DNA from: Patescibacteria group bacterium
Lineage (GTDB): Bacteria > Patescibacteriota > Patescibacteriia > UBA1558 > GWA2-36-10
Assembly (NCBI GenBank): GCA_041665545.1
Contig: JBAYIQ010000001.1
Span: forward strand, 67,495 to 131,494
Direction of reading: 5' to 3'
Length of the DNA: 64,000 nucleotides
Shown: piece by piece, positions 1 to 64,000 of the stretch
Layout of the letters: each line of letters begins with the position of its first letter
How positions within the stretch are numbered: position 1 is the first letter of the stretch
Notes under the pieces: model-generated
The model's input: only the letters and a program-made list of their open reading frames with translations
The model's database searches: none
Told to the model about the DNA's origin: nothing
Translations under genes and position numbers: made by a program

Positions 1-1188
1 AAGTTGCTCCTAAATTTATAGGCCTTAATCAGTCTTTCTCGTCTTTTGGCCAATCTATATTTGACAAAAAACCATTCTACTTTAGTTTTGGTCTTGGAAT
101 CTGGCTTGAAGGCGTTCAAATTCATAGTGCTGAATTGTTTCAAAGAGCCAAAAACTGGGGAAATAACACGGCCGGGATTATATTGATCGTGTGGTGAAAG
201 ATAAATTAATCTGATCTTACATTCAAAGCCAATTTTTGCGGCCTTCTTCTGTATCGCTTCCAAGGCGTCTTTTTCTCCGGGTGTCAAATGCAACATGATG
301 CTAGGCAAGTCGTCTTTTTTAACATCTTTTCTTGACTTATCACCTGGTACATCATTCCACCAAAACATTGACTGGCCATTCTCCAAGGTGAAAAGGCCAA
401 ATATTGACGGTAAAATATTTGCGTACCATGATTTTTTTGATTCTGGCGCTTTTTTACCCGCCAATTTCATGGCTGCTTCTTTAGCTTTTTTTTGCCATTT
501 TTCACCATAGCAAGGACGAATCAACAACTGCAACCAAACACGCTCACCATTTCTTATTTTACTCATGGTTTCTATTACCGAAGCCATGGGATCTTTGAAT
601 TCACCACTGACTGAATCCTCAAATTCGGTGTAAGTGCGTATGGGGTAAATTTCCGAAGCTACTGGCACCACTTCTGTGCCCCACATATTATAATCATCAT
701 TGGGAAACTTGGATGAAACATCGGTGGTATAGTCGTTGACTTCGGTTATTTCCGCGTCCGGATACTGTGAATAAATTGAGCTTTCCACTAGGTCTCGCCA
801 ATAGTCGGGTGTTCTAATGAGAAACTGCACATAACCATCAATACTAATGATTTCAAAAGAAAAAGCTAATTGAAAAACTCCTTCCATTTTTTCTTTAAAA
901 CTAATGGGTGTATGAGCACCAGAAAGTGTGGCAAATAATTGCTCGACAGCTTTGGGAGTTTGTTCGGAATCGCGCGGTATGTCAATAGCCAAAAAAATCC
1001 ATTTTATTTTATTGAACCATTTTACTTGCTTATAATTGTGCCAGACATCATAAGCCATCAAGACAACAACAAAAGCATAAATCAAACCCACACCATGAGT
1101 AAAGGCATAGATCATTAGCTCGTCGGCTGGCAGTGAGCCAACCTCAGCCACAGCATTCCAGTCTATTAAAAAAGAAGTCAGATCCATA
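1..1188 (-). CDS. Partial CDS (C-terminus lies beyond the window start). N-terminal TM helix plus domain, paralogous to the N-terminal region of the VirB4/TraC-like ATPase at 17242-19698.
   Basis: Own translation of the minus strand from the ATG at 1186-1188 is open to the window edge (MDLTSFLIDWNAVAE...). It shares the N-terminal TM segment and a domain pattern with the 818-aa VirB4-like protein, the 5' portion of a large gene. Confidence 0.4.
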
Positions 1189-1297
1189 TAGCTCTATTTG
1201 TCTATATTATACAATTTATTAACATTTTTTGCTAGTCAACGGTCAAATAAAATAAAAAAACAACCCACTAGCTTAGTAGAGTTGTTTTCTTATAAAA

Positions 1298-2401
1298 TTA
1301 GGCATTTTTCAAAGAGTATTTTCCGTTTTCGTTTTTAATAAATCTATCTTTGTTCATTAAAGCTAAGGCGACAGTTGTTTCTTTGATCATGCGATGCTTC
1401 AAGACCTCTTCCACAATTTCTTTTTTATTCAATGGTCTATCGCTCTGGCGTAATATTTCTTCGATTACATCAGAAACCACGCCTGGTTTGTAGCCCCATT
1501 CTTTTAGGGCATAAATACCGCGACCAACCAAAACATATTTGTCATCCAAAATCAATTCATTGTGAATAGTGGCTGGATAAGCTTGGCGATGATCAAAATT
1601 CATCTTGTTGATAGTCTCGGCAATTTCGTTGAAATGCATTGGCCTGTTTTCTTTCTTCAAAATCAAATAGATTTTATCATTCATTCTCTTGGGAGAAATA
1701 TCTGGCCAATGAGTCAAACCCCATTCTTCGTAAGGATTTGATTTTAACTTTTTGGTAATATAAATAAAATTCAACACAACTTTATCAGTCAAATTTTCAT
1801 TTTGCTTGTAGTAGTCAGTATCTTGCACTCGGCTCAATAGAGTGTCTAATGGCAAAGGCGCACTGTGTTTCTCCACAATCTCTAACACTTTATCAATGGC
1901 TTGGTCATAAAAATCCACAGAAGACTCGGGAGATTTCCAGTAATCAAAATTTTCTTTTGTTTCTCTGATAAATTGAAAACGGTGTTTTAGTAATTGACCT
2001 AAGATAAAAACCACAGCTGAATGATTGTCGTTGTTATAGCCAGAAGAAGTCAATAATTCTTTAATCAAATTAGCTTCGGCCATTAAGCCGCCATGTTCTG
2101 ACAAAATGCCATTAGTAACATCTTCAATCTCCTGTAAATAAGTTTCATCAAAATTCTTGATGATTTTCTTCAGTGAACTGTTTTCAATCTGCCTGACACG
2201 TTCACGGGTAATAGCATATTCTTTGCCGATGTCTTCTAAAGTTTTTTTGTCATAGCCAGACAAGCCGTGGCGGAGCTTGATAATCTCGCGTTCACGATCA
2301 GTCAGAGCAGTCAAAATGCCGTCTAGCGTTTCATGAGGATTGAAACTAGCTAAATTTGATAAATGTTTGGCTGTAATTACTTGGTCTAAAATTGATTCCA
2401 T
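1298..2401 (-). CDS. Sigma-70 region-4-like HTH protein with a C-terminal winged-helix (HARE-HTH-like) domain
   Basis: N-terminal motif ITRERVRQIENSSLKKI is typical of sigma-70 region 4. The C-terminal part is a wHTH-like segment. 367 aa. Confidence 0.5.
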   Translation of the reverse strand: MESILDQVITAKHLSNLASFNPHETLDGILTALTDREREIIKLRHGLSGYDKKTLEDIGKEYAITRERVRQIENSSLKKIIKNFDETYLQEIEDVTNGILSEHGGLMAEANLIKELLTSSGYNNDNHSAVVFILGQLLKHRFQFIRETKENFDYWKSPESSVDFYDQAIDKVLEIVEKHSAPLPLDTLLSRVQDTDYYKQNENLTDKVVLNFIYITKKLKSNPYEEWGLTHWPDISPKRMNDKIYLILKKENRPMHFNEIAETINKMNFDHRQAYPATIHNELILDDKYVLVGRGIYALKEWGYKPGVVSDVIEEILRQSDRPLNKKEIVEEVLKHRMIKETTVALALMNKDRFIKNENGKYSLKNA

Positions 2402-2475
2402 ATTATTTATTTAAATCAATAAATATTCGATGTTTTTTAATATCCCCCATAGCATAACACATTTATTAAAATAAG

Positions 2476-2509
2476 TCAACCCCAATTTAGTAAAAAACAG
2501 GGGTTGACA
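2476..2509 (-). terminator. Perfect 9-bp inverted repeat (GTCAACCCC...GGGGTTGAC) downstream of secF
   Basis: Hairpin seen directly in the sequence. It is followed by T-rich sequence on the minus strand. Confidence 0.4.
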
Positions 2510-2517
2510 AAAAAGAT

Positions 2518-2629
2518 AATATTTTGGCTACCCGCCTTGACTCGCCTACTTTTATAGTAAACTATTTTTTTAGCTAATATTAGCTAAAAATAAGACAAAA
2601 TATCACCTAAGGCGAGGCAGGATTTTAGC
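2518..2629. repeat. Copy 1 of a ~115-nt intergenic repeat (AATATTTTGGCTACCCGCCTTGACTCGCC ... AAGGCGAGGCAGGATTTTAGC)
   Basis: The 29-nt left arm and 21-nt right arm are identical to the copy at 17111-17226. The arms are partly complementary. The centre contains a CTAATATTAGC palindrome. The right arm overlaps the secF stop codon. Confidence 0.7.
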
Positions 2630-3530
2630 GCTTTTTATTAAACAATAATAATAGCGGTGAGGCAATAAATATTGATGAGTAAGTTCCCACTACCACACCA
2701 ATCAACAAAGCTAGGGCCAGATATCTGGTGCTTTCTCCGCCAAAAAGTAGTATGGCTAGCAGGGCCAAAAAGGTCGTCAAGGAGGTATTTAAAGAGCGGA
2801 CTATAGTTTGGTTGATGCTGATGTTAATAATTTCTTCAAAGTTGTCATAACTGCGACTTTTGAAAAGATTTTCTCGAATACGATCAAAAGTAACGATGGT
2901 ATCATGGACTGAGAAGCCCAACAAGGTTAATAAAGCGGTCACAAACAAACTATCTACTTCTACTCCAGCAAATCTACCTAAGAAAACAAAGACGCCAGTC
3001 ACCACCAAGACATCATGAATCAAAGCAATGATAGCTGAAACTCCATACTTCCATGATTCTACTGGTTTGGATACTTTTCTAAAAGCGTAAGCAATATATA
3101 AAACTATAAAAACCAAAACAATAACAATCGCCTGAATGGCTTTGGTTTTTAATTCTTTGCCTAAAGATGGTCCAATAGACTCAAACTTATTTTCTGAAAA
3201 AGTATTATTGTCAGTATTGGCTACTTTTATTCCAGACAAAGCTTTGACAATTTCCTGATGACGAGTTTCGTCAATATTTTGGAAACGGAAAATATAATCT
3301 TTTTCTCCAGATGGCTGAACTATAACATCAGCTATATTTACCTGACTGAAAACTGTCTTAACCTCATCTGCGCTAGGTCGCTGTTGTGAGTAAGTGACGT
3401 CCATCAAGCTTCCACCAGTAAAATCCAAACCGTATTTTAGTCCCCAAAGAAACCAACCAAGTATTGAAATAGAAACAAGCACTATTGAAACGGTGTACCA
3501 AATTTTTCTTGTTTGAATGATTTTGAACAT
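2625..3530 (-). CDS. secF: Protein translocase subunit SecF
   Basis: 301 aa, 6 TM, SecF architecture, immediately downstream of secD. Confidence 0.85.
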   Translation of the reverse strand: MFKIIQTRKIWYTVSIVLVSISILGWFLWGLKYGLDFTGGSLMDVTYSQQRPSADEVKTVFSQVNIADVIVQPSGEKDYIFRFQNIDETRHQEIVKALSGIKVANTDNNTFSENKFESIGPSLGKELKTKAIQAIVIVLVFIVLYIAYAFRKVSKPVESWKYGVSAIIALIHDVLVVTGVFVFLGRFAGVEVDSLFVTALLTLLGFSVHDTIVTFDRIRENLFKSRSYDNFEEIINISINQTIVRSLNTSLTTFLALLAILLFGGESTRYLALALLIGVVVGTYSSIFIASPLLLLFNKKR

Positions 3531-3535
3531 ATTTT

Positions 3536-5215
3536 TTATTCCTCAGTTTTTTCTAATTTTACACCAAACCAGCCGAGTTTATTTTCTAGTTTTTTATTAA
3601 CCACCAAACGCATAATGGTGTGAGTCACAGTAAGAGCGGAAAACATGGATACCAAAATACCAATACCCAAAGTTATAGCAAAACCTTTGATAATCGAAGT
3701 GCCAAACCAAGCCAGAATCACACAAGTGATAATTGACGAAAAGTTTGAATCTCTAATTGATGGCCAAGCTCTCTCAAATCCATCTTCAATGGCTGTAACT
3801 AAATTTTTGCCATTGTAAAGCTCTTCTTTGGTGCGCTCAAATATCAAAACATTGGCATCAACGGCCATACCAATAGATAGAATAAAACCAGCAATACCGG
3901 CCATAGTCATAGTCACTGGTATTAATTCAAATATTGATAAACTGACTACGGTATAGATACCCAAAGCAATGACAGCCAAGAAACCCGGCAAGCGATAAAA
4001 CAGCAACATAAACAAAGCGGCGGCCAAGAAACCAATAATGCCAGCCAACAAACTCTGGGTCAAAGAAATCTTACCTAAAGTCGGTCCAATAGTCTGTTGG
4101 GTGAGCAAGCTAATCGGCACTGGTAAAGCACCCAAGTTCAAATCTTTGACTAATTGCTTGGCTTCGGCAATAGTAAACTTGCCAGAGATCTGAGCTGAAC
4201 CATCTTTGATGGCTTCTTGAACTACTGGACTGGAGCGCAATGATCCATCCAAAAATATACCAATTGGTTTTCCAACATTAGCTTCAGTCAAAGAGGCAAA
4301 AACAGTTGTGCCTTCTTCATCAAAATCAAGTAAAACCATTGGATCTTGGGTATTGGGGTCAAATTGTAGTTGCGCTTTTTTTATATTTTTACCACCCAAG
4401 GTAGTATCCAGCCAATTATTATTCAAATCAGCGTTTGCTTTGGCAAATAAAATATGCGCGGCATGCACTTCTAGTACACCATCAACTGTAGTGCGCTCCT
4501 CTATTTTTTTTATAATATGATAGCCAAACTGAGATTCCACTAATTGCTTACTGATTTGTCCGGATTTTAAATCTTCAAAAATAGCTTTGTCAAACTCGGG
4601 TACAAAAGTATCTTTTTTGGCCCAGCCCAAATCACCGCCAGCGTCTTTTGAGCCCGGATCTTCGCTGAATTCTTTGGCTAGCTTGGCAAAATCCTCATTT
4701 TTTAGGGCGCGCTTCAAGACTTCTTCGGCTTTCAAACGAGTAGCGTCATTATCAGTTGAACTTGTATCTGCTCCTTGAGTTTTGAATTCTAATAGCGGTG
4801 TCTTATCAATGATTTTTATAGCTTCATTGACATCAGTAACGCCGGCTAATTCTACAATAATACGATAATTTTCTCCACTGTAGTTGGTCTGGACCAGTGG
4901 CTCAGAAACACCGTAGGCATTGACCCGTCTTTCAATGACGTCCCGTAGGGCTTCCACACGGTCACGACGCTCGCTATTAGGCACGTTGGTAACATCGGCC
5001 TGATAAACAAGATGGGTGCCACCCTGTAAATCAAGACCCAGATGCATTTTGACCTTATTTACCCAATGATCTTTGGGTAAAAAAGACACATTTGGCAGAA
5101 CAAAAAGTATAGCCATTATTGTCAAAATAGCTATAAATATCCCTGTCCATCTGAGCCGATTTTTGCTAATAAGCTTGTGTTGCTGTGGATAACTATATTT
5201 ATTCATAATTTCCAA
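3536..5215 (-). CDS. secD: Protein translocase subunit SecD
   Basis: 559 aa, N-terminal TM, large periplasmic domain, C-terminal 5 TM. Precedes secF. Confidence 0.85.
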   Translation of the reverse strand: MEIMNKYSYPQQHKLISKNRLRWTGIFIAILTIMAILFVLPNVSFLPKDHWVNKVKMHLGLDLQGGTHLVYQADVTNVPNSERRDRVEALRDVIERRVNAYGVSEPLVQTNYSGENYRIIVELAGVTDVNEAIKIIDKTPLLEFKTQGADTSSTDNDATRLKAEEVLKRALKNEDFAKLAKEFSEDPGSKDAGGDLGWAKKDTFVPEFDKAIFEDLKSGQISKQLVESQFGYHIIKKIEERTTVDGVLEVHAAHILFAKANADLNNNWLDTTLGGKNIKKAQLQFDPNTQDPMVLLDFDEEGTTVFASLTEANVGKPIGIFLDGSLRSSPVVQEAIKDGSAQISGKFTIAEAKQLVKDLNLGALPVPISLLTQQTIGPTLGKISLTQSLLAGIIGFLAAALFMLLFYRLPGFLAVIALGIYTVVSLSIFELIPVTMTMAGIAGFILSIGMAVDANVLIFERTKEELYNGKNLVTAIEDGFERAWPSIRDSNFSSIITCVILAWFGTSIIKGFAITLGIGILVSMFSALTVTHTIMRLVVNKKLENKLGWFGVKLEKTEE

Positions 5216-5273
5216 GTTTTTAAATAAATAACCAACTCATTTTAACACAAATAACAATTTTGACAAGTATAGA

Positions 5274-5300
5274 AAAACCCCTGCCTTAGCACAGGGTTTA
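5274..5300 (-). terminator. Rho-independent terminator (CCCTG/CAGGG stem plus T-run on the minus strand)
   Basis: Hairpin AAACCCTGtgctaaggCAGGGGTTTTT read on the minus strand, downstream of the 5383-5799 gene. Confidence 0.45.
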
Positions 5301-5382
5301 AAAGGTCTTTTTGGGTAAAAAAAGAAAGACCCTATTCTAACCCGGGTCTCAATGGGTTGATCCGAAGACCAAGATGCATGTC

Positions 5383-5799
5383 TTACTTATAGACGCCATA
5401 AAGCGTCAAAAGAAAGACGAGTAAGAATTGACAGGAATGGATAATGATTCTTGCCCTCTTACTGACATTGGGATCAGTGGCCATGCCAATAACTAAAACG
5501 ACAATAAGGGCAATGACCAAAACAAAGTCAAGAAAGAGATTAAAAAAAATTGATATGGGCCTGCCGACGTTGATAGCAAACGCGGTAAAAGCAGTCATAC
5601 CGGTAGCGAGGACAAGAGCAAAAAAAGCAACGAAGGACTCATTTTTGTCGACGCCAAAAATGCAACAGGCGATCACAGCGGTTGCAACCACAGCAATGAG
5701 GGCGAAGCCGTTATTATTCGTAAGGCCCAGGACAACAAAAAACGCCACCAAAGCCGTGATTGTGGTGACCAGTTGCTGCACGATCATCTTCTTCATCAC
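5383..5799 (-). CDS. Small polytopic membrane protein, unknown function
   Basis: 138 aa, about 4 hydrophobic helices. The overlapping plus-strand ORF is rich in R/K and looks like a frame artefact. Confidence 0.5.
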   Translation of the reverse strand: MMKKMIVQQLVTTITALVAFFVVLGLTNNNGFALIAVVATAVIACCIFGVDKNESFVAFFALVLATGMTAFTAFAINVGRPISIFFNLFLDFVLVIALIVVLVIGMATDPNVSKRARIIIHSCQFLLVFLLTLYGVYK

Positions 5800-5967
5800 A
5801 ATCTCCTTTCATGTCATGGAACAAAACTAATGGGCTGAAATGCCCAATTTTTAGTTTTCAAGTTACCCTATAATAATCTACCAATTCTGTCAATATCTAA
5901 AATAAAAATTTCAGATAAAAAACACTCAAATGAGTTTGAGTGTTTTTTATTATAAAATAATATTAAA

Positions 5968-8073
5968 TTATTTTTTTTCTGATTCAGCAGTGGCTAGATC
6001 AAAAGTTTTTTGCTCTTCCCAGCTCTTTTCATCATAAACCTTGATTTCATTCTCACCAATTATATAGAAAGAGTCGTTGACAAAGATAGCGCGTTTGACT
6101 TGAGTCATTTGAGCGGCCTTGACCAAAGATAATTTATCATTGTCATAGCTCAACACATATCCGCCTTTACTACCCGGTATAAAGAAAACTTTATACTTTT
6201 GGTCCATCATAAAAGCTCGAGAATTACTATTGACTTCAGTATAATATTCATCTAAAGAATATTTATATAATTCTTTTGGATCAGAAGCATTGGAAACATC
6301 AAACAAAGAAATTTTTACTTTGTTGGCTTCCTCACCAACACCAATAATTCTATCTTTATTTATGGGATGCAAATAGGAAGAATAGCCGGGTATTTTCAAC
6401 TCGCCTTTTTTAATTGGATTCTTGGCATCACTCAAATCAATCACATAAAATGGATCCGTCTGCCTAAAAGTCACTATGTAAGCTTTGTCTTCAATAAATC
6501 TGGCGCTGTATATGCGTTCAGTCAAACCCATGTCTAATAATTTACCAACGATTTTGAGATCATCACCCAACACATACAGATCATTGGCGCTTTCACCGTT
6601 GCTACCAAAAGACGAATCCCACATACCGCCCAAAGTAGTAGCGATTCTCAAATTGCCTTTGTATTCGTCTAGCGACCATTGATTTAGTGGCGAACCAGGA
6701 ATACCACCGCTAGCTTTGACCTTCAAATTGTCGATGCCAATTTTTACAATTCCCGTATTAGCTAAATTTCTTTTATTATTTTTATAATAATTTTGAAAAC
6801 GATTTTGTAATTCAGTTTGCACTCGAAGTTGTTCGTCTTTACCCAAACTTTTTTGCCAATTCTCAATGATAATCTGTAGCTCCATCATCTTGGTGTAATT
6901 ACTCAAATCATAAGATTTTAGTTTGTTCACTTTTTCTTGAACACTAGCAGTCAGTAGATCAGTCGCCTCTTTATTAATAAAATCCGAATAAAAAGTGAAC
7001 ATATCAATTGACTGCGGATAAGTAATATACAAATTATCCGTTGACATATAGACCACTGATTGCCCCGCACTGGCCACAAAAGAAGTAGTGTCACCTACTT
7101 TACCAGACTTGATGTCAATCTTCATGGCCACATAAGTTGAATCAGCCGGGATTGGAGAAACTGGATGATAAATATCATTGCAAGCAATGCTAAGTTTTTC
7201 GTCATTATAAGTCAGTGGCTGAATAGGGCAGGGCTCAGTCCCATTGATATAAGTGTGGGTCACTAAATAAATATTATCATTATACAATCTGGCCTGATCA
7301 AATACTGTTTGGGAGTTGGAATCTAGCTTGATGGTCCACTTTTTTTCTGGTTTGGCTCGATTGCTAATATCATAGCCATTTATTTCATTACCAGAAAATA
7401 CCACCAACATATTATCTTTGACCAATAACTCGCCCGCCTTATCAATCTGGGATAATAATTTCATGTCAGTCAATGGCCAAGATTTAATAATATCGGTTTC
7501 AGCTGTTACTTGTTGTTGGGGATAATAGCTATCCACTGGAACTGGGACCATCATTCTCTCATAAGCATAATAATTTCCTTGCTTGGCATAGAAAATATTT
7601 TGACCATCAGTCTTTAAAACATCGGGCTCATCAATACCAGCCACTTGCACATTGGTTTCAGAAAATCTTTCGGCGTTAGCTGATCCGCTTCCACTAGGCG
7701 TGGTCTTGATGCTATCCTCCGCCATCATCGGAGCGTTCACCATAACATCTCTTGAAATAGTATTCATGCCACCATAGTAATCGGAGCTAGCCAGCAGCTG
7801 ACCTTGTGTGAGATAATCTTTGAATTCATCGACTGATTTGAATTTAGCCACTTCAGTACTAAAATCATAGTTACTTGTACCGTTGTTATTATTAATTGGT
7901 GGCAGTTTTTTCTGGCGATCATTAATATTGTTAGCTAATAAAAGCAAGCCGACCCCAATAACCAACAAAAATAAAACAATCACTAAAGATGCTTTCATGT
8001 TTCCGTAGTGATTAAGAATATTGTTGATTAATTTTTTTTGTTTTTTAGAATTTTTCTTTTTGTCTATTTTCAT
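5968..8073 (-). CDS. Secreted or membrane-anchored beta-propeller domain protein (Beta_propel-like)
   Basis: 701 aa with an N-terminal Lys-rich signal anchor. The C-terminal half has repeated strand-rich segments typical of a beta-propeller. Confidence 0.5.
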   Translation of the reverse strand: MKIDKKKNSKKQKKLINNILNHYGNMKASLVIVLFLLVIGVGLLLLANNINDRQKKLPPINNNNGTSNYDFSTEVAKFKSVDEFKDYLTQGQLLASSDYYGGMNTISRDVMVNAPMMAEDSIKTTPSGSGSANAERFSETNVQVAGIDEPDVLKTDGQNIFYAKQGNYYAYERMMVPVPVDSYYPQQQVTAETDIIKSWPLTDMKLLSQIDKAGELLVKDNMLVVFSGNEINGYDISNRAKPEKKWTIKLDSNSQTVFDQARLYNDNIYLVTHTYINGTEPCPIQPLTYNDEKLSIACNDIYHPVSPIPADSTYVAMKIDIKSGKVGDTTSFVASAGQSVVYMSTDNLYITYPQSIDMFTFYSDFINKEATDLLTASVQEKVNKLKSYDLSNYTKMMELQIIIENWQKSLGKDEQLRVQTELQNRFQNYYKNNKRNLANTGIVKIGIDNLKVKASGGIPGSPLNQWSLDEYKGNLRIATTLGGMWDSSFGSNGESANDLYVLGDDLKIVGKLLDMGLTERIYSARFIEDKAYIVTFRQTDPFYVIDLSDAKNPIKKGELKIPGYSSYLHPINKDRIIGVGEEANKVKISLFDVSNASDPKELYKYSLDEYYTEVNSNSRAFMMDQKYKVFFIPGSKGGYVLSYDNDKLSLVKAAQMTQVKRAIFVNDSFYIIGENEIKVYDEKSWEEQKTFDLATAESEKK

Positions 8074-8114
8074 ATATTTTTATTACTTATAAATTATAAT
8101 TATAGCACAAAACA

Positions 8115-8816
8115 CTAGCCACCGCCAAACCTTCTTTGGCGATTACTGAACTCCAACAAAGCTTCATCAAAATCATCTTTGGTAAATTCTGGCCACATTT
8201 TTTTGACAAAATATAATTCGCTGTAGACTGATTGCCAAGTCAAAAAGCCAGACAGTCTTTGTTCGCCTGATGTTCTAATAATAAAATCTGGGTCAGGCAA
8301 ATTACTGGTGTATAAATTTTTACTAAACAACTCTTCAGTAATTTCTGACGCTGGTATTTTATTTTTAATTATATTTTTTACAGCATTGATAATTTCATCA
8401 CGACCACCATAATTAACGCATAGATTCAAAATGCCTTTTTTGACTTCAGTGGTTTTTTCTTCGGAATTAGCTATGGCTCTTTGCAAATCAGTGCTAAATC
8501 TAGTCTTGTCACCTAATATTTGTAATTTAATCCCCTTTTCAGCTAAATTATTTGTTTCTTTATCTAAAAAAGTACTGAACAATTTAAATAAATAATTTAC
8601 TTCCTCCTCACTGCGCTTCCAGTTTTCCGTAGAAAAAGCAAAAATAGTCAAAATTTTGACGCCTTTGGCCAAAGCATATTCAGCAATTTCTTTTACCTTA
8701 TCAGAACCAACTCTGTGCCCTTCTAAGGTGGGTAAATTATGCGCTTTGGCCCAACGCCTATTGCCATCAATTATAATTCCGATGTGATTCGGCACTATTA
8801 TATCTTTTGAATTCAT
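8115..8816 (-). CDS. uppS: Undecaprenyl-diphosphate synthase (isoprenyl transferase)
   Basis: IIDGNRRWA and RTSGEQRLSGFLTWQ motifs. Start placed at the internal ATG (MNSKDII) rather than the longer ORF. Confidence 0.85.
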   Translation of the reverse strand: MNSKDIIVPNHIGIIIDGNRRWAKAHNLPTLEGHRVGSDKVKEIAEYALAKGVKILTIFAFSTENWKRSEEEVNYLFKLFSTFLDKETNNLAEKGIKLQILGDKTRFSTDLQRAIANSEEKTTEVKKGILNLCVNYGGRDEIINAVKNIIKNKIPASEITEELFSKNLYTSNLPDPDFIIRTSGEQRLSGFLTWQSVYSELYFVKKMWPEFTKDDFDEALLEFSNRQRRFGGG

Positions 8817-8857
8817 TTTTTTATTATAGCAATATAAAATCTGCTTGAAAAGGGTGC

Positions 8858-8899
8858 TAAAAAAATAAAGCCCCCCCCTCAAGCTCTGCTTAAGGGGGG
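8858..8899 (-). terminator. Intrinsic terminator (7-8 bp C/G stem plus a long T-run on the minus strand)
   Basis: CCCCCCCC-13 nt-GGGGGG hairpin followed by TTTATTTTTTT on the minus strand. It sits just after the stop of the 8912-9208 gene. Confidence 0.6.
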
Positions 8900-8911
8900 T
8901 AATGGCCAGCA

Positions 8912-9208
8912 TCAACGCACTTTGTGTTTGAACCAACGGGCGAGGCGTTTCTTTTCAAGAATAAAAAAACGCAATGGTATCAATTGTGCCCGATGAGAAC
9001 GCGTTTGGGCATCACACCAGATACGTTTCCAGGCAAGCTGGTCATCTGTTTCCAAAACAAAACCTGCTGTCTGTAGGGCAACGGTAGCTTCTTGCTCGTT
9101 CTTGAATGGTCCAAAGATGACACCACTGCGATCACCTTCATAACTATGACGAATTTCTACCTCTAGTATTTCACTAGAGCCACATCCTACAAGCACAAAA
9201 CACTGCAT
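8912..9208 (-). CDS. GC-rich small hypothetical protein (98 aa) with a basic C-terminal tail
   Basis: AGGAGG RBS 7 nt upstream of ATG CAG TGT. GC content is far above that of its neighbours. It has its own promoter and terminator. Confidence 0.55.
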   Translation of the reverse strand: MQCFVLVGCGSSEILEVEIRHSYEGDRSGVIFGPFKNEQEATVALQTAGFVLETDDQLAWKRIWCDAQTRSHRAQLIPLRFFILEKKRLARWFKHKVR

Positions 9209-9252
9209 GACCTGCCTCCTTTGATGTTTGTTCAAATAACTTTCAACAACAT

Positions 9253-9281
9253 AATATATCATTATATTTATCTTTTGTCAA
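9253..9281 (-). promoter_or_regulatory. Sigma70-like promoter on the minus strand (TTGACA-17-TATATT) for the 8912-9208 cassette
   Basis: Reverse complement reads TTGACAaaagataaatataatgaTATATT. Confidence 0.5.
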
Positions 9282-9371
9282 TATTTTGTACCCGGATATT
9301 ATTTGTTATAAATAAATAATTTTTTTAACAAAACAAAAAAGCGGTCTATTAAATAAGCCGCTTTTTAAAAT

Positions 9372-11171
9372 TTATTCTTCGTTATTCAATGCTTGACGAT
9401 TGGCTTTACGACGGTCATTATCAGTTAAAGCCATTTTGCGCAAACGCACGCTTTTTGGGGTTATTTCCAAGTATTCATCATCAGCTATTATTTCCAAACC
9501 CTTTTCAATACTCAAAATATTCGGTGGCACCAAGGCAATAGCTTCATCTGAAGCTTTACTGCGCATATTGGTCAATTGCTTGCCCTTGGTGGGATTGACA
9601 TTCATATCCATGCCTTTGGCGGCATTGCCGATGACCATACCCTCGTAGACTTCCACGCCTGGTCCGATATACAGCACCCCTCTATCTTGTAGATTGTATA
9701 AAGAAAATCCTAAGGCCTTGCCAGTGGCCATGGAGACCATAGAGCCAACATCACGCTTTTTGATCTCACCAGTATAAGGACGATAGCCAATGACTCGCGC
9801 ACACAAGATGCCTTCGCCACGAGTATCAATAATAAATTCTCCCCGATAACCCAGCAAGCCCCGAGTCGGCATTTCAAATATCAAACGCGTTTGACTGCCA
9901 TGACTTTTCATACTAGTGACAATCCCCTTGCGCTTGCCGATTTTTTCCATGACTACTCCAGAACGATTTTCTGGCACATCTATAGTCACCTCTTCAAAGG
10001 GCTCCAGTTTTTTACCATCTTTTTCTTTGATAATTACTTGGGGTTGTGATACTTGCAGTTCATAACCCTCGCGACGCATGGTCTCAATCAAAATAGCAAT
10101 ATGTAATTCACCGCGACCATACACTTTGCAAGTGTCGTTGGAAAAATCAATTTTCAAGCCGACATTAATTTCCAATTCTTTTTCCAAACGCTCGCGCAGT
10201 TGCTTGCTAGTAACATATTTTCCTTCGCGTCCAGCAAAAGGAGAACTGTTCACTAAAAAATCCAAAGATATGGTGGGTTCATCCACAGTAATAGCTGGTA
10301 GCGCTTCTTGGTCAGCTGACAAACAAACAGTTTCCCCAATATCAATATCGGGAAAACCAGCCACCATTACTATATCGCCAGCCACAGCTTCCTCTACTTC
10401 CTTCCTTTCTAATCCATGAAAGGTAAATATTTTTGTAATACGACCAGTTTTATTTTCACCATTAGATTTTTTCAAAACCAAATTGCCTTTATTTTTCAAA
10501 CACCCTTCATAAATCCGACCAATAGCTAGTCGTCCCAAAAAATTATCATAGCCAAGATTGAATGGTTGAAAACGTAAAGGCAAATCTACCAAGGAAGCGG
10601 CTGGTGGAACTTTTTCTAATATCGCATCAAGCAGTGGCATGATGTCTTGAGAATCGTCAGTCAAATAACGCTTGGCAATTCCGGATTTGGCAATGGCATA
10701 AACAGTGGTAAAATCCAGTTGCTCATCAGTGGCGCCTAAGTCCAAAAATAATTCAAAAACTTGTTCATGCGCTAAATTAGGATTGGCCGCTGGTTTGTCA
10801 ATTTTGTTGAGCACCACGATTGGCTTCAAACCCAATTCCAAAGATTTTTTCAAAACAAATCTGGTCTGGGGCATAGGACCTTCTTGTGCGTCAACAACCA
10901 ACAAGACGCTGTCAATGGAGCGCAAAACCCGCTCTACTTCTGAACCAAAATCAGCGTGTCCGGGGGTATCGACAATATTTATTTTGGTGTCTTTGTAAAA
11001 CACTGAAGCATTTTTGGAATAAATCGTAATACCACGCTCTTTTTCTAGCGTATTGGAGTCCATACCCACACCTTCGTCTGCCAACATGCCGGTTTGCTTC
11101 AAAATAGCATCAGTCAAAGCAGTCTTTCCATGGTCAACGTGGGCGATAATTGCGATGTTTCTAATTTCCAT
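9372..11171 (-). CDS. typA: Translational GTPase TypA/BipA
   Basis: AIIAHVDHGKT, DTPGHADF and NKIDK GTPase motifs with a BipA C-terminal domain. Start placed at the internal MEIRN. Confidence 0.85.
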   Translation of the reverse strand: MEIRNIAIIAHVDHGKTALTDAILKQTGMLADEGVGMDSNTLEKERGITIYSKNASVFYKDTKINIVDTPGHADFGSEVERVLRSIDSVLLVVDAQEGPMPQTRFVLKKSLELGLKPIVVLNKIDKPAANPNLAHEQVFELFLDLGATDEQLDFTTVYAIAKSGIAKRYLTDDSQDIMPLLDAILEKVPPAASLVDLPLRFQPFNLGYDNFLGRLAIGRIYEGCLKNKGNLVLKKSNGENKTGRITKIFTFHGLERKEVEEAVAGDIVMVAGFPDIDIGETVCLSADQEALPAITVDEPTISLDFLVNSSPFAGREGKYVTSKQLRERLEKELEINVGLKIDFSNDTCKVYGRGELHIAILIETMRREGYELQVSQPQVIIKEKDGKKLEPFEEVTIDVPENRSGVVMEKIGKRKGIVTSMKSHGSQTRLIFEMPTRGLLGYRGEFIIDTRGEGILCARVIGYRPYTGEIKKRDVGSMVSMATGKALGFSLYNLQDRGVLYIGPGVEVYEGMVIGNAAKGMDMNVNPTKGKQLTNMRSKASDEAIALVPPNILSIEKGLEIIADDEYLEITPKSVRLRKMALTDNDRRKANRQALNNEE

Positions 11172-11245
11172 AAGTGCCAATAATACCAGAATTATAATGT
11201 TTTGGCAAGGTTTAGAGCCCAATAAAATAGCTTGCGCGCAAAACA

Positions 11246-11274
11246 TTGACAGAATTTACAATAAATGCTAATGT
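11246..11274 (+). promoter_or_regulatory. Sigma70-like promoter (TTGACA-17-TAATGT)
   Basis: TTGACAgaatttacaataaatgcTAATGT about 45 nt upstream of the RBS of the 11321 gene. Confidence 0.45.
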
Positions 11275-11320
11275 ATTTTATTATTTCGTACACCCCCAAC
11301 CCAATAAAGGATGGTGCGTC

Positions 11321-11686
11321 ATGATCGATATCCGTCAATTGCGTCAAGGACTTCTGATGCTGTGGGAACAGAGGAATCCACTCGGAAGTACAACGGGACT
11401 CATCCCCTGTGTCGTAGCTGAGGTGAAAGAAGACGCTTTTGGCATGATAGTGATGGACGATTTTCGCGTTGAGTGGGTTCATTTGGCTTCCAGCGAGATG
11501 CTTCTCAGCGAAGGTCTGCGACTGGCTTCCGAGGAAGATGTCCGCAGCTATCTGCAAGAACGTCGACGACTACTGGCCGACCAGGTCGCCAAGGCTCAGA
11601 GTCAACTCGAGGCAGCCCAGGAACGTCTTTTCTCCTACGATGCCCGCCGTGATTTTGTTCTGGCGACCTTTCCGCCGAAATCCTAG
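11321..11686 (+). CDS. GC-rich hypothetical protein (121 aa) with a predicted C-terminal coiled coil
   Basis: AAGGA RBS, ATG at 11321, about 55% GC. It is the only plus-strand gene within 49 kb. It has its own promoter and terminator. Confidence 0.55.
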   Translation: MIDIRQLRQGLLMLWEQRNPLGSTTGLIPCVVAEVKEDAFGMIVMDDFRVEWVHLASSEMLLSEGLRLASEEDVRSYLQERRRLLADQVAKAQSQLEAAQERLFSYDARRDFVLATFPPKS

Positions 11687-11733
11687 CACCATTCGGTGCT
11701 GACCCAAGAAAAAAAACACCCCCAACACCGGGG

Positions 11734-11767
11734 ATAGAGAGTCTGGTCAACTCTCTATTCTTTTTGC
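11734..11767 (+). terminator. Intrinsic terminator (perfect 9-bp stem ATAGAGAGT/ACTCTCTAT plus TCTTTTT)
   Basis: Seen directly in the sequence. Confidence 0.7.
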
Positions 11768-11789
11768 AAAAATTTATGAACAAAAAAAC

Positions 11790-11812
11790 GGCCTTAGACC
11801 GTTTTTTTATAT
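11790..11812 (-). terminator. Bidirectional terminator hairpin flanked by A-run and T-run, downstream of the cyclophilin gene
   Basis: AAAAAAACGGcctTAGACCGTTTTTTT. Confidence 0.45.
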
Positions 11813-11826
11813 AACTATTTTTTTAA

Positions 11827-12489
11827 TTACTCTATTACTTCCGCTTTTTTTATCTTTATTTCTTCTAGTGGTCTGTCCGTAGCATCTGTTTTGCTAGTGG
11901 CAATAGCATCTACCACCTCCAGACCACTCACTACTCGGCCAAAAATAGTATAGTTGTGATCTAGAGGATAATCTTGGTGCATAATGAAAAATTGACTGCC
12001 ATTGGTATTGGGACCAGAATTGGCCATGGCCACTGTGCCACGCACATAGCCAGCTTGGTAGGAAGCGTTTTTAGGATCCAGTTCATCAGCAAACTGATAG
12101 CCCGGTCCACCGCGTCCCGTGCCAGTCGGATCGCCACCTTGAATCATAAATCCAGAAATTACTCGATGAAAAATCACATTATCATAAAAGCCCTTATTAA
12201 CTAAAGTCAGAAAATTCTCCACGGTCTTGGGCGCATCACTAGCATAAAGCTCGATAGTTATATCACCTTTATTAGTTTCGATTTTTACAATTGGCATAGT
12301 TTTTTGTGTTACTGATGTGTCCACAACTGTAGTGGTAGACAGCAAATTTTCATTAGTATTAATATTTAAATTTTCGTTATTTGGCGCCGTGACTTTTTGA
12401 TTAAATTTTATAAAAAATAACCAAAACAAGAGTAGTAATAAAATAAACACGCCAATAATTTTAATCCAATTTTTGTTTAAAAAATTCAT
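11827..12489 (-). CDS. Peptidyl-prolyl cis-trans isomerase, cyclophilin type, N-terminally membrane anchored
   Basis: HRVISGFMIQGGDP and FFI cyclophilin motifs. N-terminal TM helix. Confidence 0.85.
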   Translation of the reverse strand: MNFLNKNWIKIIGVFILLLLLFWLFFIKFNQKVTAPNNENLNINTNENLLSTTTVVDTSVTQKTMPIVKIETNKGDITIELYASDAPKTVENFLTLVNKGFYDNVIFHRVISGFMIQGGDPTGTGRGGPGYQFADELDPKNASYQAGYVRGTVAMANSGPNTNGSQFFIMHQDYPLDHNYTIFGRVVSGLEVVDAIATSKTDATDRPLEEIKIKKAEVIE

Positions 12490-12558
12490 TGTGTAACTAA
12501 AAAATTATTTTTCAGCAAGCCACCTGAAAAATTCTTATATATTTTAAGAGGTCTTAAC

Positions 12559-12837
12559 TTACAAAGAACTCTCAGCAGACTCCAGTGCTCTGGCTATCCT
12601 GCTTCTAGATACTTCTGGAATATCAGCAGACTCGATCTGGCCCTTTAAAGCACCCAAAGTGCTCTTGAGAGCTTCCCTTTCTTCAGCCGAAGGGCCACTT
12701 TCTGACACTTTTGTGGCAAAAGCATTAAGACAGTTTTCAACCTCTCCATAATCACCACCACTTAAACCTTCCATAGCCCACTTTAGTTCATCGGCGGGCT
12801 TAATACCTTCTTGTTCTTGTCTTTTTTCTAAACTCAT
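12559..12837 (-). CDS. Hypothetical acidic soluble protein (92 aa)
   Basis: ORF with elevated GC (about 45%). Third gene of a 3-gene operon of unknowns. Confidence 0.5.
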   Translation of the reverse strand: MSLEKRQEQEGIKPADELKWAMEGLSGGDYGEVENCLNAFATKVSESGPSAEEREALKSTLGALKGQIESADIPEVSRSRIARALESAESSL

Positions 12838-12868
12838 AATTTTTTTATTTATTAATTAATTATTATAT

Positions 12869-13216
12869 TTAATCCTCTTTTTTCTTGCCGAGAAATATCT
12901 GTCGTAAAGCTTGAACACGTTCTGGACCAATTTTTGCTCCCATGCTATTAAGCGCCTCCTCGTCTTCTCTGAGTAAATCTTTTGCCGCTGAAGCAAGCTT
13001 GCTTTTAAGATAGTGATGATGATCAATAAAACGCAGAAGCTGTTCGCAATATTCTAGTTCTTCAATAGTCAAGCCATCTAAGGCTGGCGGTAGCAATCTT
13101 TCTTTTAAACTTTTTGCCACCTGCCAATCCATCATGTTTTCTGCTGCTTTGATTAATTCCGTTTTTTTCTCTTCTATAATTTGTTCGGGAGTTTTTGGCG
13201 CTTCTGGTCTTTCCAT
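12869..13216 (-). CDS. Hypothetical protein (115 aa)
   Basis: ORF with elevated GC. Second gene of the operon. Confidence 0.5.
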   Translation of the reverse strand: MERPEAPKTPEQIIEEKKTELIKAAENMMDWQVAKSLKERLLPPALDGLTIEELEYCEQLLRFIDHHHYLKSKLASAAKDLLREDEEALNSMGAKIGPERVQALRQIFLGKKKED

Positions 13217-13234
13217 AATAATATTATAATATTT

Positions 13235-14257
13235 TTAATTTTTAAGAATATCGCATTTCTTTTGCAAAGCTTGGAGTGATAAATTTTTTATCATTACGTC
13301 AAGATTTTGATCGCGATTGCCCATGCGAGCAACATTGTGTTGGCTAAATAGGTAGCTGTTTTCTTTTGTAGGTGATCCTTCAGGATAATCCAAATTTTCA
13401 TTTTTACGATCGCCAGCCAGCATCAGACGGCCACGCTTGATATAGGAAATGACTATCATCAAAGTTTTGTAATCGTTATAGTCAGTCAGTAAGGCGTCCA
13501 AAGCGCGACTGACCGAGGCCTCATCACCTTCGGAGCGACGAGCTTCTTCCATACCAATGTTGACTATAAAATCCAAGAGGTCAGTTGCTCTTTTGTCAAT
13601 TTCCGCCGTTTCCTTGTCTTGGTTGTAGACGATGTCGGGTAGATTGAGTACTGGCTTGGCTAATTTATCTTCGCCTTCAGACATAAAGATCACATCAGAC
13701 ACCAAGACTTCACCGACGGCTGTTTTCTCATGAATCTGAGCTAAATAAACGCCAGCTCGACGCACTGCTTCAAAGCGGTCAATATTCATCAATGCTTCAT
13801 TGCCGATCAGGTCGGCTTTATAAATATCTTGGAGTGCCGTACCCTGAGTGTAGAGTTCAGGTTTGAGTATTTCTAGACCTTTTTCGTGCTCGCCATAATA
13901 TTCTTCCAGACCCAAGTTTCTCACATTATTCATGATTTCATTGGGACGACCACGATAGCGTTTGGGGCCGGGCATAAAAAACTTAAAAAACATTTTTGGA
14001 TGTCGACGGAGCATGTCCCAAGGATCTTTCATGACATGTTCATCGTAGTTTCTCAAAAAAATATCGCCCGCCTGGTCTACCTTGGATACAGGGCCACCCA
14101 TGTCATAAATCATGTGACCAGCTTCGTCTTGCTTGATGCGACCACCATAGACACCGACAGTGCTTTCATAGTTTTGATTGGGCAAACGAGACTCGCTCAT
14201 GACTTTATTTATGCGCTCACGCGCCACACCCAGTGGATTTTCAAAACCAAATTTCAT
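13235..14257 (-). CDS. Hypothetical soluble protein (340 aa)
   Basis: ORF with intermediate GC and no recognisable motif. First gene of the operon adjacent to the tRNA-Gln locus. Confidence 0.55.
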   Translation of the reverse strand: MKFGFENPLGVARERINKVMSESRLPNQNYESTVGVYGGRIKQDEAGHMIYDMGGPVSKVDQAGDIFLRNYDEHVMKDPWDMLRRHPKMFFKFFMPGPKRYRGRPNEIMNNVRNLGLEEYYGEHEKGLEILKPELYTQGTALQDIYKADLIGNEALMNIDRFEAVRRAGVYLAQIHEKTAVGEVLVSDVIFMSEGEDKLAKPVLNLPDIVYNQDKETAEIDKRATDLLDFIVNIGMEEARRSEGDEASVSRALDALLTDYNDYKTLMIVISYIKRGRLMLAGDRKNENLDYPEGSPTKENSYLFSQHNVARMGNRDQNLDVMIKNLSLQALQKKCDILKN

Positions 14258-14300
14258 TATAATTATAGATAATTTTTGTATATTAAATCTAAAAATGTTT

Positions 14301-14319
14301 TGGCTGCCGGATAGGGACT
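14301..14319 (-). pseudogene. tRNA-Gln 3'-end fragment (acceptor/T-arm remnant) plus duplicated downstream flank
   Basis: TGGCTGCCGGATAGGGACT matches the 3' end of the tRNA at 14600-14673. The preceding flank TATATTAAATCTAAAAATGTTT resembles that tRNA's own flank. Confidence 0.5.
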
Positions 14320-14507
14320 TCCGCGTCGCTCACCCATTAATTTTAATAAGTTGTTCGCTCCTTGTCCTGGGCAGCGCTCAAAGCTACGCCAGCTCACTTT
14401 GAGCGACGCTCGATTTATTCGCTACGCTCATATCTCGCTTCTGCCCGTTCGAGTCCCTTTCATGTATTTAATAACTGGGAAAAAATTTAAATTTATTTCA
14501 CATGACT

Positions 14508-14550
14508 TGGCTGCCGGATAGGGACTCGAACCCCAATTACCAGGGCCAGC
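14508..14550 (-). pseudogene. tRNA-Gln 3'-half fragment (about 43 nt, anticodon-stem 3' strand through CCA)
   Basis: Aligns to the full tRNA at 14600-14673 from the CCA back to GGGCCAG, then diverges. There is no 5' half. Confidence 0.55.
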
Positions 14551-14599
14551 CTGCCCCGCTCGCCGAGCACTAAACGCTTATATTAAATTAAAAAAATAT

Positions 14600-14673
14600 T
14601 GGCTGCCGGACAGGGAGTCGAACCCCGATTACTAGGGCCAGAACCTAGCGTCCTACCATTAGACGATCCGGCA
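14600..14673 (-). tRNA. tRNA-Gln (anticodon CTG)
   Basis: Reverse complement folds as a canonical cloverleaf: acceptor TGCCGGA/TCCGGCA, D-loop AATGGTA, anticodon loop TTCTGGC, T-loop TTCGACT, encoded CCA. Confidence 0.8.
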
Positions 14674-14698
14674 ATAATTAAATTAGTTTTTTAAAAAA

Positions 14699-14758
14699 CA
14701 ACGGTGACTCGCGAGGCGGGCCGGGGAACCTAGCGTCCTACCATTAGACGATCCCCGA
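14699..14758 (-). pseudogene. tRNA 5'-half fragment (first 32 nt) fused to an unrelated GC-rich tail ending in a T-run
   Basis: Reverse complement reads TCGGGGATCGTCTAATGGTAGGACGCTAGGTT. This matches the acceptor of the Gln(TTG) tRNA and the D and anticodon stems of Gln(CTG). It is followed by CCCCGGCCCGCCTCGCGAGTCACCGTTGTTTTTT. Confidence 0.5.
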
Positions 14759-14917
14759 ACAAATAAAAACTGGCTTTTTATTTTAAACTATTTACAACTT
14801 TAGACATAAATTATACAAGGTACGACTTGCCCGCCAAAACTCCGAAGGAGTGACGGCGGGTCCCCGAATGGCTATAAATAACTAAAAAATAATATAATAA
14901 TTCTGTTGCTTAGTCAA

Positions 14918-16420
14918 TCAAATCAACTCTCCCCCAAAAGTATCAATAATATCCTCAACTTCTTTTTCGTTTTTTCCTTTATACACTTGGTGATTTTGTA
15001 CAAAATCATCGTCAATAATAAAATCCAGCAACAATTTATTGTTGGTCAGTTTAAAAACTATGTCGCTTATTGTACTTTTGACTGACGATTTGTTGAGCTG
15101 TTCTAGATGAAAATTGTACTGCAAGCCAACCAAAACCTGTTTTTCATCCAAAGTCAGCGGATGGCTATTCTGCAATAAGACTGCTAATGATTTATTTATT
15201 TTTCTGGTTTCTTCAATGACCTGTTGCCAAACTTGATATTGAGTTGAGCCACCAGTATTTATAGGTGTGGTGGCTGTTTTCTTCAATTCCGGTTCGCCGA
15301 GATTCTGACTACTGGTCATTTCTGGTGATTTTTTTAATAAATATTCCACGCAAGCCAATTCCAAAGGCAGTTGTTCCACTAAAGTATCTTTTATGGCCAG
15401 CTTGGTCAAAATAATATTTATTAACCTAGATAAATCCGGTACTGAAAAATCTCGCGCATGATTTATTATTGCTTCTTTTATTTCATCAGCGGCGTCTATT
15501 TGCCAGCTACTACCCACAATATTATAAAGCATTATCTGTCGCAAATACTCCAGCAGATCAGCAATAAAAATTTTTAAATCAATGCCTTCGTTGACTAATT
15601 TATTTATCTGATTGAGTGCCGCGGCTAAATTTTGGACTTTCAAGGCCTCAATCAATTCATTGATTTCTTTCCAATTACTGCGTGGCAATACCAAAGAAGC
15701 CAATTCATCGCTTATCTTTCCTTGGCCCAATGACATTATCTGACCCAAGAGCGACTCGGCGTCTCTCATGCCACCATCCGCTCGTCTGGCAATTTCTGTC
15801 AAAATATGATCCGGCACTATTGTTTTTTCCCACTCTACTATCTCACTCAGACGACTCAATATTTCACTTTGAGTCAATTTTTTGAAATCAAATCTTTGAC
15901 AACGGGAAATTATAGTTTGCGGTACTTTGTGTATTTCGGTAGTGGCTAAAACAAAAACTATTCTAGCTGGTGGCTCTTCTAAGGTTTTCAATAAGGCATT
16001 GAAAGCCGACTTGGAAAGCATGTGCACCTCATCGATGATAAATATTTTGTAGCCAGTTTTGCTAAAAGGCGGCACTTGCGCGCTATTGATAATATTATCG
16101 CGAACATTATCAACCCCAGTATGTGAAGCGGCGTCAATCTCTATCACATCCATTGACTGATTGTTGTTTAACTGGCGGCAGACACTGCATTCATTGCAGG
16201 GCTCAGCACTTGCTTCTTTTCTGTTTAGACAATTTAAAGAACGGGCCAATAACCTTGCAATAGTGGTTTTGCCCGTGCCCCTTGGCCCAACAAACAAATA
16301 AGCATGCGCTATTTGACCAGAGATTATCTCATTTTCGAGAGTCACTTTTATAGGCCTCTGGCCAACAACTTCCTTAAATGTTTTTGGCCGATATTTTCTG
16401 TAAATTACTTCCGAATTCAT
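14918..16420 (-). CDS. dnaX: DNA polymerase III subunit gamma/tau
   Basis: GPRGTGKTT Walker A, DEVHML, zinc-finger cysteines (CNECSVC), SRC motif. Confidence 0.9.
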   Translation of the reverse strand: MNSEVIYRKYRPKTFKEVVGQRPIKVTLENEIISGQIAHAYLFVGPRGTGKTTIARLLARSLNCLNRKEASAEPCNECSVCRQLNNNQSMDVIEIDAASHTGVDNVRDNIINSAQVPPFSKTGYKIFIIDEVHMLSKSAFNALLKTLEEPPARIVFVLATTEIHKVPQTIISRCQRFDFKKLTQSEILSRLSEIVEWEKTIVPDHILTEIARRADGGMRDAESLLGQIMSLGQGKISDELASLVLPRSNWKEINELIEALKVQNLAAALNQINKLVNEGIDLKIFIADLLEYLRQIMLYNIVGSSWQIDAADEIKEAIINHARDFSVPDLSRLINIILTKLAIKDTLVEQLPLELACVEYLLKKSPEMTSSQNLGEPELKKTATTPINTGGSTQYQVWQQVIEETRKINKSLAVLLQNSHPLTLDEKQVLVGLQYNFHLEQLNKSSVKSTISDIVFKLTNNKLLLDFIIDDDFVQNHQVYKGKNEKEVEDIIDTFGGELI

Positions 16421-16426
16421 AAAGGC

Positions 16427-17005
16427 CTAAAAATCTATTTCAATATCGTCGAATTTATTTTTTTTATTTTTTATGACATTTTCTACGGCTGACCAAGTGC
16501 TGTCATGATCCTTGGGCACCAGAATAACTATTTCATCGCCTTCTTCGCCTTTGAAGTAGGTGACGCTGGCCATCAAAACTCGATAAATTTTGTCCCCAGC
16601 CAAAACCACAAATTCTCCCAAATTTTTGTCCTTGACCAAACGTCCCACCAAGCGACTGCGTTCTACTGGTGAAATTTGCTTGTAGACAAAAGCGCCAGAA
16701 CGATCAATGGTTAGCTTCAATATATCACCCTCAACCAGCTTGGATTTGGAAGCGTAATTGGCTGGCACAGAATATTGTTTGCCATCAGGACCGATCATGA
16801 TCTGCCCATTGAAAATACCTTCCACCACTACACCGGTCTCATTCTCATCCTCTTTGCCAACACCAGCTGCTTTCAAGCTATAATCAACCGCCTGCTTACC
16901 ACTGGAGCCAGTCAATTCGCCCATAATCAGCTTGGTTTTCTTCAGTTCCAATTCCAGCGAATATATTAAGGATTCTAATTCTTTTATTTTTTTTGCTTGG
17001 GACAT
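16427..17005 (-). CDS. Hypothetical protein (192 aa) with an N-terminal coiled coil
   Basis: ORF co-oriented with and adjacent to dnaX. No recognisable motif. Confidence 0.5.
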   Translation of the reverse strand: MSQAKKIKELESLIYSLELELKKTKLIMGELTGSSGKQAVDYSLKAAGVGKEDENETGVVVEGIFNGQIMIGPDGKQYSVPANYASKSKLVEGDILKLTIDRSGAFVYKQISPVERSRLVGRLVKDKNLGEFVVLAGDKIYRVLMASVTYFKGEEGDEIVILVPKDHDSTWSAVENVIKNKKNKFDDIEIDF

Positions 17006-17110
17006 TTTTATTTTTGTTTACCGAAAAAATCTCTGTTTCGTCTATAAAATTACCATAAAAAAATTTATTTGGCAATAATTTTATTTTTCCTAAATATTTA
17101 TCAAAATACC

Positions 17111-17226
17111 AAATATTTTGGCTACCCGCCTTGACTCGCCAAGCTATCAAATTATTAGATATTTTACCTAATATTAGCCAAAAAATAAGAATTAACCCTT
17201 AATAATAAGGCGAGGCAGGATTTTAG
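17111..17226. repeat. Copy 2 of the ~115-nt intergenic repeat (see 2518-2629)
   Basis: Arms identical to copy 1. It lies immediately downstream of the stop of the VirB4-like gene. Confidence 0.7.
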
Positions 17227-17241
17227 CCAAAATACTGACAA

Positions 17242-19698
17242 CTAAACAATAATTCTTTGCATGACCTCGTCATCCACAATTTTTCTATCACGGCCATACT
17301 TGAGCCTTGATAATTGTTTAATAGCTTCAGCCAGCTCCAAGTTGCCTTTTTCCGGCATAATGGGCGTAAAATTAAAAGCCGGCGGATTAGCGTTATCAAT
17401 CAACAGTTTGGCATAACAAGTATATTTGGGCATGTTCACCAAATCATAGACAGAAACTACTGGCGCCATTTGCTTAGCAATCACCTCAGCATCCTCCACT
17501 CCAATGCGATATGAAATCAAAGTCCCGACATTACCAAAAATTGCATCTTTGATTCTGGTGTCGTTGTTTTTTACTAATTGCGCAATATATTGGTGCGCTA
17601 AAATCAAATCCAATCTATATTTTCTAGCTTCCGATAAAATAATACCAATAGTCTCGGTCATAAAATTCTGGAACTCATCAATGTACAAATAAAAATCACT
17701 GCGCTGTTCTTCGGCTATATCCACTCTACTCATGGAAGCAAATAATAATTTACCAATTACTATCATACCCAAAAGATTACTATTCATTTCCCCTATTTTA
17801 CCTTTGGATAAATTAATAATAATAATTTTTTTACTATCCATGGCTTCGCGAAAATTGAAAGCACTTTTTTGCTGAGCAATTATTGGTCTGATAGTGTCGT
17901 TGGAAATAAATGGCGTCAGCTTGCTGGTGATATAGGGCACCATGTTAGCCAGTGATGCTTCACCGCCAGCTTTTTGCGCTTCTTTTTCCCAAAAATCTTT
18001 GACTAGCCGATTTTTTACTTTTGATAATTTAAATTTGCGATAGGCCTCATCGGACAGCACCCGGGGCACTTCTACTAAAGTAGCCCCCGAATCCTTGTCG
18101 TCCATAATCAAAAGCATGGCGTTGCGCATGTATTGCTCAAACATTGGTCCGCCAGTGGCTTTCAAGTCATACAACTTGTCAAAAATAGCAATCATTTCAT
18201 TGATCACGAAACCTTTTTGTTCTTCGGTGTCGTATTCCAACATATTCATGGCCAAGGGCCGTTCAATATCTGAGGGGTTGAAATATATAACATCTTCGGC
18301 TCGTGATTTTGGCACATGACTCAAGGCCTTGTCGGCTAGCTCACCATGCGGATCTATGACACACAAACCATGACCAGCCTCAATATCTTGCTTGATCAAA
18401 CTTTCCATAAACACTGATTTACCAGTACCGGTCATTCCAATCTCATACATATGGCGACGACGATCTGCTTCTTTGATACGCACTAGTGTTTCTTTGCCAC
18501 GATAAATATTTTTCCCCAAAATTACACCTTCAGTCGGCATATTTACTGGCGGTGCCGCTTTGGTAGCTTCCAGCCAATCAATGTTTGGTGTCTCGGTAGT
18601 CGGTAGTGGCAAATGAATGACACTAACCATCTCCTCGGAGTTTAATAACAAACGATAGTCCGGAGCAAAATGATGATAAATCAAATGCTCAGCAATTCGA
18701 TCTGAATGTCTAGGTACCACGGCCTGAAAACGATTACCAAATTCATAGATATTGTACTGATTATAACTATTCAAAATATCAGCTAAAATTGCTTTGGAGC
18801 GCTCATGGCTAGTGCTTGATACTACCATGCGAATATTGACTTCCAGGCCAGCTTTGGAAGTTTTCTCTTCCAAGCCCTTGGCTCGCTCCTGCTCCATGGC
18901 TGATAAGGGCTGTTTGTGATCCTCTATTTCTTTGGCTACTTCTTCTGGCTTTTTAGTTGTCTTAAAGAAACTAGCCAAAAAACCGGAGGTTTTTTCTAAG
19001 CCAGCCACAAAACCAGTGCCACCAGTTTCTTTCATGGCTTGGGAATAAGTAAAACCCTTGTGCATTTTTTGGGCTATGGTACGGCCTCTTTTGTGCCATT
19101 TTTTGGGTGCGGAGCGAAAAACATATTGAATAGCCGCTCCTTCACCGGGCACTAATTTACTCAAAGCATTAGTAATCCCTTCTTGGGGATCATTTTCAAA
19201 ACTACGGTAGGTTTTTATGGGCAAAGTATAGTCATTGGTAAATTTCAAATAGCCGGCCATTATAAATGAATTGGTCTGAAAAATATTGTAATCCGTCACC
19301 TCTTCAGCGTAGATCTTGGGGTAGACTGCCTGTAATTGACCAATAAAAAACTCCGCAAATTTTTGCGGTACTGTAGCGTAAAAATTAATCAAACCATTTT
19401 CAGAAACAATATCAAGTGAAAAAATTTCTTTCGGTTGTCCAAAAAATAATTTTTCTGCCTTTAATCCAGCCAGAGCCGAAAAAAAGTTCTCAATTTTGCC
19501 CAAGGTCTGCTCAATATATTGCTTGGATAATTCTTCTTTTTCTTCTTTAGTATATTTGGGAACTTTTATCAAAAAAACTGACAAACGCAAACTCTTGTTG
19601 GTTTTTGTCTTGTTTTTATGAATAAGGACGCTCAAAATAATAAAAGTAAATAAGGCCAACAGTCCTATTGAAATTAAACTTTCTTGGTTAAGCTCCAT
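17242..19698 (-). CDS. VirB4/TraC-like (DUF87-type) P-loop ATPase with N-terminal TM
   Basis: Walker A GMTGTGKS, HerA/VirB4-like ATPase core, 818 aa, N-terminal membrane anchor. Confidence 0.7.
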   Translation of the reverse strand: MELNQESLISIGLLALFTFIILSVLIHKNKTKTNKSLRLSVFLIKVPKYTKEEKEELSKQYIEQTLGKIENFFSALAGLKAEKLFFGQPKEIFSLDIVSENGLINFYATVPQKFAEFFIGQLQAVYPKIYAEEVTDYNIFQTNSFIMAGYLKFTNDYTLPIKTYRSFENDPQEGITNALSKLVPGEGAAIQYVFRSAPKKWHKRGRTIAQKMHKGFTYSQAMKETGGTGFVAGLEKTSGFLASFFKTTKKPEEVAKEIEDHKQPLSAMEQERAKGLEEKTSKAGLEVNIRMVVSSTSHERSKAILADILNSYNQYNIYEFGNRFQAVVPRHSDRIAEHLIYHHFAPDYRLLLNSEEMVSVIHLPLPTTETPNIDWLEATKAAPPVNMPTEGVILGKNIYRGKETLVRIKEADRRRHMYEIGMTGTGKSVFMESLIKQDIEAGHGLCVIDPHGELADKALSHVPKSRAEDVIYFNPSDIERPLAMNMLEYDTEEQKGFVINEMIAIFDKLYDLKATGGPMFEQYMRNAMLLIMDDKDSGATLVEVPRVLSDEAYRKFKLSKVKNRLVKDFWEKEAQKAGGEASLANMVPYITSKLTPFISNDTIRPIIAQQKSAFNFREAMDSKKIIIINLSKGKIGEMNSNLLGMIVIGKLLFASMSRVDIAEEQRSDFYLYIDEFQNFMTETIGIILSEARKYRLDLILAHQYIAQLVKNNDTRIKDAIFGNVGTLISYRIGVEDAEVIAKQMAPVVSVYDLVNMPKYTCYAKLLIDNANPPAFNFTPIMPEKGNLELAEAIKQLSRLKYGRDRKIVDDEVMQRIIV

Positions 19699-19700
19699 GT

Positions 19701-20174
19701 TTATTTTTTAGAATTTATTCGCATAATTTTATCGGTTTTTATTTTGGCTTCTTGCTCCAAATAAAACCTATTGACATGCGGGATGATACGCAACCAGGAA
19801 ACAATCAAATTTACAATTTTTTTGAAAGAAACCGAGCCCTTGCTCAAAAGCTTGGTAATTTGTCGCGAAACTTCTTCACCGCGCTTTTTAAATTCGGCTT
19901 GTTGGTTGACATCCAAGGACAAAAAAATATTATCCATGTCTTCAGCCAAAATTTTCTCAACTTTTTCCAAAACAATCTGCTGATTTTCAACCGGTGTCAC
20001 GCTGACTGCTTGTTGGGCACTAAGTATCTGATCATTGACAGGCGTAGGGTCTGGCACTCTAACTATATTCTCAGCCGCTCTTTCCATGGCCTGTTCTCTG
20101 CCCGCCACAAAATCAGCGTTACTAGCGCTTTCAACTGGTGGTATTTTTATTTCTGGCCTTAGGTCGCCATTCAT
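19701..20174 (-). CDS. Hypothetical protein (157 aa)
   Basis: ORF tightly coupled to the upstream gene. Confidence 0.45.
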   Translation of the reverse strand: MNGDLRPEIKIPPVESASNADFVAGREQAMERAAENIVRVPDPTPVNDQILSAQQAVSVTPVENQQIVLEKVEKILAEDMDNIFLSLDVNQQAEFKKRGEEVSRQITKLLSKGSVSFKKIVNLIVSWLRIIPHVNRFYLEQEAKIKTDKIMRINSKK

Positions 20175-20176
20175 GG

Positions 20177-20674
20177 CTATATTATACCAGATTTTTCAAT
20201 TTTAGATAAGTCCGACTCGTTTAATAAGTTATAAACTTCTTCTATTTTTTTGATATTTTTTAAATAATAAATAGAGGTGCTTGTATTTATGACTAAATCA
20301 TCCCCTACTTTGTGCATATTTTCAATGTCAGCTCTATTGATAGCTCCGCGAAGCTTGATATTGTTATCGTTTATATAAAAGACATGCCAAATTTTGCTGT
20401 GCGTAATAATATACAGCGTATTGCGCCGTAAAAGATAATTGCCGAAAAAAATCAAGCAGATCAGCAGTATTGTCAGCCACAAAAGCACACCATAGCGACC
20501 CAAGTGCCACAAAGGAAACAAAAAGAAAAAAATAGCTACCAGCCAAGCCAAATACCAAACATACAAATATTTGCTTTCTTTGGCTGCCACTACGAGTAGC
20601 ACTTCATCATTTGGGAAAAATTTGCTAAACTTATTCATAAGCAATTGCTTAAATATTTTAGTCCGCTTACCCAC
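20177..20674 (-). CDS. Hypothetical membrane protein (165 aa, 2 TM)
   Basis: ORF with two hydrophobic helices. Confidence 0.45.
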   Translation of the reverse strand: MGKRTKIFKQLLMNKFSKFFPNDEVLLVVAAKESKYLYVWYLAWLVAIFFFLFPLWHLGRYGVLLWLTILLICLIFFGNYLLRRNTLYIITHSKIWHVFYINDNNIKLRGAINRADIENMHKVGDDLVINTSTSIYYLKNIKKIEEVYNLLNESDLSKIEKSGII

Positions 20675-20761
20675 CTAAACTATGAAAAGAAAAACTCAAA
20701 AATTAATTTGGATAATATTATCCATTTTTATGATATTGTCCATGATCGCCTGGACCTGGAG

Positions 20762-22534
20762 CTAATCTCGCCTCAAGACAGCTAAGTAGGCCTCTTGCGG
20801 TATTTCTACTTTGCCGCTTTGGGCCATTCTTTTTTTACCTTTTTTCTGTTTTTCTAACAACTTTCTTTTTCGAGTAACATCACCACCATACAACTTGGCA
20901 GTCACATCTTTACGCAAGGCCGATATTTTTTCTCCGGCTACTATTTTGCCACCCACGGCTGCTTGAATTTTGACCACAAACTGTTGGCGGGGAATTATGT
21001 CTTTTAGTTTGCTAACTATATTTTTACCAGCGCGATGCGCTTGATCTTTGTAGACCAAGCTAGTCAGGGCTTCTACTGGCTCCTCGGCCACCAAAATCTC
21101 CAACTTCACTAATTCACATTTTCGATAATCGGCAAAATCATAATTAAGCGAGGCATAGCCCGAGGAAAGACTTTTCATTTTGTCATAAAAATCCACCAAG
21201 ATACTACTCAAAGGAACCTGGTAGCGTAAAATCAAGCGTTGTTCATCAAGGTACTCATTGTTTTGGGGCAAGCCACCCACCTCAGTAATATACGACATTA
21301 AATTGCCAATGTAATTTTTTGGCGTCACCACTTCTATATTCATATATGGCTCCTCAATAAATTCAATGCTTGATGGATCGGGCATTTCTGAAGGAGTGGT
21401 CAAGACAAATTGTTCGCCATTCTGCAATTTTACTTTGTAAGCAACAGTCGGAGTGGTCACTATCAAGTCAAGATTAAATTCCCGTTTCAATCTTTCTTGA
21501 AAAATTTCTAAATGTAATAGGCCCAAAAAACCACAGCGAAACCCAAAACCCAAAGCCTGCGAACTAGCTGGCTCAAATACTAAACTAGCATCATTGAGCT
21601 TTAGTTTCATGATGGCATCGCGCAGTTTTTGGTACTCACTGCCTTCTTGCGGAAAAATACCAGCGTAAACCATGGGCTTGATACTTTTATACCCTGGCAG
21701 GGCTTTGGTGTGGCTATTTTTTAAAATAATTGTGTCTCCGACTTTGGCTTTATCAAGATTTTTTACACCAGTAATGATATAACCAATTTCTCCGTTATTT
21801 AAAGAGTCGGCTTTTGTCCACTGGGGCTTAAAAAAACCAACTTCCAAAACTTCGCTTTCTTCCAGACTAAAAGCAAATTTTATTTTATCACCTTTTTTCA
21901 CTTGTCCAGCAAACACTCTGACAAAAATCACCACTCCTCGAAACTCATCGTAGATAGAATCAAAAATCAAAGCTTGCAAAGAATCAGCGTCAGTATTGGA
22001 TGGCACTGGAACTTTTTTAATTATGGCATCCAATAATTGCCCGACATTTTGTCCGGTCTTGGCTGAAGTCAAAAAAATATCTTCCTCTTGGCAACCCAGT
22101 AAATTTATTAATTCTTTTTTTACGGCTGGCACATCAGCTGCTGGCAAATCTATTTTGTTTATAACCGGAATGATCACTAGATTCTGCTCCATGGCCAAAT
22201 ACAAATTGGCCAGAGTCTGGGCCTCGACTCCCTGACTAGCGTCCACCAACAAAATAGCGCCTTCGACAGCTGCCAATGACCTAGATACTTCATAGGTGAA
22301 ATCAACGTGACCAGGAGTGTCAATCAAGTTCAATTCGTGGCCCTTCCAAGCCATACGCGCTGGCTGGAGCTTGATGGTGATGCCCCTTTCACGTTCCAAA
22401 TCCATCTGGTCCAATATTTGATTTTTCATCTTACGCTCATCAATGGTGTTGGTCACTTCCAACATACGGTCAGCCAGCGTTGACTTACCGTGATCAATAT
22501 GAGCAATAATACAAAAATTTCTAATTTTTTCCAT
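20762..22534 (-). CDS. lepA: Elongation factor 4 (LepA)
   Basis: NFCIIAHIDHGKST, DTPGHVDF and the LepA C-terminal domain. 590 aa. Confidence 0.9.
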   Translation of the reverse strand: MEKIRNFCIIAHIDHGKSTLADRMLEVTNTIDERKMKNQILDQMDLERERGITIKLQPARMAWKGHELNLIDTPGHVDFTYEVSRSLAAVEGAILLVDASQGVEAQTLANLYLAMEQNLVIIPVINKIDLPAADVPAVKKELINLLGCQEEDIFLTSAKTGQNVGQLLDAIIKKVPVPSNTDADSLQALIFDSIYDEFRGVVIFVRVFAGQVKKGDKIKFAFSLEESEVLEVGFFKPQWTKADSLNNGEIGYIITGVKNLDKAKVGDTIILKNSHTKALPGYKSIKPMVYAGIFPQEGSEYQKLRDAIMKLKLNDASLVFEPASSQALGFGFRCGFLGLLHLEIFQERLKREFNLDLIVTTPTVAYKVKLQNGEQFVLTTPSEMPDPSSIEFIEEPYMNIEVVTPKNYIGNLMSYITEVGGLPQNNEYLDEQRLILRYQVPLSSILVDFYDKMKSLSSGYASLNYDFADYRKCELVKLEILVAEEPVEALTSLVYKDQAHRAGKNIVSKLKDIIPRQQFVVKIQAAVGGKIVAGEKISALRKDVTAKLYGGDVTRKRKLLEKQKKGKKRMAQSGKVEIPQEAYLAVLRRD

Positions 22535-24107
22535 TTTTTAATAAACGCCAGCTTGGTAATAATTTTTGCTTGACAATGGCCACTTCCTCAAGTTTGAATA
22601 ATATACTTAATATTAGGTAAATTAGCAAGCCAAGCAGACCAGCCAGCAGTCCTTGCAAAAAAATGCCGGAGAATGTGCGCATATTGACTAAAGGGGCCAC
22701 AAGATACAAAACACGATTGGCTACAAATCCAGCCACTAAAGAATTAAAGGTAATTTTTAATAAAGAATTAAAAATTTTGTTATTGTCCATAAATTCAACT
22801 CTAGTGTATAGGACTAGGTACAACAAAAGCATATTTATAATGCTACTGATAGAAAAAGCCATGGCCAAACCAATAACTCCAAAAATATTAGCCAGATAAT
22901 AGGCCGAGACAATATTTACTACAATAGATATAAAGGCAATTTTAGTAGGCGTCTTGGTATCTTCTAAGGCATAAAAAGATCTAGCCAACAGCGGTATCAA
23001 TCCTTGAGCAAAAATAGAAATACTAAACCAACCCAAAGTCTGAGCGGTGTCATAAGTATTTTCCCAAGTAAAATTACCAGCCCCCAAAATAACTCTGACC
23101 AACTGCGCTCGCAACACCACAATCAAAACGGATATTGGCAAAAGTAAAAACAATAAGCGCCTAATATTTTGTGATAAATGCGTGGCAAATAATTGATGAT
23201 TTTTTTCTAAGACAGCTTGGGAAAAAGTGGGAAATACGGCAATGGCCAGTGAGACAGCAAAAAGAGAAACTGGCAAACTCTGCATATTGTTGGCCAAGTT
23301 AAAAACCGCAATACTACCAGCATTCAAATGCGAAGCCATCATGGTAATCAACACTAGATTCAACTGCCCAGCGGCCAGACCCAAAGTACGCGGTACCATC
23401 AACTTCAAAACTTTTTTTAAATTGGCGTCAAAAATAAGTTTTAGTTTATATTGAAAACCATATCGCTTGGCCTCTGGTATCTGAACTAGCAAGTGCATAG
23501 CCGCGCCCAGCACAACTCCCCAAGCTAATCCAGCCAGACCAAACTTTGGATAAAAATAAACAATTCCGATAATAATACCAATATTATAAAAAGAAGCCGC
23601 CAATGAAAAGCTAAAAAATCTTTTCCAAGAATTCAACACTCCTCCCAAGACATTGGAAAAGACAAAAAATAAAGTAGCCAGCAACATGATTCTGGACAAA
23701 ATAATAGTTTGCGCTAGTTGCCAAGCATTAAAACCCGGAGTAATAATCTTGGTAATTTGTGGGGTAAAAATAGCCGCCACAATAATAAAGGCCCCAATAA
23801 TAATTAAAAATAAATTTATCACCGAATTAGCTAGATTCAGGCCACTGTTTTTGTCTTTGTGCCAGGTTTTTTGAAAAATAGGAATAAAAGCTGAGGTCAA
23901 AGCGCCCAATACCAAAGTGTTAAAAATCATGTCTGGCAAGCGAAATGAAGCATAGTACACATCAGAGATGGCGCTGGCGCCAAAATTTACAGCAATCAAA
24001 CGCTCGCGCACCAAGGCCAAAATTTTTGCTAATAGAGAAAAAAAGGCGATGATTACCGCCCCGCCCGCTACTGAATTATTTAATTTTTGCCAAACTTTTT
24101 TGAGCAT
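22521..24107 (-). CDS. murJ: Lipid II flippase MurJ (MviN family)
   Basis: 528 aa, 14 TM. N-terminal VRERLIAVNFGAS and SFRLPDMIF match MurJ motifs. Confidence 0.8.
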   Translation of the reverse strand: MLKKVWQKLNNSVAGGAVIIAFFSLLAKILALVRERLIAVNFGASAISDVYYASFRLPDMIFNTLVLGALTSAFIPIFQKTWHKDKNSGLNLANSVINLFLIIIGAFIIVAAIFTPQITKIITPGFNAWQLAQTIILSRIMLLATLFFVFSNVLGGVLNSWKRFFSFSLAASFYNIGIIIGIVYFYPKFGLAGLAWGVVLGAAMHLLVQIPEAKRYGFQYKLKLIFDANLKKVLKLMVPRTLGLAAGQLNLVLITMMASHLNAGSIAVFNLANNMQSLPVSLFAVSLAIAVFPTFSQAVLEKNHQLFATHLSQNIRRLLFLLLPISVLIVVLRAQLVRVILGAGNFTWENTYDTAQTLGWFSISIFAQGLIPLLARSFYALEDTKTPTKIAFISIVVNIVSAYYLANIFGVIGLAMAFSISSIINMLLLYLVLYTRVEFMDNNKIFNSLLKITFNSLVAGFVANRVLYLVAPLVNMRTFSGIFLQGLLAGLLGLLIYLILSILFKLEEVAIVKQKLLPSWRLLKNGKN

Positions 24108-24109
24108 GA

Positions 24110-26689
24110 TTATTGGCTGTTTATTACTACGCCAAAATATTGATCACTGTCCAAATTTTGACTAAAAACCGTTTGATTATCTTGCACTTGGACGCTATTG
24201 TCAGAATTGGCCGCCTCCCAAATAATCTTAGTGCCTATTGGAAAAACTATTTTAGAATTTAAAATTGATTTTATCTGACCGCTTTGAGATTGAACCAACA
24301 AACTATAATGATCAAAATGGCGATTGCTAGCCAAAAATATTTTTTTCCAGTCATTGGTCAATTGGCTACCCAGGTCTAATGAAAAAGGTAACTTATATGT
24401 TATAGTCACTGTTTTTGTTTCACCGGCTTTTAGTGTCTGCCAATTAGCAAAAACTGTGCGATTGAGATTGGAAAAAATCTCGGTCTGCGATTCATTGTCA
24501 ATTAGCTTGCTTTCTTCCTCAACCAAATCCGGATCAACATCATATTGTTTGTTGTCTGGAAAATAATGCTGAGGAATGACATCAAAACCCTCGGCTGACA
24601 ATAATTTACTGCCCTTAGGTACATAGACGCGCAAATATGACACATTGTTGCCTTCTAGTCCCAAGAAAGGGTCATCAAGTGAACCATCATAAGATCGGGT
24701 AATTTTAACAGTGTTTATAATCTCACCATTGGCTTGAACTTCGGCCTGATGATCGATCAACTGATTAACTTTTAGATCGGTTTTTCCGCCAGCAATATTG
24801 GTACTAACTACCCACAAATAATCGCGATCTGTTTCCATTATTTCTCCGCGCCAACCTAAAGCACTAATCTGCTTATCAATATTTTGATCTGTGGAGTAAA
24901 CTTGCAAATCTTTTTTTTGCAATACTTCGGCTAATAGGCCAAACATATCTTCAACAGCATTGTTGGTGTCAAAAATTTTCTGTAAAACTTTTGGTGCTAA
25001 ATCAGATATTATTGTCTTGGGGTTGGCACTATTTCTTTTGCCTTCTATTTCTGTTTGTAAAACGTCAATGACATTGTCAGCGGTGATTTGGGTGTTGTAT
25101 TCTGGAAAATCAAGCGGTCCGGTAATCACTAATAATTTTTGTAAAACAGTGGCATTGATAGCTATCACTCCATCGACCGAAGAACCGCTACTTTCCGAAA
25201 AAAGCTGGCTAATTTTTTTGGCCGAAGTCGGAAAATCAGGCCACCAGTTGGCATCCCAAATATTAAAAGTAGTATTCACAACAGATAGGGCTTGCGGTGA
25301 ACGCCATTTCTTTTTTTGCCCAGCTGTCAAATCATAAGTGCCACCTTGGGGAATTTCCAATCCAACAATTTTCCCCTTGTTCACATCCAACAAAGCATAG
25401 CTACCAATAAAACCACCAGTGGCTCGTATTTCATTATTATTCTGGAAAAGCAACAAGTAGCGCTGTTCTTTTTGACTACCCAGCAAACTTTCCAGTGTGG
25501 TGGTAATAATTTTTAAATTTTTTAAATTGCTAATAACTGGCGGTAATTCTTTTTTTAAATTAGTCAGCTCTGATTGAATATTGTCAGGCAGACCAACAAC
25601 TTTGTCTAATCTCTTATTAGTATCTTCCAGCAAGGGCAAAAGCTCATCTAATTGCTGATTGAGAACTGTAATATAGTCGGTAAGATCTGTAGCTTGTTCT
25701 CTTTTTTGACTGATAATTTTGGCTGCTTTTGACAAGCTAGAGCTAATAGCCAAAACATTTTCCCCGCTTTTCAAAGTATCACCAATCAGTGGCAGTTTAT
25801 CTCCAATGTTCAATAGCTGTTGGTCGTATTTACTCAAAATATTTTGAGCATCATCAAATTCACCCAAAGCTTTGGTAAAATCAATATCCGCCTCTTGATA
25901 ATTATTGGAAGAGGCCTTGATAATTCCTGACTTAAATGCCAAGAAACCGTTTTGACCATAATTAAGCAATTTATTTTTATCTTGTTGCCATTTGCCAACA
26001 AACACAAATACCTGTACTGGCAATAGTATCACTAATGTAGTAAGAGCAATTAAAATAGATTTTTTGAAAACTAAGCGGAAATTTGTTGGCTCACTTGGCT
26101 CTGCTTCATTTAATTCCTCTACTACTTCATTTGTTGCTTCATTGTTTTCTGCTGGACTGGGAATTTGATCAACTAATTCAGCAACTTTTTCTGTTTCCGG
26201 AACTTCTGCTGTCTGCTGATCCTCGCTTAGTGGCGCTGGAATTGCTTGAATTGGCTCCTCTGCCTCTGCTTTTACTTCGGCTATTATTTCATTAGCATCA
26301 ACGCTTACTTCTTGTTTTTTGCTTTTACTAAAAAAATTAACTAAACCACTATTTTTTTTAGGTTTTTTTGCTTCAAACTCGTGGCGCAAGTCAACCACGT
26401 GTATAGATGAATAAAAATCAGCTGGCGAAACTTCTGTATTATCTGTACGGCTAATGGGCTTAGTTTCTTGACGCGATTTTAACCTGTGCAATATCTCACC
26501 GTAACTTAAATCTTGTTTTATAAGCCGATCAAGCTCTTTTAGAGCCAAAATACGCGCTTTTTCAACAGCGGGAGCTGATTCGGTATTGATATTGTTGGCG
26601 TCTAACAAAAAAGTATCAAGCTCGGACAAAATTTCCTGCTTAATTTTATCAACGTCATTGGCTAGTGGTCGGTTGTGTTCCGACGTCAT
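24110..26689 (-). CDS. Large membrane-anchored hypothetical protein (859 aa). Acidic, coiled-coil N-terminal region, a single TM, and a large extracytoplasmic domain.
   Basis: ORF. TM at about residue 200. No catalytic motif recognised. Confidence 0.55.
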   Translation of the reverse strand: MTSEHNRPLANDVDKIKQEILSELDTFLLDANNINTESAPAVEKARILALKELDRLIKQDLSYGEILHRLKSRQETKPISRTDNTEVSPADFYSSIHVVDLRHEFEAKKPKKNSGLVNFFSKSKKQEVSVDANEIIAEVKAEAEEPIQAIPAPLSEDQQTAEVPETEKVAELVDQIPSPAENNEATNEVVEELNEAEPSEPTNFRLVFKKSILIALTTLVILLPVQVFVFVGKWQQDKNKLLNYGQNGFLAFKSGIIKASSNNYQEADIDFTKALGEFDDAQNILSKYDQQLLNIGDKLPLIGDTLKSGENVLAISSSLSKAAKIISQKREQATDLTDYITVLNQQLDELLPLLEDTNKRLDKVVGLPDNIQSELTNLKKELPPVISNLKNLKIITTTLESLLGSQKEQRYLLLFQNNNEIRATGGFIGSYALLDVNKGKIVGLEIPQGGTYDLTAGQKKKWRSPQALSVVNTTFNIWDANWWPDFPTSAKKISQLFSESSGSSVDGVIAINATVLQKLLVITGPLDFPEYNTQITADNVIDVLQTEIEGKRNSANPKTIISDLAPKVLQKIFDTNNAVEDMFGLLAEVLQKKDLQVYSTDQNIDKQISALGWRGEIMETDRDYLWVVSTNIAGGKTDLKVNQLIDHQAEVQANGEIINTVKITRSYDGSLDDPFLGLEGNNVSYLRVYVPKGSKLLSAEGFDVIPQHYFPDNKQYDVDPDLVEEESKLIDNESQTEIFSNLNRTVFANWQTLKAGETKTVTITYKLPFSLDLGSQLTNDWKKIFLASNRHFDHYSLLVQSQSGQIKSILNSKIVFPIGTKIIWEAANSDNSVQVQDNQTVFSQNLDSDQYFGVVINSQ

Positions 26690-26730
26690 GCTGTATATTA
26701 TAACAAAATTAACCGAAAAATCAAAATCAA

Positions 26731-28332
26731 CTACTGCTTATAGTAAGGAAAGAGAATAATGTTATTGTCAAAATTAATAACTAGGTGCTTATTTAAATCT
26801 AAATTATTCATTAACACATCTAAGTCTCTGGAAAAAATGTAGATCGTTTGATAATCCACTAGACCCTCCTCGACTCGTTCAAGCTCTTTTTCTTTGTTAT
26901 CTTCCAAATTTTTTGGTGGCCGCGCAAAATAGCCATCATTGATAGTCAAACCATTCTTGGCTGCTTCTTGCGCAAAAAAGGCAAAATATTTGTGAGTAAT
27001 GACTGGTAAAAAAACTAAGTGTTTATACGGCGATAAATTTTGAAAAACTTCGGAGTTCTCAGGTGGCTCAAAAATTTTATTCTGATACTCTTCGTGTCTG
27101 GCTACTACTTTGGGAGTCAGATCATAAATTTGTAGAGCCAAAGCCAAAATTAATATAATTACTGCTTTATTAAATTTCAAACTTTTTATTGACAATATAG
27201 CGACTAAAGTCAAGAGATAATAAACTGGCCAAAAAAATCTGCCTGATGATCTAAATAAGCCAAAAAAATTATCCAAAACTAACTTTGGCCAATTAATTGT
27301 AAATAAAATGTGATCATCCCAAGCCACTACGTGGCTGAGCGACAGGGCTATCAATACCAAACAAAATAATATTAATAAATAATATTTTTTTAATAAATAA
27401 AGTTTATTTTTTTCTATGACAAACTTAATAATGGCCAAACAAAGCAAGCCAAGTAAACCCAAGCCAAGATAATTGAACCCCTCGGCTTGATAACGAATAA
27501 GCGATCGATCCGCTAATATGCTGGACCAGCCCAGAGGATTAATCAAGGCATTGAGATTCATGGAAAAATCTCCATAGCCAGGAGCTGTTTCTTGGCTAGC
27601 CGTAAACAATCCAAAAACATAAGCCAATGAAAAAATAAAAAGTAAAGCGCTAAACAAAAATAATAATAATTTTTTTAAAGTGAGAGTTTTCTTTATGAAA
27701 AATAAATCAATTATTTTATACAAAAGCAGGAAAAAAATCATGAACAATAAATAAGGATGAACTAGCAGTGCTAAAGCTAGCAAAGCCAGCCAAGATTTCC
27801 AAGCTAATTTATCATTGGCAAATACGAGCCACAAGGCAACCAAAATCAACCAGTGTCCAGCCAAAGCAAAGTGTCCGCCCATTCTAAAAAGCATAATCGG
27901 GCTAAGAATAAAAAATATACTACCCAAAAATGACAAAATAATATTATTAAAAAATTTATTCAGCAATAAATAGGCAAAAATCGCCTGCAAAACAAAACAA
28001 AGCATTATCCACAGGCCAGTGTATTGAAAAACTGCTGGTAAAAAATTAGAAAATAACTTGAAAAATATGGCCAACAAGGGAATAGAATCAGTGTAGCTTA
28101 TAGCTACACCGCCGGGATAAGCATAATTGCTAACTATGCCAAGGGGCCAAGACCAATTAGCTTGACGATACATCAGCCAGCCAACATAATGCTGAACTTG
28201 GTCAGGCCCAGCGCTCAACAACCAAGCATCATAAGTAAAATTTAAAAGATTGCCGTAAATTACAAAAAAAGCAACTAGGCCAAGCAAAGTGGCCCCGCCC
28301 AAACCCCCTAGTATTTTGTTTCTGGCCGTCAT
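26731..28332 (-). CDS. Polytopic membrane protein, possible GT-C-fold glycosyltransferase
   Basis: 533 aa, at least 10 TM. It lies inside the glycosylation locus. Confidence 0.45.
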   Translation of the reverse strand: MTARNKILGGLGGATLLGLVAFFVIYGNLLNFTYDAWLLSAGPDQVQHYVGWLMYRQANWSWPLGIVSNYAYPGGVAISYTDSIPLLAIFFKLFSNFLPAVFQYTGLWIMLCFVLQAIFAYLLLNKFFNNIILSFLGSIFFILSPIMLFRMGGHFALAGHWLILVALWLVFANDKLAWKSWLALLALALLVHPYLLFMIFFLLLYKIIDLFFIKKTLTLKKLLLFLFSALLFIFSLAYVFGLFTASQETAPGYGDFSMNLNALINPLGWSSILADRSLIRYQAEGFNYLGLGLLGLLCLAIIKFVIEKNKLYLLKKYYLLILFCLVLIALSLSHVVAWDDHILFTINWPKLVLDNFFGLFRSSGRFFWPVYYLLTLVAILSIKSLKFNKAVIILILALALQIYDLTPKVVARHEEYQNKIFEPPENSEVFQNLSPYKHLVFLPVITHKYFAFFAQEAAKNGLTINDGYFARPPKNLEDNKEKELERVEEGLVDYQTIYIFSRDLDVLMNNLDLNKHLVINFDNNIILFPYYKQ

Positions 28333-28347
28333 TTTAGATAAGTTGTT

Positions 28348-29727
28348 TTAGCATAGTAGTATTCGCCAAGCGTAGTAGATATAAAAAAATAGTGGCAAGA
28401 ATAATACCGCATAAAGAATTAATTTATTTTTGATAATTTCTTGGATGGCCAAGTAGGCCGGAATAGTAAATAGTGGATAAGTGTAATAAATAAAATGCGC
28501 TTTCAAAACTCCAGCTTCCAAATATGGCAATCTCAAATTCTGATACAACAAAGCCAACCAACCACCAAACAAAGCAATCAGCCAAAATAATTGGTAATTA
28601 TTTCTGGCAATTTTTTTTCTAAACCATAAATACAAGTATGACAAAAAACCAAACAACCAGCTAACAAAAAATATCAGAGCTAGCCGGTTGGTGTTGAGCA
28701 TAGCCCGCCAATCTTCAGGCGTGGTGTAACGGCCATTGCCAACTAATATTTTACTGTCTTTGGGCAACTCTTCCATTTTTACATAATCATTAAACAAATT
28801 ATAATAATCGCCGAATGAATCGCTCAGTAATATGGAAAAATAAGAATGCGGTAATTTGTACCAATAAGGATAGTCTAAGAAAACATTTTTATTTATTCGG
28901 AAAATATAAGCCAAGGCCTGGCTTTTGACAATACTTTGTCTGGGTTTGGCGTCATAAATATTTATCGTAAAGTAAGACCCAAAATTATTTTTTTTGTAGA
29001 TCAACCACGGAACATTGAGTGTCAGAGGAATAATTATTATAAGCAAAATATATTTCCACAAATATTTTCGTTTAAATAAATGAAAAATAAAAAATACAAG
29101 CGCTGATAATAAAACTACAAAAATTGTTAATTTTATCCACAGACCAATGGCTAACAAAATAGACCATAAAATTATTTTTTTTGTTTTTTGATCTTCTAAT
29201 AAACCATATTTTATAAATAAATAAATTAACAACAAAATATAGGTTTGGGCTAAAAGCTCGTTGTTTATGTAAGCGCTTAATTTTACTCCCACAAAAATAA
29301 CGGAAAACAAAGATACGCTAATGGCGCTAACTAAAGAACTTTTGAAAAACAAACGACTCAACTTCCAAACTAACAACAGAAAAAAGCCATATATTATAAT
29401 ATTCAAAGAAGCGGCCCAAGACATGTTGATGGCCCCAAAAAGCGCATTTATTTTTAACCAAGGATAAAGCAAAGCATAGTAAAACGGCTCGTGCCAAGCC
29501 AAATACGTTTCTGCAAAAAAAGGCAGTCGATGCTGGTAATAAATTGTTTCCATGTATTTGATGTGACCGCCCCCATCATCTGCCCAATAGGTATTATAAT
29601 TTAATACATTGTGTAATCTCAAATAAAACCCAATAGCAACAAAAATCGCCAAAAGTATATAAGGTAAATAATTTTCTATTTTGCTAATAAGCTTATTATT
29701 TTTGATCATAGATTTCCTTGATCTCAC
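28348..29727 (-). CDS. GT-C-fold glycosyltransferase (ArnT/PMT family 39/83-like)
   Basis: 459 aa. The N-terminal TM followed by YWADDGG, and many TM helices, are typical of the ArnT/PMT family. Confidence 0.55.
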   Translation of the reverse strand: MRSRKSMIKNNKLISKIENYLPYILLAIFVAIGFYLRLHNVLNYNTYWADDGGGHIKYMETIYYQHRLPFFAETYLAWHEPFYYALLYPWLKINALFGAINMSWAASLNIIIYGFFLLLVWKLSRLFFKSSLVSAISVSLFSVIFVGVKLSAYINNELLAQTYILLLIYLFIKYGLLEDQKTKKIILWSILLAIGLWIKLTIFVVLLSALVFFIFHLFKRKYLWKYILLIIIIPLTLNVPWLIYKKNNFGSYFTINIYDAKPRQSIVKSQALAYIFRINKNVFLDYPYWYKLPHSYFSILLSDSFGDYYNLFNDYVKMEELPKDSKILVGNGRYTTPEDWRAMLNTNRLALIFFVSWLFGFLSYLYLWFRKKIARNNYQLFWLIALFGGWLALLYQNLRLPYLEAGVLKAHFIYYTYPLFTIPAYLAIQEIIKNKLILYAVLFLPLFFYIYYAWRILLC

Positions 29728-30805
29728 TAGCCATTTTTTCCCAACTATATTTTTTTACTAAATCATGCCCTTTTGATATCAATTTATCTTTAAGTGTTTG
29801 GTTTTTGACAATAATTTCTAACTTGTTCACCAGGTCTTGCTGGCTAGTTGGATCAAAATACAAGGCCGCGTCTCCTAAGACCTCTGGCAGGCAGCTGGAA
29901 CGGCTGGAAACAACGACTGTGCCGTGTTGCATAGACTCTAGTGGTGGCAGACCAAATCCTTCATATAAAGAAGGAAAAACAAAGGCCCTGGCTTGCTTGT
30001 AGTATGAGGCCAGCTCTAAATCTGGCACAAAACCCTTATAAATAATTTTATCGGCAATATCTTTATGATTTTGTTTAATATATTGCTCTAGACGATTATA
30101 AAAATAATTTCGCTTGCCTACTAAAATTAGAAAATAATCTGGATAATACTTAAGATACTCGGCAAAAGCATCAACTAGAAATTCCAGATTTTTGTGCGGA
30201 TAAGCCACGCCAACATACAGAAAAAAATTAGCTGGTAATTTTATATCTAAATTCTGATCAGTGTTTTTGAAAGAAACTCCCTCATAAATAACTTTTATTT
30301 TCTCGGCCTGCTTAGTTGATAATTTAAAATATTCCACAATATCTTGCTTGGTAAATTTTGACACAGCAATTATTTTGTCAGCTTTATGGATAGCATTTTT
30401 TATTGTCAGATTATAAGCCCAACGTTTGATATAAAAAGTAAAGCGTCCTAAAGTGCTGGCTTTTATACTAGGAAAATGCGACACAATAAGATCATGTATA
30501 GTAATGACATATTTACCACGATACAATATTGGGACATTAAAATGCGGAAAGTGTACTAGGTCTGGCTTCAAGCTGTAAATAAGCAAGGGCAACAAAAGTT
30601 GCTCGCTCAAACTATACCACTTTATATTAACGATCTTAATTGTAAAATTTTTGGGTAAATCAGTTTTTGGTGAAAAATCGCGCCTTAAAATTATGTACTC
30701 GTTTTCCTGATCAATTTTTACTAAATTTTCTAACAATTTTTGATTGTAGCGCCCTAAACCGCCGCACTCTGGCCCAAAAATTCTAAAATCTAAAATAATT
30801 TTCAT
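29696..30805 (-). CDS. Glycosyltransferase family 4
   Basis: EGFGLPPLESMQHGTVVVSS E-X7-E motif. 369 aa. Confidence 0.8.
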   Translation of the reverse strand: MKIILDFRIFGPECGGLGRYNQKLLENLVKIDQENEYIILRRDFSPKTDLPKNFTIKIVNIKWYSLSEQLLLPLLIYSLKPDLVHFPHFNVPILYRGKYVITIHDLIVSHFPSIKASTLGRFTFYIKRWAYNLTIKNAIHKADKIIAVSKFTKQDIVEYFKLSTKQAEKIKVIYEGVSFKNTDQNLDIKLPANFFLYVGVAYPHKNLEFLVDAFAEYLKYYPDYFLILVGKRNYFYNRLEQYIKQNHKDIADKIIYKGFVPDLELASYYKQARAFVFPSLYEGFGLPPLESMQHGTVVVSSRSSCLPEVLGDAALYFDPTSQQDLVNKLEIIVKNQTLKDKLISKGHDLVKKYSWEKMASEIKEIYDQK

Positions 30806-30911
30806 CCGGTTAGAAATTTAAATAATTAAATCTTTGCTTACCAAGGTAAAATTTTGATAAATATTTTTTACACATATTATTAAATATTATTTTGTGAATT
30901 TCTAACCGGAA

Positions 30912-32027
30912 TCATTTTTGTTTAACAATTTTGTTAAATATATTTAAAATCTCAAGCCCCTGATTTGGCCACTCCGGCAAATCGAAGCTATCAGTAGTCA
31001 AAGATAAATATAGCTGTTGATCCTCAACCAGTGTCTTCATAGCCATATACATATCCGAAACGCTGTAAGGATCCACATAAATAGCTTGATTGCGCAAAGT
31101 TTCTGGTAGCGAGGTTTTGAAACTGGAAATTACTGGTTTTTTGTGCGCCAGGGCTTCTAAAGGAGGAAAACCAAACCCTTCATAAAATGACGGCCAAATA
31201 AAAGCATAACTTAACTTGTAAATCGCGTCTTTGACTGGCGTTTTTTGGTAACCCAAATATTTGATATAATCACGCTTTTTTATATCACGCAATAATTTGG
31301 AATACATCCAACCGCGATCACCAACTAAAACCAACTTGTACTCAGGGTGTTCGCTATGCAGACGATCAAAGGCCTTGATTAGACCGGAAATATTTTTTCT
31401 GGGCTCTAGGGTGCCGACATGCAAAAAATATTTGGCTGGCAAATTCAGATGTTGAGTAATCTCTTTTGCTTCAGTGCTAGTTATTTTTTGATAATCTACC
31501 CCCGGATAAACAACAAAAATTTTGTCTTCGGCAATAGAAAAAAATCTAACAATATCTCGCTTGGTATTTTCGGAGACTACAATTATGGCCCTGGCTTGAT
31601 CTATTAATTTTTTTACATTGATTAATCTATGCCAAACTTTCATTTTTAGTGAATAAAAAGAATGGCTATGTAAAAAAGAAAGATCGTGCACCGTAAGTAC
31701 AAAGGGCAAGTTTTTTTTGGGCTTAAAAAAGTTTATATTTGGCAACCATAGCAAGTCAACATCATGATCAATCACATCGGTGATTGATGGGCCAAAACCA
31801 AAAATGCTGGCCATATTAATTAACTTATTCGGTAATTTTAGATGTGATAACTTTACTCTTTCGTTAAACACAAAACCGGAATTTGTTTCTTTTGTACCGG
31901 AATTTATCAACTGCCAAGATACTGACTCGTCTATCTTAAATAAATTATTAAGTGAATTATAAAGATAATAGCCGACGCCAGTCAGATTTTTTGACCCCAA
32001 CGATCTGATGTCAACCGCTATTTTCAT
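30912..32027 (-). CDS. Glycosyltransferase family 4
   Basis: EGFGFPPLEALAHKKPVISS motif. Confidence 0.8.
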   Translation of the reverse strand: MKIAVDIRSLGSKNLTGVGYYLYNSLNNLFKIDESVSWQLINSGTKETNSGFVFNERVKLSHLKLPNKLINMASIFGFGPSITDVIDHDVDLLWLPNINFFKPKKNLPFVLTVHDLSFLHSHSFYSLKMKVWHRLINVKKLIDQARAIIVVSENTKRDIVRFFSIAEDKIFVVYPGVDYQKITSTEAKEITQHLNLPAKYFLHVGTLEPRKNISGLIKAFDRLHSEHPEYKLVLVGDRGWMYSKLLRDIKKRDYIKYLGYQKTPVKDAIYKLSYAFIWPSFYEGFGFPPLEALAHKKPVISSFKTSLPETLRNQAIYVDPYSVSDMYMAMKTLVEDQQLYLSLTTDSFDLPEWPNQGLEILNIFNKIVKQK

Positions 32028-33127
32028 AACTTATCAATATATTCCTGCAAACGAGAAATAAAAATCGCTTCATCAAATTGCAAAGCATGAGCGCGAACAA
32101 GCGCTGGATCAAAATCATGCTCATTGAACCTCAAAACGCAGTGAGCCAAAGACTCCCAAGTCTGTTCATTGAAAAACACGCCCGAAAGCCCCTCTTTGAC
32201 AGTTTCCACTGCCCCACCGGCTTTTAGGGCTATTACTGGACGCCCAGAAGCCATAGCTTCTACGGCACTAATGCCAAAATCCTCTACTTGAGGATAAATA
32301 AACGCCCGACAGTGAGATAAATAATAATTTCTTTTGTTATCGGACAATTCTCCTAAAAATTCAATATTACTATTGGCCATTTTTTTTAATTTCCGCAATT
32401 CCGAACCAGAGCCAATTATTTTTAAAGGTAGCTTCAAATTATTAAAAGCCCGAATTGCCAAATCAACTTTTTTATATGGTCGCAAGCGACTGACTATCAA
32501 ATAATAATCCCCCACCTCAGAGCTTATCTGAAAATCTTTTGTCCGAACAGGCGGATATATGATTGTCGCTTCGCGATTGTATTGTTTTTTTATTTTATCG
32601 GCAATGTGCTGAGAGATAGTTATAAAATGGTCAACTTTTTGAGCTTTAGCATAATCCCATTTTTTCAAACTATCCAACAATTCTGGCCACAGTATTTTAA
32701 GCAAGCGACCTTCTGGCAAATTATCAAGATATTCTTCTTTGTCCTCCCACAAATACCTAGTCGGAGCATAGCAGTAACAAACATGCCTAAGATTTTGGCT
32801 TGTGGCAATGCCTTTTACTAAACCCGAACAAGAGCTAATTAATAAATCAACATCTTGAACTTTGGTCTGCTCCCATATTTTTGGCATCAAGGGCAAGTAG
32901 TATTTAAAAAAATGCTCAATGCCTGGAATTTTCTGCAATGATGAAGTCAATATTCTATCCTGAGGCAATAAGCTTTGAGTAATTTTTTTTATATTAACCA
33001 AAGTATAAATTGGCGCCGTTGGATACATGGATGCCAAAACAGTTAGCACGCGCTCAGCACCACCTATTTGAAATAAATGATCGTGGGCTAGAGACATTTT
33101 TAGATTAATTTTATTAACAGGCCTCAT
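32024..33127 (-). CDS. Glycosyltransferase family 4
   Basis: EDFGISAVEAMASGRPVIA motif. Confidence 0.8.
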   Translation of the reverse strand: MRPVNKINLKMSLAHDHLFQIGGAERVLTVLASMYPTAPIYTLVNIKKITQSLLPQDRILTSSLQKIPGIEHFFKYYLPLMPKIWEQTKVQDVDLLISSCSGLVKGIATSQNLRHVCYCYAPTRYLWEDKEEYLDNLPEGRLLKILWPELLDSLKKWDYAKAQKVDHFITISQHIADKIKKQYNREATIIYPPVRTKDFQISSEVGDYYLIVSRLRPYKKVDLAIRAFNNLKLPLKIIGSGSELRKLKKMANSNIEFLGELSDNKRNYYLSHCRAFIYPQVEDFGISAVEAMASGRPVIALKAGGAVETVKEGLSGVFFNEQTWESLAHCVLRFNEHDFDPALVRAHALQFDEAIFISRLQEYIDKL

Positions 33128-34505
33128 CTTTTTTGAAAAGAGCTTTGGGTGTTTTTAATAAAATTATCAAATCCAATAATATTGACCAATTTTCAATATA
33201 AAATATATCTAGCTTAGCTTCATCGCTAAACAACAAATTAGAACGACCAGAAACTTGGGCCATACCAGTAATACCTGGTTTGATGGTCAGCAATTTACGA
33301 TATCCTCGTTGATATTGGGAAACCTCCTCGGGTTCATGTGGTCTTGGACCAACCAAACTCATTTGGCCCTTGAGTACATTATAAAGCTGAGGCAATTCAT
33401 CTAAGCTGGTGCGACGTAAAAATTTGCCAAGTTTAGTCACTCGCGGATCATTTTTCATCTTAAACAAAGGGCCATCAACTCGCTCATTAAGTGGCTTAAC
33501 TTCATCCTTAAGAAGATGGGCATCCTTGACCATAGACCTAAACTTATATATTTCAAAAACTTTTCCTTTTTGCCCCACTCTCTTGAGGCGCACAATAATT
33601 GGACCAGAAGAAGACAAGGCCACACTCATAGCAATAATAACTAAAAATGGCGACAAAACTACCATAAACAAAAAAGCTAAACACAAATCAAAAATTCTTT
33701 TGTACACTCTCCGCCAACCGTCAAGCGGTGTGCCCTTGATCTCAATCAATGGCAAGCCAAAAATACTATTGAGTTCCAAGTTCAAACTCTGAGCTTGAAA
33801 TAAATTGGCAATGTATTTCAAATTGATATGATTTTCTTGGCAGAAAGTCAGCAAATCAAGAGCTTCATCTTTGTCCATAGAAGAATCAGTCTGCATGATA
33901 TATTCCACTTGTTGATCCTTGATAATGGTTTTGGGATCACCGGCATTTTTTAGTTGCGCTAGATTGTCATATTGGCCAACAATTTTGTAACCCAATGTCT
34001 TATTTTTGTTGTAGGCGTCAATAATAAGATCAGTATCAGCCGCGCGACCAACAATAATGACTGCCGACAATCCGCGTCCCAATTTCAAAAAATAATTTTT
34101 GACCAATATGACTATGATACGAACCAGCAACAAATATACAATAGCCAAAACCCAAGCCGAAATAATAATAAATCTGGAAGCAAATAATTCTCGCTGAAAG
34201 AAAATAGCTAAAATCAAAAAAATCACCGTGGTGGAAACTCCGGAAATTATCCGCGGTAATTCACTGACAATCTTTTTTGACCGCATGGTATAAAAACCAG
34301 ACCAAGCAAAAACAAAAATCGCCAGCAGAGCGATTTGCAAAATTATGTGAAAATAATCTAAAAAGGCCAACTCAAAAGTGGCTGGTCGAATCTGAATAAT
34401 TCCGGCTGAAAAACGAAGATAGTAAGCCGAAATTGCCGCCAAAACAATGGTGACATAATCAATCGGTACTAAAGCAATATTTATTATAAAATCAGCTTTT
34501 TTCAT
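33114..34505 (-). CDS. Polyprenyl-phosphate sugar phosphotransferase (WbaP/bacterial sugar transferase family)
   Basis: C-terminal KFRSM...DELPQLYNVLKGQMSLVGPRP motif. N-terminal multi-TM. Confidence 0.85.
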   Translation of the reverse strand: MKKADFIINIALVPIDYVTIVLAAISAYYLRFSAGIIQIRPATFELAFLDYFHIILQIALLAIFVFAWSGFYTMRSKKIVSELPRIISGVSTTVIFLILAIFFQRELFASRFIIISAWVLAIVYLLLVRIIVILVKNYFLKLGRGLSAVIIVGRAADTDLIIDAYNKNKTLGYKIVGQYDNLAQLKNAGDPKTIIKDQQVEYIMQTDSSMDKDEALDLLTFCQENHINLKYIANLFQAQSLNLELNSIFGLPLIEIKGTPLDGWRRVYKRIFDLCLAFLFMVVLSPFLVIIAMSVALSSSGPIIVRLKRVGQKGKVFEIYKFRSMVKDAHLLKDEVKPLNERVDGPLFKMKNDPRVTKLGKFLRRTSLDELPQLYNVLKGQMSLVGPRPHEPEEVSQYQRGYRKLLTIKPGITGMAQVSGRSNLLFSDEAKLDIFYIENWSILLDLIILLKTPKALFKKDEAC

Positions 34506-34563
34506 ACATTTTGAAGCTTGACTTTATAATAACAAGATTAGGATAAATAGTAAAATATTAAAA

Positions 34564-35029
34564 TGTCTAAATAACCCTGTAAGCCGAATTCTGTCGAGGA
34601 TGATCATCTATCTAGGCCCATGATTGCTCATGGGCTCAAGCGGTTTACCCGCCCCTTGATTTCTCTCAGGGCCTATTTAACCTTTCACCGAGTAGAGTTT
34701 ACCTCTTTTGCTTTGTCACCAAAGTAACGTGTCAGCTCATTATCTGACAATTTCACCCTTACCCATTTGACTCAGCCTTGCGGCTTCGCTCAGGGAGGAA
34801 TATTTTCTGTTGTACTTGTCTTGACTCTTGAGTCACCTCTCAAGCCAGTTGACGTTATCAACTACCCGCCCCGCAAGCGGAGCCATTGGTGTTCGGACTT
34901 TCCTCCCTGAACCACTCACTCCGTTCGGGTATCAGGGCCGAAGCCCTTTTACATTATTACGGCGTGAGCCGTGTACCCGAGCAAAGCGAGTGGTTCACGG
35001 CGATCATCTGGGTTATTTAGACGATTATT
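34564..35029 (-). ncRNA. rnpB: RNase P RNA, bacterial type A
   Basis: On the minus strand: GGGAGGAAAGTCCGAACAC (P4 5' strand), ACAGAAAATA, GGGTAAGGGTGAAA, ACAGAATTCGGCTTACAGGG (P4 3' strand), and a P1 helix CGTCTAAATAACCC/GGGTTATTTAGACA. Confidence 0.85.
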
Positions 35030-35082
35030 ATAATACAATAAAATTAACTATTTGTCAACAATAAAATCCGCCTTAAATACGC

Positions 35083-36255
35083 CTAACTCTTCTCTTTTTC
35101 TTTATCCCTTTCTTCTACAAACCGCATCACCTCTTCATGGGTCATTTGTTTAGGCCAATATAGATTACCTTTAATATCATAAATGGGCAGTAATCTATCT
35201 TGATTTGTCTGCTGGCTTGTTTCCAAAACAACTTGCGCGAGTTTTTGAGCATGTTCAGCGTTTCTCTGTGGGTCTTCGTCATAAACAAAAAACTCATAAC
35301 AATTGTCCCAAATAATCTCGCATGCCTTTCGCAATTTATCTCTATCGTGCAAATTATTTTGTGTAGTATCATCTAGCCAATTTTCCATTAATTTTTGTTT
35401 CTCCTTTAGGTACGAATGCCCGTCAATAGTGTGGTCATTTATCGCTTGAAAAAATTTAATTACAAGGGCAATAAAATTTTTCAGCTTCTTAATTTCTTCC
35501 TCGGAATATTTTTCTCCCAACATTGCCTCTAAACCCTGTTTTAATTCCGCCTCGTTCATATTTCTCTTCAATTTAAAGACTACGCCTTGCAAAAATCTCG
35601 GCGCTATTCTTTCTTTGGTAAAATATCCGTCAGTAGTCTCTGGGTATTCTTGGGGATCATCACCAATTTCAGTAGTTTTTCCAGTATGCATGTTATGCAC
35701 TTGATTATTTTTCAGAAGATGCTCCAGATCAAATAAAATAACCAGACCATCCTGACTGGCCATGTTGGGAAAGTTTTCTGCAATTTTTTTTTCAGGAGGG
35801 CAGGTTCCAAAATTTCGTGGGTCACCCATTCTGCTGACTACTTCGCGCGGTGAGGAAAGGTGGCTATACACACATTTACCCATAACGTTGAAATTTATCA
35901 AAAGAGGACGATGTTTTTTTCTATTGCCTTTATAATTTTTGGCCCAAATATTGGCCATTTCCTGCGCATTGTTCGCATTAAGCGCATCATCGTTGCCATA
36001 AGGAAAAGCCAACAAACCACTGTTTAAAACTGACTTTAATGCTAATAAATCATTATCACCACTAGTTGAGTTTAAAAATTTGGGGCTACCGAGAAATCCA
36101 ATTCCATGATATGCAGTCCAGACGGAATTAATATCTCGCACCTTTTTCATTATCATCTCAATAGTTTCTGGTGGAAGTTCGTTTTCCGAGTGTTCGGGTG
36201 TGTTTTCTCTGTCAGGTTGTGATGATAAAACTTGTAATGGTTTTTCATGGGTCAT
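35083..36255 (-). CDS. Hypothetical soluble protein (390 aa)
   Basis: ORF between rnpB and a GT4 gene. No motif recognised. Confidence 0.5.
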   Translation of the reverse strand: MTHEKPLQVLSSQPDRENTPEHSENELPPETIEMIMKKVRDINSVWTAYHGIGFLGSPKFLNSTSGDNDLLALKSVLNSGLLAFPYGNDDALNANNAQEMANIWAKNYKGNRKKHRPLLINFNVMGKCVYSHLSSPREVVSRMGDPRNFGTCPPEKKIAENFPNMASQDGLVILFDLEHLLKNNQVHNMHTGKTTEIGDDPQEYPETTDGYFTKERIAPRFLQGVVFKLKRNMNEAELKQGLEAMLGEKYSEEEIKKLKNFIALVIKFFQAINDHTIDGHSYLKEKQKLMENWLDDTTQNNLHDRDKLRKACEIIWDNCYEFFVYDEDPQRNAEHAQKLAQVVLETSQQTNQDRLLPIYDIKGNLYWPKQMTHEEVMRFVEERDKEKEKS

Positions 36256-37367
36256 ATTGTTTTTTTAAATGAATGGCCAACAATAAAATCCAATGACTCT
36301 CTGGCGCATTTTGTCCAAGAGAATTTTTTGACGCGAGCAAGGCCAGTGTTTATAAGCTGTCCTTGCAATACAGAGTCTTCTGCCAGGCGATTAATGGCTT
36401 TGGCTATATCTGTAATATTGTTGGGATCAAAATATATGGCGCACTCGCCGGCTACCTCATGCAAGACTGGCAAATCCGAGCAGATAATAGGTACACCGCA
36501 AGCCATGGCCTCCAAAAGTGGAATGCCAAAGCCCTCAAACTTGGAAGGAAAAACAAAAGCGCTGGCCGCGCCCATCAAACGCACATAATCTTTTTGGCTA
36601 ACATAACCCAAAACTGAAACACTTGACTTCAGCTCCGGATCGGACAAAAGTTCATTTATTTCTTGAATGCCGTGACGACCGGCAGAACCGGCCAAAACCA
36701 AATGCCATTTTTTATTGCTCAACTTATAGGCCCGTAAAAGATTCTGAATATTTTTTTTGGTTTCTAGGCGTCCAATATACAAAATATAATTTTTTGGTAA
36801 ATCAAATTTTTGCTTAATTTCTTCTTTTTCTATTTCTGGCAAAATTTTGAACTGCTGATCATCAAATCCCAAATATATTACTTTGATTTTATCCTTGGCT
36901 TGGGGAAAATAATAAATCAAATCTTTTTTGGTAGCTTCTGATGGCACTATGATTTTCTGCGCCTGCCGGACACCAAAGTAATGCGCTAACTTGTGATAGG
37001 GCAAGGCAAGTGGATGATATAATTTGGGGTTGCGCAAGAATCCCAAATCATGAACTGTATAAACCATTTTCCCGCGATGAAAAAATGGCACAGCATTAGT
37101 AGCAAAAAAAATATCCACTGGTTTGATTACTAGCTCTAAGCCCAAACGCAAATTGGTCCATAATTTTTTGAAAGGCCACTGCAAGCGTCTAAAAATAAAA
37201 TTATCAGCGCCCTCAGACAGCGCCGACTCTAATTCCTGATTATAATACAAAACAAACTTGTGGGGAGTGTTTATTTTTTTAAATTCTTGAATAATATGCC
37301 AAGCATACCACTCGGTTCCAGTTTTGTGCCGGTGATTAGCGCGAGTTGCTTCTAAACCAATAATCAT
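36252..37367 (-). CDS. Glycosyltransferase family 4
   Basis: EGFGIPLLEAMACGVPIICS motif. Confidence 0.8.
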   Translation of the reverse strand: MIIGLEATRANHRHKTGTEWYAWHIIQEFKKINTPHKFVLYYNQELESALSEGADNFIFRRLQWPFKKLWTNLRLGLELVIKPVDIFFATNAVPFFHRGKMVYTVHDLGFLRNPKLYHPLALPYHKLAHYFGVRQAQKIIVPSEATKKDLIYYFPQAKDKIKVIYLGFDDQQFKILPEIEKEEIKQKFDLPKNYILYIGRLETKKNIQNLLRAYKLSNKKWHLVLAGSAGRHGIQEINELLSDPELKSSVSVLGYVSQKDYVRLMGAASAFVFPSKFEGFGIPLLEAMACGVPIICSDLPVLHEVAGECAIYFDPNNITDIAKAINRLAEDSVLQGQLINTGLARVKKFSWTKCARESLDFIVGHSFKKTI

Positions 37368-37368
37368 A

Positions 37369-38385
37369 TTATTTAGCCGATAAAATGCTTCTTTTGTATG
37401 ACTCTAAATTTTCCAAAGCAATACCAGTACCGCGAGCCACACACAATAGTGAATCCTCAGCTACATAGGCTGGCACACCAGTGGCTTGCGATAATAATTT
37501 GTCCATATTTCGAAGCAAAGCTGTACCACCAGATAAGACCATGCCCTTATCCATAATATCAGCCGATAGTTCTGGAGGCGTCTGATAAAGCACAGATTTC
37601 ACAGCGGTTATCAGGCCCTGTAATTCATTTTGTAAGGCCTCTGTGACATCATCCGAGCTGACCATAATAGTCCGTGGCAAACCAGTCAGCATATCGCGTC
37701 CTTTGACATCCATGTATAGTTTCTCACCTTTGGGTAAATATTGCGCTGAACCAATTTTAATTTTTACTTCTTCGGCTGATCTTTCACCAATAGCCAAATT
37801 ATATTTCTTTTTTACATATTCACCAATAGCGGCATCGTATTTATTGCCACCGATGCGCACTGAAGTATTGGCCACTATGCCACCCAAAGATATGACAGCA
37901 ATTTCACTGGTACCGCCACCCATATCTACTATCATGTGTCCGGAAGCCGAGCCAATAGGAATGTCCGCGCCGATGGCAGCGGCAATCGGCTCTTTGATAA
38001 TAAAAGCTGCCTTGGCTCCAGCAGCTAGCGTCGCGTCAATCACTGCTCGGCGCTCCGTAGAAGTGATGCCAGCCGGCACGGCAATCATTACTTCGGGCCG
38101 GAATATTTTTATGCCACCTACGGCTTTGTTGATAAAATAACGCAACATGCTCTCGGTGGTTTTGTAGTCAGCTATTACGCCATTTTTCAAAGGACGCGTG
38201 GCAATTATAGAATCAGGTGTGCGACCAATCATTTCTCTGGCTTCATCGCCCACGGCTAAAACTTTTTTATCAAAAACTGAAATAGCAACCACGCTGGGCT
38301 CATTGATGACAATGCCTCTTTTTGGCACATAAACCAAAGTATAGGTAGTGCCTAGGTCTATTCCAATTTTTTTTACAAAAATCAT
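37369..38385 (-). CDS. mreB: Rod-shape-determining protein MreB (copy 1)
   Basis: GIDLGTTYTLVYV and DMGGGTSEIAVISLGGI actin-fold motifs. Confidence 0.85.
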   Translation of the reverse strand: MIFVKKIGIDLGTTYTLVYVPKRGIVINEPSVVAISVFDKKVLAVGDEAREMIGRTPDSIIATRPLKNGVIADYKTTESMLRYFINKAVGGIKIFRPEVMIAVPAGITSTERRAVIDATLAAGAKAAFIIKEPIAAAIGADIPIGSASGHMIVDMGGGTSEIAVISLGGIVANTSVRIGGNKYDAAIGEYVKKKYNLAIGERSAEEVKIKIGSAQYLPKGEKLYMDVKGRDMLTGLPRTIMVSSDDVTEALQNELQGLITAVKSVLYQTPPELSADIMDKGMVLSGGTALLRNMDKLLSQATGVPAYVAEDSLLCVARGTGIALENLESYKRSILSAK

Positions 38386-38852
38386 TTAATAGTAACTATT
38401 TTATACTGTGCCAAACCATTAGGCAGTTTGACTTCAATCTCATCACCGACCTTGTGACCAAGCAAGGCCTGGCCCATGGGTGATTCATGTGAAATTTTTT
38501 TATTTACTGGATCAGCTTCGGTACTACCAACAATGGTAAAACTCATTTTTTGATTATTTTTCTCCACCTCTACGTGTGAACCAATGCCAATCAACTGTCC
38601 GTGTCCACTAGTCTCGGCCACTACGGCTGTTTTAATCAATGCTTCCAATTGCATAATCCGCCCCTCAATAAAACCCTGTTGCTCTTTGGCTTCTTGGTAT
38701 TCAGCATTTTCCGAGAGATCGCCAAACTCCTTGGCCGACTTGATGCGATCAGCCACTTCTTTGCGCTTAAAATTCTTTAATTCATCTAATTCACGAATTA
38801 AATTATTTAAACCTTCTTGTGTAAAAACTTTTTTTTCCTCTTTTTCTTCCAT
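38382..38852 (-). CDS. greA: Transcription elongation factor GreA
   Basis: 156 aa. GDLSENAEY acidic tip. C-terminal FKBP-like domain. Confidence 0.85.
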   Translation of the reverse strand: MEEKEEKKVFTQEGLNNLIRELDELKNFKRKEVADRIKSAKEFGDLSENAEYQEAKEQQGFIEGRIMQLEALIKTAVVAETSGHGQLIGIGSHVEVEKNNQKMSFTIVGSTEADPVNKKISHESPMGQALLGHKVGDEIEVKLPNGLAQYKIVTIK

Positions 38853-38891
38853 ATTTTATTATATATTGATTATTACTTTCATCTTAACAAA

Positions 38892-40796
38892 TTATTGCGA
38901 AAAATACCACTCCATAAATTGTCTAGCCACAGTGACCGCTAATCCTGTATCACCGCCCTCTTCGACCAGTACTGACATGGCAATCTTTGGCTGATCATAT
39001 GGCGCAAAGGCCACAAACCAAGAATGTGGAGTTTTATTGCGATTAAACTGGGCCGTGCCTGTTTTGCCAGCTACTTCGACTGACACTGATTGTAAGCTCT
39101 GAGCAGTGCCACGGACCACAGTTTCACGCAAAGCTTTACGAATTATCTCTAAATTAGCAGAATCCACCACATTAGTCAAAGCAATTTTTGGCTCATAATT
39201 AACGCTTACTTCGCCATTTTTTACCTCCTTAATAATGTGCGGCACAAATATTTTACCGTGATTGGCAAAATATGACACCAAAGAAGCCGCCTGTATAGGC
39301 GTAGTCAAGAGATAACCCTGACCAATTGATAAGTTATAAGTATCACCCAAGTACCACCTCTCCTTCGTGGTGGCTTCTTTCCACTCTTTGCTGGGTAAAA
39401 AACCATTGGCTTCAGCTGGCAAATCAAGGCCAGTTTTGACACCTAGCCCAAATTTTTTGGCGTAGTTAATAATACGATCCACGCCCAAGCCCTCATTGAT
39501 CCACTGGTTGTTGCCTCCACCTACAGAATAAAAAAAGGTATTAACCGAATCAGCAATGGCCCAATATATATTTGTCTTACCATGACCGCCCGGTCTCCAA
39601 TCAGGAAAAAAACTACCACCAACATTGATGCCTCCGGTGCTTAAAACCGTAAATTTATCATCAATTATCTTCTCTTGTAAGCCAGCCGAACCCATCACCA
39701 ATTTGAACACCGAACCAAGTGGATACTCTCCGCTGACAGCCCGGTTGAGCAAAGGCAGATTAGGATCCTGAACTATTTTGGAGTAAGAATCATTGTTTAA
39801 AATTGTAGTAAATATATTATTGTCATAGAGTGGCAAACTATTCATGGCAATGACACCGCCATCATTAGGATCTAAAACAACGGCCGCCATTTTATTTTTT
39901 CCGGTGCGCGTAGCATTTTGTTCCATTATCTCAGCCAACTTATTTTGGGCCTTGGCATCAATAGTCAAAACTATATCATGACCGGCAATTGGCTCAATAT
40001 ATGAAACCAAACTTTTTTCATTAAACAAAGCATCAACCTCGGTTTGTCTTTTGCCGTCAACTCCTTTTAATTCTTTTTCGTAAATACTTTCTACACCAGT
40101 GCGACCAATTCTATCAAGAAAAGTGTAGTCTGGATGACTGACTAAATCTTGATCATTGACCACGCTCAAATAGCCCAAGATATGAGAAAATTGCCCAGAC
40201 GATAAATACTGCCGACGCGGTTCATAGGAAACTTTTAGAGCTGGATACTTTTCACTGACCACCATCAGGGCCATGGCCTGATCGTAAGGTACATTTTCGT
40301 AAATAAGAATCTTATTATTTTCACCAGCATTCGTCAGGCGCTTTTGAAATTCATCTTGATTCAAGGACAATCTTTTTTCCACCAAGCTACTGATTTCTGA
40401 CTGTTGGCTTTGATTGCTATCCCAAATGGCTTTATCTATATAAAGAAAAAAATAAGAAATATTGCGCACCAGCAGATTACCAAATCTATCATAAATCAAA
40501 CCACGATTAGCCGTAATAACTTCGGTCCTAATCCTATTGCCCTCGGCTATGCCCCGATAGTAGCTACCTTTCAATATTTGCAAATAAGTGGCTCGCAAAA
40601 GCAAGATGCAAACACAGCTAAAAAAAATAATTAGAGCATTTTTTATTTTTTGATCGCTGGCAAATTTACCCAAATTTTGACCACGTGACACAAATTCAAA
40701 ATTCAAATAATCGCCAGCTTTTTTATCAACAAAAAAATCCTTGACTCGAGCATCTTTGACTTCTCCTTCTTGTATTTTAAAAGGATTGTTTTTCAT
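38892..40796 (-). CDS. mrdA: Penicillin-binding protein 2 (peptidoglycan transpeptidase)
   Basis: N-terminal TM, dimerisation domain, and SxxK (GSVFK), SxN and KTG(T) motifs. Confidence 0.85.
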   Translation of the reverse strand: MKNNPFKIQEGEVKDARVKDFFVDKKAGDYLNFEFVSRGQNLGKFASDQKIKNALIIFFSCVCILLLRATYLQILKGSYYRGIAEGNRIRTEVITANRGLIYDRFGNLLVRNISYFFLYIDKAIWDSNQSQQSEISSLVEKRLSLNQDEFQKRLTNAGENNKILIYENVPYDQAMALMVVSEKYPALKVSYEPRRQYLSSGQFSHILGYLSVVNDQDLVSHPDYTFLDRIGRTGVESIYEKELKGVDGKRQTEVDALFNEKSLVSYIEPIAGHDIVLTIDAKAQNKLAEIMEQNATRTGKNKMAAVVLDPNDGGVIAMNSLPLYDNNIFTTILNNDSYSKIVQDPNLPLLNRAVSGEYPLGSVFKLVMGSAGLQEKIIDDKFTVLSTGGINVGGSFFPDWRPGGHGKTNIYWAIADSVNTFFYSVGGGNNQWINEGLGVDRIINYAKKFGLGVKTGLDLPAEANGFLPSKEWKEATTKERWYLGDTYNLSIGQGYLLTTPIQAASLVSYFANHGKIFVPHIIKEVKNGEVSVNYEPKIALTNVVDSANLEIIRKALRETVVRGTAQSLQSVSVEVAGKTGTAQFNRNKTPHSWFVAFAPYDQPKIAMSVLVEEGGDTGLAVTVARQFMEWYFSQ

Positions 40797-41277
40797 GCTT
40801 TTTTATCCAAAAATTATAGTGCCAAACATGCCAAAATATAACCACAAAAATATTAATAGCCGCGCCCTTTAAAATAGCTCCTAAATAACGTGAGTCAATG
40901 TGGTAGATCACTACATTAAATACACTGTGCGCCAAAAATACGAACAGCCAGTATAAAATAAAAGAAAAACTCGTGAGCGCTAAAACTGTTAATATATTTT
41001 TTGAAGTAAAAGTAGTTAGTTGTAAGTTTTTTAAAATAAAAATAATAAAAACAAAAACTATTGCATGAAAACCAAACTGAGCCGAAATTGAATCTAGCAA
41101 AACACCGGCCGTTAGAGCAAAAGCATAAGCCACCCACTCTTCCTTGATATTAAAATATACCAACAATAAGCTGATCAAAAATGGTTGAACATACTGCCAA
41201 CCATTACCATAAAAATTTAGCACCAGATGAAAATACAATGATACTAAAAATAATATCAGCGCCGTAATATATCTCAT
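40777..41277 (-). CDS. mreD: Rod-shape-determining protein MreD
   Basis: 166 aa, 5 TM, located between mreC and mrdA. Confidence 0.6.
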   Translation of the reverse strand: MRYITALILFLVSLYFHLVLNFYGNGWQYVQPFLISLLLVYFNIKEEWVAYAFALTAGVLLDSISAQFGFHAIVFVFIIFILKNLQLTTFTSKNILTVLALTSFSFILYWLFVFLAHSVFNVVIYHIDSRYLGAILKGAAINIFVVIFWHVWHYNFWIKKHEKQSF

Positions 41278-41278
41278 A

Positions 41279-42013
41279 TTATTTTATTATTGCTACAACC
41301 GTTAAGGTGTTCAAATCAATTATTGGATCCACTGTCGATACTTTGAATAGCTCCTCAGCTTCGGCTTTTATTTCGCCAATACGTCCCACAACTAGCCCAG
41401 CCGGTATGTCAGGATTTAAATCCGAGGTATAGACCAAATCGTTTTTTTTGATTTCTTGGGACTGAGGTATAAAGCTCAAACTCATGCCCAAGCCAAATGA
41501 ACCAGTCAAAACACCAGACACCGACTGCTCGTCCCCTACTCGCACCGCGATTTTACTGCCATTATCAATCACTAATCTGACCACAGCCGAGTCCGCATTG
41601 ACGGCTGATATTTTGCCAACCATAATGCCATTGTTTACAACTACCGCTTGTCCAAAATTTACACCCTTGTTTGATCCGGCGTTGATTAGTAGTAAATTTT
41701 TATTGATTGGATCGCGACTCAAAATATTGGCTAACTCCAAATTATATCTTTTTTCTTCACGAAAATTTAATAAATTTCTCAATTGCTCATTTTCCGACTT
41801 CAAGGCCAGTAGCTTGGCATTGGCCACCAACAATTTTTGATAATCTTGCTGCAAATTATCACCCGGGGCTAGCAAGCTATTAACCGAATCTTTTGGCACA
41901 AAAATCGTTCTGACAAACACGCCAAAATCAAAAATTTGGCTATTCTTCAATAAGATTAATAAAAAAATAGCCACCAAACACAAGCCGAATAATTTTAAAT
42001 TTAACCTCAGCAT
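41279..42013 (-). CDS. mreC: Rod-shape-determining protein MreC
   Basis: N-terminal TM, coiled coil, C-terminal beta domain. Confidence 0.7.
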   Translation of the reverse strand: MLRLNLKLFGLCLVAIFLLILLKNSQIFDFGVFVRTIFVPKDSVNSLLAPGDNLQQDYQKLLVANAKLLALKSENEQLRNLLNFREEKRYNLELANILSRDPINKNLLLINAGSNKGVNFGQAVVVNNGIMVGKISAVNADSAVVRLVIDNGSKIAVRVGDEQSVSGVLTGSFGLGMSLSFIPQSQEIKKNDLVYTSDLNPDIPAGLVVGRIGEIKAEAEELFKVSTVDPIIDLNTLTVVAIIK

Positions 42014-42020
42014 ATTAGCC

Positions 42021-43067
42021 CTAGTTTAAATCTTTAGTTGGTGGCAATAATATTTCTTTTAGATGCTCCAAATCATCCAGTATTTTACCAGCTCCTCTGA
42101 CTACAGCTGTCAACGGCTCATCAGTAATATACACTGGCATTTTTGTTTCTTTGGAAATCAATTCATCCAAGCCACGAATCAATGCTCCACCGCCAGTCAA
42201 GACCATGCCTTTTTCATACAAATCAGAAACCAGTTCTGGTGGTGAATTTTCAATGGTGGCTTTTATGTTGTCAATGATTATTTTCATTGGCTTAATGATG
42301 GCCTCACGAACATTGGCATCGGTAATGTGAACTTCTTTGGGTAAGCCCGTGATCAAATCACGTCCGCGCATGATTGTTTCTAAAGTTTGGTTTAGTGGCA
42401 AAACAGAGCCAACTTGAATTTTTATTCTTTCGGCTGTGCGCTGTCCTAACAATAAATTAAATTTGTCTCGAGCATATTGAATAATAGCTTCGTCAAGTTT
42501 GTCGCCGGCAATTTTTAATGATTTCCAAGACACAATACCCGAAAGTGAAATCACGGCAATCTCCGTCGTACCGCCCCCCAAATCCACCACCATACTGCCA
42601 CTGGCCTCTTGGATGGGTAACCCAGCGCCAATAGCCGCGGCTATTGGCTCTTCTATCAACCAGACTTCAGAAGCGCCAGCTCGCAAGACAGCGTCTTCCA
42701 CAGCCTTTCTTTCTACTTCAGTGACATCAAGTGGGATGCCGATCACTACGCGCGGTCGAGGCATAAAAGTCATTGACTCACGATGCACTTTTTCAATAAA
42801 ATACTTAATCATTTTTTCCGTTACTTCAAAATCAGAAATTACGCCATCCACCATTGGTTTGGTGACAGTAATGTGCTGAGGGGTCTTGCCCAACATAGTC
42901 TTGGCGTCATCACCAACCGCAATTATTTTTTCGGTGCGATTGTTGATAGCTACCACACTGGGTTCATTGATCACAATACCCTGGTCTTTGACATAGACCA
43001 AGGTGCTTGAGGTGCCAAGGTCAATACCCATGTCCTTGGAAAATTTTCTGAATAATTTCTTAAACAT
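42021..43067 (-). CDS. mreB: Rod-shape-determining protein MreB (copy 2)
   Basis: GIDLGTSSTLVYV and DLGGGTTEIAVISL motifs. Confidence 0.85.
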   Translation of the reverse strand: MFKKLFRKFSKDMGIDLGTSSTLVYVKDQGIVINEPSVVAINNRTEKIIAVGDDAKTMLGKTPQHITVTKPMVDGVISDFEVTEKMIKYFIEKVHRESMTFMPRPRVVIGIPLDVTEVERKAVEDAVLRAGASEVWLIEEPIAAAIGAGLPIQEASGSMVVDLGGGTTEIAVISLSGIVSWKSLKIAGDKLDEAIIQYARDKFNLLLGQRTAERIKIQVGSVLPLNQTLETIMRGRDLITGLPKEVHITDANVREAIIKPMKIIIDNIKATIENSPPELVSDLYEKGMVLTGGGALIRGLDELISKETKMPVYITDEPLTAVVRGAGKILDDLEHLKEILLPPTKDLN

Positions 43068-43137
43068 TATAGAATTTTTTTACCTGATAGCCTCTTTAGT
43101 TCTTACCATTTTTTGACTAAATTAGCAAACTACAAAA

Positions 43138-44604
43138 TTAATAAGCTTTGGCAAATAAAACACGTTTTTTAGACGGCTTACCACTATAAACGCACTTACC
43201 GACTTCGGGCTTTTGCTCAAACGGTATGCATCTTATAGTAGCGCTTGTTTCTTGCTTAATTTTCTCTTCAACCTCACTGTCCCCTGACCAGTGAGCCAAA
43301 ACAAAATTATTATTATTTATTTCTTTTACAAAATCTTCCCAATTATCTACTGACACTGTTTTGTGTAATCTAAAATTTTCCGCTTGTTTAAACATTGAGT
43401 TCTGAATATCCTTTAGAGTTTTTTTGATAATTGTCGGCAAATTATCCAAATTGACATTTTCTTTACTCATCTTATCACGACGCAGTAAAACAACGGAATT
43501 ACTTTCAATTTCTTTGTTGCCTACTTCCAAACGAATTGGCACTCCTTTTTTCTCCCATTCATTGAATTTAGCGCCAGTGCTAAGATCTGTTCTTTTATCA
43601 ATTTCCACTTCTTTGACGCCATATTTTAATTTTTTTACAAAGTTTAAAATTAAAGAATTGTCTTCATTATTTTTTAAAATAGGCACTACCACTACTTTGA
43701 TAGGGGCGATTTCGGGAGGCAAGACCAAGCCCAGATCATCACTATGAGTCATGACTAAACCGCCAATAATACGCGTGCTCATGCCCCAACTAGTTTGCCA
43801 GACGTATTGAAATTTATTGTTCTGATCCAAATATTTTGTATCAAAAGCTTTGGCAAAATTTTGTCCTAAATTATGGGAAGTAGCAGACTGTAAGGCCTTG
43901 CCGTCCTGCATCATAGCTTCAATAGTATAAGTATATAAAGCGCCAGCAAATTTTTCACTTTCCGATTTGCGACCAGCCACTACACTCATAGCCAATTTCT
44001 TTTCCACCAAGTCTTTGTAAACTTTCAACATTTTTTTGGCTTCTTTTTCAGCTTCGGCTTTACTAGCGTGAGCCGTATGACCTTCTTGCCATAAAAATTC
44101 TGAAGTCCGTAAAAATGGACGGGTACGCATTTCCCAACGCATAATATTGGCCCACTGATTTATCAAAATTGGCAAATCACGCCAAGATTTTACCCACTGA
44201 GAAAAACTATTATTAATAATAGTTTCTGAAGTTGGACGAACAATCAATTCTTCTTCCAGCTTTGCCTCATCATCAACCACAATTTCTCCATTAGTATTAG
44301 TTTTTAAACGATAATGAGTAACCACAGCACACTCCTTAGCAAAACCCGCCACATGACTGGCTTCTTTAGCAAAAAAAGATTTTGGTATAAGCAGTGGAAA
44401 ATACATATTCTTGTGCCCAGTATCCTTTATTTTTTTATCAAGTAATTTCTGAATATTTTCCCAAATAGCATAACCATAGGGCTTGATAATCATAGTTCCT
44501 TTTACTGGACCATACTCTGCCAGATCAGCCGCTCCTATAACATCCAAATACCATTTGGAATGATCCTCCGCTCTTTTTGTAATTACATTGTTTTGTTTAC
44601 TCAT
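43138..44604 (-). CDS. proS: Prolyl-tRNA synthetase, archaeal/eukaryotic type
   Basis: Class II motifs. C-terminal zinc domain ending in a conserved terminal Tyr (AKAY). 488 aa. Confidence 0.85.
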   Translation of the reverse strand: MSKQNNVITKRAEDHSKWYLDVIGAADLAEYGPVKGTMIIKPYGYAIWENIQKLLDKKIKDTGHKNMYFPLLIPKSFFAKEASHVAGFAKECAVVTHYRLKTNTNGEIVVDDEAKLEEELIVRPTSETIINNSFSQWVKSWRDLPILINQWANIMRWEMRTRPFLRTSEFLWQEGHTAHASKAEAEKEAKKMLKVYKDLVEKKLAMSVVAGRKSESEKFAGALYTYTIEAMMQDGKALQSATSHNLGQNFAKAFDTKYLDQNNKFQYVWQTSWGMSTRIIGGLVMTHSDDLGLVLPPEIAPIKVVVVPILKNNEDNSLILNFVKKLKYGVKEVEIDKRTDLSTGAKFNEWEKKGVPIRLEVGNKEIESNSVVLLRRDKMSKENVNLDNLPTIIKKTLKDIQNSMFKQAENFRLHKTVSVDNWEDFVKEINNNNFVLAHWSGDSEVEEKIKQETSATIRCIPFEQKPEVGKCVYSGKPSKKRVLFAKAY

Positions 44605-44605
44605 A

Positions 44606-44893
44606 TTATTTACTATCTATATATTGTTGAATTCTTAATTTTTCTTGAAGCAATAATTCTCCCCCGTATTCTCCGCTGTGGGCTTTTTGCCCTTCATAAG
44701 AAACTTTTTTTTGATCAAGATGTAAGTCAATAATCAATCGATCTGGCTCTGATCGAACATAGGCATGATAACGCGGATAAAGACCAGTACCCAAGCGACG
44801 AATAAAACTATCGCTGTGTGGACTGGGATGATAGCCCAGTTGCCGAAACAGCAACAAGTGATTGCCAAAAACATTTTTTACAGAAAAATTCAT
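44606..44893 (-). CDS. Hypothetical protein (95 aa)
   Basis: ORF tightly packed between proS and rseP. Confidence 0.4.
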   Translation of the reverse strand: MNFSVKNVFGNHLLLFRQLGYHPSPHSDSFIRRLGTGLYPRYHAYVRSEPDRLIIDLHLDQKKVSYEGQKAHSGEYGGELLLQEKLRIQQYIDSK

Positions 44894-44894
44894 T

Positions 44895-46199
44895 TTAAAA
44901 TAAACCTTTAATTTTTTCTAAAAAGCCACCGCCATAGCGCATCAAGTCGCGATAAGTAATGACTACTATCAAAAGCATCAATAAAGCAAAACCGCTATTG
45001 TGCACAATACCTTCTATTTTTTCACTGATTTTTTTGCGGCGAATTTTCTCAATGAGAATAAATAATAAACGGCCACCATCTAAAGCCGGAAAAGGAAGAA
45101 TATTGATAATTCCCAAATTGATAGATAATATAGCGGCAAACTGTAATAAATAAATAAAACCCATTTGCGCCACCTGGCCAGTGATCACGGCCACGCCAAT
45201 TGGCCCAGACAAATCAGCTGACACTTTGCCCTGAGTGATTAAGTTGAAAAGCAAGGAATATAGAGCTTCCAAAACGCGATAGGACAAAACAGCGGTAGCG
45301 CTTAAGCCCTGCCAAATACTACCGAAAAAACCATATTTTATGATTCCAGTATCGACCATGGCAATGCCAATTATGGGATCCTTATGATCCGGCATTAATT
45401 TTGGTGATAATTTTATTTCTTGTTGTTGCTTGTTTCTTTCAATAGTAAAAGTCACCGACTGATTGACTTTTAGCTTACTAAAAACTTCATCAGTATTTTT
45501 GACTTTAGCGCCATCAATAGCCACAATGATATCATTTGTTTTCAAACCCTGCTCCTCGGCTGGGCTCTGCGGAAAAATTTCTACAATTACTACATTTTGT
45601 TTGGATATTTTGTCTGGTGCTGTGTTTTGGTCAATAGTCTGCGGCAAGCCAAGTAAAAAACCAATGGACAATAAAACAAAAGCAAAAACAAAATTCATGA
45701 TCACTCCGGCTGACAAAACAACTGATCTTTTCCAAGCTGGCTGATTGGCAAAATTTTTGGGATTGCTATCTTGTCCGCCATTTTCTCCGATAATTTTCAC
45801 AAAGCCACCCAAAGGCAACAAGTTCAAAGAATAGACCATAGCGTCATCCACATCTTCCTTTAATTCCGACGGAGTTATTTTGTTGCCCCAAAACCATTTC
45901 CACTTCTTGATTGTTTTTGGTTCATCAATTTCTCTTATTACTTCAGTGACTGTTTCTTTGACTAGCTCAGTTGACTCATCAATTTTAGTATCTTGCAATT
46001 CAATGCTTATTTCGTCGGTTTTTACAATCGGCTGTAATATCTTTTTTTTGGTGACCAATACGCCAAAAATTCTCGGCGGATAGCCAAAGCCAAACTCCTC
46101 CACGCCTACTCCTAATTTTCTAGCACTAACAAAATGACCCAACTCGTGGACAAAAACCAATAAACCCAAAACTAAAATAAATACGATAATTGTGGTCAT
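44895..46199 (-). CDS. rseP: Site-2 zinc metalloprotease RseP
   Basis: HELGHF motif in TM1, PDZ domain, LDGG motif. Confidence 0.85.
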   Translation of the reverse strand: MTTIIVFILVLGLLVFVHELGHFVSARKLGVGVEEFGFGYPPRIFGVLVTKKKILQPIVKTDEISIELQDTKIDESTELVKETVTEVIREIDEPKTIKKWKWFWGNKITPSELKEDVDDAMVYSLNLLPLGGFVKIIGENGGQDSNPKNFANQPAWKRSVVLSAGVIMNFVFAFVLLSIGFLLGLPQTIDQNTAPDKISKQNVVIVEIFPQSPAEEQGLKTNDIIVAIDGAKVKNTDEVFSKLKVNQSVTFTIERNKQQQEIKLSPKLMPDHKDPIIGIAMVDTGIIKYGFFGSIWQGLSATAVLSYRVLEALYSLLFNLITQGKVSADLSGPIGVAVITGQVAQMGFIYLLQFAAILSINLGIINILPFPALDGGRLLFILIEKIRRKKISEKIEGIVHNSGFALLMLLIVVITYRDLMRYGGGFLEKIKGLF

Positions 46200-46202
46200 A
46201 AA

Positions 46203-46757
46203 TTAAATAGTCATTATTTCTTGCTCTTTTTTGTCGCCAATTTCTTTGATCTTGTCATTGTATTCTTTGATCAAAAGATCGAGGTCTTTCAAAGCCACAA
46301 ATTTTTCGTCTTCGGGTATGTCTTTATTTTTTTCCATGGCCATTACTTCTTCGCGGATTTTTTCTCGCTGACCGCGCAAGATGACGCGTCCCTCTTCCAA
46401 TTTTTTATGCAAAACCTTGACCAGCTCTTTGCGACGCTCCTCAGATAGGGGTGGGAAATTCAGTCTAATCAAATCGCTATCAACCACAGGATTGATGCTA
46501 AGGTCTGAAGTCTGTATCGCCCGCTCAATGTCTTTCAAGATACTTTTGTCCCAGGGTTTGATAGCAATGGTCTGTGGCTCAGGACTGGTGATGGAAGCCA
46601 ATTGCAACAACTCCGAAACTGTACCGTAGACTTCGACTTTTATCTTTTCCACCACACTAGGAGAAATGCGTCCGGTGCGTAAAGTATTAATATCGGTTTT
46701 CAAAAACTCTATGGTCTTTTCAAACTGATTCTTGTTGGCCAAAATAAATTGGTGCAT
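46203..46757 (-). CDS. frr: Ribosome recycling factor
   Basis: 184 aa RRF fold sequence (RTGR, EERRKEL motifs). Confidence 0.9.
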   Translation of the reverse strand: MHQFILANKNQFEKTIEFLKTDINTLRTGRISPSVVEKIKVEVYGTVSELLQLASITSPEPQTIAIKPWDKSILKDIERAIQTSDLSINPVVDSDLIRLNFPPLSEERRKELVKVLHKKLEEGRVILRGQREKIREEVMAMEKNKDIPEDEKFVALKDLDLLIKEYNDKIKEIGDKKEQEIMTI

Positions 46758-46762
46758 ATAGT

Positions 46763-47926
46763 TTATTTTTTCGTTGGATAATAATAATTTGCTAAGTAAA
46801 AAAATTTGCTGTCATCGGAAAATACTGACCAAACTGGTTTGCCACTATTTGGTAGCGGTGTGATGTTCCAGTTCACTCCGGCGTCAAAAGTGCGATAAAA
46901 CGCGCCGGTGCTAGCGTACAGCACTTCGTTGGTATTGTCCGGATTAACTCCGACAGCCGTAATGGTTTCTTTTTTCTTGGGTGGAATCAATTTCAACTGA
47001 CGCCACATGTCGCCAAATTTGAGACGATAAATACCAACCGTATTAACATAAATCAAGCCATCGCCAACGCTTTTGTCAGCACTAATAGCCAAATAGCTCT
47101 TAGAACCGCTGACTTTACCAAATTCTTTGAAATTACCCTCATCAGCAACCTCTGACTGATCAACCTGCGTTGTCATCAAATCCACCCAATTGGCGGGATT
47201 TTCCGCGCCATCAGGACTGCGCCAAATACCAGCTGACTGCGTGACTACATAAATTATTTTGCTATCAACATGATTCTGGATAATGATGTTAACAATATTA
47301 TTGTTAAAACGATAGATTGAATCCCAAGTCACTCCGCCATCAAAACTGCGGATAAAATTACCCTCGCTAGTGCCAGCGTAAATTATTTTGGGGTTGTCTT
47401 TGCGAATGGCCAAGGCCGTTACTATTATTTTTGTCCGCGCTTCAAAATAAACTGGAACCCAAGTGCGACCACAATCCTTACTCATATAAATATAATTATT
47501 GGCCGCGGCATAAATAGTGCATTTGTTGGTGGCTGGATCCGGACTAACGGCAATAGCATTGACCGCACCCTTGTCAGCCAAAGTCTGCAACCAAGCTTGA
47601 CCATAATTATAGGTGTAGTAGATACCTTCATTTTGCGAACCAATATACAAAGCCGCCGGATCATTGGGGTCCAGGGCATATGATACTATAGAAGCTGTGT
47701 CTAGTGTTCTTACTTTACCGCCCGTAGCATAGACATCAGATACTTTTTGCCAATTCAAAGTGTTGGCTTGCACGGAAAAATCAGCTGTCCTAAAAATACC
47801 GCCTTTGTAAGTGACTGGTACGGCCGCTTTCTTGGAAGAAGTGGTGGGAAAAATAGTACAACCCGAAACAAAAAAGGCCAAGATTAATAAACTAACTGCT
47901 CTAAAAATCGTTTTTTTGTTTTTCAT
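46763..47926 (-). CDS. BNR/Asp-box repeat beta-propeller lipoprotein
   Basis: Lipobox FVSGC. Repeated S-x-D-x-G-x-T-W motifs (SKDCGRTW, SFDGGVTW, TFDAGVNW). Confidence 0.6.
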   Translation of the reverse strand: MKNKKTIFRAVSLLILAFFVSGCTIFPTTSSKKAAVPVTYKGGIFRTADFSVQANTLNWQKVSDVYATGGKVRTLDTASIVSYALDPNDPAALYIGSQNEGIYYTYNYGQAWLQTLADKGAVNAIAVSPDPATNKCTIYAAANNYIYMSKDCGRTWVPVYFEARTKIIVTALAIRKDNPKIIYAGTSEGNFIRSFDGGVTWDSIYRFNNNIVNIIIQNHVDSKIIYVVTQSAGIWRSPDGAENPANWVDLMTTQVDQSEVADEGNFKEFGKVSGSKSYLAISADKSVGDGLIYVNTVGIYRLKFGDMWRQLKLIPPKKKETITAVGVNPDNTNEVLYASTGAFYRTFDAGVNWNITPLPNSGKPVWSVFSDDSKFFYLANYYYPTKK

Positions 47927-47930
47927 GTTT

Positions 47931-48935
47931 TTACTTTAAATTTAAAAAAATATTTTCCCACAATAATTGCGGGTTAACATTGTTATTTAATTTTTGTTTA
48001 TAATCCGTCAGACGAGTTAAGTTTTGTAATAATTGCTCGGATGAATAACTAGAAGAAATATTATTTAACTCACTCTGAAAAACTTGATTGACAATGGGCT
48101 TGTCTAATTTTATCCACAGCAAATCGCGCATCATCACCTCCAAATAATCTATATACACCTTAGTATTTTGACCAAGATCTGAAACACGAGCTTCGGGATT
48201 TTCTTTTTTCAACAAAGCAAACCATTTTTCAATAATCTGCATTATGTTGAAAGTATTGCTGGATAATAATTTGATAATAAAATTGCAATTTTTCTTCCAA
48301 GGATCTAAATTTTCTTGCATCAGTTGTTTGGCTAGTCCGGGTTTGCCAAAAGATAAATTCATAATGGTCTGGCGTTCACTGTCATCAAAATCAAACTTGG
48401 AAATCCACTCCTCCATTTCTTCTTTTTTCAAAGCCTGAAATTTGATGAGCTGACAACGAGAAACCACGGTGGCTGGCAATAAATTAATATTATCCGATAA
48501 TAAAATAATAAGCGTATTAGCGGGTGGTTCTTCTAAGGTTTTCAATAATGCATTAGCCCCAAAAATATTTATTTTTTCCACATTGTAAACAATGGCGATT
48601 TTTTTGTTGCCATAAATGTTGGCCATCTGCAAGCTATGCATAAACTCGCGAACATTTTCCACAGACAACTCTTGATCGTCTTTACCTAAAGTGTAAAGGT
48701 CAAGATAGGCATTTTTGGCCACCAGTTTGCAGGGCTGGCACTGTCCGCAGGGCTTTTTGTCAGCACTGGCGCAGAAAATACTACTGGCAAAATAATTAGC
48801 AATCATTTTCTTGCCCAAGCCCTTTGAGCCGTAAAACAAATAAGCATGAGCTAACTTCTCTTGCTCAATAGAATTTTGTAAAAACTGAATGGCTTGTTTA
48901 TGACCAAAAATTGGCCAATGATATTTGTCCGACAT
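47931..48935 (-). CDS. holB: DNA polymerase III delta-prime subunit
   Basis: AYLFYGSKGLGK P-loop, CxxC zinc module, SRCQ motif. Start placed at the internal MSDKYHW. Confidence 0.8.
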   Translation of the reverse strand: MSDKYHWPIFGHKQAIQFLQNSIEQEKLAHAYLFYGSKGLGKKMIANYFASSIFCASADKKPCGQCQPCKLVAKNAYLDLYTLGKDDQELSVENVREFMHSLQMANIYGNKKIAIVYNVEKINIFGANALLKTLEEPPANTLIILLSDNINLLPATVVSRCQLIKFQALKKEEMEEWISKFDFDDSERQTIMNLSFGKPGLAKQLMQENLDPWKKNCNFIIKLLSSNTFNIMQIIEKWFALLKKENPEARVSDLGQNTKVYIDYLEVMMRDLLWIKLDKPIVNQVFQSELNNISSSYSSEQLLQNLTRLTDYKQKLNNNVNPQLLWENIFLNLK

Positions 48936-49029
48936 TGAATAAAAAATACCATTTTTCAGGTAAAAAATCAACAGTGAAAAATAGTATTTTGCTCAATAAA
49001 TCAACATTAATTTGAATGTGTCTACAACA

Positions 49030-49058
49030 TTGACAAAATCTATAAAATGTGATATATT
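49030..49058 (+). promoter_or_regulatory. Near-consensus sigma70 promoter (TTGACA-17-TATATT)
   Basis: TTGACAaaatctataaaatgtgaTATATT about 65 nt upstream of the start codon. Confidence 0.55.
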
Positions 49059-49126
49059 ATAAAGTAAACCAAAATGGCTAATTCCAGCCACTGGTAAGTA
49101 CTCTAAACATTCCCTAGGAGGTCGTG

Positions 49127-49753
49127 ATGGCAGCGATTCTGTTGTTCGCCTTTCAGGTCATCATGGCCTGGATCTACATGATTCCGCAGGTGATCGGCAT
49201 CCTGCATGGTAAGACCGGTGGTCTGACGCTGGCGATGTGGCTCATTTTCATGGGCTACCTCTTCGTCAGCCTCTCGTTATCAGTCATGGCCTGGAAAGAG
49301 AAGAGGGAGCGGATTAGGCTCTACACCATCATCATCTTTGCCCAATGGGTCGTCTTTATCTCTGCACTGTTCATCATGTGCATTGGATCAGTCCATTGGT
49401 CAAACGGTGACACGGCAGTATGCATAGCTGTTGTAGTGCTATCCATCTTCACTATTTCTCGCCATGGACTCAAGAACCCCATCACTCGTGGCTGGCTAGC
49501 AGTTTGGTGTAAGGGCATCCCCCAACTCTGGATGGCTTATACCATGTGGCACCAAGGTAGTGCTGAATGGCTACCGACCATTTCACTACTGGCCACCAAT
49601 GCTACAGCCATGCCTCGGCTGGTGCAGGTCTATCTGCAAGGCAAGCACGGTGGCTGGGACAGACCGACCAAAGCACTAATGCTGGGCGAGTCATCTAATG
49701 TCGGAACATGGCTAGTGGTAACACTGGTCTGGCTCACCCTTAGAGTGTTCTGA
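49127..49753 (+). CDS. GC-rich polytopic membrane protein with two IPQ-initiated 3-helix repeats (PQ-loop/SWEET-like)
   Basis: GGAGG RBS with a 5-nt spacer. About 6 TM. IPQ motifs at residues about 20 and about 130. GC about 55%, against about 33% in the flanking sequence. Confidence 0.45.
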   Translation: MAAILLFAFQVIMAWIYMIPQVIGILHGKTGGLTLAMWLIFMGYLFVSLSLSVMAWKEKRERIRLYTIIIFAQWVVFISALFIMCIGSVHWSNGDTAVCIAVVVLSIFTISRHGLKNPITRGWLAVWCKGIPQLWMAYTMWHQGSAEWLPTISLLATNATAMPRLVQVYLQGKHGGWDRPTKALMLGESSNVGTWLVVTLVWLTLRVF

Positions 49754-49801
49754 AACACTAGGGGCATACAGACTGGAGCATGTCTGTCATCAAAACTGCT
49801 C

Positions 49802-49836
49802 GAAGCCCGTTGCACACGCGACGGGCTTTTTCTTTA
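49802..49836 (+). terminator. Intrinsic terminator (8-bp stem AAGCCCGT/ACGGGCTT plus T-run)
   Basis: Seen directly in the sequence. Confidence 0.65.
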
Positions 49837-49905
49837 CAAAAAAAGAAAGTAATTAAAAATTATACTTTTTAAATACTTTCTACTTTTTACTTGTCACTTG
49901 ATGCT

Positions 49906-50307
49906 TTATAACTCTTTGTCTAGAGCCAAATTGACCATCTGATCAGCCACTTTATTTTTCTCTCTGACAATGTGGTGAAACTTGATGTGATCAAATTGTG
50001 TTAGTAAATTCCAAACTTTTACAAAAATTTTGGCTAGCTCTTTGTCTTTGACGCGATATTCTTGATTGAGCTGTTTGACTACTAGCTCACTATCCAGATA
50101 ACAATCTAAAAATTTAATTTTATGCTTGATGGCTAAACTAATGCCGTGCAACAAGGCCTGATATTCGGCTTGGTTGTTGGTGGTAGAGCCAATGGTGATT
50201 CCAAAGCGGTCAATCTCTTTTTCCTCCGCATAAAGTACCCCGCCAATAGCGGCTGGTCCGGGATTGCCTCTTGAACCCCCATCAGTAAATAATTTTGCTT
50301 TAATCAT
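49906..50307 (-). CDS. rnhA: Ribonuclease HI
   Basis: TDGGSRGNPGPA, NNQAEYQAL and the DEDD catalytic pattern. Confidence 0.85.
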   Translation of the reverse strand: MIKAKLFTDGGSRGNPGPAAIGGVLYAEEKEIDRFGITIGSTTNNQAEYQALLHGISLAIKHKIKFLDCYLDSELVVKQLNQEYRVKDKELAKIFVKVWNLLTQFDHIKFHHIVREKNKVADQMVNLALDKEL

Positions 50308-50346
50308 TATTTATAACTTTATTTTTATTAAACTTACGCTAAATTC

Positions 50347-50456
50347 TGTCATTCTATCGTTTCGTCCGAAGGACAAAACGATAGAATCTACAAGTATAAA
50401 TTAAGGATATGGATTCTATCGGCCATTCGCCCGTGCTCATGGCCTCCAGAATGACA
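50347..50456. repeat. Palindromic MITE-like element, copy A (TIR TGTCATTCT/AGAATGACA; internal GATTCTATCG/CGATAGAATC hairpins)
   Basis: Perfect 12-bp hairpin ATTCTATCGTTT/AAACGATAGAAT. The termini are inverted repeats. It shares its core with the elements at 52179 and 55338. Confidence 0.55.
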
Positions 50457-50464
50457 AGTCTATT

Positions 50465-52162
50465 TTACTTAACGTGAATATCTTTAATTTTTAATTGTAT
50501 TTCACGATTACCATTCCATTCGTTGATATTTATATTATAAACGATGTCGACATTGTGGCCAACTGCCAAATCAATATTTCCGAGACCAAAACCAATGCCA
50601 CCAATTTTTTTGTTGTTTTGCGCTAATTCTAATTTCAAATGTTTGCCATCAGAACCAACTTTACGCGCTTGGCTGATCATAACATTTTCACTGACAAAAT
50701 ATGGCTCGGGATTGCCTTGGCCGTGTGGCTCAAATTTCTGCAACCAATCAACCAACTCCCAGTTTATTTGCTCCAAATCAATTTTTTTCTCAATTTCCAA
50801 TTTACTTTGAAAAAGCGAATCTTTTAACTGATCTTCAGCTAATGCTTTAAGATTTTTTATTAAAGTTTCATAATTTGCTTGAGTTGTGGTAAAACCAGCG
50901 GCCTGCGGATGTCCACCAAATCTAAGCAACAAATCTTTGTTCTTGGTCAGTGCTTCAGTAATATTGAATCCCTCCAAACTACGGGCTGAACCCACAATCT
51001 TGTCGCCTTGACCGCAAATCACTAGGCAAGGACGATTATACTCCCTGAGCAGTTTGTTGGCAGCCAAACTTACTAGACCAGCTGGCCAGTCCGCTTTATA
51101 GAAAACCAACAATTTGTCAGTAGCGCTTATATCTAAAGTCTTGGCCTCACGAAAAATATTTTCAGTGATTTTTTGCCTTTCACTATTATTTTGATTCAAA
51201 GCTGCAGCCATTTCAGCGGCTTTGGCTTCGTCTGTTTCAATCAATAAAAAATAAGCTTGGTTGGCATGGTCCATGCGTCCGGCTGTGTTAATTCGCGGCG
51301 CTATGGCAAAAGCAATATTCGTAGCATCAATTTCTTTGGGTTCCAAACCCGCCACTTTGAACATCATCTGCAAGCCGACGCGCCGCGTCTTCCGCAAGAC
51401 AATGAGTCCGTGCTTAAGTAGGGTTCTATTTTCTCCAATAATAGGCACCATGTCAGCCACAGTAGAAATAGCCACCATGTCCAAAAGCCATTTTTCTTTG
51501 GATTCTCTGTCTTTGAGCTCAAATTTATTACTAGCATGCTTAAGTAGCGCTTGTGCTAATTTGAAAGACACTCCGCCACCACACAAAAATTTGAAAGGAT
51601 AAGTTTCCCCGGGTGCTTGCGGATGAATAATGGCGTAGGCCTCTGGCAATTTTTCCGGCATGGCATGATGGTCAGTGATGATCACATCAACATTTTTGCT
51701 GTTGGCTAAGGCCACTTCTTCATTGTTACTGACTCCACAGTCGCAAGTAATTATTAATTTTGTACCGTTGCTGGCAATCTCTTCCACTGAAATCAAATTC
51801 AAACCATAGCCCTCTTTTTCGCGGTGTGGTAAATAGACCGCAACCTTGGCTCCCAAATCAGTGAGCACACTATTCAAGATCACTGCCGAACTCACGCCAT
51901 CAGCATCATAGTCAGCATAGACAGTGATTAATTCTTTTTGCTCAATAGCTTGGTAGATGCGTTGACAAGCTTTTTCCATGTCTTTGAACAAAAAAGGATC
52001 ATGAATGTCTTGACTATAATCAGGTAATAAAAATTCATCTACTACCTCTTGATTTTGCAAATTACGAGAAAACAAAAGCTGAGTCACTATTGGTGGCAAT
52101 TCTGGAAACTTTTCCGTAAGTTCTTGGGGAGCTTTTTCTTTTATCTGCCAAATATAGGGCAT
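50465..52162 (-). CDS. recJ: Single-stranded-DNA-specific exonuclease RecJ
   Basis: DHH (DCDGVSS..., DHH) and DHHA1 (GGGH) motifs. 565 aa. Confidence 0.85.
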   Translation of the reverse strand: MPYIWQIKEKAPQELTEKFPELPPIVTQLLFSRNLQNQEVVDEFLLPDYSQDIHDPFLFKDMEKACQRIYQAIEQKELITVYADYDADGVSSAVILNSVLTDLGAKVAVYLPHREKEGYGLNLISVEEIASNGTKLIITCDCGVSNNEEVALANSKNVDVIITDHHAMPEKLPEAYAIIHPQAPGETYPFKFLCGGGVSFKLAQALLKHASNKFELKDRESKEKWLLDMVAISTVADMVPIIGENRTLLKHGLIVLRKTRRVGLQMMFKVAGLEPKEIDATNIAFAIAPRINTAGRMDHANQAYFLLIETDEAKAAEMAAALNQNNSERQKITENIFREAKTLDISATDKLLVFYKADWPAGLVSLAANKLLREYNRPCLVICGQGDKIVGSARSLEGFNITEALTKNKDLLLRFGGHPQAAGFTTTQANYETLIKNLKALAEDQLKDSLFQSKLEIEKKIDLEQINWELVDWLQKFEPHGQGNPEPYFVSENVMISQARKVGSDGKHLKLELAQNNKKIGGIGFGLGNIDLAVGHNVDIVYNININEWNGNREIQLKIKDIHVK

Positions 52163-52178
52163 TTTAATAAAAATAAAT

Positions 52179-52280
52179 AATCACACTATCGTTACTGTCA
52201 TTCCGGATTTATTCCGGAATCTAGTTAAAAAATGGCTAGATTCCTGCCTGCGCAGGAATGACGGTAGTAATTGTGTGATT
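52179..52280. repeat. Palindromic element, copy B (26-nt imperfect terminal inverted repeats around nested palindromes)
   Basis: AATCACACTATCGTTACTGTCATTCC ... GGAATGACGGTAGTAATTGTGTGATT. Internal CCGGATTTATTCCGG and CCTGCGCAGG palindromes. Confidence 0.55.
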
Positions 52281-52315
52281 ATTGTAGCAATAATTAATAA
52301 TTTTGGGAAATATTT

Positions 52316-52993
52316 CTAGTCTGCGAGGCCCCCTCTATCCATACAAAGTATATAAATCCCCTGATATTTAAAATAATCTGGCCGAGTAATATTTTCTGGC
52401 AAGGTAAGGTTATTCTTTTTATAATATAAAGTAGTTTTATCAAGATACTCGCTATAACACTTGTGAGACCAATAATAAAACCAAAAATAAAAACTAAAAA
52501 ATAATATTAAACCAAACAGTAGATATTTATAATTACCATATTTTATTACTCTAATAATAATAAAAATAATTAGCACCAAATATAAAAATAACCCACCAAT
52601 CATCATGGTTAAAATTAAAGAACCATTCCAGGTAATCATAAATTTCGGCGGAAATAAATCATAGGATTCAATAGTAAATACAAAATAAGCCAAGTAAACT
52701 GTGACTGTAATAATATTAAAAAAAATTCTAAAAATTTTATTTTTTACAGAAAACGAGATTTTTTTAGGTTGGCTTTTTAAAATTGCCTTGGGACCTAAAA
52801 TTTTCCTCAAGAAACCTATTAAAATTAATGCCAAGTAAACTAATAAAATTAAAAATAATGTACTCCAAAAAAATGAACCATCTTTTAGTCTAACAATAGT
52901 CGGCCACCAATAAAATATAATAAAAAATAAAAATAACGGCACGGTCAATATTATTGACAACCTCAAATCTTTAAAAAAATTATTTAATTTCAT
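52316..52993 (-). CDS. Hypothetical polytopic membrane protein
   Basis: 225 aa, very AT-rich, at least 5 TM. Confidence 0.45.
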   Translation of the reverse strand: MKLNNFFKDLRLSIILTVPLFLFFIIFYWWPTIVRLKDGSFFWSTLFLILLVYLALILIGFLRKILGPKAILKSQPKKISFSVKNKIFRIFFNIITVTVYLAYFVFTIESYDLFPPKFMITWNGSLILTMMIGGLFLYLVLIIFIIIRVIKYGNYKYLLFGLILFFSFYFWFYYWSHKCYSEYLDKTTLYYKKNNLTLPENITRPDYFKYQGIYILCMDRGGLAD

Positions 52994-52997
52994 GTAA

Positions 52998-53525
52998 TTA
53001 CTTTATCTTCTCCACTTTTATTTTAATGGGTTTATCCATTTTCTTTGCGGACTTTTTATCTTCCTCGTCCTCATCGTCACCTTCCTCTTCAAGCAACTCT
53101 TCCTCCACTTTCTCTACTTCTGATTCTTTGGCTAATTCCGGCTCCTCTTCCTCAATGCCCTCCTTTTCATCAACCGATTCCTCTATTTCTTCATCCTTCT
53201 TTATACTTTCAACTTTCCCACCCACGGGGTGGTCGCCCTGTGGGCGAGACTTTTTACTGCGGTCTTTATTCTGCAATTCGGCCAATAAAAAAAGTAAACC
53301 AAAAGCCAAAAGCAACAAACCAACCAACACAAACCAAAAATACATATTGCTAAAATTAAAAAATGATGTTTCTGGACTGGTGGTCAGCATGGTGTTGTAT
53401 TGCTCCTTCAACAAGTCCAACTCTTGATTGGCATTTTGCAATTGACCTTCTGTCACCTGCAAATTTTCGTTGACCGTGCTACTAGCGTTTTGCGCCAGCA
53501 AAATTACTGATGTAAATATTGCCAT
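52998..53525 (-). CDS. Hypothetical protein: signal peptide, coiled coil, TM, highly acidic C-terminal tail
   Basis: ORF. EEE/DED-rich tail. Confidence 0.45.
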   Translation of the reverse strand: MAIFTSVILLAQNASSTVNENLQVTEGQLQNANQELDLLKEQYNTMLTTSPETSFFNFSNMYFWFVLVGLLLLAFGLLFLLAELQNKDRSKKSRPQGDHPVGGKVESIKKDEEIEESVDEKEGIEEEEPELAKESEVEKVEEELLEEEGDDEDEEDKKSAKKMDKPIKIKVEKIK

Positions 53526-54667
53526 GTTTTTGTTGCTATATTTTTCATCTCACCTTCTGGGGCAATCAAAACGCGACAGCCCTTTGGTAAATTTAAATTT
53601 TTTAAAACTAAACTGCGAATTACCGCCGAGTTGGTACCTACCACGCCAGTAAACACAATGGCTTGCGGTTTCTTACTCATACCCAAATACGAAGCTAAAT
53701 AGCGCTTGATATCATAAACATAAACAGCCAAAGCTTGCTTGGCTAATTTTTTCTGAATACTTGAATATTTGAAACTTGACTTGTAGCCACTGACTTTGTA
53801 GCCCGAAGCCAGCAATACTTCTCGTAAATCAGCGCTACCACTCAAGCCCAAGAGCCCTGACTCTTGATTGATTAACTGGTCAATTTGCTCTAAAGGCATT
53901 TTTTGTTCTTTGGCTAGATACAAGGCCACGGCCGCTGGCAAATCACCGCTACGAGTCGCCATAGTCAAACCCTCATTGGGTGAAAAACCCATGGTAGTGT
54001 CTTTGACCTTGCCCGCTTCCAGCCAAGCAATGCTTGATCCCGATCCCAGATGAATAGTAATGGCTGATAATTTATTCCAAGCTATATTCAATTTTTTGGC
54101 AGCCCAAGAACAAGCCATCTCATGACTAAGCCCGTGAAAACCATATTTTCTAATGCCAAACTTTTCGTAATATTTTATGGGCAAAGAATATAAATAAGCT
54201 TCTGGCTCAAGCCCTGAAAACCAAGCTGTGTCAAAACTGGCAATTATTTTGACTTTGGGCCAAGTAGCTTGCACTATTTTTACCAACTCCAAACTTTGTT
54301 CGTTGTGTAATGGCGCCAAGTGATTGTACTGGCTTATTTTTTGTAAAATATTTTTATCCAGCTTACAGCTTTTCTTAAACTCCGCGCCACCGTGAACCAC
54401 TCGCAAGCCAACAGCTTGAATGTCCAATTTGGCCAGCATTTCATGAATAGCTTGCCAAGCGTTTTTCAAACTGTATTTTTCCGAATAATTAACTTGATTT
54501 TTTTTATTATTTTTATAATAAAGCAAAATTGACTTGGCATTGTAAGCAGAATATGAGCCCTCCAAAATTATTCGGCCTAAAACTTTTTTGTCATACTCAA
54601 AAACAGCAAATTTCAAACTACTGGAGCCGTTGTTCAAAATGAGTAAATTTTTTTTCTCATTTTTCAT
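53504..54667 (-). CDS. ackA: Acetate kinase
   Basis: N-terminal LILNNGSSSLKF (acetate kinase signature 1), VVHGG and HLGSGSSIA motifs. Confidence 0.75.
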   Translation of the reverse strand: MKNEKKNLLILNNGSSSLKFAVFEYDKKVLGRIILEGSYSAYNAKSILLYYKNNKKNQVNYSEKYSLKNAWQAIHEMLAKLDIQAVGLRVVHGGAEFKKSCKLDKNILQKISQYNHLAPLHNEQSLELVKIVQATWPKVKIIASFDTAWFSGLEPEAYLYSLPIKYYEKFGIRKYGFHGLSHEMACSWAAKKLNIAWNKLSAITIHLGSGSSIAWLEAGKVKDTTMGFSPNEGLTMATRSGDLPAAVALYLAKEQKMPLEQIDQLINQESGLLGLSGSADLREVLLASGYKVSGYKSSFKYSSIQKKLAKQALAVYVYDIKRYLASYLGMSKKPQAIVFTGVVGTNSAVIRSLVLKNLNLPKGCRVLIAPEGEMKNIATKTWQYLHQ

Positions 54668-55256
54668 AAATATATACTTTTTGCTTATTAACTAAACCCA
54701 CGGCATTAGCTTCATCAGTATCAAGATGAACATGGGTTTTGAAGTCTCCGACTCTAACCACTACATTCTCCAAAATAGCTGATCGCTCTCCCTTGACCAT
54801 GATGGCTATTTTTTTACCACTTTTGTATTTCCATTCTTTGGCCTGTTTTTTGGAAATATGCAAATGACGCTGAGCCACAATGGCCGCTGCTACGACATGA
54901 CCATGTGGCCCCTGCAAAGTGACTTGGCTAGATTTGCGTACTTGTCCAGAAAGCTGAACGACTGGCTTGATGCCCAAAAAATAGCAATCAGTCATTGACA
55001 GTTCCACTTGGGTTTTGCGTCGCACCGGACCCACAATCCTCACTTTGGGAAAATAATCACGCCCACCCTTAACCACCAGTGTTTCTTTGGCCGCAAATTC
55101 TTCGGGCTGTGACAAATCTTTAAATTTTGATAATTTAAAATTTTTACCAAATAATTTTTCCAAATCTTTTTGGTTCAAGTGGATATGTCGCGCTGATACT
55201 TCGGCTATGATTGTTTTCACCCCGTTAGAAATTTTCTTTTCTTTTTTGCTGTGCAT
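54657..55256 (-). CDS. pduL: PduL-type phosphate acyltransferase (phosphotransacetylase)
   Basis: About 200 aa with two PduL repeats (VSARHIHL ... AQRHLHI). Confidence 0.7.
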   Translation of the reverse strand: MHSKKEKKISNGVKTIIAEVSARHIHLNQKDLEKLFGKNFKLSKFKDLSQPEEFAAKETLVVKGGRDYFPKVRIVGPVRRKTQVELSMTDCYFLGIKPVVQLSGQVRKSSQVTLQGPHGHVVAAAIVAQRHLHISKKQAKEWKYKSGKKIAIMVKGERSAILENVVVRVGDFKTHVHLDTDEANAVGLVNKQKVYIYEK

Positions 55257-55337
55257 AAAATAAAAATAATAATACCAATTGTTATAATTTTACTAACTAC
55301 AAATTTTCGTGAATTTCTAAACGGGGTTTCATAAATG

Positions 55338-55440
55338 CTTTTGCTCGTCATTCTGGAGCGAACGCAGTGAGCGATAGAATCCACAAAATGTAGACTCTAT
55401 CGCTTCGTCCCGCCACACGGGACTACGCTCCAGAGTGACA
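55338..55440. repeat. Palindromic element, copy C (TIR GTCATTCTGGAGCG/CGCTCCAGAGTGAC; internal GCGATAGAATC/GACTCTATCGC)
   Basis: Seen in the sequence. Shares the GTCATTC terminus and GATAGAATC core with copies A and B. Confidence 0.5.
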
Positions 55441-55444
55441 AAAA

Positions 55445-56422
55445 TTATAATTTATACTTTTTCAAATCACCAGCTTGCAATAAGCCGGTTTGAGCGCCTA
55501 TTTTTGATACTACGGCGGCGCTATTATATGTACCCAAGGCCAAAGCTTTTTTTATATCCCTATATTTTATCCAGCCGGCCACAAAACCAGCACCAAAAGA
55601 ATCTCCCGCGCCAGTAGTGTTCAATGCTTTTACTTTTTTGACTGGCCGAAAATGTAATTCTTGACCATCAAAAGCATAAGAGCCCTTTTGGCCATCGGTA
55701 ATCACGGTAATTTTTTGTCCAAATTTATGTAAATTCTTAATCAAGTCACGAATATTATTTTTTACTTGATGTTTGACTAATATTTCCAAGGCCTCATCAC
55801 GATTGACAATCAAAACATGAGTTTTTGATAAATAATCCTTCAACCTGCTAGCTGGTAGCTGTAACTGCTGAACTCCGGGATTCCAAGCCAGCTTTATTTT
55901 CTTTCTAGCAACATGATGAAATAAAATGTCTGGTTGTTTGGTGTAACTTTTTGGCAGAGAGGCCAAATAAATCCAAGGCGTGTTGATTTTATTTACTTTT
56001 TCAGCACTAAGATCAACATAATCATTGGCTCCCCGATAAGCAAAAATAACATGTTCATTGTCTTGCCCCACATTAGCCACAAAAGACAGGCCGGTCTTGT
56101 GCTTGTGATCAAATTGCACAAGCTTGGTGCTGACTTTTTTTGCCTTAATATTAGCCAAAATATCTTTACCTAAAAAGTCCGAACCCAGACGACAGACAAT
56201 TTGCGCTTTCAAACCAAGATTGGCAAATGACACAGCCACATTGGCCGCGCTACCACCATTGACCAGATATACTTTGTCGCTATAAATTTTGGCGCCGTAT
56301 TCAAAGGCCACTAATTTTTGCCTCAACAAGTCTTGTCGATTATCCAAAAACAAAACATTGTCAGCGTAAAACATAATGTCATACACGGCGCTGCCAATGG
56401 CTGTAATGTGATTGCCTAACAT
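55445..56422 (-). CDS. PfkB-family carbohydrate kinase (ribokinase-like)
   Basis: N-terminal GG motif and C-terminal TGAGDSFGAGFVAG signature. Confidence 0.8.
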   Translation of the reverse strand: MLGNHITAIGSAVYDIMFYADNVLFLDNRQDLLRQKLVAFEYGAKIYSDKVYLVNGGSAANVAVSFANLGLKAQIVCRLGSDFLGKDILANIKAKKVSTKLVQFDHKHKTGLSFVANVGQDNEHVIFAYRGANDYVDLSAEKVNKINTPWIYLASLPKSYTKQPDILFHHVARKKIKLAWNPGVQQLQLPASRLKDYLSKTHVLIVNRDEALEILVKHQVKNNIRDLIKNLHKFGQKITVITDGQKGSYAFDGQELHFRPVKKVKALNTTGAGDSFGAGFVAGWIKYRDIKKALALGTYNSAAVVSKIGAQTGLLQAGDLKKYKL

Positions 56423-56469
56423 ATTTATTTTTATTTACTTATACTTATATTATAACACAAAAATTAATT

Positions 56470-56952
56470 TTATTTGTATTGTCTAATATAATACCCAGCT
56501 ACTCCCATGGCCACACCAACATTGAGCGATTCTTTTTGGCCGTACATTGGCAAATAAATTATTTGGTCGGTCTTTTTTAGTAATGCCTTTGATACTCCAC
56601 GCACTTCATTGCCAAGCAACAGTGCTAAAGGAAATTGCGGTTTGAATTTATTATATGGTATGGCACCAGCCCCCAGTTCTAAACCAATTATTTTTACCTT
56701 TTGTTTTTTGAGTTTGATAAATAAACTAGAAATATTTTTGTGATGCTCCCAAAGCACGAAATTCTCTGACCCCAAAGCTATTTTTGATATTTGAGAAGAT
56801 GGCGGATGACCAGAATAGCTGGTCAAATAAATTTTGTCCACACCCAAAGCATCAGCGGTACGAAATATAGTACCAATATTGTATAAACTTCTGATATTGT
56901 GGGCTATTATATAAAAATCGTGATTGGCTGAAAAAGACCTATTTTTATTCAT
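56470..56952 (-). CDS. SpoU/TrmH-family RNA 2'-O-methyltransferase
   Basis: SPOUT motifs (NIGTIFRTADALG, LLGNEVRGVS). Start placed at the internal ATG (MNKNRS). Confidence 0.75.
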   Translation of the reverse strand: MNKNRSFSANHDFYIIAHNIRSLYNIGTIFRTADALGVDKIYLTSYSGHPPSSQISKIALGSENFVLWEHHKNISSLFIKLKKQKVKIIGLELGAGAIPYNKFKPQFPLALLLGNEVRGVSKALLKKTDQIIYLPMYGQKESLNVGVAMGVAGYYIRQYK

Positions 56953-56975
56953 ATCTTGACAGTTTAGTCTTGCTA

Positions 56976-57187
56976 TTGACAAAAAATTTTATATGTGCTA
57001 CTATGTTACTGTTTTTGTTCGTCCAACTACTAGCCATGCTCGCAAGCTTACGGGGTACAGCTTACGAGATTCACCGTGCGCGTCTCCCCAGCGACAGTTA
57101 TATATGTCGCCTAAGCAAGACGCAAATATTAACTTTACTTCACACGCGGCGGGGTTTGTCTCACAAGAGCGCCCCGCCTTTTCATTT
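56976..57187 (+). ncRNA. Candidate GC-rich structured sRNA unit of about 175 nt (TTGACA-17-TACTAT promoter, transcript about 57011-57187, intrinsic terminator GGCGGGG/CCCCGCC plus T-run)
   Basis: Promoter and terminator are both oriented on the plus strand. No RBS-led ORF. Extensive hairpins (CTCGCAAGCT/AGCTTACGAG; GCGTCT...AGACGC). About 52% GC between AT-rich minus-strand genes. Confidence 0.35.
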
Positions 57188-57197
57188 ACATAAATTT

Positions 57198-58823
57198 TTA
57201 TTTGTCGTCATGATAAACTTCTTCCTTTTTCTCTTTCATGAAACCCAGCCAATCCTCAAAAGCCAAGACTATCATCTTAAATGGCGCCTCAATAATAAAA
57301 TCCATGACAAAAGCAAAAATATTTATCTTGCGGAATTTGGTAGACAGCCAACGGCCAACGCCCACAATCGGTAAAGAGAAAAAATTCATTAGGAATGACA
57401 AAACATCTTCTTTGTTATCAATCACTTTGAGCTCTTTGGCGGTACTACGAATACGAATAGCAAAAAAACTAACTGCTGTCAAAAAGAACAAAAATATAGC
57501 GCCGCTAATTATATTAAAATTTAACTTACGCAAGAGGTAAATAATTCCCCCAAAAACAGCGATGTACAACAAGGTGTACATAAAATTATAAAAAATCTGA
57601 TAACTCAACGACTGTTTGTATTTTGACTTGAGCTGACACAAAATTGATCGCTCGGATTTACCATAGACCAAATCTTTCAAGTTGGCCAAAATTTTATCAG
57701 TATTGTTGGTTCCAGGCACAGAAAAAGACAAAGTAACCAAAAACATCAGCAAAGGTGGAAACACTATATTGATTCCTAAATTAAGCATGTTGATGTGCCC
57801 CAAAACATATCTTTCATAAGGAAACTCCAAAGCAACAGCAAACAACACTTTAGTAATAAAAATATAAATAATGGCCCGCATGGAACTCTTGCTGAGCTTA
57901 CTGCGAATAGATTTGTAACGCTCAATAATCAGTTTTCTGGCTTCGGCTTCCAGCTCCTCTGGCTGGACCAATAAATCCTCTATTTTGGTCTCGTGACGCA
58001 ATATTAATTCGTGCAAAACCTGAAAAGTAACGACCGGCTCTTTGATGGCTTGTGATATACGGCGTTGATAAGGGTGGCGCAAATGACGCTGGATAGTGCG
58101 ATAGATAGGGCCTATATTAGTGGCTATTTCTGTGATTAATTTTTGATCGGCTCCAAGCCAATCTGGATAATACAAATTCAGTAGATGATAAGAAATTATT
58201 GTTACGTCAGATTTGACTAAGGATTTGTGGATAGTAATATAAAGTTGAATATTTTTTTCTCTAATACTCAAATCGTCACCTTTTAGCTTGACGCGCGGTT
58301 TGGTCACTTCATACATGGCCTCAATCACCGCATCAGCAATATCTTCCGGAGTCAGAATAATATCGATTTCACAGGCCTCAATGCCAATCAGCCAATCAAA
58401 ATAATCCTGCAAATTCTTTTGCTCCAGTTTATCATTTTCATAATGCTCGTTGAGCTGAGCAAACAAATCATTGTACTTGGCAATGACTTGCTCTACTTCC
58501 TGAACTTTTGATTCTGGAATACCATTGTTGGGTATGTATTGTCCTCTAACCAAATCCTCAATTAGACTCCTGGCAATCTGGGGTTTTAAAATTTCCAAAA
58601 TAAAACGGCGCTTTAGATTGCGCTCGATAGCATAACGCCTCAATAAATGAACTTCTTTAAAATCAACGCTGTTTCTCAGCTTTTCATAAAGCGAAGACAA
58701 GTGGCTGGCCATTTCTTCAACTGAGATGACATTTTTGTTTTCATCTTGGGCAAAAGCCTCGCGCTGGCGATAAATACGCTCAACTCTTTTAAAAAGGAGT
58801 ACTACTTCTGATGATATTTTCAT
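57198..58823 (-). CDS. Hypothetical membrane protein (541 aa; soluble N-terminal half, C-terminal multi-TM)
   Basis: ORF. Last minus-strand gene before the strand switch. Confidence 0.55.
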   Translation of the reverse strand: MKISSEVVLLFKRVERIYRQREAFAQDENKNVISVEEMASHLSSLYEKLRNSVDFKEVHLLRRYAIERNLKRRFILEILKPQIARSLIEDLVRGQYIPNNGIPESKVQEVEQVIAKYNDLFAQLNEHYENDKLEQKNLQDYFDWLIGIEACEIDIILTPEDIADAVIEAMYEVTKPRVKLKGDDLSIREKNIQLYITIHKSLVKSDVTIISYHLLNLYYPDWLGADQKLITEIATNIGPIYRTIQRHLRHPYQRRISQAIKEPVVTFQVLHELILRHETKIEDLLVQPEELEAEARKLIIERYKSIRSKLSKSSMRAIIYIFITKVLFAVALEFPYERYVLGHINMLNLGINIVFPPLLMFLVTLSFSVPGTNNTDKILANLKDLVYGKSERSILCQLKSKYKQSLSYQIFYNFMYTLLYIAVFGGIIYLLRKLNFNIISGAIFLFFLTAVSFFAIRIRSTAKELKVIDNKEDVLSFLMNFFSLPIVGVGRWLSTKFRKINIFAFVMDFIIEAPFKMIVLAFEDWLGFMKEKKEEVYHDDK

Positions 58824-58914
58824 ATATTAAATCTGCTATAAAAATACCATAAATTGGCTTTTTGTTCAATAATAGTTTATAATATTTTTGTAAATACATA
58901 CCTATAATACATCT

Positions 58915-59679
58915 ATGCTGTTGAATATTATTATCGCCTCTTTATTGGTCAGCCTTCTTTCGCTAGTGGGTTTAGCTGTTTTTTCCAAAAATCGCTATAG
59001 CCACAAAATAATGGACGGGGCTATAGCGCTGGCTGCTGGTGTGCTTTTGGGCAATGTTTTTTTTCATATGTTGCCGGAAATCATGAAAATGCAGGTAGAA
59101 AACAACTATGACCCGCAACAAATTTCCTTGTGGATATTGGGGATCATAATTTTTTTATTTTTTACCGAACAATATTTGCACTGGCATCATTGCCACCGCC
59201 ACCACTGCGACGACCAGCACGAGCACACTGACCCGGCTGGCGTAAATATCTTGCTTGGCGATGGAATACACAACCTAGTAGATGGCATGGTAATCGCCGC
59301 TAGCTTTGCCGTTGATAATTCGGTGGGCTGGATGGCAACTTTGGCTATTGCTTTGCATGAAATACCGCAAGAGATTGGTGATTTTAGTCTACTTTTACAT
59401 TCTGGCTTTTCCAAGGCCAAAGCTTTATTTTGGAATTTTATATCTGGATTACTGGCTATTGTCGGCGCTGTGGCTACTTATTTTTATGCCCGAGTTGCTG
59501 AGCACGAAATTATTTTAATATCTTTGGCGGCCGGCAGTTTTTTATACATTGCCATGTCTGATATTATGCCACACCTCCAAGAGCAGAAAAGAGTCAATCA
59601 ATTTACACAAATTTTGTGGTTTATAATTGGACTGGCTTTAATATTTATGGCCAATAAATTTTTTAATTTTGAAGCTTAA
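58915..59679 (+). CDS. zupT: ZIP-family metal transporter (ZupT-like)
   Basis: HNLVDGMVIAASF and HEIPQEIGDF motifs. His-rich loop HWHHCHRHHCDDQHEH. Confidence 0.8.
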   Translation: MLLNIIIASLLVSLLSLVGLAVFSKNRYSHKIMDGAIALAAGVLLGNVFFHMLPEIMKMQVENNYDPQQISLWILGIIIFLFFTEQYLHWHHCHRHHCDDQHEHTDPAGVNILLGDGIHNLVDGMVIAASFAVDNSVGWMATLAIALHEIPQEIGDFSLLLHSGFSKAKALFWNFISGLLAIVGAVATYFYARVAEHEIILISLAAGSFLYIAMSDIMPHLQEQKRVNQFTQILWFIIGLALIFMANKFFNFEA

Positions 59680-59704
59680 ATTTATTCCCAATCTGACGAA
59701 TCGT

Positions 59705-59733
59705 TTGACAGAAATTTGATTATATGCTATACT
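59705..59733 (+). promoter_or_regulatory. Sigma70-like promoter (TTGACA-17-TATACT) driving leader elements A and B and the receiver gene
   Basis: TTGACAgaaatttgattatatgcTATACT. Confidence 0.45.
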
Positions 59734-59761
59734 CTTTTCATTGACAATTTAACAAACCTTT

Positions 59762-59866
59762 GAAGCAAGGAAGCATTATCTTTATTTGGACGCTTGGATA
59801 ATGTGGAGCTAGTAGCGTAACCGGCAACAATTTTTGGTTACGCTTCCTAATGGGAAGTGTTTTTTG
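59762..59866 (+). promoter_or_regulatory. Structured RNA leader A (riboswitch-like) ending in an intrinsic terminator
   Basis: Conserved blocks GAAGCAAGGA / TTTGGACGCTTGG / GGAGCTAGTAGCGTAACCGGCA. Alternative 8-bp hairpin GCGTAACC/GGTTACGC. Terminator CTTCC..GGAAG plus TTTTTT. Confidence 0.45.
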
Positions 59867-59900
59867 TTGAATGTACCTTTAAAAAATCACACAATCAATC

Positions 59901-60051
59901 GATGAGGCAAGGAATGATCGTCTGTATTTGGACGCTTGGTCCTCCCACTCCGCCATCTGGCGGATATGGACGGACGAGGACGATCAGGAGCTAGTAGCGT
60001 AACCGGCAATTTTTTTGGTTATTAGCTAAACACCTCATTCAGGTGTTTTTT
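59901..60051 (+). promoter_or_regulatory. Structured RNA leader B (paralog of A with an extended internal stem) ending in an intrinsic terminator
   Basis: Same three conserved blocks. 62-nt insertion forming CCGCCAUCUGGCGG and GGUCCUC/GAGGACG stems. Terminator CACCTcattcAGGTG plus TTTTTT, directly before the receiver gene RBS. Confidence 0.45.
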
Positions 60052-60083
60052 GTTACCTGGTGGCTAGCAAGGAGGAAAAGAAC

Positions 60084-60461
60084 ATGAGCACGATTTTTGT
60101 CTTGGACCAGAAGGAATCTGCCGAATCCCTGGCCATGGCACTCTGTCAGGAAGGACACGTGACTTACATAAGTTGCGACTACAAAAAGGCCTTAAGACAG
60201 ATCGCTGAACTGACCGCCGCCAAAGCAGGGCCAGATCTAGTGTTGGCTGAATTTCTGGAAACAGACGGGGCAGAACTTTGCAGGGAACTGCGGCGATACG
60301 GTCTGACCAGGAAAATCAAGGTTGTACTGATGAGTCGCGGTGGTCCGCACAGCAATATTGATTATTACCGCCGACTGGGAAAAAGCTACGGAGCAGATGA
60401 CTACTTACTCAAGTCAGACGACCTGCGAGCAATCGCTCGAAGCATCCAACACTTGATCTAG
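60084..60461 (+). CDS. Stand-alone receiver (REC) domain protein with the phospho-acceptor Asp replaced by Glu (pseudo-receiver)
   Basis: AAGGAGG RBS with an 8-nt spacer. CheY-like fold sequence: IFVLDQ, DLVLAEF (E at the phospho-site), conserved K in KVVLMS..., GADDYLLK. About 50% GC. Confidence 0.6.
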   Translation: MSTIFVLDQKESAESLAMALCQEGHVTYISCDYKKALRQIAELTAAKAGPDLVLAEFLETDGAELCRELRRYGLTRKIKVVLMSRGGPHSNIDYYRRLGKSYGADDYLLKSDDLRAIARSIQHLI

Positions 60462-60476
60462 ACAAGGAGGTGTCTC

Positions 60477-60527
60477 ATGGATCTGATCAGCGTCCTCATC
60501 CTCATCTCGGCCAAGTACGAGTGGTGA
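60477..60527 (+). CDS. 16-aa hydrophobic micro-ORF (MDLISVLILISAKYEW), translationally coupled to the receiver gene
   Basis: Strong AAGGAGG RBS 7 nt upstream, 12 nt after the receiver stop codon. Followed by hairpins and a terminator. Confidence 0.3.
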   Translation: MDLISVLILISAKYEW

Positions 60528-60596
60528 CTCCCCTCACCAAAGAAAGGTGGTGATAAAAAATTCGACAGTACAGATGATCACTGTCGATAATAACCT

Positions 60597-60640
60597 CGGG
60601 GTCAGACACACTCACTATCTGACCCCGAACAAAAAATCAT
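60597..60640 (+). terminator. Intrinsic terminator (perfect 9-bp stem CGGGGTCAG/CTGACCCCG plus A/T-rich run)
   Basis: Seen directly. Preceded by a second perfect 7-bp hairpin CGACAGT..ACTGTCG at 60563-60586. Confidence 0.55.
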
Positions 60641-60700
60641 TGATTTTCCGACTTGATTGTGCTACATTAAAAATATATAGAATATTCACAATTTAAATAA

Positions 60701-60824
60701 AGTGAGGCAATGACTGATTACTATCCATTTTGGACGCCAAATTGGTAATCAAGAGCTAGTGGCGTAACCGGCACTTTTATCAACTAAGCCACCCACCTCA
60801 CCAAACATTAATTGAGGTTTTTTT
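60701..60824 (+). promoter_or_regulatory. Structured RNA element C (third paralog of A and B) with an intrinsic terminator
   Basis: GAGGCAATGA / TTTGGACGCC / AGAGCTAGTGGCGTAACCGGCA blocks. Terminator CCTCA..TGAGG plus TTTTTTT. Confidence 0.45.
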
Positions 60825-60839
60825 ATGCCTAAATAAGCA

Positions 60840-60868
60840 TTGACAATTTAAAAAACATGGGTTATAAT
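60840..60868 (+). promoter_or_regulatory. Consensus sigma70 promoter (TTGACA-17-TATAAT) with a 230-nt AT-rich leader for the lipoprotein gene
   Basis: TTGACAatttaaaaaacatgggtTATAAT. Confidence 0.55.
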
Positions 60869-61103
60869 AACCAGTTAATTATTAATCATAAATTAGATAT
60901 TGCGCTAACCTTGAAATTTTATTTTTAGACTAGCGGAATATCTAAATAGGAAAGAACATTACAACTTGGGAAATCACACAATCACACCGACTCCACCAGT
61001 AGTTATGAAATAATCTTACCAAAACATTAAGGGAGGTGAGTAAAACTAGAATTCTCCTTCGGTTTCTGTAGATCGCCAAATCACAGATTACAGGAGGCAA
61101 GCG

Positions 61104-62174
61104 ATGAGATTCGTAAGCGTTCTGCTACTGGTTGTGGCTTCCTCGGCGCTTCTGCTGGGTGGCTGCGAACAGAGCCCCACCACTCCGGTGGAAAACCTCA
61201 GCCCCGGACAGGAGCACAATGTCTTCCTGTCTACCATGTATGCCAACTACGGCATCGAGCAGTACCACAATGTCGATACCGAACTGGCTATCAATCGTGC
61301 CAGCAAGGTGTTCGCCAAGCAGCTGAACCTGCCCGAAGCCGAAGTGCGACAGCAGATGGAGCAAGGAATCCGGGTCTTCAACGACCTGGAAGCTGCTGGG
61401 ATCATCGATTTCGACCATTTCAAGATCATCGATCCGTCGGGGTTTGCTGAATACATCAGCAACCTCGACCCCGCCACCACCCCCGAAGAACGGCGGATGG
61501 TTCGAGACTTGATCGGCGATCTTGTCGCCACTGGCGCCGACAAGTCCCGAAGCTACGACCAGGTGGTGGCCAAATGGAACCACCACTCCGTCACCCAGCG
61601 GCTCACCAGCTGCCTGGACGTACTGGCGGCCAGTGATGAGTTCTGGACGACGCCCGACGCAGACAAGAAGCAACCCTATACCGCTGGCGAGGTCCAGATG
61701 TGGGATACCGGCGGAGCTCTGGCGGGAGCTTGGCTCGGTGGTCCCCTCGGAAGCCTGCTCGTAGGAGGGCTCACCTCTTATCTGGCAGCCGAATACTGCT
61801 CGCTCTGCCCGCCGGACGAACCGCCGCCGCCACCGCCGCCCCCGCCGCCGCCACCGCCGTCACCGAACGGTTATGATCCGCCGCCCGTCGTCCTGTCCGG
61901 TTTCATCTCTTTTCCTCCTCGCCACCCCGCTGGCTGGGCGGTGGTGGTCATGCTGATCGTCTGTGTCACGGCCTGGCTGATATTGCACAAGCGATATCAG
62001 CTTGGTAAGTTCTGGGGTTTGGGCATGATCATGCTGATCGGCTCCTTGTCCCAGATCGCCGCCAGCAGCATCAGCCACACCAACAACAGCATGTCGATCT
62101 TGCTGTTGGTGATTTCCAGCGTGATCGGAATCTGGCTCATTCGTCGCAACACCCAACGGCGAGTGTTGAACTAG
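61104..62174 (+). CDS. GC-rich lipoprotein with a poly-proline linker and C-terminal TM helices
   Basis: AGGAGG RBS. Signal peptide with lipobox LLGGC. PPDEPPPPPPPPPPPPPSP tract. Two or three C-terminal hydrophobic helices. About 58% GC. Confidence 0.6.
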   Translation: MRFVSVLLLVVASSALLLGGCEQSPTTPVENLSPGQEHNVFLSTMYANYGIEQYHNVDTELAINRASKVFAKQLNLPEAEVRQQMEQGIRVFNDLEAAGIIDFDHFKIIDPSGFAEYISNLDPATTPEERRMVRDLIGDLVATGADKSRSYDQVVAKWNHHSVTQRLTSCLDVLAASDEFWTTPDADKKQPYTAGEVQMWDTGGALAGAWLGGPLGSLLVGGLTSYLAAEYCSLCPPDEPPPPPPPPPPPPPSPNGYDPPPVVLSGFISFPPRHPAGWAVVVMLIVCVTAWLILHKRYQLGKFWGLGMIMLIGSLSQIAASSISHTNNSMSILLLVISSVIGIWLIRRNTQRRVLN

Positions 62175-62199
62175 ACACCTCAAACAGAGACCACGCATA

Positions 62200-62247
62200 G
62201 GACCCCGCATCTGTTGCATTCACAATGCACTGCGGGGTCCTCTTTTT
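62200..62247 (+). terminator. Intrinsic terminator (9-bp stem GGACCCCGC/GCGGGGTCC plus TCTTTTT)
   Basis: Seen directly. Confidence 0.65.
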
Positions 62248-62410
62248 ATTGACTAAATGCTAAATATATACTATAATTTTTTTGTTTTTTATATTTATTC
62301 GGGGACCCGTCCGCCTCGGCTACGCCGCAGGCGTGCCGGGCGAGTCTACTATTCATAAGGACATAGTCATATATAAAACAAGTAGTATAATTTACATTAT
62401 TTTTAAACAT

Positions 62411-62484
62411 TCGGGGATCGTCTAATGGTAGGACAGCGGCCTTTGAAGCCGTGAATTGGGGTTCGAATCCCTGTCCCCGAGCCA
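62411..62484 (+). tRNA. tRNA-Gln (anticodon TTG)
   Basis: Cloverleaf: acceptor TCGGGGA/TCCCCGA, D-loop AATGGTA, anticodon loop CTTTGAA, T-loop TTCGAAT, CCA encoded. Confidence 0.8.
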
Positions 62485-62741
62485 CTCGACTCGTCGTCGT
62501 TTCACTCCGCCTCGCTCGTGATTTCAGCTCCTCACTTCGTTCGTTGTTTCAACCCTTCATATAAAAAAGACGAGGTGAGTGTCCCGAGCGTAGTCGAGGG
62601 ACAAAACAATTTTTTATGAAGTATACCTAAGATGCTGCGCAATAGCGCAGCGCCCCGAGCCAGCCTTCGCCAAGGCTACGGCTGGCTTACAGCCATAAAA
62701 TATACCACAAAATTTAAAAATTAATTAAAAAATAAAATTAT

Positions 62742-63407
62742 ATGTCAGAAAACATTATTGAGGAAACTTCATCGAATACACCAGAAGAAAAGCAAAACGA
62801 AGAACAAAAAATTGATAAAAAATCAATAAAAATTAGCAAAAAACTTATAATTATTATTTCAATAATTATTGTGCTGGGTATTTTAGCTTGGTTTTCCAAA
62901 AGCTTATTTGTAGCGGCCATTGTTGATGGCCATCCAATAAGTCGCGCCTCTGTTGTTCAAAAACTAGAAAAAGAAGCTGGTAAAAATTTATTAGAATCCC
63001 TGGTTATTGAAAAACTAATCCAAAACGAAGCTAAAGTAAAAAAAATTACCGTCAGTGATGAGGAAATAAATGCGGAAATAACAAAAATTGAAACTCAAAT
63101 AACTTCACAAGGCGACACCATGGATAGCGCGCTCGCCGCTCAAAATATGACTATTGATGATTTGAGAGGACAGATTGTTACTCAAAAAGAATTAGAAAAA
63201 TTGTTGGCTGACAAAGTAGCTGTCACTGATGAAGAAGTTGCCAAATATATTGCTGATAATCAAGTCCCTATGACTGCCGGACAAGAGGCCACAATTAACG
63301 AACAAATTAAAAGCGAATTGCGCAACCAAAAACTTAGTACTGAGGCTCAAACTTTTATAGCCAGTTTAAAAGCCAAAGCTAAAATTCAATACTGGGTAAA
63401 TTATTAA
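62742..63407 (+). CDS. SurA N-terminal-domain chaperone-like protein, N-terminally membrane anchored
   Basis: 221 aa with one TM, followed by a SurA-N/PpiD-like helical domain (ISRASVVQKLEKEAGKNLLESLVIEKLI). AT-rich host-like composition. Confidence 0.55.
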   Translation: MSENIIEETSSNTPEEKQNEEQKIDKKSIKISKKLIIIISIIIVLGILAWFSKSLFVAAIVDGHPISRASVVQKLEKEAGKNLLESLVIEKLIQNEAKVKKITVSDEEINAEITKIETQITSQGDTMDSALAAQNMTIDDLRGQIVTQKELEKLLADKVAVTDEEVAKYIADNQVPMTAGQEATINEQIKSELRNQKLSTEAQTFIASLKAKAKIQYWVNY

Positions 63408-63436
63408 ATTGTTGTTAAATTAATAAACTCAAAAAA

Positions 63437-63490
63437 CACCCACCCATTCGACTACGCTCACCACAAGTCGCTCAGGGTGATTTTTTGTTA
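63437..63490 (+). terminator. Terminator hairpin (CACCC...GGGTG) plus ATTTTTTGTT
   Basis: Seen directly. Confidence 0.45.
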
Positions 63491-63503
63491 AATTTACTTC
63501 TTA

Positions 63504-63532
63504 TTGACTACATGATATATATATGATAATTT
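63504..63532 (+). promoter_or_regulatory. Sigma70-like promoter (TTGACT-16/17-ATAATT)
   Basis: TTGACTacatgatatatatatgATAATT. Confidence 0.45.
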
Positions 63533-63599
63533 ATGTTGTCAGCTCTGGTTAGACCAGAACATGTTCCTAAACTTCAACTTTCTTAAGGGGGTGATTGTC

Positions 63600-63932
63600 A
63601 TGGCGAAGGATGAACTCCCTCCGGACAAGATCGAGATCCAGGGCGGCCGAGTAGTCAGCTTGGAAGAGTGGTGTATGTGGAACGGAGAGCCCGCTCTCAC
63701 GCTCCAAGTCTCCAGAATCACGAGCGGCTACTCTGTCTGTGTGTCTGACCCCGAACATGGTGGCCATGCCCCGAGACAGGGTGCTACCCTGCAAGAGGCA
63801 GCCGTCGATGTGCTGCACCCCGAGGTCATCGGGAAACTGGAAACGCTCTTCGGGATGAAGAATCCAGCCGAAGCGCAGATACGCGAGCATCACTATCGCA
63901 AGGGTGATGGTCTGCTGGTCATCATCGGCTAG
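63600..63932 (+). CDS. GC-rich hypothetical soluble protein (110 aa)
   Basis: AAGGGGGTGA RBS, ATG at 63600, about 58% GC. Own promoter and terminator. Confidence 0.55.
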   Translation: MAKDELPPDKIEIQGGRVVSLEEWCMWNGEPALTLQVSRITSGYSVCVSDPEHGGHAPRQGATLQEAAVDVLHPEVIGKLETLFGMKNPAEAQIREHHYRKGDGLLVIIG

Positions 63933-63943
63933 TGCCCTCGACT

Positions 63944-63980
63944 CCGCCGCTCAGCTAACAACTGGGCGGCGGTTTTTCTT
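63944..63980 (+). terminator. Intrinsic terminator (CCGCCGC/GCGGCGG stem plus TTTTTCTTT)
   Basis: Seen directly. Confidence 0.6.
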
Positions 63981-64000
63981 TATTTTAAAAATTGTTAATG

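Follow-up and report, generated by a model that had tools for sequence, protein, structure and literature searches.

Correia/NEMIS, ERIC and RUP elements, which are classical MITEs, create target-site duplications that are typically TA. Oriented insertion in or near the loop of a palindrome, often with little or no duplication, is known from IS1397 and ISKpn1 (which enter REP loops) and from the IS110/IS1111 family (which enters REPs or attC sites); the attC sites of integrons also lie 3′ of genes, as imperfect palindromes in which the outer parts are conserved, some bases bulge out and the centre ranges from a few nt to about 100 nt. REPINs carry two invariant inverted 16-mers around a spacer that is less conserved, and the whole forms a hairpin (PMC3116915), whereas IS200/IS605 elements have no terminal inverted repeats, rely on hairpin recognition and insert 3′ of a tetra- or pentanucleotide without duplication (PMC7290912). 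In a 64,000-nt stretch of a Patescibacteria contig (herein the window), we find two repeats that are probably copies of a small non-coding mobile element (herein E), inserted precisely into a short conserved palindrome (herein T) at two loci.

The repeats were recognized by their arms. A 29-nt arm (AATATTTTGGCTACCCGCCTTGACTCGCC) occurs exactly twice in the 64-kb window (2518-2546 and 17112-17140), with a chance expectation of 0.00 even when three mismatches are allowed, as does a 21-nt arm (AAGGCGAGGCAGGATTTTAGC; 2609-2629 and 17207-17227; 0.00 expected by chance). The arms are 62 nt apart in copy A, against 66 nt in copy B, and both copies contain CTAATATTAGC (2574-2584 and 17168-17178). The two copies with identical arms reported by the sequence-only reading are hence real, as is the overlap of copy A with the secF stop codon, which lies inside the 21-nt arm; copy B, placed there at 17111-17226, was off by one. 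Each copy does lie 3′ of a minus-strand gene, but the stop codon at copy B (TAG, complement of 17242-17244) is separated from the 21-nt arm by 14 nt rather than 12 nt, and the gene that it terminates, taken to be VirB4-like, instead matches the Pfam families of a VirD4/TraG-type coupling-protein-like (T4CP-like) ATPase (table 1), homologs of which in Patescibacteria carry the annotation of type IV secretion DNA-binding proteins.

Table 1. Coordinates of the two insertion loci and of the element copies within the window.
Feature	Position	Strand	Remarks
secF	2625-3530	-	Pfam SecD_SecF_C, 1.6e-57
T4CP-like ATPase gene	17242-19698	-	Pfam T4SS-DNA_transf, TrwB_AAD_bind, DUF87, TraG-D_C
T distal half, secF locus	2518-2530		Minus-strand sequence TAGCCAAAATATT; predates insertion
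Element copy E_A, 91 nt	2531-2621		Absent from orthologous secF 3′ regions examined
E_A GC-rich end	2531-2546		CCCGCCTTGACTCGCC
E_A AT-rich interior, 62 nt	2547-2608		Contains a perfect 24-nt palindrome (2567-2590)
E_A GC-rich end	2609-2621		AAGGCGAGGCAGG
T proximal half, secF locus	2622-2629		Minus-strand sequence GCTAAAAT; includes secF stop TAA
T distal half, T4CP-like locus	17112-17124		Minus-strand sequence TAGCCAAAATATT; adjoins the other half in relatives
Element copy E_B, 95 nt	17125-17219		Absent from five orthologous loci
E_B ends	17125-17140 and 17207-17219		Identical to the E_A ends
E_B 66-nt interior, central palindrome region	17162-17186
T proximal half, T4CP-like locus	17220-17233		Minus-strand sequence ATTTTGGCTAAAAT

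Comparison with relatives separates the element from its target. Both arms are composite, their outer 13 nt and 8 nt belonging to a pre-existing target and not to the repeat; these outer parts (AATATTTTGGCTA and ATTTTAGC) are the two halves of T (GGCTAAAAT^TAGCCAAAAT, where ^ marks the insertion point), a stem-loop-stem of the form GGCTA-AAAT-TAGCC located at the stop codon or 3′ end of both genes. The identical arms are therefore not the unit that the sequence-only reading had made of them, since the older palindrome is uninterrupted in relatives. Indeed, uninterrupted T is found at the orthologous loci of nine to ten close relatives, two loci together (78-96% protein identity). At secF, the empty sites (L004, 96% SecF identity; L005, 95%; L029, 80%; L007, 78%) read GCGCTAAAAT^TAGCCAAAATATT, in longer form AAAAAGCGCTAAAAT^TAGCCAAAATATT, and the window carries 91 extra nt exactly at ^, with flanks that are otherwise nearly identical to those of L004. 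At the T4CP-like locus, five relatives have the palindrome intact where the window holds 95 extra nt (L067, 96.3% protein identity; L060, 91%; L045 and L044, 88%; L046/47, 86%). This presence and absence at orthologous sites is evidence that E is mobile. The secF insert is real, because it is identical in three independent assemblies of the same species from different samples (L061, L062, L063).

At both loci the insert lies exactly between AAAAT and TAGCC (AAAAT^TAGCC), and the left and right flanks of each filled site rebuild the empty site base for base, with no target-site duplication and no target base lost. The empty palindrome is predicted to fold into a 6-bp stem with an AAAT loop, which places the insertion point at the junction of the loop and the 3′ stem. 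The secF stop codon (TAA, complement of 2625-2627) is part of T and precedes the insertion point by 3 nt, and the reading frame is intact; at the other locus T starts a few nt past the T4CP-like stop codon. The 14.6 kb between the copies encode secDF, bipA, uppS, a cyclophilin and dnaX (Pfam), and we rejected the possibility that the repeats are the att sites of an integrated island because of these housekeeping genes; each repeat is a separate insertion. Copy A also lies ~1.3 kb upstream of a second T4CP-like paralog with DUF8128, DUF87/TrwB and TraG-D_C domains, as seen in L061.

E itself has GC-rich ends that are imperfectly complementary and, between them, a conserved centre with a palindrome that resembles T, joined to each end by a 15-20-nt linker. 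E_A and E_B agree at 100% of positions in the ends and at about 88% in the central ~32 nt, whereas the linkers are no more similar than shuffled sequence (p about 0.25). The ends are predicted to pair with each other into a single bulged hairpin through CCCGCC/GGCAGG and CTCGCC/GGCGAG, interrupted by a mismatch and a 4-5-nt bulge, and hence do not form a clean inverted repeat. Long hairpins are predicted on both strands, with better folding than in shuffled sequence (z -2.4 to -4.5), in agreement with the partial complementarity of the arms and the long hairpin described from the sequence alone. E is non-coding, the sole ORF over it being a spurious 84-aa call that crosses the junction, and its size (91 and 95 nt here, 32 nt in a compact form elsewhere) is below the ~300-bp limit of MITEs.

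The compact form occurs in metagenome contigs (L001/L003) and reads GGCTA, then CCCGCCTTGACTCGCC-GTC-AAGGCGAGGCAGG, then TCGCCGAAT: 16 + 13 nt identical to the window ends around a 3-nt GTC loop, inside another local palindrome and beside GGCTA/TAGCC. Its neighbours in L003, which belongs to another Patescibacteria lineage, are a metallophosphoesterase and an inositol monophosphatase, unrelated to the window genes, and the element is oriented relative to them in the opposite sense to the window copies. The corresponding intergenic region could not be aligned in relatives L056-L058, where it is filled with other GC-rich hairpins, and no empty site was recovered. In all three insertions (window A, window B and L003) GGCTA^ stands directly 5′ of the element on the plus strand; the target preference is based on these three, of which two have mutually homologous targets.

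This compact copy is the only further family member returned by exact-pattern or BLAST searches of GTDB representatives and of viral, metagenome, plasmid and phage collections. A 20-mer scan of GTDB representative genomes gave 0 matches and BLAST against plasmids and phages gave no match to E; eight 16-mer matches in viral contigs (all in GC-rich contexts without a second arm), a metagenome match in GC-rich coding sequence (L002) and a partial match of 21 nt with two mismatches that has neither hairpin nor second arm (L008) were judged to be chance. So was a candidate third copy in the window (56139-56163), which resembles the central palindrome alone, without the GC ends, inside a pfkB-family kinase gene. 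The source contig, extended by ~9 kb on each side of the window, holds neither a third copy nor an unoccupied T site. The E family thus counts two copies in the about 82 kb of the source genome covered and one member elsewhere, so that a larger copy number and activity of the family are conjectural. These same genomes also contain a conventional MITE with a 4-5-bp duplication (window 55219-55327; L006).

E is best read as a non-autonomous MITE/REPIN-like element moved in trans, and the REP/MITE-like option of the sequence-only reading is supported by the relatives that carry the same loci without the insert. With no coding capacity, E would be unable to move itself and would therefore be mobilized by a trans-acting enzyme, which would recognize its conserved bulged GC hairpin. 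We tentatively hypothesize a single-strand HUH/Y1-type "peel-and-paste" mechanism, as in IS200/IS605 and REP/REPIN-RAYT systems, which fits best because there is no duplication, the element forms a hairpin and a fixed GGCTA lies immediately 5′ on one strand. Among the about 50 ORFs of the 64-kb window scanned with Pfam there was no candidate transposase (no Y1_Tnp, TnpA, TnpB or RAYT gene), and no parent autonomous element with the same ends was found in the window or in the exact-pattern scans. Since both insertions are recent yet have unrelated linkers, they probably derive from two different donor copies, and for this reason further copies of E are to be expected elsewhere in the genome or community.

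The polarity of these events deserves consideration, since presence and absence alone provide none unless an outgroup carries E. E could be ancestral at both loci and have been precisely deleted or excised in every relative examined; seamless excision is typical of HUH-type elements (PMC7290912), and excisions of REPINs have been seen in population reads (PMC3116915). We consider this unlikely, however, as five or six secF and five T4CP-like loci are all empty at 78-96% identity, the closest relatives on both sides included, and many independent base-perfect losses would be needed against two gains; the flanks beside E hardly differ from those of the 96% relatives, and the E-bearing genomes so far fall on a single terminal branch. 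A single insertion, after which recombination or gene conversion involving both T palindromes produced the second copy, is less probable still. The identical T flank of 9 + 13 nt on either side could in principle guide such recombination, but the similarity of the 15-20-nt linkers, to either side of the centre, does not exceed that of shuffled sequence, and both insertions post-date the ~96% relatives with nearly identical flanks, such that a recent copy would match throughout; the "simple duplication" that the sequence-only reading had considered is thus disfavoured, the copies sharing ends and centre alone.

A role for the host, rather than mobility, is the other class of explanation. Both copies lie directly 3′ of co-oriented genes, and the minus (sense) strand folds slightly better (z down to -4.5), an A.C mismatch becoming a G.U pair; E might act on the secF and T4CP-like transcripts as a structured RNA module, be it a 3′-UTR stabilizer or terminator or a small ncRNA, and a long GC-clamped 3′-UTR hairpin could protect mRNA, as REP elements can. 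Several observations make this improbable. Rfam 15 scans of both window copies and the compact copy gave nothing at the gathering threshold and no family even at an E-value ≤ 10, the permissive threshold returning noise alone (E-value > 0.6), and an intrinsic terminator scan of both loci found no GC hairpin and U tract corresponding to the element. Both loci lack E in relatives, the L003 element is opposite in orientation to its flanking genes, and the linker stems are not maintained, although the two long copies, with their identical ends, are too few sequences for covariation. Neither the conserved 3′-UTR/terminator module nor the small ncRNA offered by the sequence-only reading is supported, and a secondary, exapted RNA effect of E is possible. 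A K-turn, a ribozyme and a DGR template/variable-repeat pair, considered by eye, were dropped (no GA tandem; copy differences not A-specific). It is also very doubtful that the GC hairpin serves the host as a DNA site bound by proteins such as the nearby coupling-protein-like ATPases: copy B does abut the T4CP-like gene, copy A lies near the second paralog and the ends match at 100% between two Patescibacteria lineages, but close relatives have these genes without the site, the neighbours in L003 include no T4CP, and the proximity to T4CP-like genes is explained by the positions of the T palindromes.

If E is a mobile element, as we favour, base-perfect and duplication-free insertion into a defined hairpin by stop codons points to structure- or sequence-guided insertion of single-strand DNA, and the enzyme, if found, would bring to light a compact insertion system that targets hairpins. 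The genomes of CPR/Patescibacteria are tiny and usually regarded as repeat-poor, and no description of miniature mobile elements in them was found in the literature searched. A more speculative reading, which we hold to be rather unlikely, is that E represents, without cargo, a site-specific mobile system of Patescibacteria that has yet to be described, characterized by hairpin recognition, insertion at the T^TAGCC junction of loop and 3′ stem, and no duplication; the 32-nt minimal element would then be among the smallest mobile DNAs known, and identical ends across lineages would imply a conserved trans-acting enzyme, either a divergent HUH nuclease or something new. In practical terms, E causes gene callers to emit a spurious ORF, and it cleanly marks strains, as genomes at about 96% protein identity differ in its presence.

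Among known systems, E resembles the REP/REPIN-RAYT elements in being extragenic and usually at gene 3′ ends, in its ~16-nt inverted invariant ends, variable spacer and hairpin, and in being non-coding and presumably moved in trans, with no target-site duplication described. It differs in its numbers (two copies in about 82 kb, as opposed to tens to hundreds per genome for REPINs), its host (a CPR bacterium and not a proteobacterium, with no RAYT seen in the 64-kb window) and its entry into one specific palindrome, a property not described for REPINs; furthermore, each end of E is not itself a palindromic REP. GTAG is not 5′ of the E hairpin and occurs only across the minus-strand 3′ junction, as G^TAG (on the plus strand, CTA^C across the 5′ junction), and the canonical GTAG polarity of REPs is opposite to that at E. 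With IS200/IS605 elements and PATEs (their ends-only derivatives), E shares seamless insertion without duplication, DNA hairpins and perhaps a position immediately 3′ of a fixed pentanucleotide (which here would be GGCTA), but IS200/IS605 elements have separate left and right subterminal hairpins, whereas the ends of E pair together and its minimal form is one 32-nt hairpin, and PATEs are usually a few hundred nt compared with the 32-95 nt of E. The attC sites of integrons share with E a position 3′ of genes and an imperfect palindrome whose outer parts are conserved, with bulges and a variable centre; we rejected this identity, as the borders lack RYYYAAC/GTTRRRY boxes, neither a cassette array nor an integrase is present nearby, and housekeeping genes lie between the copies. 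Palindrome-homing insertion sequences appear to choose their targets as E does, but are autonomous, transposase-encoding and 1.2 kb or more, as opposed to 32-95 nt and non-coding. Classical MITEs (Correia/NEMIS, ERIC, RUP) match E in a length of ~100 nt, ends that in E are imperfectly inverted, an interior that varies around a conserved centre, an intergenic and likely co-transcribed location and short internally deleted variants; the lack of a duplication sets E apart, a contrast sharpened by the conventional MITE in the same window. Overall, E is probably a variant of known miniature mobile elements.

Both repeat copies described by the sequence-only reading were recovered at the positions that it gave, with each arm occurring exactly twice in the window when as many as three mismatches were permitted (dinucleotide-preserving shuffles gave no matches) and with 62 nt between the arms in copy A, at secF, and 66 nt in copy B. 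In each copy, either strand is predicted to form a long irregular hairpin that scores better than its shuffled controls (z -2.4 to -4.5). The gene at copy B, which that reading had called VirB4-like, instead encodes a VirD4/TraG-type coupling-protein-like ATPase (herein T4CP-like). The 14.6 kb separating the copies carries housekeeping genes (secD, a beta-propeller protein, uppS, bipA, a cyclophilin and dnaX), and hence the repeats do not bracket an island; a Pfam scan found no transposase or recombinase among the ~50 ORFs across the window, which is carried by a Patescibacteria (CPR) MAG (JGI contig Ga0376277_0000288; 295,640 bp).

Coordinates of the repeat arms, the inserted element E, its target palindrome T and other annotated features of the window
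Feature	Position	Strand	Remark
29-nt arm	2518-2546; 17112-17140		copies A; B
21-nt arm	2609-2629; 17207-17227		copies A; B, sequence read
T halves, secF	2518-2530 + 2622-2629		
T halves, T4CP-like	17112-17124 + 17220-17233		
E_A	2531-2621		91 nt, empty-site comparison
E_B	17125-17219		95 nt, empty-site comparison
secF	2625-3530	minus	stop codon overlapped by copy A
SecD with inserted PPIC-type rotamase domain	3536-5215	minus	domain at residues 146-240
tRNA-Gln(CTG)	14600-14673		
tRNA-Gln partial copies, 3' half	14300-14342; 14507-14549		
tRNA-Gln partial copy, 5' half	14726-14767		
T4CP-like gene	17242-19698	minus	copy B comes after gene
RNase P RNA class A	34564-34951	minus	173.7 bits
Conventional MITE	55219-55327		bounded by TTTCA/TTTCA
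c-di-GMP-II riboswitch-like aptamers	59752-59835; 59896-60017; 60694-60782	plus	

With SecF as the protein query, a scan of GTDB genomes yielded syntenic secF loci from close relatives. Downstream of secF, all four relatives (L004, L005, L029 and L007; SecF identities of 96%, 95%, 80% and 78%, respectively) read ...AAAAAGCGCTAAAAT TAGCCAAAATATT..., an empty site, whereas the minus strand of the window reads ...AAAAAGCGCTAAAAT (CCTGCCTCGCC...GGCGAGTCAAGGCGGG) TAGCCAAAATATT... and its flanks are otherwise near-identical to those of L004. Similarly, the palindrome is unbroken downstream of the T4CP-like gene in relatives L067 (96.3% protein identity), L060 (91%), L045 and L044 (88%) and L046/L047 (86%), for example as TGGCTAAAATTAGCCAAAAAT in L045 and TTTGGCTAAAATTGGCCAAAATATTTGG in L067, where the window has GGCTAAAAT-95 nt-TAGCCAAAATATTTGG. 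At both loci, the sequences to the left and right of the insert, once joined, restore the empty site exactly, with 0 nt duplicated and 0 nt lost, and this rejoining sets the bounds of a discrete, non-coding insertion, E, present in one lineage, missing from the relatives and free of flanking duplication. The identity of the arms therefore stands, but not their status as repeat units: their outermost 13 nt on one side and 8 nt on the other (14 nt at copy B) are the two halves of a palindrome, T, that was there already. On these alignments, E is very probably an insertion relative to the relatives. Three assemblies made from separate samples (JGI, ENA ERZ27249449 (k141_1577091) and Logan SRR18595301) share the same E_A sequence, which rules out an assembly artefact.

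The sequence of the target T is (A)TTTTGGCTA-AAAT-TAGCCAAAA(T). When single-stranded, the empty site is predicted to fold into a 6-bp stem capped by the loop AAAT, and E lies exactly where this loop meets the 3' side of the stem. The secF stop codon TAA belongs to T and precedes the insertion point by 3 nt, leaving the reading frame untouched. In the window and ~520 kb of related loci, the motif GCYAAWWTTRGC is confined to the two orthologous sites and the middle of E_A, making T a rare, conserved two-locus motif; both T sites are occupied in this species, and no further T site or copy of E was found in the window or ~18 kb beyond its ends. T is intact in L004, L007, L029, L026, L045, L060, L044, L046 and L067. 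In relatives with protein identities as low as 78%, the palindrome GGCTAAAATTAGCCAAAAT is kept at or right after the stop codon of each of the two genes, which are unrelated, amid intergenic bases that vary, and candidate roles for T itself include a weak terminator, a protein site or a relic.

A conventional MITE family (~105–110 nt, 4–5-bp duplication, ends CCC(C/A)GTTAGAAATT...AATTTCTAAAC(G/T)GGG) coexists with E, with one copy in the window and another in the relative L006 (~6912-7014). The latter, bounded by CTAA/CTAA, sits in the T palindrome at secF, a few nt away from the point at which E is inserted in the window, and the T palindrome may thus be an insertion hot spot.

The GC-rich ends of E (CCCGCCTTGACTCGCC and AAGGCGAGGCAGG, plus strand) are identical in A and B and pair as an outer helix (CCCGCC/GGCAGG, whose single A.C mismatch turns into G.U on the minus strand) and an inner helix (CTCGCC/GGCGAG), separated by a TTGA(C) bulge. 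The central ~32 nt are conserved between the copies and hold a T-like palindrome, which in E_A (TTTTTAGCTAATATTAGCTAAAAA) matches the L046 T site at 20/20 positions. The 15–20-nt linkers joining ends to centre, however, resemble each other no more than shuffled sequence does (p ~0.25), despite both insertions being younger than the split from relatives of ~96% protein identity, whose adjoining intergenic DNA is near-identical. Because the insertions are recent and the linkers unrelated, A and B were not derived from each other; two already-diverged donors are required, and further copies of E are predicted elsewhere. As read from these comparisons, the donor argument argues against gene conversion and against the simple duplication raised by the sequence-only reading, which the linkers contradict.

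An exact 20-mer scan gave no matches in GTDB representative genomes and three in metagenomes, of which one (L002) is a chance match in GC-rich coding sequence and two, L001 and L003, are mutually identical and represent one organism. These contigs read GATTCGGCTA (CCCGCCTTGACTCGCC-GTC-AAGGCGAGGCAGG) TCGCCGAATTT, a compact E in which the same 16- and 13-nt ends enclose a 3-nt loop, with GGCTA (TAGCC on the complementary strand) in front as in the window copies; it is likewise set within a local palindrome, ATTCGGC...GCCGAAT. Its flanking genes (endonuclease IV, metallophosphoesterase and inositol monophosphatase) have relatives in other Patescibacteria (labelled matches to Kuenenbacteria at ~46–51% identity), and the contigs share no nucleotide similarity with the window outside E. 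Relative to flanking genes, E in L003 is oriented opposite to the window copies, which argues for a DNA-level element and against a strand-specific RNA. The surrounding intergenic region is not alignable in relatives, where it is packed with other GC-rich hairpins. Such hairpins in this second lineage (L003 2017-2037 and 2136-2156; L056, L057; e.g. CTCCCCCTTAAGAAGGGGGAG, CCCCTCCTTCTTAAGGAGGGG and CCTCCCCTTCGAAAGGGGAGG) differ among relatives, which suggests more REP-like hairpin families in CPR genomes.

Other explanations account less well for these data. Ancestry of E at both loci with repeated, perfect loss in relatives is unlikely, as many loss events would be needed against two gains. An RNA module is about equally improbable: the sequence-only reading had offered a 3'-UTR or terminator and a small ncRNA, and a secondary effect on 3'-end stability is possible, but terminator scans give no support, the Rfam check that it proposed matched no family for either copy at the gathering or a permissive threshold, relatives dispense with E and the orientation is reversed in L003. 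Gene conversion from one T site to the other as the origin of the second copy runs counter to the unrelated linkers and is very improbable, and we give just as little credence to a host protein-binding site tied to T4CP-like genes, since E is missing in relatives and its neighbours in L003 are unrelated.

Several further features of this region were observed. The tRNA-Gln gene is ringed by partial copies of itself (14300-14850) and adjoined by three ORFs (340, 115 and 92 aa; 12559-14257), the 340- and 115-aa ORFs without a Pfam match, which a His_Phos_1 gene replaces between dnaX and the cyclophilin gene in L067 (a 96% relative); from sequence, the surroundings resemble a small segment, variable or integrated, at a tRNA gene. 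Just past the left end of the window (source contig L061, 11215-14423), downstream of the sigma-like gene beside copy A, lies a second DUF8128/coupling-protein-like paralog, with three ORFs in the JGI assembly versus two in the ENA assembly, possibly reflecting a frameshift, a pseudogene or an assembly difference. The three c-di-GMP-II riboswitch-like aptamers, within ~1 kb (one above the Rfam threshold at 67.7 bits and two just below at 47–49 bits, E ~1e-9), lie upstream of small ORFs and a GC-rich stretch (60–62 kb; 50.6% versus ~38%) without a Pfam match; such serial aptamers seem unusual for a CPR genome.

E is located at T-like palindromes directly 5' of TAGCC, which on the complementary strand means 3' of GGCTA; identity is preserved in its ends, whereas its linkers can vary freely. 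We consider E to be probably a trans-mobilised miniature element, in which a trans-acting protein would recognise the bulged GC hairpin and mobilise it. Indeed, the REP/MITE-like option of the sequence-only reading fares best, as E behaves like a MITE or REPIN and relatives have empty sites; classical MITEs, however, duplicate their target. In the literature searched, only two papers mentioned both Patescibacteria and miniature inverted-repeat elements, each once and incidentally, and neither dealt with such elements. Among known mechanisms, insertion without duplication beside a fixed pentanucleotide, guided by recognition of a hairpin, is characteristic of Y1/HUH single-strand transposition, as in IS200/IS605 (PMC7290912) and the REP/REPIN-RAYT systems, and by analogy E may have moved by an HUH mechanism, a rather doubtful possibility; no Y1 gene was seen among the window ORFs with Pfam, and IS200/IS605 elements have separate left- and right-end hairpins, whereas the two ends of E form one. 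Membership of E in IS200/IS605 or REP/REPIN-RAYT is thus not established: E lacks the canonically positioned GTAG of REP/REPIN sequences and differs from REPINs in copy number (low in the sequence at hand), host and a demonstrated single-palindrome target. In architecture, however, E closely resembles the REPIN, in which two invariant inverted 16-mers and a variable spacer form an overall hairpin (PMC3116915).

Follow-up and report, generated by a model that had tools for sequence, protein, structure and literature searches.

The question raised by this locus is whether the short, self-contained transcription units scattered along a Patescibacteria chromosome are foreign and, if so, by what route they arrived. 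In the window (the whole 64,000-nucleotide stretch analysed), the first-pass annotation had described six high-GC expression cassettes with codon usage foreign to a low-GC backbone, and proposed very recent acquisition at several sites from a high-GC donor, a chimeric assembly or bin, or engineered insertions. The observation was confirmed in part; among the interpretations, horizontal acquisition gained support, while chimerism, engineering and a single recent donor did not.

Anatomy, composition and authenticity of the units

All six units are present at about the positions first given. They are listed below together with a seventh unit (c0) and a low-GC gene that had been overlooked, as had three c-di-GMP-II riboswitches in cassette 5.

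5315–5893, minus strand: c0; promoter 5893–5865, 5'UTR hairpin ~5846–5831, Shine-Dalgarno sequence (SD), ORF 5383–5796 (137 aa, 4 TM, GC3 0.52), terminator ~5345–5315
8858–9281, minus strand: cassette 1; promoter 9281–9253 (TTGACA-17-TATATT), SD, ORF 8912–9208 (98 aa), C/G hairpin terminator 8871–8899 with T-tract
11246–11767, plus strand: cassette 2; promoter 11246–11274, SD, ORF 11321–11686 (121 aa), terminator 11734–11767
49030–49838, plus strand: cassette 3; promoter 49030–49058, conserved 5'UTR hairpin 49075–49090, SD, ORF 49127–49753 (208 aa), terminator 49802–49838
52316–52993, minus strand: low-GC accessory ORF (25% GC, 225 aa) at a hot spot downstream of recJ
56920–57197, plus strand: cassette 4 insertion; promoter 56976–57004, RNA ~57011–57186, terminator 57146–57186
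59705–62247, plus strand: cassette 5 (itemized below)
63504–63980, plus strand: cassette 6; promoter ~63504–63532, SD, ORF 63600–63932 (110 aa), terminator 63944–63980

Each unit has its own sigma-70 promoter of native type, followed by a short ORF with its SD or by an RNA, ends in an intrinsic terminator and lies in an intergenic gap. The claim of consensus promoters was upheld, the best sigma-70 matches within 48–64 kb being those of the cassettes (49030, 56976, 59705 and 60840). This promoter type also serves the RNase P RNA gene (35058–35030) and the two tRNA-Gln genes, so the cassette promoters are of native style. SD sequences and hairpins with T-tracts were also found as described, except that the stem of cassette 2 is not GC-rich and the hairpin after the first ORF of cassette 5 (c5a) lacks a U-tract. 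Five cassettes had been noted on the plus strand against a run of minus-strand host genes, but only cassettes 2, 3 and 4 are antisense to their neighbours; around cassettes 5 and 6 the neighbouring zip, tRNA-Gln and SurA-like genes form a plus-strand block with them.

The GC contrast had been overstated, since the backbone measures 37.7% rather than about 33% and the whole cassettes 1 to 6 measure 42, 50, 50, 46, 50 and 54% rather than 50–58%. The excess is limited to the cassette ORFs, the spacers being host-like. Judged by GC3 and synonymous-codon likelihood, against 49 host ORFs with GC3 of 0.25–0.49, five ORFs are atypical: c2 (11321–11686; GC3 0.54, z -6.1), c3 (49127–49753; 0.64, z -8.8), c5a (60084–60461; 0.56, z -6.4), c5b (61104–62174; 0.75, z -8.3) and c6 (63600–63932; 0.68, z -6.8). 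Cassette 1 is not compositionally foreign, since its GC3 (0.35) and codon z (-2.2) fall inside the host range. Searches for homologues returned none for c1 beyond its own genome, none for c2, which is an ORFan, and none at all for c6. Cassettes 1, 2 and 6 are read as insertions from composition or anatomy only, with the composition of cassette 1 being normal.

A chimera or engineered DNA would show abrupt changes of composition and textbook expression signals (promoter, RBS, terminator), as seen here, and one related short JGI contig (L003; L-numbers label compared loci from other genomes) is plainly a chimera joined at a 36-nt repeat. However, the cassette junctions are found unchanged in a 295-kb contig (JGI and NCBI) and in Logan contigs assembled independently from runs SRR6484324 and SRR18595301; assemblies of two SRA runs also recovered the TypA|c2|cyclophilin junction. 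Since the junctions recur across independent assemblies, chimerism and engineering are rejected, with a probability close to nil. Against them also stand homologous architecture in at least eight related MAGs of other studies, homologous cassettes in many environmental Patescibacteria, promoters matching those of native RNA genes, and the absence of any match to vector, plasmid or phage DNA.

Gain, relocation and exchange of units among relatives

Horizontal acquisition is supported for cassettes 3 and 4 and for the payloads of cassette 5, which close relatives (host proteins 70–95% identical) lack, have exchanged for something else or carry at another position. For c3, the complete unit from promoter to terminator is found at different loci in near-identical genomes. 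L006 and L011 have nothing at the cassette-3 site between holB and rnh, and in L005 another ORF, of 99 aa, occupies the site, followed by the same terminator. At 78% aa identity, the nearest homologue of c3 lies at the rplJL locus of the L005 genome; the DNA homology, to L117, covers window positions 49028–49838, from the -35 box to the T-tract. The 45 c3 homologues, of which every named one is annotated as Patescibacteria or plain 'bacterium', are spread over six or more genomic contexts; every copy has a promoter to itself, and some lie within strain-variable high-GC3 islands.

The c3 product had been called PQ-loop-like, and the AF2 model (pLDDT 90.8) agrees: it has seven TM helices, and its best PDB matches are cystinosin (8DKE), the KDEL receptor (6I6J) and AtSWEET13 (5XPD), with TM-scores of 0.54–0.68. 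Two PQ motifs (YMxPQV and KGIPQLW) are present, but identity to these proteins is 9–16% and the Pfam PQ-loop model gave no match. The protein is predicted to be a PQ-loop-like transporter. Full-length seven-TM forms of the PQ-loop/SWEET fold are unusual in bacteria, where three-TM semiSWEETs prevail.

Cassette 4 represents outright gain of a unit. It is absent in all six relatives compared, in which a 541-aa gene and a SpoU-type methylase gene overlap. It had been stated that no host gene was disrupted, but here the overlapping start of the methylase gene was replaced, and the insertion supplies this minus-strand gene with a new N-terminus. The non-coding RNA (~175 nt; folding z -2.4) matched no Rfam family, and no homologue was detected in 1 Mb of retrieved loci.

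ORF swapping inside conserved regulatory frames was shown in three forms: i) the c3-type terminator behind another ORF, as above, ii) a c0-type promoter and 5'UTR before another ORF, and iii) two classes of receiver allele behind one riboswitch leader (see below). In the second form, the c0 promoter and 5'UTR (5893–5819) share 77% identity with L005:3093–3166, a stretch that serves another ORF (105 aa) at the recJ site. This site exists in three states: the low-GC ORF of the window (missing from L005, L006, L008, L010 and L011), the high-GC 105-aa cassette of L005, and ~300 nt of palindromic repeats in L006.

The zip–tRNA-Gln locus and its c-di-GMP-II riboswitches

Cassette 5 is not a recent insertion: the locus, flanked by zip and tRNA-Gln, is conserved across the clade. 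Its features are as follows.

59705–59733, plus strand: riboswitch operon promoter (TTGACA-17-TATACT, extended TG), kept in relatives
59752–59866, plus strand: c-di-GMP-II aptamer 1 (59752–59835) and terminator (59840–59866)
59896–60054, plus strand: c-di-GMP-II aptamer 2 (59896–60017) and terminator (60028–60054)
60084–60461, plus strand: pseudo-receiver c5a (125 aa)
60477–60527, plus strand: micropeptide ORF (16 aa, MDLISVLILISAKYEW) with strong SD, followed by hairpin 60595–60629
60694–60825, plus strand: c-di-GMP-II aptamer 3 (60694–60782) and terminator (60795–60825)
60840–62247, plus strand: second promoter (60840–60868; 12/12 consensus), 5'UTR of 235 nt, lipoprotein ORF c5b (61104–62174), terminator (62200–62247)
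62249–62484, plus strand: tRNA-Gln(UUG) unit; native promoter 62249–62277, GC-hairpin leader, tRNA 62411–62484; conserved right border of the variable locus, as in L010 and L011

The c-di-GMP-II family was matched in Rfam by the window and by every relative. Aptamer 1 scores 67.7 bits (gathering score 53.5), aptamer 2, which has a 41-nt insert in a loop, 47.3 bits (E 3.6e-8; orthologous copies in L005 and L010, 58–69 bits), and aptamer 3 49.4 bits (E 8.9e-9; counterparts in L005 and L012, 47.9 and 61.6 bits). Pairing in the inner helix is complete (100%), 6 of its 8 pairs show compensatory changes, and the pseudoknot does not vary. Antiterminator and terminator folds were computed for the expression platforms; in aptamer 1 the alternative fold, an antiterminator, is formed by GCGUAACC and GGUUACGC. 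Folding alone suggests an OFF switch, in which c-di-GMP binding would favour termination; in the MFE folds this logic is clear for aptamer 1 types and ambiguous for aptamers 2 and 3. Tandem aptamers 1 and 2 are predicted to control the pseudo-receiver and micropeptide, and aptamer 3, with a constitutive promoter, the strain-variable surface lipoprotein.

Known tandem c-di-GMP-II riboswitches (RF01786), with 59 doublets and 9 triplets, mostly lie upstream of Paraclostridium surface-anchor genes (PMC9481103). The locus resembles them in aptamer class, in tandem arrangement with separate terminators and in control of a surface protein, but differs in its Patescibacteria host, in a first regulated gene that is a pseudo-receiver followed by a micropeptide, in a weak outer P1 helix and in the predicted OFF logic. 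No report of this riboswitch class in Patescibacteria was found in the literature searched.

The pseudo-receiver assignment of c5a was borne out: Glu replaces Asp57 of CheY while Lys109 is retained. Pfam Response_reg is matched at 25.6 bits, below its gathering score, NCBIfam response-regulator models show weak matches to their receiver domains, and 260 of 261 unannotated matches in a representative library (E<=0.001) are weak. Receiver-like proteins across the clade are just 34–39% identical. The L006 allele has zero nucleotide similarity to those of L005 or the window, with flanks 87–92% identical. With the L012 allele it shares 75% identity, although the L012 flanks are only 64–68% identical. 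The micropeptide MDLISVLILISAKYEW is kept in L005 and L006, and a second type (ending in IDLFWWLRK) occurs in L006, L010 and L012. As proposed, c5b (356 aa) is a lipoprotein by its lipobox, followed by an all-alpha domain, a glycine-zipper segment, a poly-Pro linker and two C-terminal TM helices. It has a single homologue (57% identity) among 5.8 billion proteins, and a fold search gave no match; its slot holds different secreted proteins in L005, L010, L011 and L012.

Origin of the units

That the units came very recently, at several sites, from a single high-GC donor is not supported: GC3 values span 0.35–0.75, the c5 locus is clade-wide, and no donor of matching GC was found for any cassette. 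Capture from a higher-GC bacterial host (basibiont) carrying the epibiont would fit the compositional contrast, and several surface or membrane products could plausibly act in host interaction. However, the c3 homologues are all within Patescibacteria or unnamed metagenome bins, c6 has no homologue and c5b one, and the similarity of c5a is to generic receivers only, making this origin very unlikely.

The units might instead have been carried, or left behind, by a high-GC mobile element of Patescibacteria (phage, plasmid or integrative) that has escaped sampling, integrating partly at tRNA-Gln and since deprived of its mobility genes. The variable locus adjoins tRNA-Gln(UUG) in the window, L010 and L011, tRNA-Gln half-copies at 14300–14770 suggest old events at that tRNA, the anatomy is moron-like, and in L126 and L127 up to nine small unknown genes form high-GC3 islands. 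Nevertheless, we consider such an element improbable, and the mobilisation through tRNA-Gln sites that had been suggested is likewise unsupported. No integrase, transposase, att-type repeat, direct repeat or target duplication was seen flanking any cassette, Pfam listings around the cassettes contain no integrase or phage gene, and cassettes 1 to 4 are not beside tRNA genes. Five queries of IMG/VR gave zero matches, DNA searches of INPHARED and PLSDB gave no phage or plasmid match, and PHROGs was uninformative, its sole match being a weak one (E 7e-7) of c5a to an unannotated family.

Composition itself raises a further alternative, that these are long-resident, fast-evolving genes of the lineage whose high GC3 is not foreign but kept by codon-level selection or by GC-biased gene conversion where recombination is frequent (hot spots). 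All members of the clade have high GC3 at the zip–tRNA-Gln locus, irrespective of host GC3 (0.23–0.40), and c3 relatives 67–78% identical to the window copy hold GC3 of 0.55–0.67 in low-GC hosts. Neither such values in proteins differing by 22–33% nor the clade-wide high GC3 of the riboswitch-locus payloads would be expected under simple transfer followed by amelioration, and the confinement of the GC excess to ORFs also fits residence. However, the known effects of GC-biased gene conversion are far below a GC3 gap of 0.3–0.5. Since c3 and c4 also vary in presence or position between close genomes, distant lineages have allele classes in common, and low-GC cargo enters the same hot spots, we regard long residence as unlikely.

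We favour, with a probability of roughly 0.6, the reading that these are moron-like chromosomal accessory transcription units drawn from a flexible gene pool and exchanged mainly among Patescibacteria. Most detected horizontal transfer into Patescibacteria has other Patescibacteria as donors (PMC12455944), and members of the group are known to be naturally competent and to undergo homologous recombination (PMC11665869). DNA could be taken up through natural competence and spread by homologous recombination at conserved flanks or regulatory modules. Since target duplications are absent, first insertions may have occurred through illegitimate recombination, and deletion bias would later trim units to their functional limits.

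The islands of PMC12455944, analysed at gene and island level (MetaCHIP and IslandViewer), likewise comprise accessory genes of patchy distribution that move between streamlined genomes, mainly inside the phylum, but that study does not report the promoter-to-terminator units, ORF swapping in fixed frames and persistent high GC3 seen here. Integron gene cassettes are similar in that unrelated short ORFs replace one another in promoter-proximal slots, but the present units lack IntI integrase and attC, carry their own promoter and terminator, and are scattered rather than arrayed. Phage morons (the Hendrix/Juhala concept, defined in PMC3594210) are lone genes, each equipped with a promoter and a terminator and differing in GC content from its neighbours; they interrupt an otherwise conserved, syntenic gene order and are missing from that position in related genomes. 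The units here share these properties, but their backbone is a cellular housekeeping chromosome rather than a prophage, with no phage genes nearby, one unit encodes an RNA, and ORFs are exchanged within re-used regulatory modules.

Anatomy and composition of the cassettes

The GC-rich cassettes are a real feature of this chromosome. Their category is ordinary, that of horizontally exchanged accessory genes, and their form is unusual and cleanly modular, that of moron-like units in a cellular chromosome. The first-pass annotation had listed six units (c1 to c6); a seventh, c0, is a stand-alone unit encoding a membrane protein.

Cassettes and neighbouring features, with GC content of the interval, third-codon-position GC (GC3) and leave-one-out synonymous-codon likelihood score against host genes (z)
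5315-5893, minus strand: c0, with a 137-aa ORF with four transmembrane (TM) segments at 5383-5796 (minus strand); GC3 0.52
8858-9281, minus strand: c1; GC 42%, GC3 0.35, z -2.2
11246-11767, plus strand: c2, an ORFan; GC 50%, z -6.1
34564-34951, minus strand: bacterial class A RNase P RNA, 173.7 bits, preceded by a consensus promoter of its own (35058-35030), inside a minus-strand gene run
49030-49838, plus strand: c3, a PQ-loop-like membrane protein; GC 50%, z -8.8
56920-57197, plus strand: c4, no convincing ORF; GC 46%
57198-58823, minus strand: 541-aa protein, 64–96% identical across the clade, immediately upstream of the variable region
Between zip and tRNA-Gln, plus strand: c5, a riboswitch locus; GC 50%
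60084-60461, within c5: c5a, a receiver-like ORF; z -6.4
61104-62174, within c5: c5b, a lipoprotein ORF; z -8.3
63504-63980, plus strand: c6, an ORFan; GC 54%, z -6.8

An assembly or binning chimera had been proposed as one reading of the modular, unameliorated pattern. The window sequence is also found within the 295,640-bp contig JBAZSO010000001.1 (GCA_041662385.1) and in JGI 3300037810; the junctions zip–receiver–lipoprotein, TypA–c2–cyclophilin and c1–UppS recur in independently assembled Logan contigs (SRR6484324, SRR18595301), and the same cassette architecture is present in relatives from unrelated studies. Chimerism is therefore not viable.

The GC content of the window is 38.6% overall and 37.7% for the backbone without cassettes, the latter having been put too low at about 33%. 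The ORFs of c2, c3, c5a, c5b and c6 are outliers, with GC3 of 0.54–0.75 versus 0.25–0.49 in 49 host ORFs; the deviating codon usage noted for the cassettes is borne out for these five, but not for c1, which is no compositional outlier. The GC3 excess is limited to cassette ORFs, the spacers being host-like, and it persists: relatives of c3 that have diverged by 22–33% keep high GC3 inside genomes of 38–43% GC, and at the riboswitch locus clade-wide the payload genes have GC3 of 0.53–0.92 versus 0.23–0.40 for the host. About 10% of the genes in the window are stand-alone high-GC3 units, against some 1% in other Patescibacterial loci (about 0.6 Mb). ORF-limited, persistent high GC3 fits simple transfer and amelioration poorly, and possible explanations are i) recurrent import from a high-GC vector not yet sampled, ii) biased gene conversion at hot spots, and iii) codon-level selection. 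Its persistence in AT-rich genomes is a puzzle bearing on horizontal transfer and amelioration in streamlined genomes. Local GC is also raised by GC-rich non-coding elements (62290-62350, 62484-62680 and 63440-63480) that flank tRNA-Gln(UUG) and a SurA-like gene; they lie outside any ORF, contain the 12-mer TCGACTACGCTC in both direct and reverse-complement form, and are absent in the related locus L010.

Promoters close to TTGACA-17-TATAAT were found at all units, with 10–12 of 12 positions matching for c1, c3, c4, c5 and c5b and weaker matches for c2 and c6, and the best sigma-70-type matches of the region coincide with cassettes. Equally good promoters lie 5' of the RNase P RNA and of both tRNA-Gln genes (62249-62277 and 14917-14889), and the cassette promoters are embedded in AT-rich, host-like sequence. 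The near-consensus sites reported as E. coli-type are therefore present, but they represent the organism's own style rather than a foreign one, and engineered insertion, one of the earlier proposals, is rejected. A hairpin with a T-tract follows c1, c2, c3, c4, c5b and c6. Shine-Dalgarno (SD) sequences and terminators were correctly recognised, although the c2 stem is not GC-rich and the hairpin 3' of c5a and its micropeptide lacks a U-tract. The native promoters and terminators, together with the riboswitches of c5, are natural regulatory parts for emerging Patescibacteria genetics.

The cassettes resemble phage morons in i) having their own promoter upstream of the gene, ii) having their own factor-independent terminator (in the six units with a T-tract), and iii) differing in composition from their neighbours in the case of the five outliers (z -6 to -9), though not c1. 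Where relatives with conserved gene order could be compared, c3, c4 and the c5b payload are extra DNA; the metagenome relatives of the c1, c2 and c6 regions (at most 78% TypA identity) lack synteny. Unlike morons, they are flanked here by housekeeping genes (TypA, UppS, HolB, RNase H, RecJ and SpoU).

Two further elements were observed in non-coding DNA. The tRNA-Gln genes share an upstream module (14857-14922 and 62244-62309), its copies 74% identical and in inverted orientation, composed of a consensus promoter, 'TTCGGGGA' (nucleotides 1 to 8 of the tRNA) and a GC-rich hairpin. A leader of about 120 nt, TTTTGGCTACCCGCCTTGACTCGCC ... TAATATTAGC ... GGCGAGGCAGGATT, occurs in two minus-strand copies (2490-2620 and 17090-17240) upstream of the genes at 1298-2401 and 16427-17005; it had no Rfam match at the gathering threshold and may be an undescribed cis-regulatory RNA.

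Turnover among related genomes

Patescibacteria live with tiny genomes in dependence on host cells, and the ways in which their surface and transport functions diversify are poorly understood. In the window, variation comes as very small units, each expressed on its own, which change position and exchange ORFs among near-identical genomes although no mobility genes can be recognised. Host proteins of the related loci are 91–95% (L005, L006), 79–87% (L008, L009) and mostly 65–75% (L010, L011; PfkB only about 52%) identical to those of the window. Several close relatives among L005 to L011 are MAGs bearing the database title 'uncultured Gammaproteobacteria bacterium'; their gene content, together with the similarity to the Patescibacterial contig, indicates that this label is wrong.

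The non-coding unit c4 is missing in all six relatives, where the gene for the 541-aa protein (no match in Pfam or PADLOC) and a SpoU-type gene overlap (ATGACGACAAATAA). In the window, its insertion, with no target duplication, parts the two genes and gives SpoU a new N-terminus, contrary to the statement that no cassette disrupts a host gene. The RNA of c4 has a modestly stable fold (folding z -2.4); it matches no Rfam family, and none of the fetched loci (about 1 Mb) contains a homologue. Transcription of the 541-aa gene presumably reads through into SpoU, and the c4 RNA (56952-57197) lies antisense to that transcript over its full length. As the minus-strand form of its terminator hairpin also lacks a U-tract, this RNA could be an antisense regulator of SpoU.

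The gap between holB and rnh, occupied by c3 in the window, measures about 40 bp in L006 and L011 and in L005 holds a different high-GC ORF (99 aa) with its own promoter and the same terminator as c3. The closest c3 homologue (78% amino acid identity) is located elsewhere in the MAG of L005, between rplJL and a HAD/YceG/BacA operon. As the DNA similarity between the two runs from the -35 hexamer (49028) to the T-tract of the terminator (49838), the transferred module is the whole transcription unit. Further homologues were found in at least five other contexts, each with its own promoter, and those of L126 and L127 lie in 4.5-kb strain-variable islands of small unknown genes with high GC3.

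The c3 family comprises 45 proteins (49–78% identical) with two PQ motifs; their sources, where named, are Patescibacteria or plain 'bacterium', and every context examined is a low-GC genome. An AlphaFold (AF2) model of c3 (pLDDT 90.8) has seven TM helices, and its best PDB matches are cystinosin, the KDEL receptor and SWEETs, with a probability of about 1.0. The modelled fold and the two PQ motifs, shared with the PQ-loop/SWEET-type 7-TM transporters (3+1+3), support the original description as a PQ-loop-like membrane protein, although no Pfam family was matched at E<=0.1 and hence no PQ-loop profile. The 5'UTRs of this family contain a hairpin, UGGCU-AAUUCC-AGCCA (49075-49090; L117 4952, L118 4950, L126 5750), in which the AAUUC loop is conserved and the stem shows compensatory changes. 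The c0-type UTR has a hairpin resembling it (5846-5831; L005 3140), and the element is confined to these two cassette families.

The promoter and 5'UTR of c0 (5893-5819) recur at the recJ site of L005, before an unrelated ORF of 105 aa. The same site holds in the window a 25%-GC accessory gene (52316-52993), not listed in the first-pass annotation, and in L006 only palindromic repeats. Palindromic elements of the type 'GTCATTC...GGAATGAC' (MITE- or REP-like) are found in the intergenic gaps 50340-50460, 52176-52283 and 55330-55440, and repeats of this type fill the hot spot downstream of recJ in L006 (4540-4720).

For c1 and c2, comparison was made with 80 metagenome TypA loci, at no more than 78% TypA identity and without synteny. 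The cassettes showed neither shared end-motifs nor target duplications.

The c-di-GMP-II riboswitch locus

Three c-di-GMP-II aptamers (Rfam RF01786) were identified inside c5, with a terminator directly 3' of each.

Aptamers of the c5 locus
59752-59835, plus strand: aptamer 1, 67.7 bits (Rfam gathering score 53.5)
59896-60017, plus strand: aptamer 2, 47–49 bits (range for aptamers 2 and 3), E about 1e-8, below the gathering score
60694-60782, plus strand: aptamer 3, same range and E value, below the gathering score

Orthologues of aptamers 2 and 3 in relatives reach 58–72 bits. Eight related loci were fetched via the neighbouring ZIP transporter gene, and two or three aptamers were found downstream of zip in seven of them, the eighth (L009) ending some 150 nt beyond zip. 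Twelve aptamers were aligned: their inner helix is 100% paired, 6 of its 8 pairs having compensatory changes, the pseudoknot and core are invariant, and the outer P1 helix is weak (only 67% paired); the observed covariation score was reached by none of 500 shuffles.

The operon consists of a promoter, aptamers 1 and 2 with their terminators, the pseudo-receiver gene (c5a), a 16-aa micropeptide ORF with a strong SD and a hairpin. Next come aptamer 3, again with a terminator, and a second promoter that matches the consensus perfectly; the leader of the lipoprotein gene (c5b) is 235 nt long, and the c5b terminator is followed by the promoter of tRNA-Gln. When aptamer-1-type leaders are folded without constraints, a stretch of the ligand-binding core, GCGUAACC, base-pairs with GGUUACGC, a segment shared in part with the 5' arm of the aptamer-1 terminator. 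Since this pairing competes with the terminator, ligand binding should free the latter, and aptamer 1 is predicted from these folds to be a c-di-GMP OFF switch; for aptamers 2 and 3 the folds are more ambiguous.

Micropeptide ORFs with an SD occur downstream of the receiver-like gene in the window (60477-60527), L006 (11712), L010 (11400) and L012 (4908). The 16-aa micropeptide is conserved (type A, MDLISVLILISAKYEW); other clade members have a second type (B, ending in IDLFWWLR[KR]), whose ORF appears to have been lost in the window.

The c5a protein scored 25.6 bits against Pfam PF00072 (Response_reg), below the cut-off of 30.2, and gave weak matches to NCBIfam response-regulator models, to one unannotated PHROG family and, in an exhaustive HMMER search, to 260 proteins of the unannotated representative library at E<=0.001 (E 1e-11 to 1e-4). 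When aligned with CheY, 7 of 8 clade proteins have Glu at the phospho-acceptor position D57 and the DD pair (D12/D13) is lost, K109 being kept. The loss of this acidic, Mg2+-binding pair and the D57 substitution indicate that c5a and its clade relatives are pseudo-receivers, as had been proposed.

The other cassette proteins had no match in Pfam, NCBIfam, PADLOC or PHROGs, nor among PDB sequences apart from a marginal one for c5b (E 0.0023), which was judged not meaningful. Besides the lipobox, which upholds its assignment as a lipoprotein, c5b has one all-alpha domain, a segment resembling a glycine zipper, a linker of poly-proline and a pair of TM helices at the C-terminus; its model (pLDDT 67) gave no fold match, and a search of 5.8 billion proteins returned a single homologue (57% identity). 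The sole contig with this homologue, L003 (JGI Ga0393274_0044360), is a probable mis-assembly: a 36-nt repeat (130-165 and 1168-1203) brackets a Patescibacterial segment, the rest being unrelated high-GC DNA, and the terminator and tRNA promoter 3' of the gene are nearly identical to those of the window, the proteins being only 57% identical.

Both payload genes turn over. The receiver allele of L006 has no nucleotide similarity to that of L005 or the window, its flanks being 87–92% identical; with the L012 allele it shares 75% identity, the genes around the latter being only 64–68% identical. Downstream, 35 nt of the old ORF end remain. The gene after aptamer 3 encodes a different secreted protein or lipoprotein in L005, L010, L011 and L012.

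Tandem c-di-GMP-II riboswitches 5' of surface-protein genes are known in Clostridia (PMC9481103), whereas the host here belongs to the Patescibacteria, for which no report of such riboswitches was found in the searched literature. No GGDEF, EAL or HD-GYP genes were detected in the window, the sole motif match being a chance GGDEF in the acetate kinase of relatives, and no riboswitches were found near the other high-GC islands (L117, L124, L126 and L127). As a noteworthy by-product of this analysis, a pseudo-receiver and a variable surface protein of the Patescibacteria are predicted to be under the control of c-di-GMP-II riboswitches; these signalling-like and strain-variable surface proteins under putative RNA switches are concrete candidates for host-interaction genes.

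Origin and exchange

A single recent high-GC donor had been suggested by the composition of the cassettes, but donor searches did not support it. For c3, the search of 5.8 billion proteins returned only Patescibacteria or unnamed bins, and for c6 nothing; the exhaustive HMMER search with c5a gave only generic receiver similarity, and the 90% clusters of c1, c2 and c6 contain only their own genome. A phage or plasmid origin found no support in the databases searched: five scans of IMG/VR were negative, blastn against INPHARED and PLSDB gave only a riboswitch match to a Niallia plasmid, and in PHROGs no cassette protein other than c5a was matched.

Integron cassettes were considered as well, but neither integrase (including IntI) nor transposase appears in the Pfam listings of genes neighbouring the cassettes, and no repeat family is common to cassette ends. 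The UTR hairpin of c3- and c0-type units is restricted to these families. A tRNA-targeting integrative element is likewise not indicated, as no integrase and no tRNA repeats bracketing the cassettes were found; mobilisation via tRNA-Gln, suggested earlier, is unsupported.

Exchange within a Patescibacterial gene pool is the best-supported model, in agreement with a survey that traced 83% of the transfers detected into Patescibacteria to donors of the phylum itself (PMC12455944). In cultivated members, both natural competence and homologous recombination are established (PMC11665869), and DNA would enter by this route, with conserved flanks and re-used regulatory modules serving as homology arms and new insertions arising from rare illegitimate events.

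A more far-reaching reading, to which we would give roughly one chance in seven, is that there is a phylum-wide pool of minimal promoter-to-terminator cassettes, in which ORFs are swapped inside re-used regulatory modules by a dedicated, as yet unrecognised recombination route and GC-rich coding is actively maintained or stems from an undiscovered high-GC vector. One of its hot spots in this clade would then be the c-di-GMP-II-gated locus, at which the pseudo-receiver and a hypervariable surface lipoprotein are switched, perhaps in response to c-di-GMP from the bacterial host.

The intact tRNA-Gln(CUG) gene (14600-14673) is neighboured by extra 3' halves (14300-14342 and 14507-14549) and an extra 5' half (14726-14767). 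These fragments enclose no cargo (14300-14770) and, separated by GC-rich stretches (region 14300-14930), have the appearance of remnants left by earlier recombination or integration at this tRNA.

Follow-up and report, generated by a model that had tools for sequence, protein, structure and literature searches.

Are the three ORFs that lie beside tRNA-Gln in this 64,000-nucleotide stretch (the window) the cargo of a decayed integrative element, as an earlier note on this DNA had proposed, or do they have another origin and role? The question is of some weight, as genomes of CPR/Patescibacteria are small and a large share of their genes has no known function. In this study, we report that all three are true genes on the chromosome of a Patescibacteria (CPR) bacterium and that the locus is a tRNA-Gln-proximal gene-turnover spot, occupied by a gene with a predicted kinase-like fold and by two orphans. 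The reading that we consider probable, although by no means assured, is that independent genes share this spot, with the 340-aa product being a putative kinase-fold phosphotransferase and those of 115 and 92 aa being candidate adaptors or regulators.

The three genes and their coding status

The arrangement described in the earlier note was recovered: three co-directional ORFs of 340, 115 and 92 aa, all on the minus strand, with tRNA-Gln(CTG) and its partial copies directly upstream and with a cyclophilin gene and a GC-rich ORF on the other side. The features are as follows.

11246-11686, plus strand: GC-richer ORF, on the flank opposite the tRNA-Gln side and beyond the cyclophilin gene
11827-12489, minus strand: cyclophilin gene, on the flank opposite the tRNA-Gln side
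12559..12837, minus strand: 92-aa gene; acidic product (pI 4.6) of a narrow family, with a four-helix model made of two helical hairpins
12869..13216, minus strand: 115-aa gene; acidic orphan (pI 5.5) found in this species and one sister species only
13217..13234, minus strand: 18-nt spacer that separates the 340-aa gene from the 115-aa gene; homology to the sister genome restarts at 13227, the right breakpoint of a gene replacement
13235..14257, minus strand: 340-aa gene; Patescibacteria-restricted family without Pfam match and with a predicted protein-kinase-like fold

The spacers, given earlier as 3-19 nt, measure 18 and 31 nt from the ORF coordinates, the latter between the 115-aa and 92-aa genes. 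Likewise, the intermediate G+C content of about 42-46% attributed to the trio did not hold as an anomaly. The 340-, 115- and 92-aa genes have 43.0, 39.7 and 44.1%, respectively, against a mean of 38.4% (SD 5.1%) for 46 long ORFs of the window; all three are within about 1.1 SD (z from 0.25 to 1.1) and therefore not anomalous. For comparison, TypA in the same window has 41.8%. Codon usage is also host-like, with in-frame scores of 0.25-0.38 per codon (window mean 0.285). The 115-aa and 92-aa ORFs must be considered real genes, since their dN/dS values against the sister genome (0.17 and 0.14, respectively) indicate purifying selection. In addition, the arrangement of the trio is identical in contigs of three independent samples of the species.

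The earlier note had recognised no motif in these proteins, and this agrees with our scans: Pfam, NCBIfam, PADLOC and PHROGs returned only noise for the trio and for a neighbouring 146-aa ORF.

The 340-aa family and its predicted fold

The 340-aa protein has 84 full-length homologues (33-73% identity), and every informative name among them is that of a Patescibacteria lineage (Staskawicz-, Komeili-, Uhr-, Falkow-, Lipton-, Kaiser- and Levyibacteria). The family comprises 124 representative clusters among 1.84 billion proteins, and its identity between candidate classes is 45-50%. Its members are matched by none of the Pfam or NCBIfam models. A lenient Pfam scan (E <= 1) of the window protein, 46 members and 10 distant relatives gave no kinase family, and kinases were absent from PDB sequence and profile searches; the matches that those searches did return (a designed helical repeat, TrpRS and a TPR protein) are due to chance.

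It is the predicted structure that places the family in the protein-kinase-like fold superfamily, and none of the sequence or profile methods links it to kinases, including to the described families Pkinase, APH, RIO1 and Kdo/WaaP. The model (pLDDT 88.2, pTM 0.88) was compared with the PDB using Foldseek, and the best 50 of 599 matches were all of kinase fold, with a probability of 1.00 for PRPK. The nearest among the matches listed were Bud32/PRPK, followed by Rio and by the APH / MTR-kinase / maltokinase type. By this comparison the modelled protein has a bilobal kinase fold, the structural alignment covering only about 150-200 of its 340 residues. The motifs proposed for the 340-aa protein are the following.

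S32-TVGVYG-G39: candidate Gly-rich loop
K99-R100-Y-R102: candidate basic beta3 motif
G182-E183-x4-D188: catalytic-loop-like motif
P207-D208; D226/D229; H307-N308-x2-R311: further proposed motifs

Conservation was scored over 41 family sequences, down to about 20% identity. The Gly-rich pattern S32-x2-G35-x2-G38-G39 is conserved, as are, in the beta3 region, R100 (39/41) and R/K102 (40/41); in kinases a conserved beta3 Lys is paired with an alphaC Glu, and here K99 is invariant in close members and present in 19 of the 41 sequences of the wider family, while E107 is moderately conserved (25/41). Further conserved positions are D144 (40/41), H176 (38/41), G182 (39/41), E183 (37/41), P207 (38/41), D208 (35/41), D226 and D229 (38/41 each), Y260 (40/41) and H307 (38/41). 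Position 188 is Asp in 30 and Asn in 5 of the 41; Asn is the canonical kinase residue at the equivalent position of the catalytic loop. In the model, a helix (161-176), the loop from E183 to D188, two strands (189-193 and 199-204), D208 and a helix (219-241) follow one another, and their order appears to match the alphaE, catalytic loop, beta7, beta8, DFG and alphaF elements of kinases, as does the i/i+5 spacing, a mapping made by secondary-structure order and not by residue-level superposition. At the place where kinases have the catalytic loop (H/Y)xDxxxxN, the spacing and the acidic/amide character are thus kept, with the canonical Asp and Asn replaced.

From these traits we infer that the 340-aa protein may be a cytoplasmic ATP-dependent phosphotransferase, either an atypical kinase or an ATPase. 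The nucleotide would be held by the Gly-rich loop STVGVYGG and the basic beta3 residues R100 and R/K102, E183 would stand in for the usual catalytic Asp, and D/N188 together with D208 would bind the metal.

Since the family has substitutions for the canonical catalytic Asp, for the Asn and for the beta3 Lys, the protein could instead be a pseudokinase or catalyse a different chemistry. A scaffold, AMPylation, adenylate-forming ligation as in IucA/IucC-type synthetases and a Bud32-like ATPase switch are the options, and they would also fit with the best structural neighbours, Bud32/PRPK, which act as ATPases within KEOPS, and with about 95 extra N-terminal residues that carry invariant motifs of their own (S58, G64-D65, R69, D72-E73-H74). 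Nevertheless, the three catalytic or metal positions still carry acidic residues, position 188 goes back to the canonical Asn in some members, the Gly-rich loop is conserved, and the identity across classes is typical of an enzyme rather than of a degenerate scaffold. We consider a kinase-fold protein that is not a phosphotransferase possible but rather unlikely.

For the putative phosphotransferase that we favour, the G-E-x4-D/N, P-D and basic beta3 residues constitute a testable active-site proposal. A CPR family invisible to Pfam and NCBIfam, and so well conserved across candidate classes, is thereby placed, on its predicted structure, in the kinase-fold superfamily.

Gene turnover beside tRNA-Gln

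The genome of a sister species (L044), whose flanks are 86-91% identical to the window, keeps these flanks and the pair of 115-aa and 92-aa genes and has no 340-aa gene at this site; exactly in its place there are unrelated ORFs of 49 and 223 aa. On the left side, the homology extends as far as 14279, and the start codon of the 340-aa gene follows about 21 nt later. A second difference lies at 12481..12494 (minus strand), where the 92-aa gene and the cyclophilin gene of L044 have an extra 173-aa AAA_33 gene between them. The tRNA-to-cyclophilin segment is thus variable between sister species, a point in favour of the view of the earlier note. The tRNA-derived features upstream of the trio are listed below.

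14279-14295, minus strand: AT-rich trailer, a repeat of the one behind the intact tRNA
14301-14317, minus strand: third copy of the tRNA 3' end, TCCCTATCCGGCAGCCA, part of the unit 14279..14317
14507..14549, minus strand: displaced tRNA-Gln 3' half that starts in the anticodon loop, an attR-like scar
14600-14673, minus strand: intact tRNA-Gln(CTG), immediately upstream of the trio
14726..14768, minus strand: copy of the tRNA-Gln 5' half that ends in the anticodon loop and continues into GC-rich sequence

No such partial matches are expected from shuffled sequences (0), and the tRNA-Gln carries integrase-type scars with their junctions at the anticodon loop. The displaced 3' half and its downstream flank match the tRNA 3' half and flank of the sister genome. 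The 3' half of the intact tRNA-Gln differs from that of the sister genome, which suggests that it came from an inserted element. A possible structured RNA in the GC-rich block 14295-14470 was discarded because its folding z-scores on the two strands (-1.8 and -1.45) were not significant and Rfam revealed only the tRNA.

The scars bear on the proposal that the trio is cargo of a decayed element integrated at tRNA-Gln, for example a defence, toxin-immunity or effector module. That part of the proposal which concerns the tRNA and the variable gene content stood. It is favoured by the clean gene-sized replacements and indels downstream of the tRNA, by the left breakpoint, which coincides with the end of the repeated unit of tRNA 3' end plus AT-rich trailer, by the AAA_33 / Zeta_toxin-like gene at the same spot in L044 and by the patchy, non-syntenic distribution of the 340-aa family. 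The part concerning the trio itself did not stand. When up to 2 mismatches are allowed, the 64 kb contain the 17-nt tRNA 3' end only at 14301-14317, 14508-14524 and 14600-14616, all upstream of the trio, with no further copy beyond it, and the segments bounded by scars are only about 50 and 190 nt long. The annotated ORFs between 5968 and 20674 (a beta-propeller protein, UppS, TypA/BipA, cyclophilin, DnaX, a T4SS-coupling-like ATPase and unknowns) include neither integrase nor transposase, and composition is host-like, as indicated above. The best PADLOC-DB 2.0 matches of the trio, to AbiEii and a type I S subunit, covered short stretches at a non-significant E of about 0.01; the genes that replace the 340-aa gene in L044 gave none or weak P-loop matches only, and scans of viral contigs with all three proteins found no relatives. 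As a lead towards a defence island the trio is weak, with no match to a known defence or toxin-antitoxin system, and we judge it quite unlikely to be the cargo of such an element. Nor did the three proteins turn out to be core housekeeping families conserved at this locus, the outcome that the earlier note had set against its own view.

The 340-aa family stands alone at about 40 other loci, and a survey of neighbours at 36 of its loci revealed none that recurs; the best candidate, a GT2 gene (7 of the 36), is explained by clade-level synteny among the Staskawiczbacteria. The relatives closest in sequence (70-73% identity) have unrelated surroundings, in many cases with flanking genes in opposite orientations. 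Hence, the synteny check suggested in the earlier note showed that the trio is not a conserved module, and the 340-aa gene would work as a stand-alone gene. Adjacency to a tRNA is not a family-wide trait either: a tRNA lies within 1.5 kb upstream at only 4 of about 37 loci, and about 3 are expected from a rough estimate based on tRNA density. As for the small proteins, the 115-aa one has a 116-aa copy in L044 (91% identity) and no homologue was found beyond this sister species; relatives of the 92-aa protein are 82 and 57% identical, in addition to a distant 100-aa relative in genome L020, and neither the 92-aa family nor the conserved DNA of the left flank had a match in JGI metagenome scans. 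Most likely, the two would act as protein-binding adaptors or regulators.

If the trio were truly an operon, the kinase-fold protein would have its regulators, substrates or adaptors in the two small helical proteins. This would be consistent with the single strand, with spacers of this length in neither of which a terminator was predicted (one terminator-like site was predicted within the 340-aa coding sequence), with the constant arrangement in the three samples and with L020, in which the distant relative of the 92-aa protein lies about 1 kb upstream of a 340-family gene whose product is 47% identical to that of the window. However, the sister species has the 115-aa and 92-aa genes without the 340-aa gene at the site, a 92-family HMM and jackhmmer with the 115-aa protein gave no matches in the other 340-family loci, and in L045 a 91-aa relative of the 92-aa protein stands alone on the strand opposite its neighbours. 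Moreover, each of the three genes is preceded by its own TATAAT-like box; it must be noted that promoter-like matches in this AT-rich DNA were not significantly enriched (13 versus 7.6 +/- 3.1 expected). The trio is not a conserved functional module or a demonstrable three-gene operon module, and a true operon seems distinctly unlikely to us, while the short spacers without a predicted terminator and the case of L020 leave room for some functional coupling.

A further possibility is that the 340-aa proteins are atypical kinases or ATPases of a Bud32-like, Patescibacteria-specific kind, with a Glu-based catalytic loop, linked to tRNA or translation and with the 92-aa family as a loose partner. 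The link is drawn from two distant lineages, those of the window and of L035, in which tRNA-Gln(CTG) has the 340-family gene directly on its downstream side, from the abutment of this gene on trpS with a gap of zero in L020 and from the KEOPS tRNA-modification kinase as best fold match; the partnership, from the occurrence of the 92-aa family and the kinase-fold gene within 1.3 kb of each other in two distant genomes. We regard this as very unlikely. Also very unlikely is that the 92-aa protein is an epsilon-like antitoxin left orphan in the window by loss of an AAA_33/zeta-like P-loop kinase. It is small, acidic and helical, as epsilon antitoxins are, and in L044 the AAA_33 gene, 78 nt downstream of the 92-aa gene, passes the Pfam Zeta_toxin cutoff (28 bits versus 22.3). 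However, the best-scoring models for the AAA_33 protein are of the polynucleotide-kinase type (TIGR04075 kinase domain, E 1.8e-15), and zeta toxins are longer than its 173 aa. The locus in the window contains no P-loop kinase gene, the relatives in L045 and L020 have no such neighbour, and PADLOC/TA models give no match.

Comparison with known systems

The locus resembles tRNA-targeted integrative elements in that an intact tRNA-Gln is followed by displaced partial copies that share its orientation and have their junctions at the anticodon loop, and in that the adjacent gene content varies between sister species. It differs from them in the absence of an integrase, in the very short repeat-bounded segments and in the position of the trio past the last repeat, with no bounding repeat and no compositional signature. 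Gene turnover and integrase-type tRNA scars are thus seen in a reduced genome with no integrase nearby.

With respect to kinase-fold systems, the 340-aa family would share with Bud32/PRPK and Rio a minimal kinase core without activation segment and a short distance between the DFG-like Asp and the alphaF-like Asp (D208 to D226/D229). In contrast to them, it has no sequence similarity (9-18% identity over the aligned parts, without Pfam match), it has Glu for the catalytic Asp, Asp for the Asn and a beta3 Lys that is not conserved, and it is bacterial and found only in Patescibacteria. Bud32/PRPK is a minimal kinase of about 200-260 aa; the 340-aa protein is longer, with the extra N-terminal region and a C-terminal helical region, and would fall outside that family. 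Bud32/PRPK has Kae1/TsaD-type and Cgi121/Pcc1 proteins as partners; a Kae1/TsaD-type partner did not recur at the 36 loci, since no neighbour did.

The APH / choline-kinase type (MTR kinase, maltokinase, N-acetylhexosamine kinase, aminoglycoside phosphotransferases) resembles the 340-aa protein in being cytoplasmic, stand-alone and of similar size (300-400 aa). The Brenner motif HxDxxxxN of this type is nevertheless missing, and G-E-x4-(D/N) is found instead; PF01636 had no match (E <= 1) among 46 members of the family. An hhalign comparison of the family profile with APH(3')-II (probability 0.4%) was uninformative and was not used for residue mapping. If active, the 340-aa proteins would make up a family of kinase-fold enzymes that is found solely in episymbiotic bacteria and has Glu in the position of the kinase Asp; such a family would be of value for the study of kinase evolution and of CPR physiology.

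Genes of the trio and their surroundings

The three ORFs that the earlier note took to be co-directional do lie on one strand and encode proteins of 340, 115 and 92 aa. They and other features of the window are as follows.

14257..13235, minus strand, 340-aa ORF
13216..12869, minus strand, 115-aa ORF
12837..12559, minus strand, 92-aa ORF
11827-12489, cyclophilin gene, on the far side of the trio from tRNA-Gln
11246-11686, plus strand, GC-richer (50%) 146-aa ORF, opposite to all its neighbours
34564-34951, minus strand, RNase P RNA
49124-49753, GC-rich ORF (52% GC)
59752-59835, plus strand, c-di-GMP-II riboswitch (67.7 bits), upstream of the 61-62 kb region, where GC reaches 60%
61104-62174, GC-rich ORF (60% GC)
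62411-62484, second tRNA-Gln (TTG)

TypA/BipA is found beyond the trio on the cyclophilin side, and DnaX upstream of tRNA-Gln. The spacers between the ORFs measured 18 and 31 nt instead of the 3-19 nt previously given. Their GC content (43.0, 39.7 and 44.1%), which had been considered intermediate, departs by no more than ~1.1 SD from the mean for all 46 long ORFs in the window (38.4 +/- 5.1%) and therefore does not constitute a compositional anomaly. Codon usage was host-like in frame for all three ORFs, whose five remaining frames scored negatively, and the dN/dS values with respect to the sister genome were 0.17 and 0.14 for the 115-aa and 92-aa genes, respectively (0.12 for cyclophilin). 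Therefore, the trio ORFs are real genes. In addition, the identical arrangement was present on contigs of three independent samples. The sister genome has a conserved copy of the 146-aa ORF as well (79% aa identity, dN/dS 0.40), and this ORF gave no family match.

No Shine-Dalgarno sequence precedes the three genes or cyclophilin (minus strand; 12838-12868, 13217-13245 and 14258-14280). A TATAAT box is located only 4-7 nt 5' of the ATG in the 340-aa and 115-aa genes (ctataattataATG; ttataatattattATG), a hint of leaderless or very short-leader transcripts; promoter-like matches showed no statistical enrichment.

The 115-aa protein is known only from this species and one sister species. The relatives of the 92-aa protein share 82% (sister genome) and 57% identity with it, the latter (locus L045 of another genome) being solitary and on the strand opposite to its neighbours. 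Its model (pLDDT 84) consists of two helical hairpins.

Gene turnover and recombination scars at tRNA-Gln

The sister genome locus (L044, GCA_964540095.1) is collinear with the window, at 86-91% DNA identity, across the T4SS-coupling-like gene, DnaX, tRNA-Gln, the 115-aa and 92-aa pair, cyclophilin and the GC-rich ORF, and differs at two places within this span. Window positions 14278-13228, exactly the 340-aa gene and a few bases, are swapped for unrelated 49-aa and 223-aa ORFs, and an extra 173-aa AAA_33 gene (8358-8879) lies between the 92-aa gene and cyclophilin; its product is polynucleotide-kinase-like and also passed the Pfam Zeta_toxin cutoff. The trio locus is thus a turnover spot, and both changes bear out the proposed variability of the tRNA-proximal segment. 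The C-terminal stretch of the sister's 223-aa protein (L044 6932-7603) bears a weak similarity (30% over 36 aa, E 0.15) to the 92-aa family.

The tRNA-Gln copies, all on the minus strand, are the following.

14600-14673, intact tRNA-Gln(CTG), upstream of the trio on the same strand
14726-14768, 5' half copy, ending at the anticodon loop
14507-14549, displaced 3' half with flank, corresponding to the tRNA 3' half and downstream flank of L044
14301-14317, third tRNA 3'-end copy (17 nt), which together with its AT-rich trailer spans 14279-14317

None of the partial copies is expected by chance. The intact tRNA has a 3' half unlike that of L044, followed by ~50 nt of foreign sequence, and both scar junctions are at the anticodon loop. 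The recombination scars anticipated at tRNA-Gln were hence confirmed, and from their sequence those in the region 14279-14770 (minus strand) are judged to be integrase-type. The third copy and its trailer, common to the window and L044, are older and end precisely where the replaced segment has its left breakpoint.

The window also carries a ~101-nt insertion (14760-14860), absent from L044, which begins with a GC-rich hairpin (CCCGCC...GGCGGG) and lies between the two copies of an 8-bp direct duplication, TTCGGGGA (region 14752-14868, minus strand). Two GC-rich insertions (~40 and 29 nt) occur within the same pseudo-tRNA 5' half in L044 (6310-6440). Read directly from the sequence, they resemble small, GC-rich, MITE-like insertions into a genome that is otherwise AT-rich; a MAFFT alignment of the region was messy.

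The earlier note had interpreted the trio as an operon of island cargo for defence or toxin immunity. This is not supported, since no further tRNA-Gln repeat lies beyond the trio, none of the ORFs annotated between 5968 and 20674 is an integrase, there was no significant PADLOC match for the trio or the sister's replacement genes and no viral-contig relative of the trio proteins, and the composition is host-like, unlike that expected for an integrated element.

Distribution and context of the 340-aa family

As the most informative result, the 340-aa protein was assigned to an undescribed, Patescibacteria-only family, which has a predicted kinase-like fold and a putative catalytic-loop motif that unusually contains Glu; no published description was found in the literature searched. 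The protein matched no Pfam, NCBIfam, PADLOC or PHROG model and no PDB sequence. Its 84 homologues are mostly full-length (33-73% identity), and those informatively named are all Patescibacteria (Staskawicz-, Komeili-, Uhr-, Falkow-, Lipton-, Kaiser- and Levyibacteria), with 45-50% identity between candidate classes. An exhaustive profile search matched only 124 clusters among 1.84 billion representatives. Therefore, judging from sequence searches, the family is CPR-restricted and sparse, and it is strongly conserved. Several TPA_asm MAG records with the gene (L007, L009, L011, L013, L020, L021, L030 and L043) are titled 'uncultured Gammaproteobacteria bacterium' and are probably mislabelled bins. 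One Falkowbacteria MAG has two paralogues on different contigs (L015 and L022), and an 800-aa representative (P0089) has four stretches matching the family, which may reflect tandem duplication or fusion of the domain.

With respect to synteny, no neighbour of the family recurred in ~40 loci of other genomes. The commonest, a GT2 gene (7/36 loci), corresponds to clade-level synteny within Staskawiczbacteria. The closest relatives (70-73% identity) are in unrelated contexts, often flanked by oppositely oriented genes, and have neither tRNA-Gln nor a 115/92-like ORF nearby. The evidence thus speaks against the trio as a conserved module. The one remaining hint of linkage between the 92-aa and 340-aa families is locus L020 (4428-6948), with the order tRNA-Pro (minus strand), a gene for a 100-aa protein distantly related to the 92-aa family, TrpRS and the 340-family gene, which starts with zero gap after trpS, ~1 kb downstream of the 100-aa gene. 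In L035 (3728-5207; Patescibacteria UBA6023), a distant member with 39% identity lies ~240 nt downstream of a tRNA-Gln(CTG) in the same orientation, with T-arm-like fragments in between (GTTCGAGACC, GGACTCGAAC, GTTCGAGTCCC...GCAAGCCAAGTCGTG). By a rough estimate, the chance of this adjacency is ~0.04, and it may be ancestral or a coincidence.

Predicted fold and proposed active site

The AlphaFold model of the 340-aa protein (46-sequence alignment) is confident, with a pLDDT of 88.2 and a pTM of 0.88, and the best 50 of its 599 Foldseek matches in PDB were all kinase-fold proteins (PRPK, probability 1.00), so that the predicted fold is protein-kinase-like. For the 92-aa protein, the structure search suggested earlier returned only generic HEAT/ARM/TPR-like neighbours. 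By sequence, the 340-aa family showed no link to kinases, either when 46 members and 10 distant relatives were scanned leniently against Pfam or in PDB profile searches.

Conservation, counted over 41 sequences in an alignment extended to relatives of only ~20% identity, was high at R100 (39/41), R/K102 (40/41), D144 (40/41), H176 (38/41), G182 (39/41), E183 (37/41), P207 (38/41), D208 (35/41), D226 and D229 (38/41 each), Y260 (40/41), H307 (38/41), N308 (34/41) and R311 (37/41); position 188 is D in 30/41 and N in 5/41. The Gly-rich S32-TVG-VY-GG39 is likewise retained. On the basis of this conservation and of the kinase-like element order and spacing, we propose that the protein is an active ATP-dependent phosphotransferase, in which E183 would stand in for the catalytic Asp, D/N188 and D208 would bind metal, and the basic beta3 residues and the Gly-rich loop would hold the nucleotide.

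The elements of the model, namely helix 161-176, a loop with E183...D188, strands 189-193 and 199-204, P207-D208 and the long helix 219-241, follow the same order as alphaE, catalytic loop, beta7, beta8, DFG and alphaF of kinases. E183 and residue 188 share the i/i+5 spacing of the kinase HRDxxxxN motif, residue 188 stands directly before beta7, as Asn171 does in PKA, and the canonical Asn of kinases is present at this position in 5 sequences of the family.
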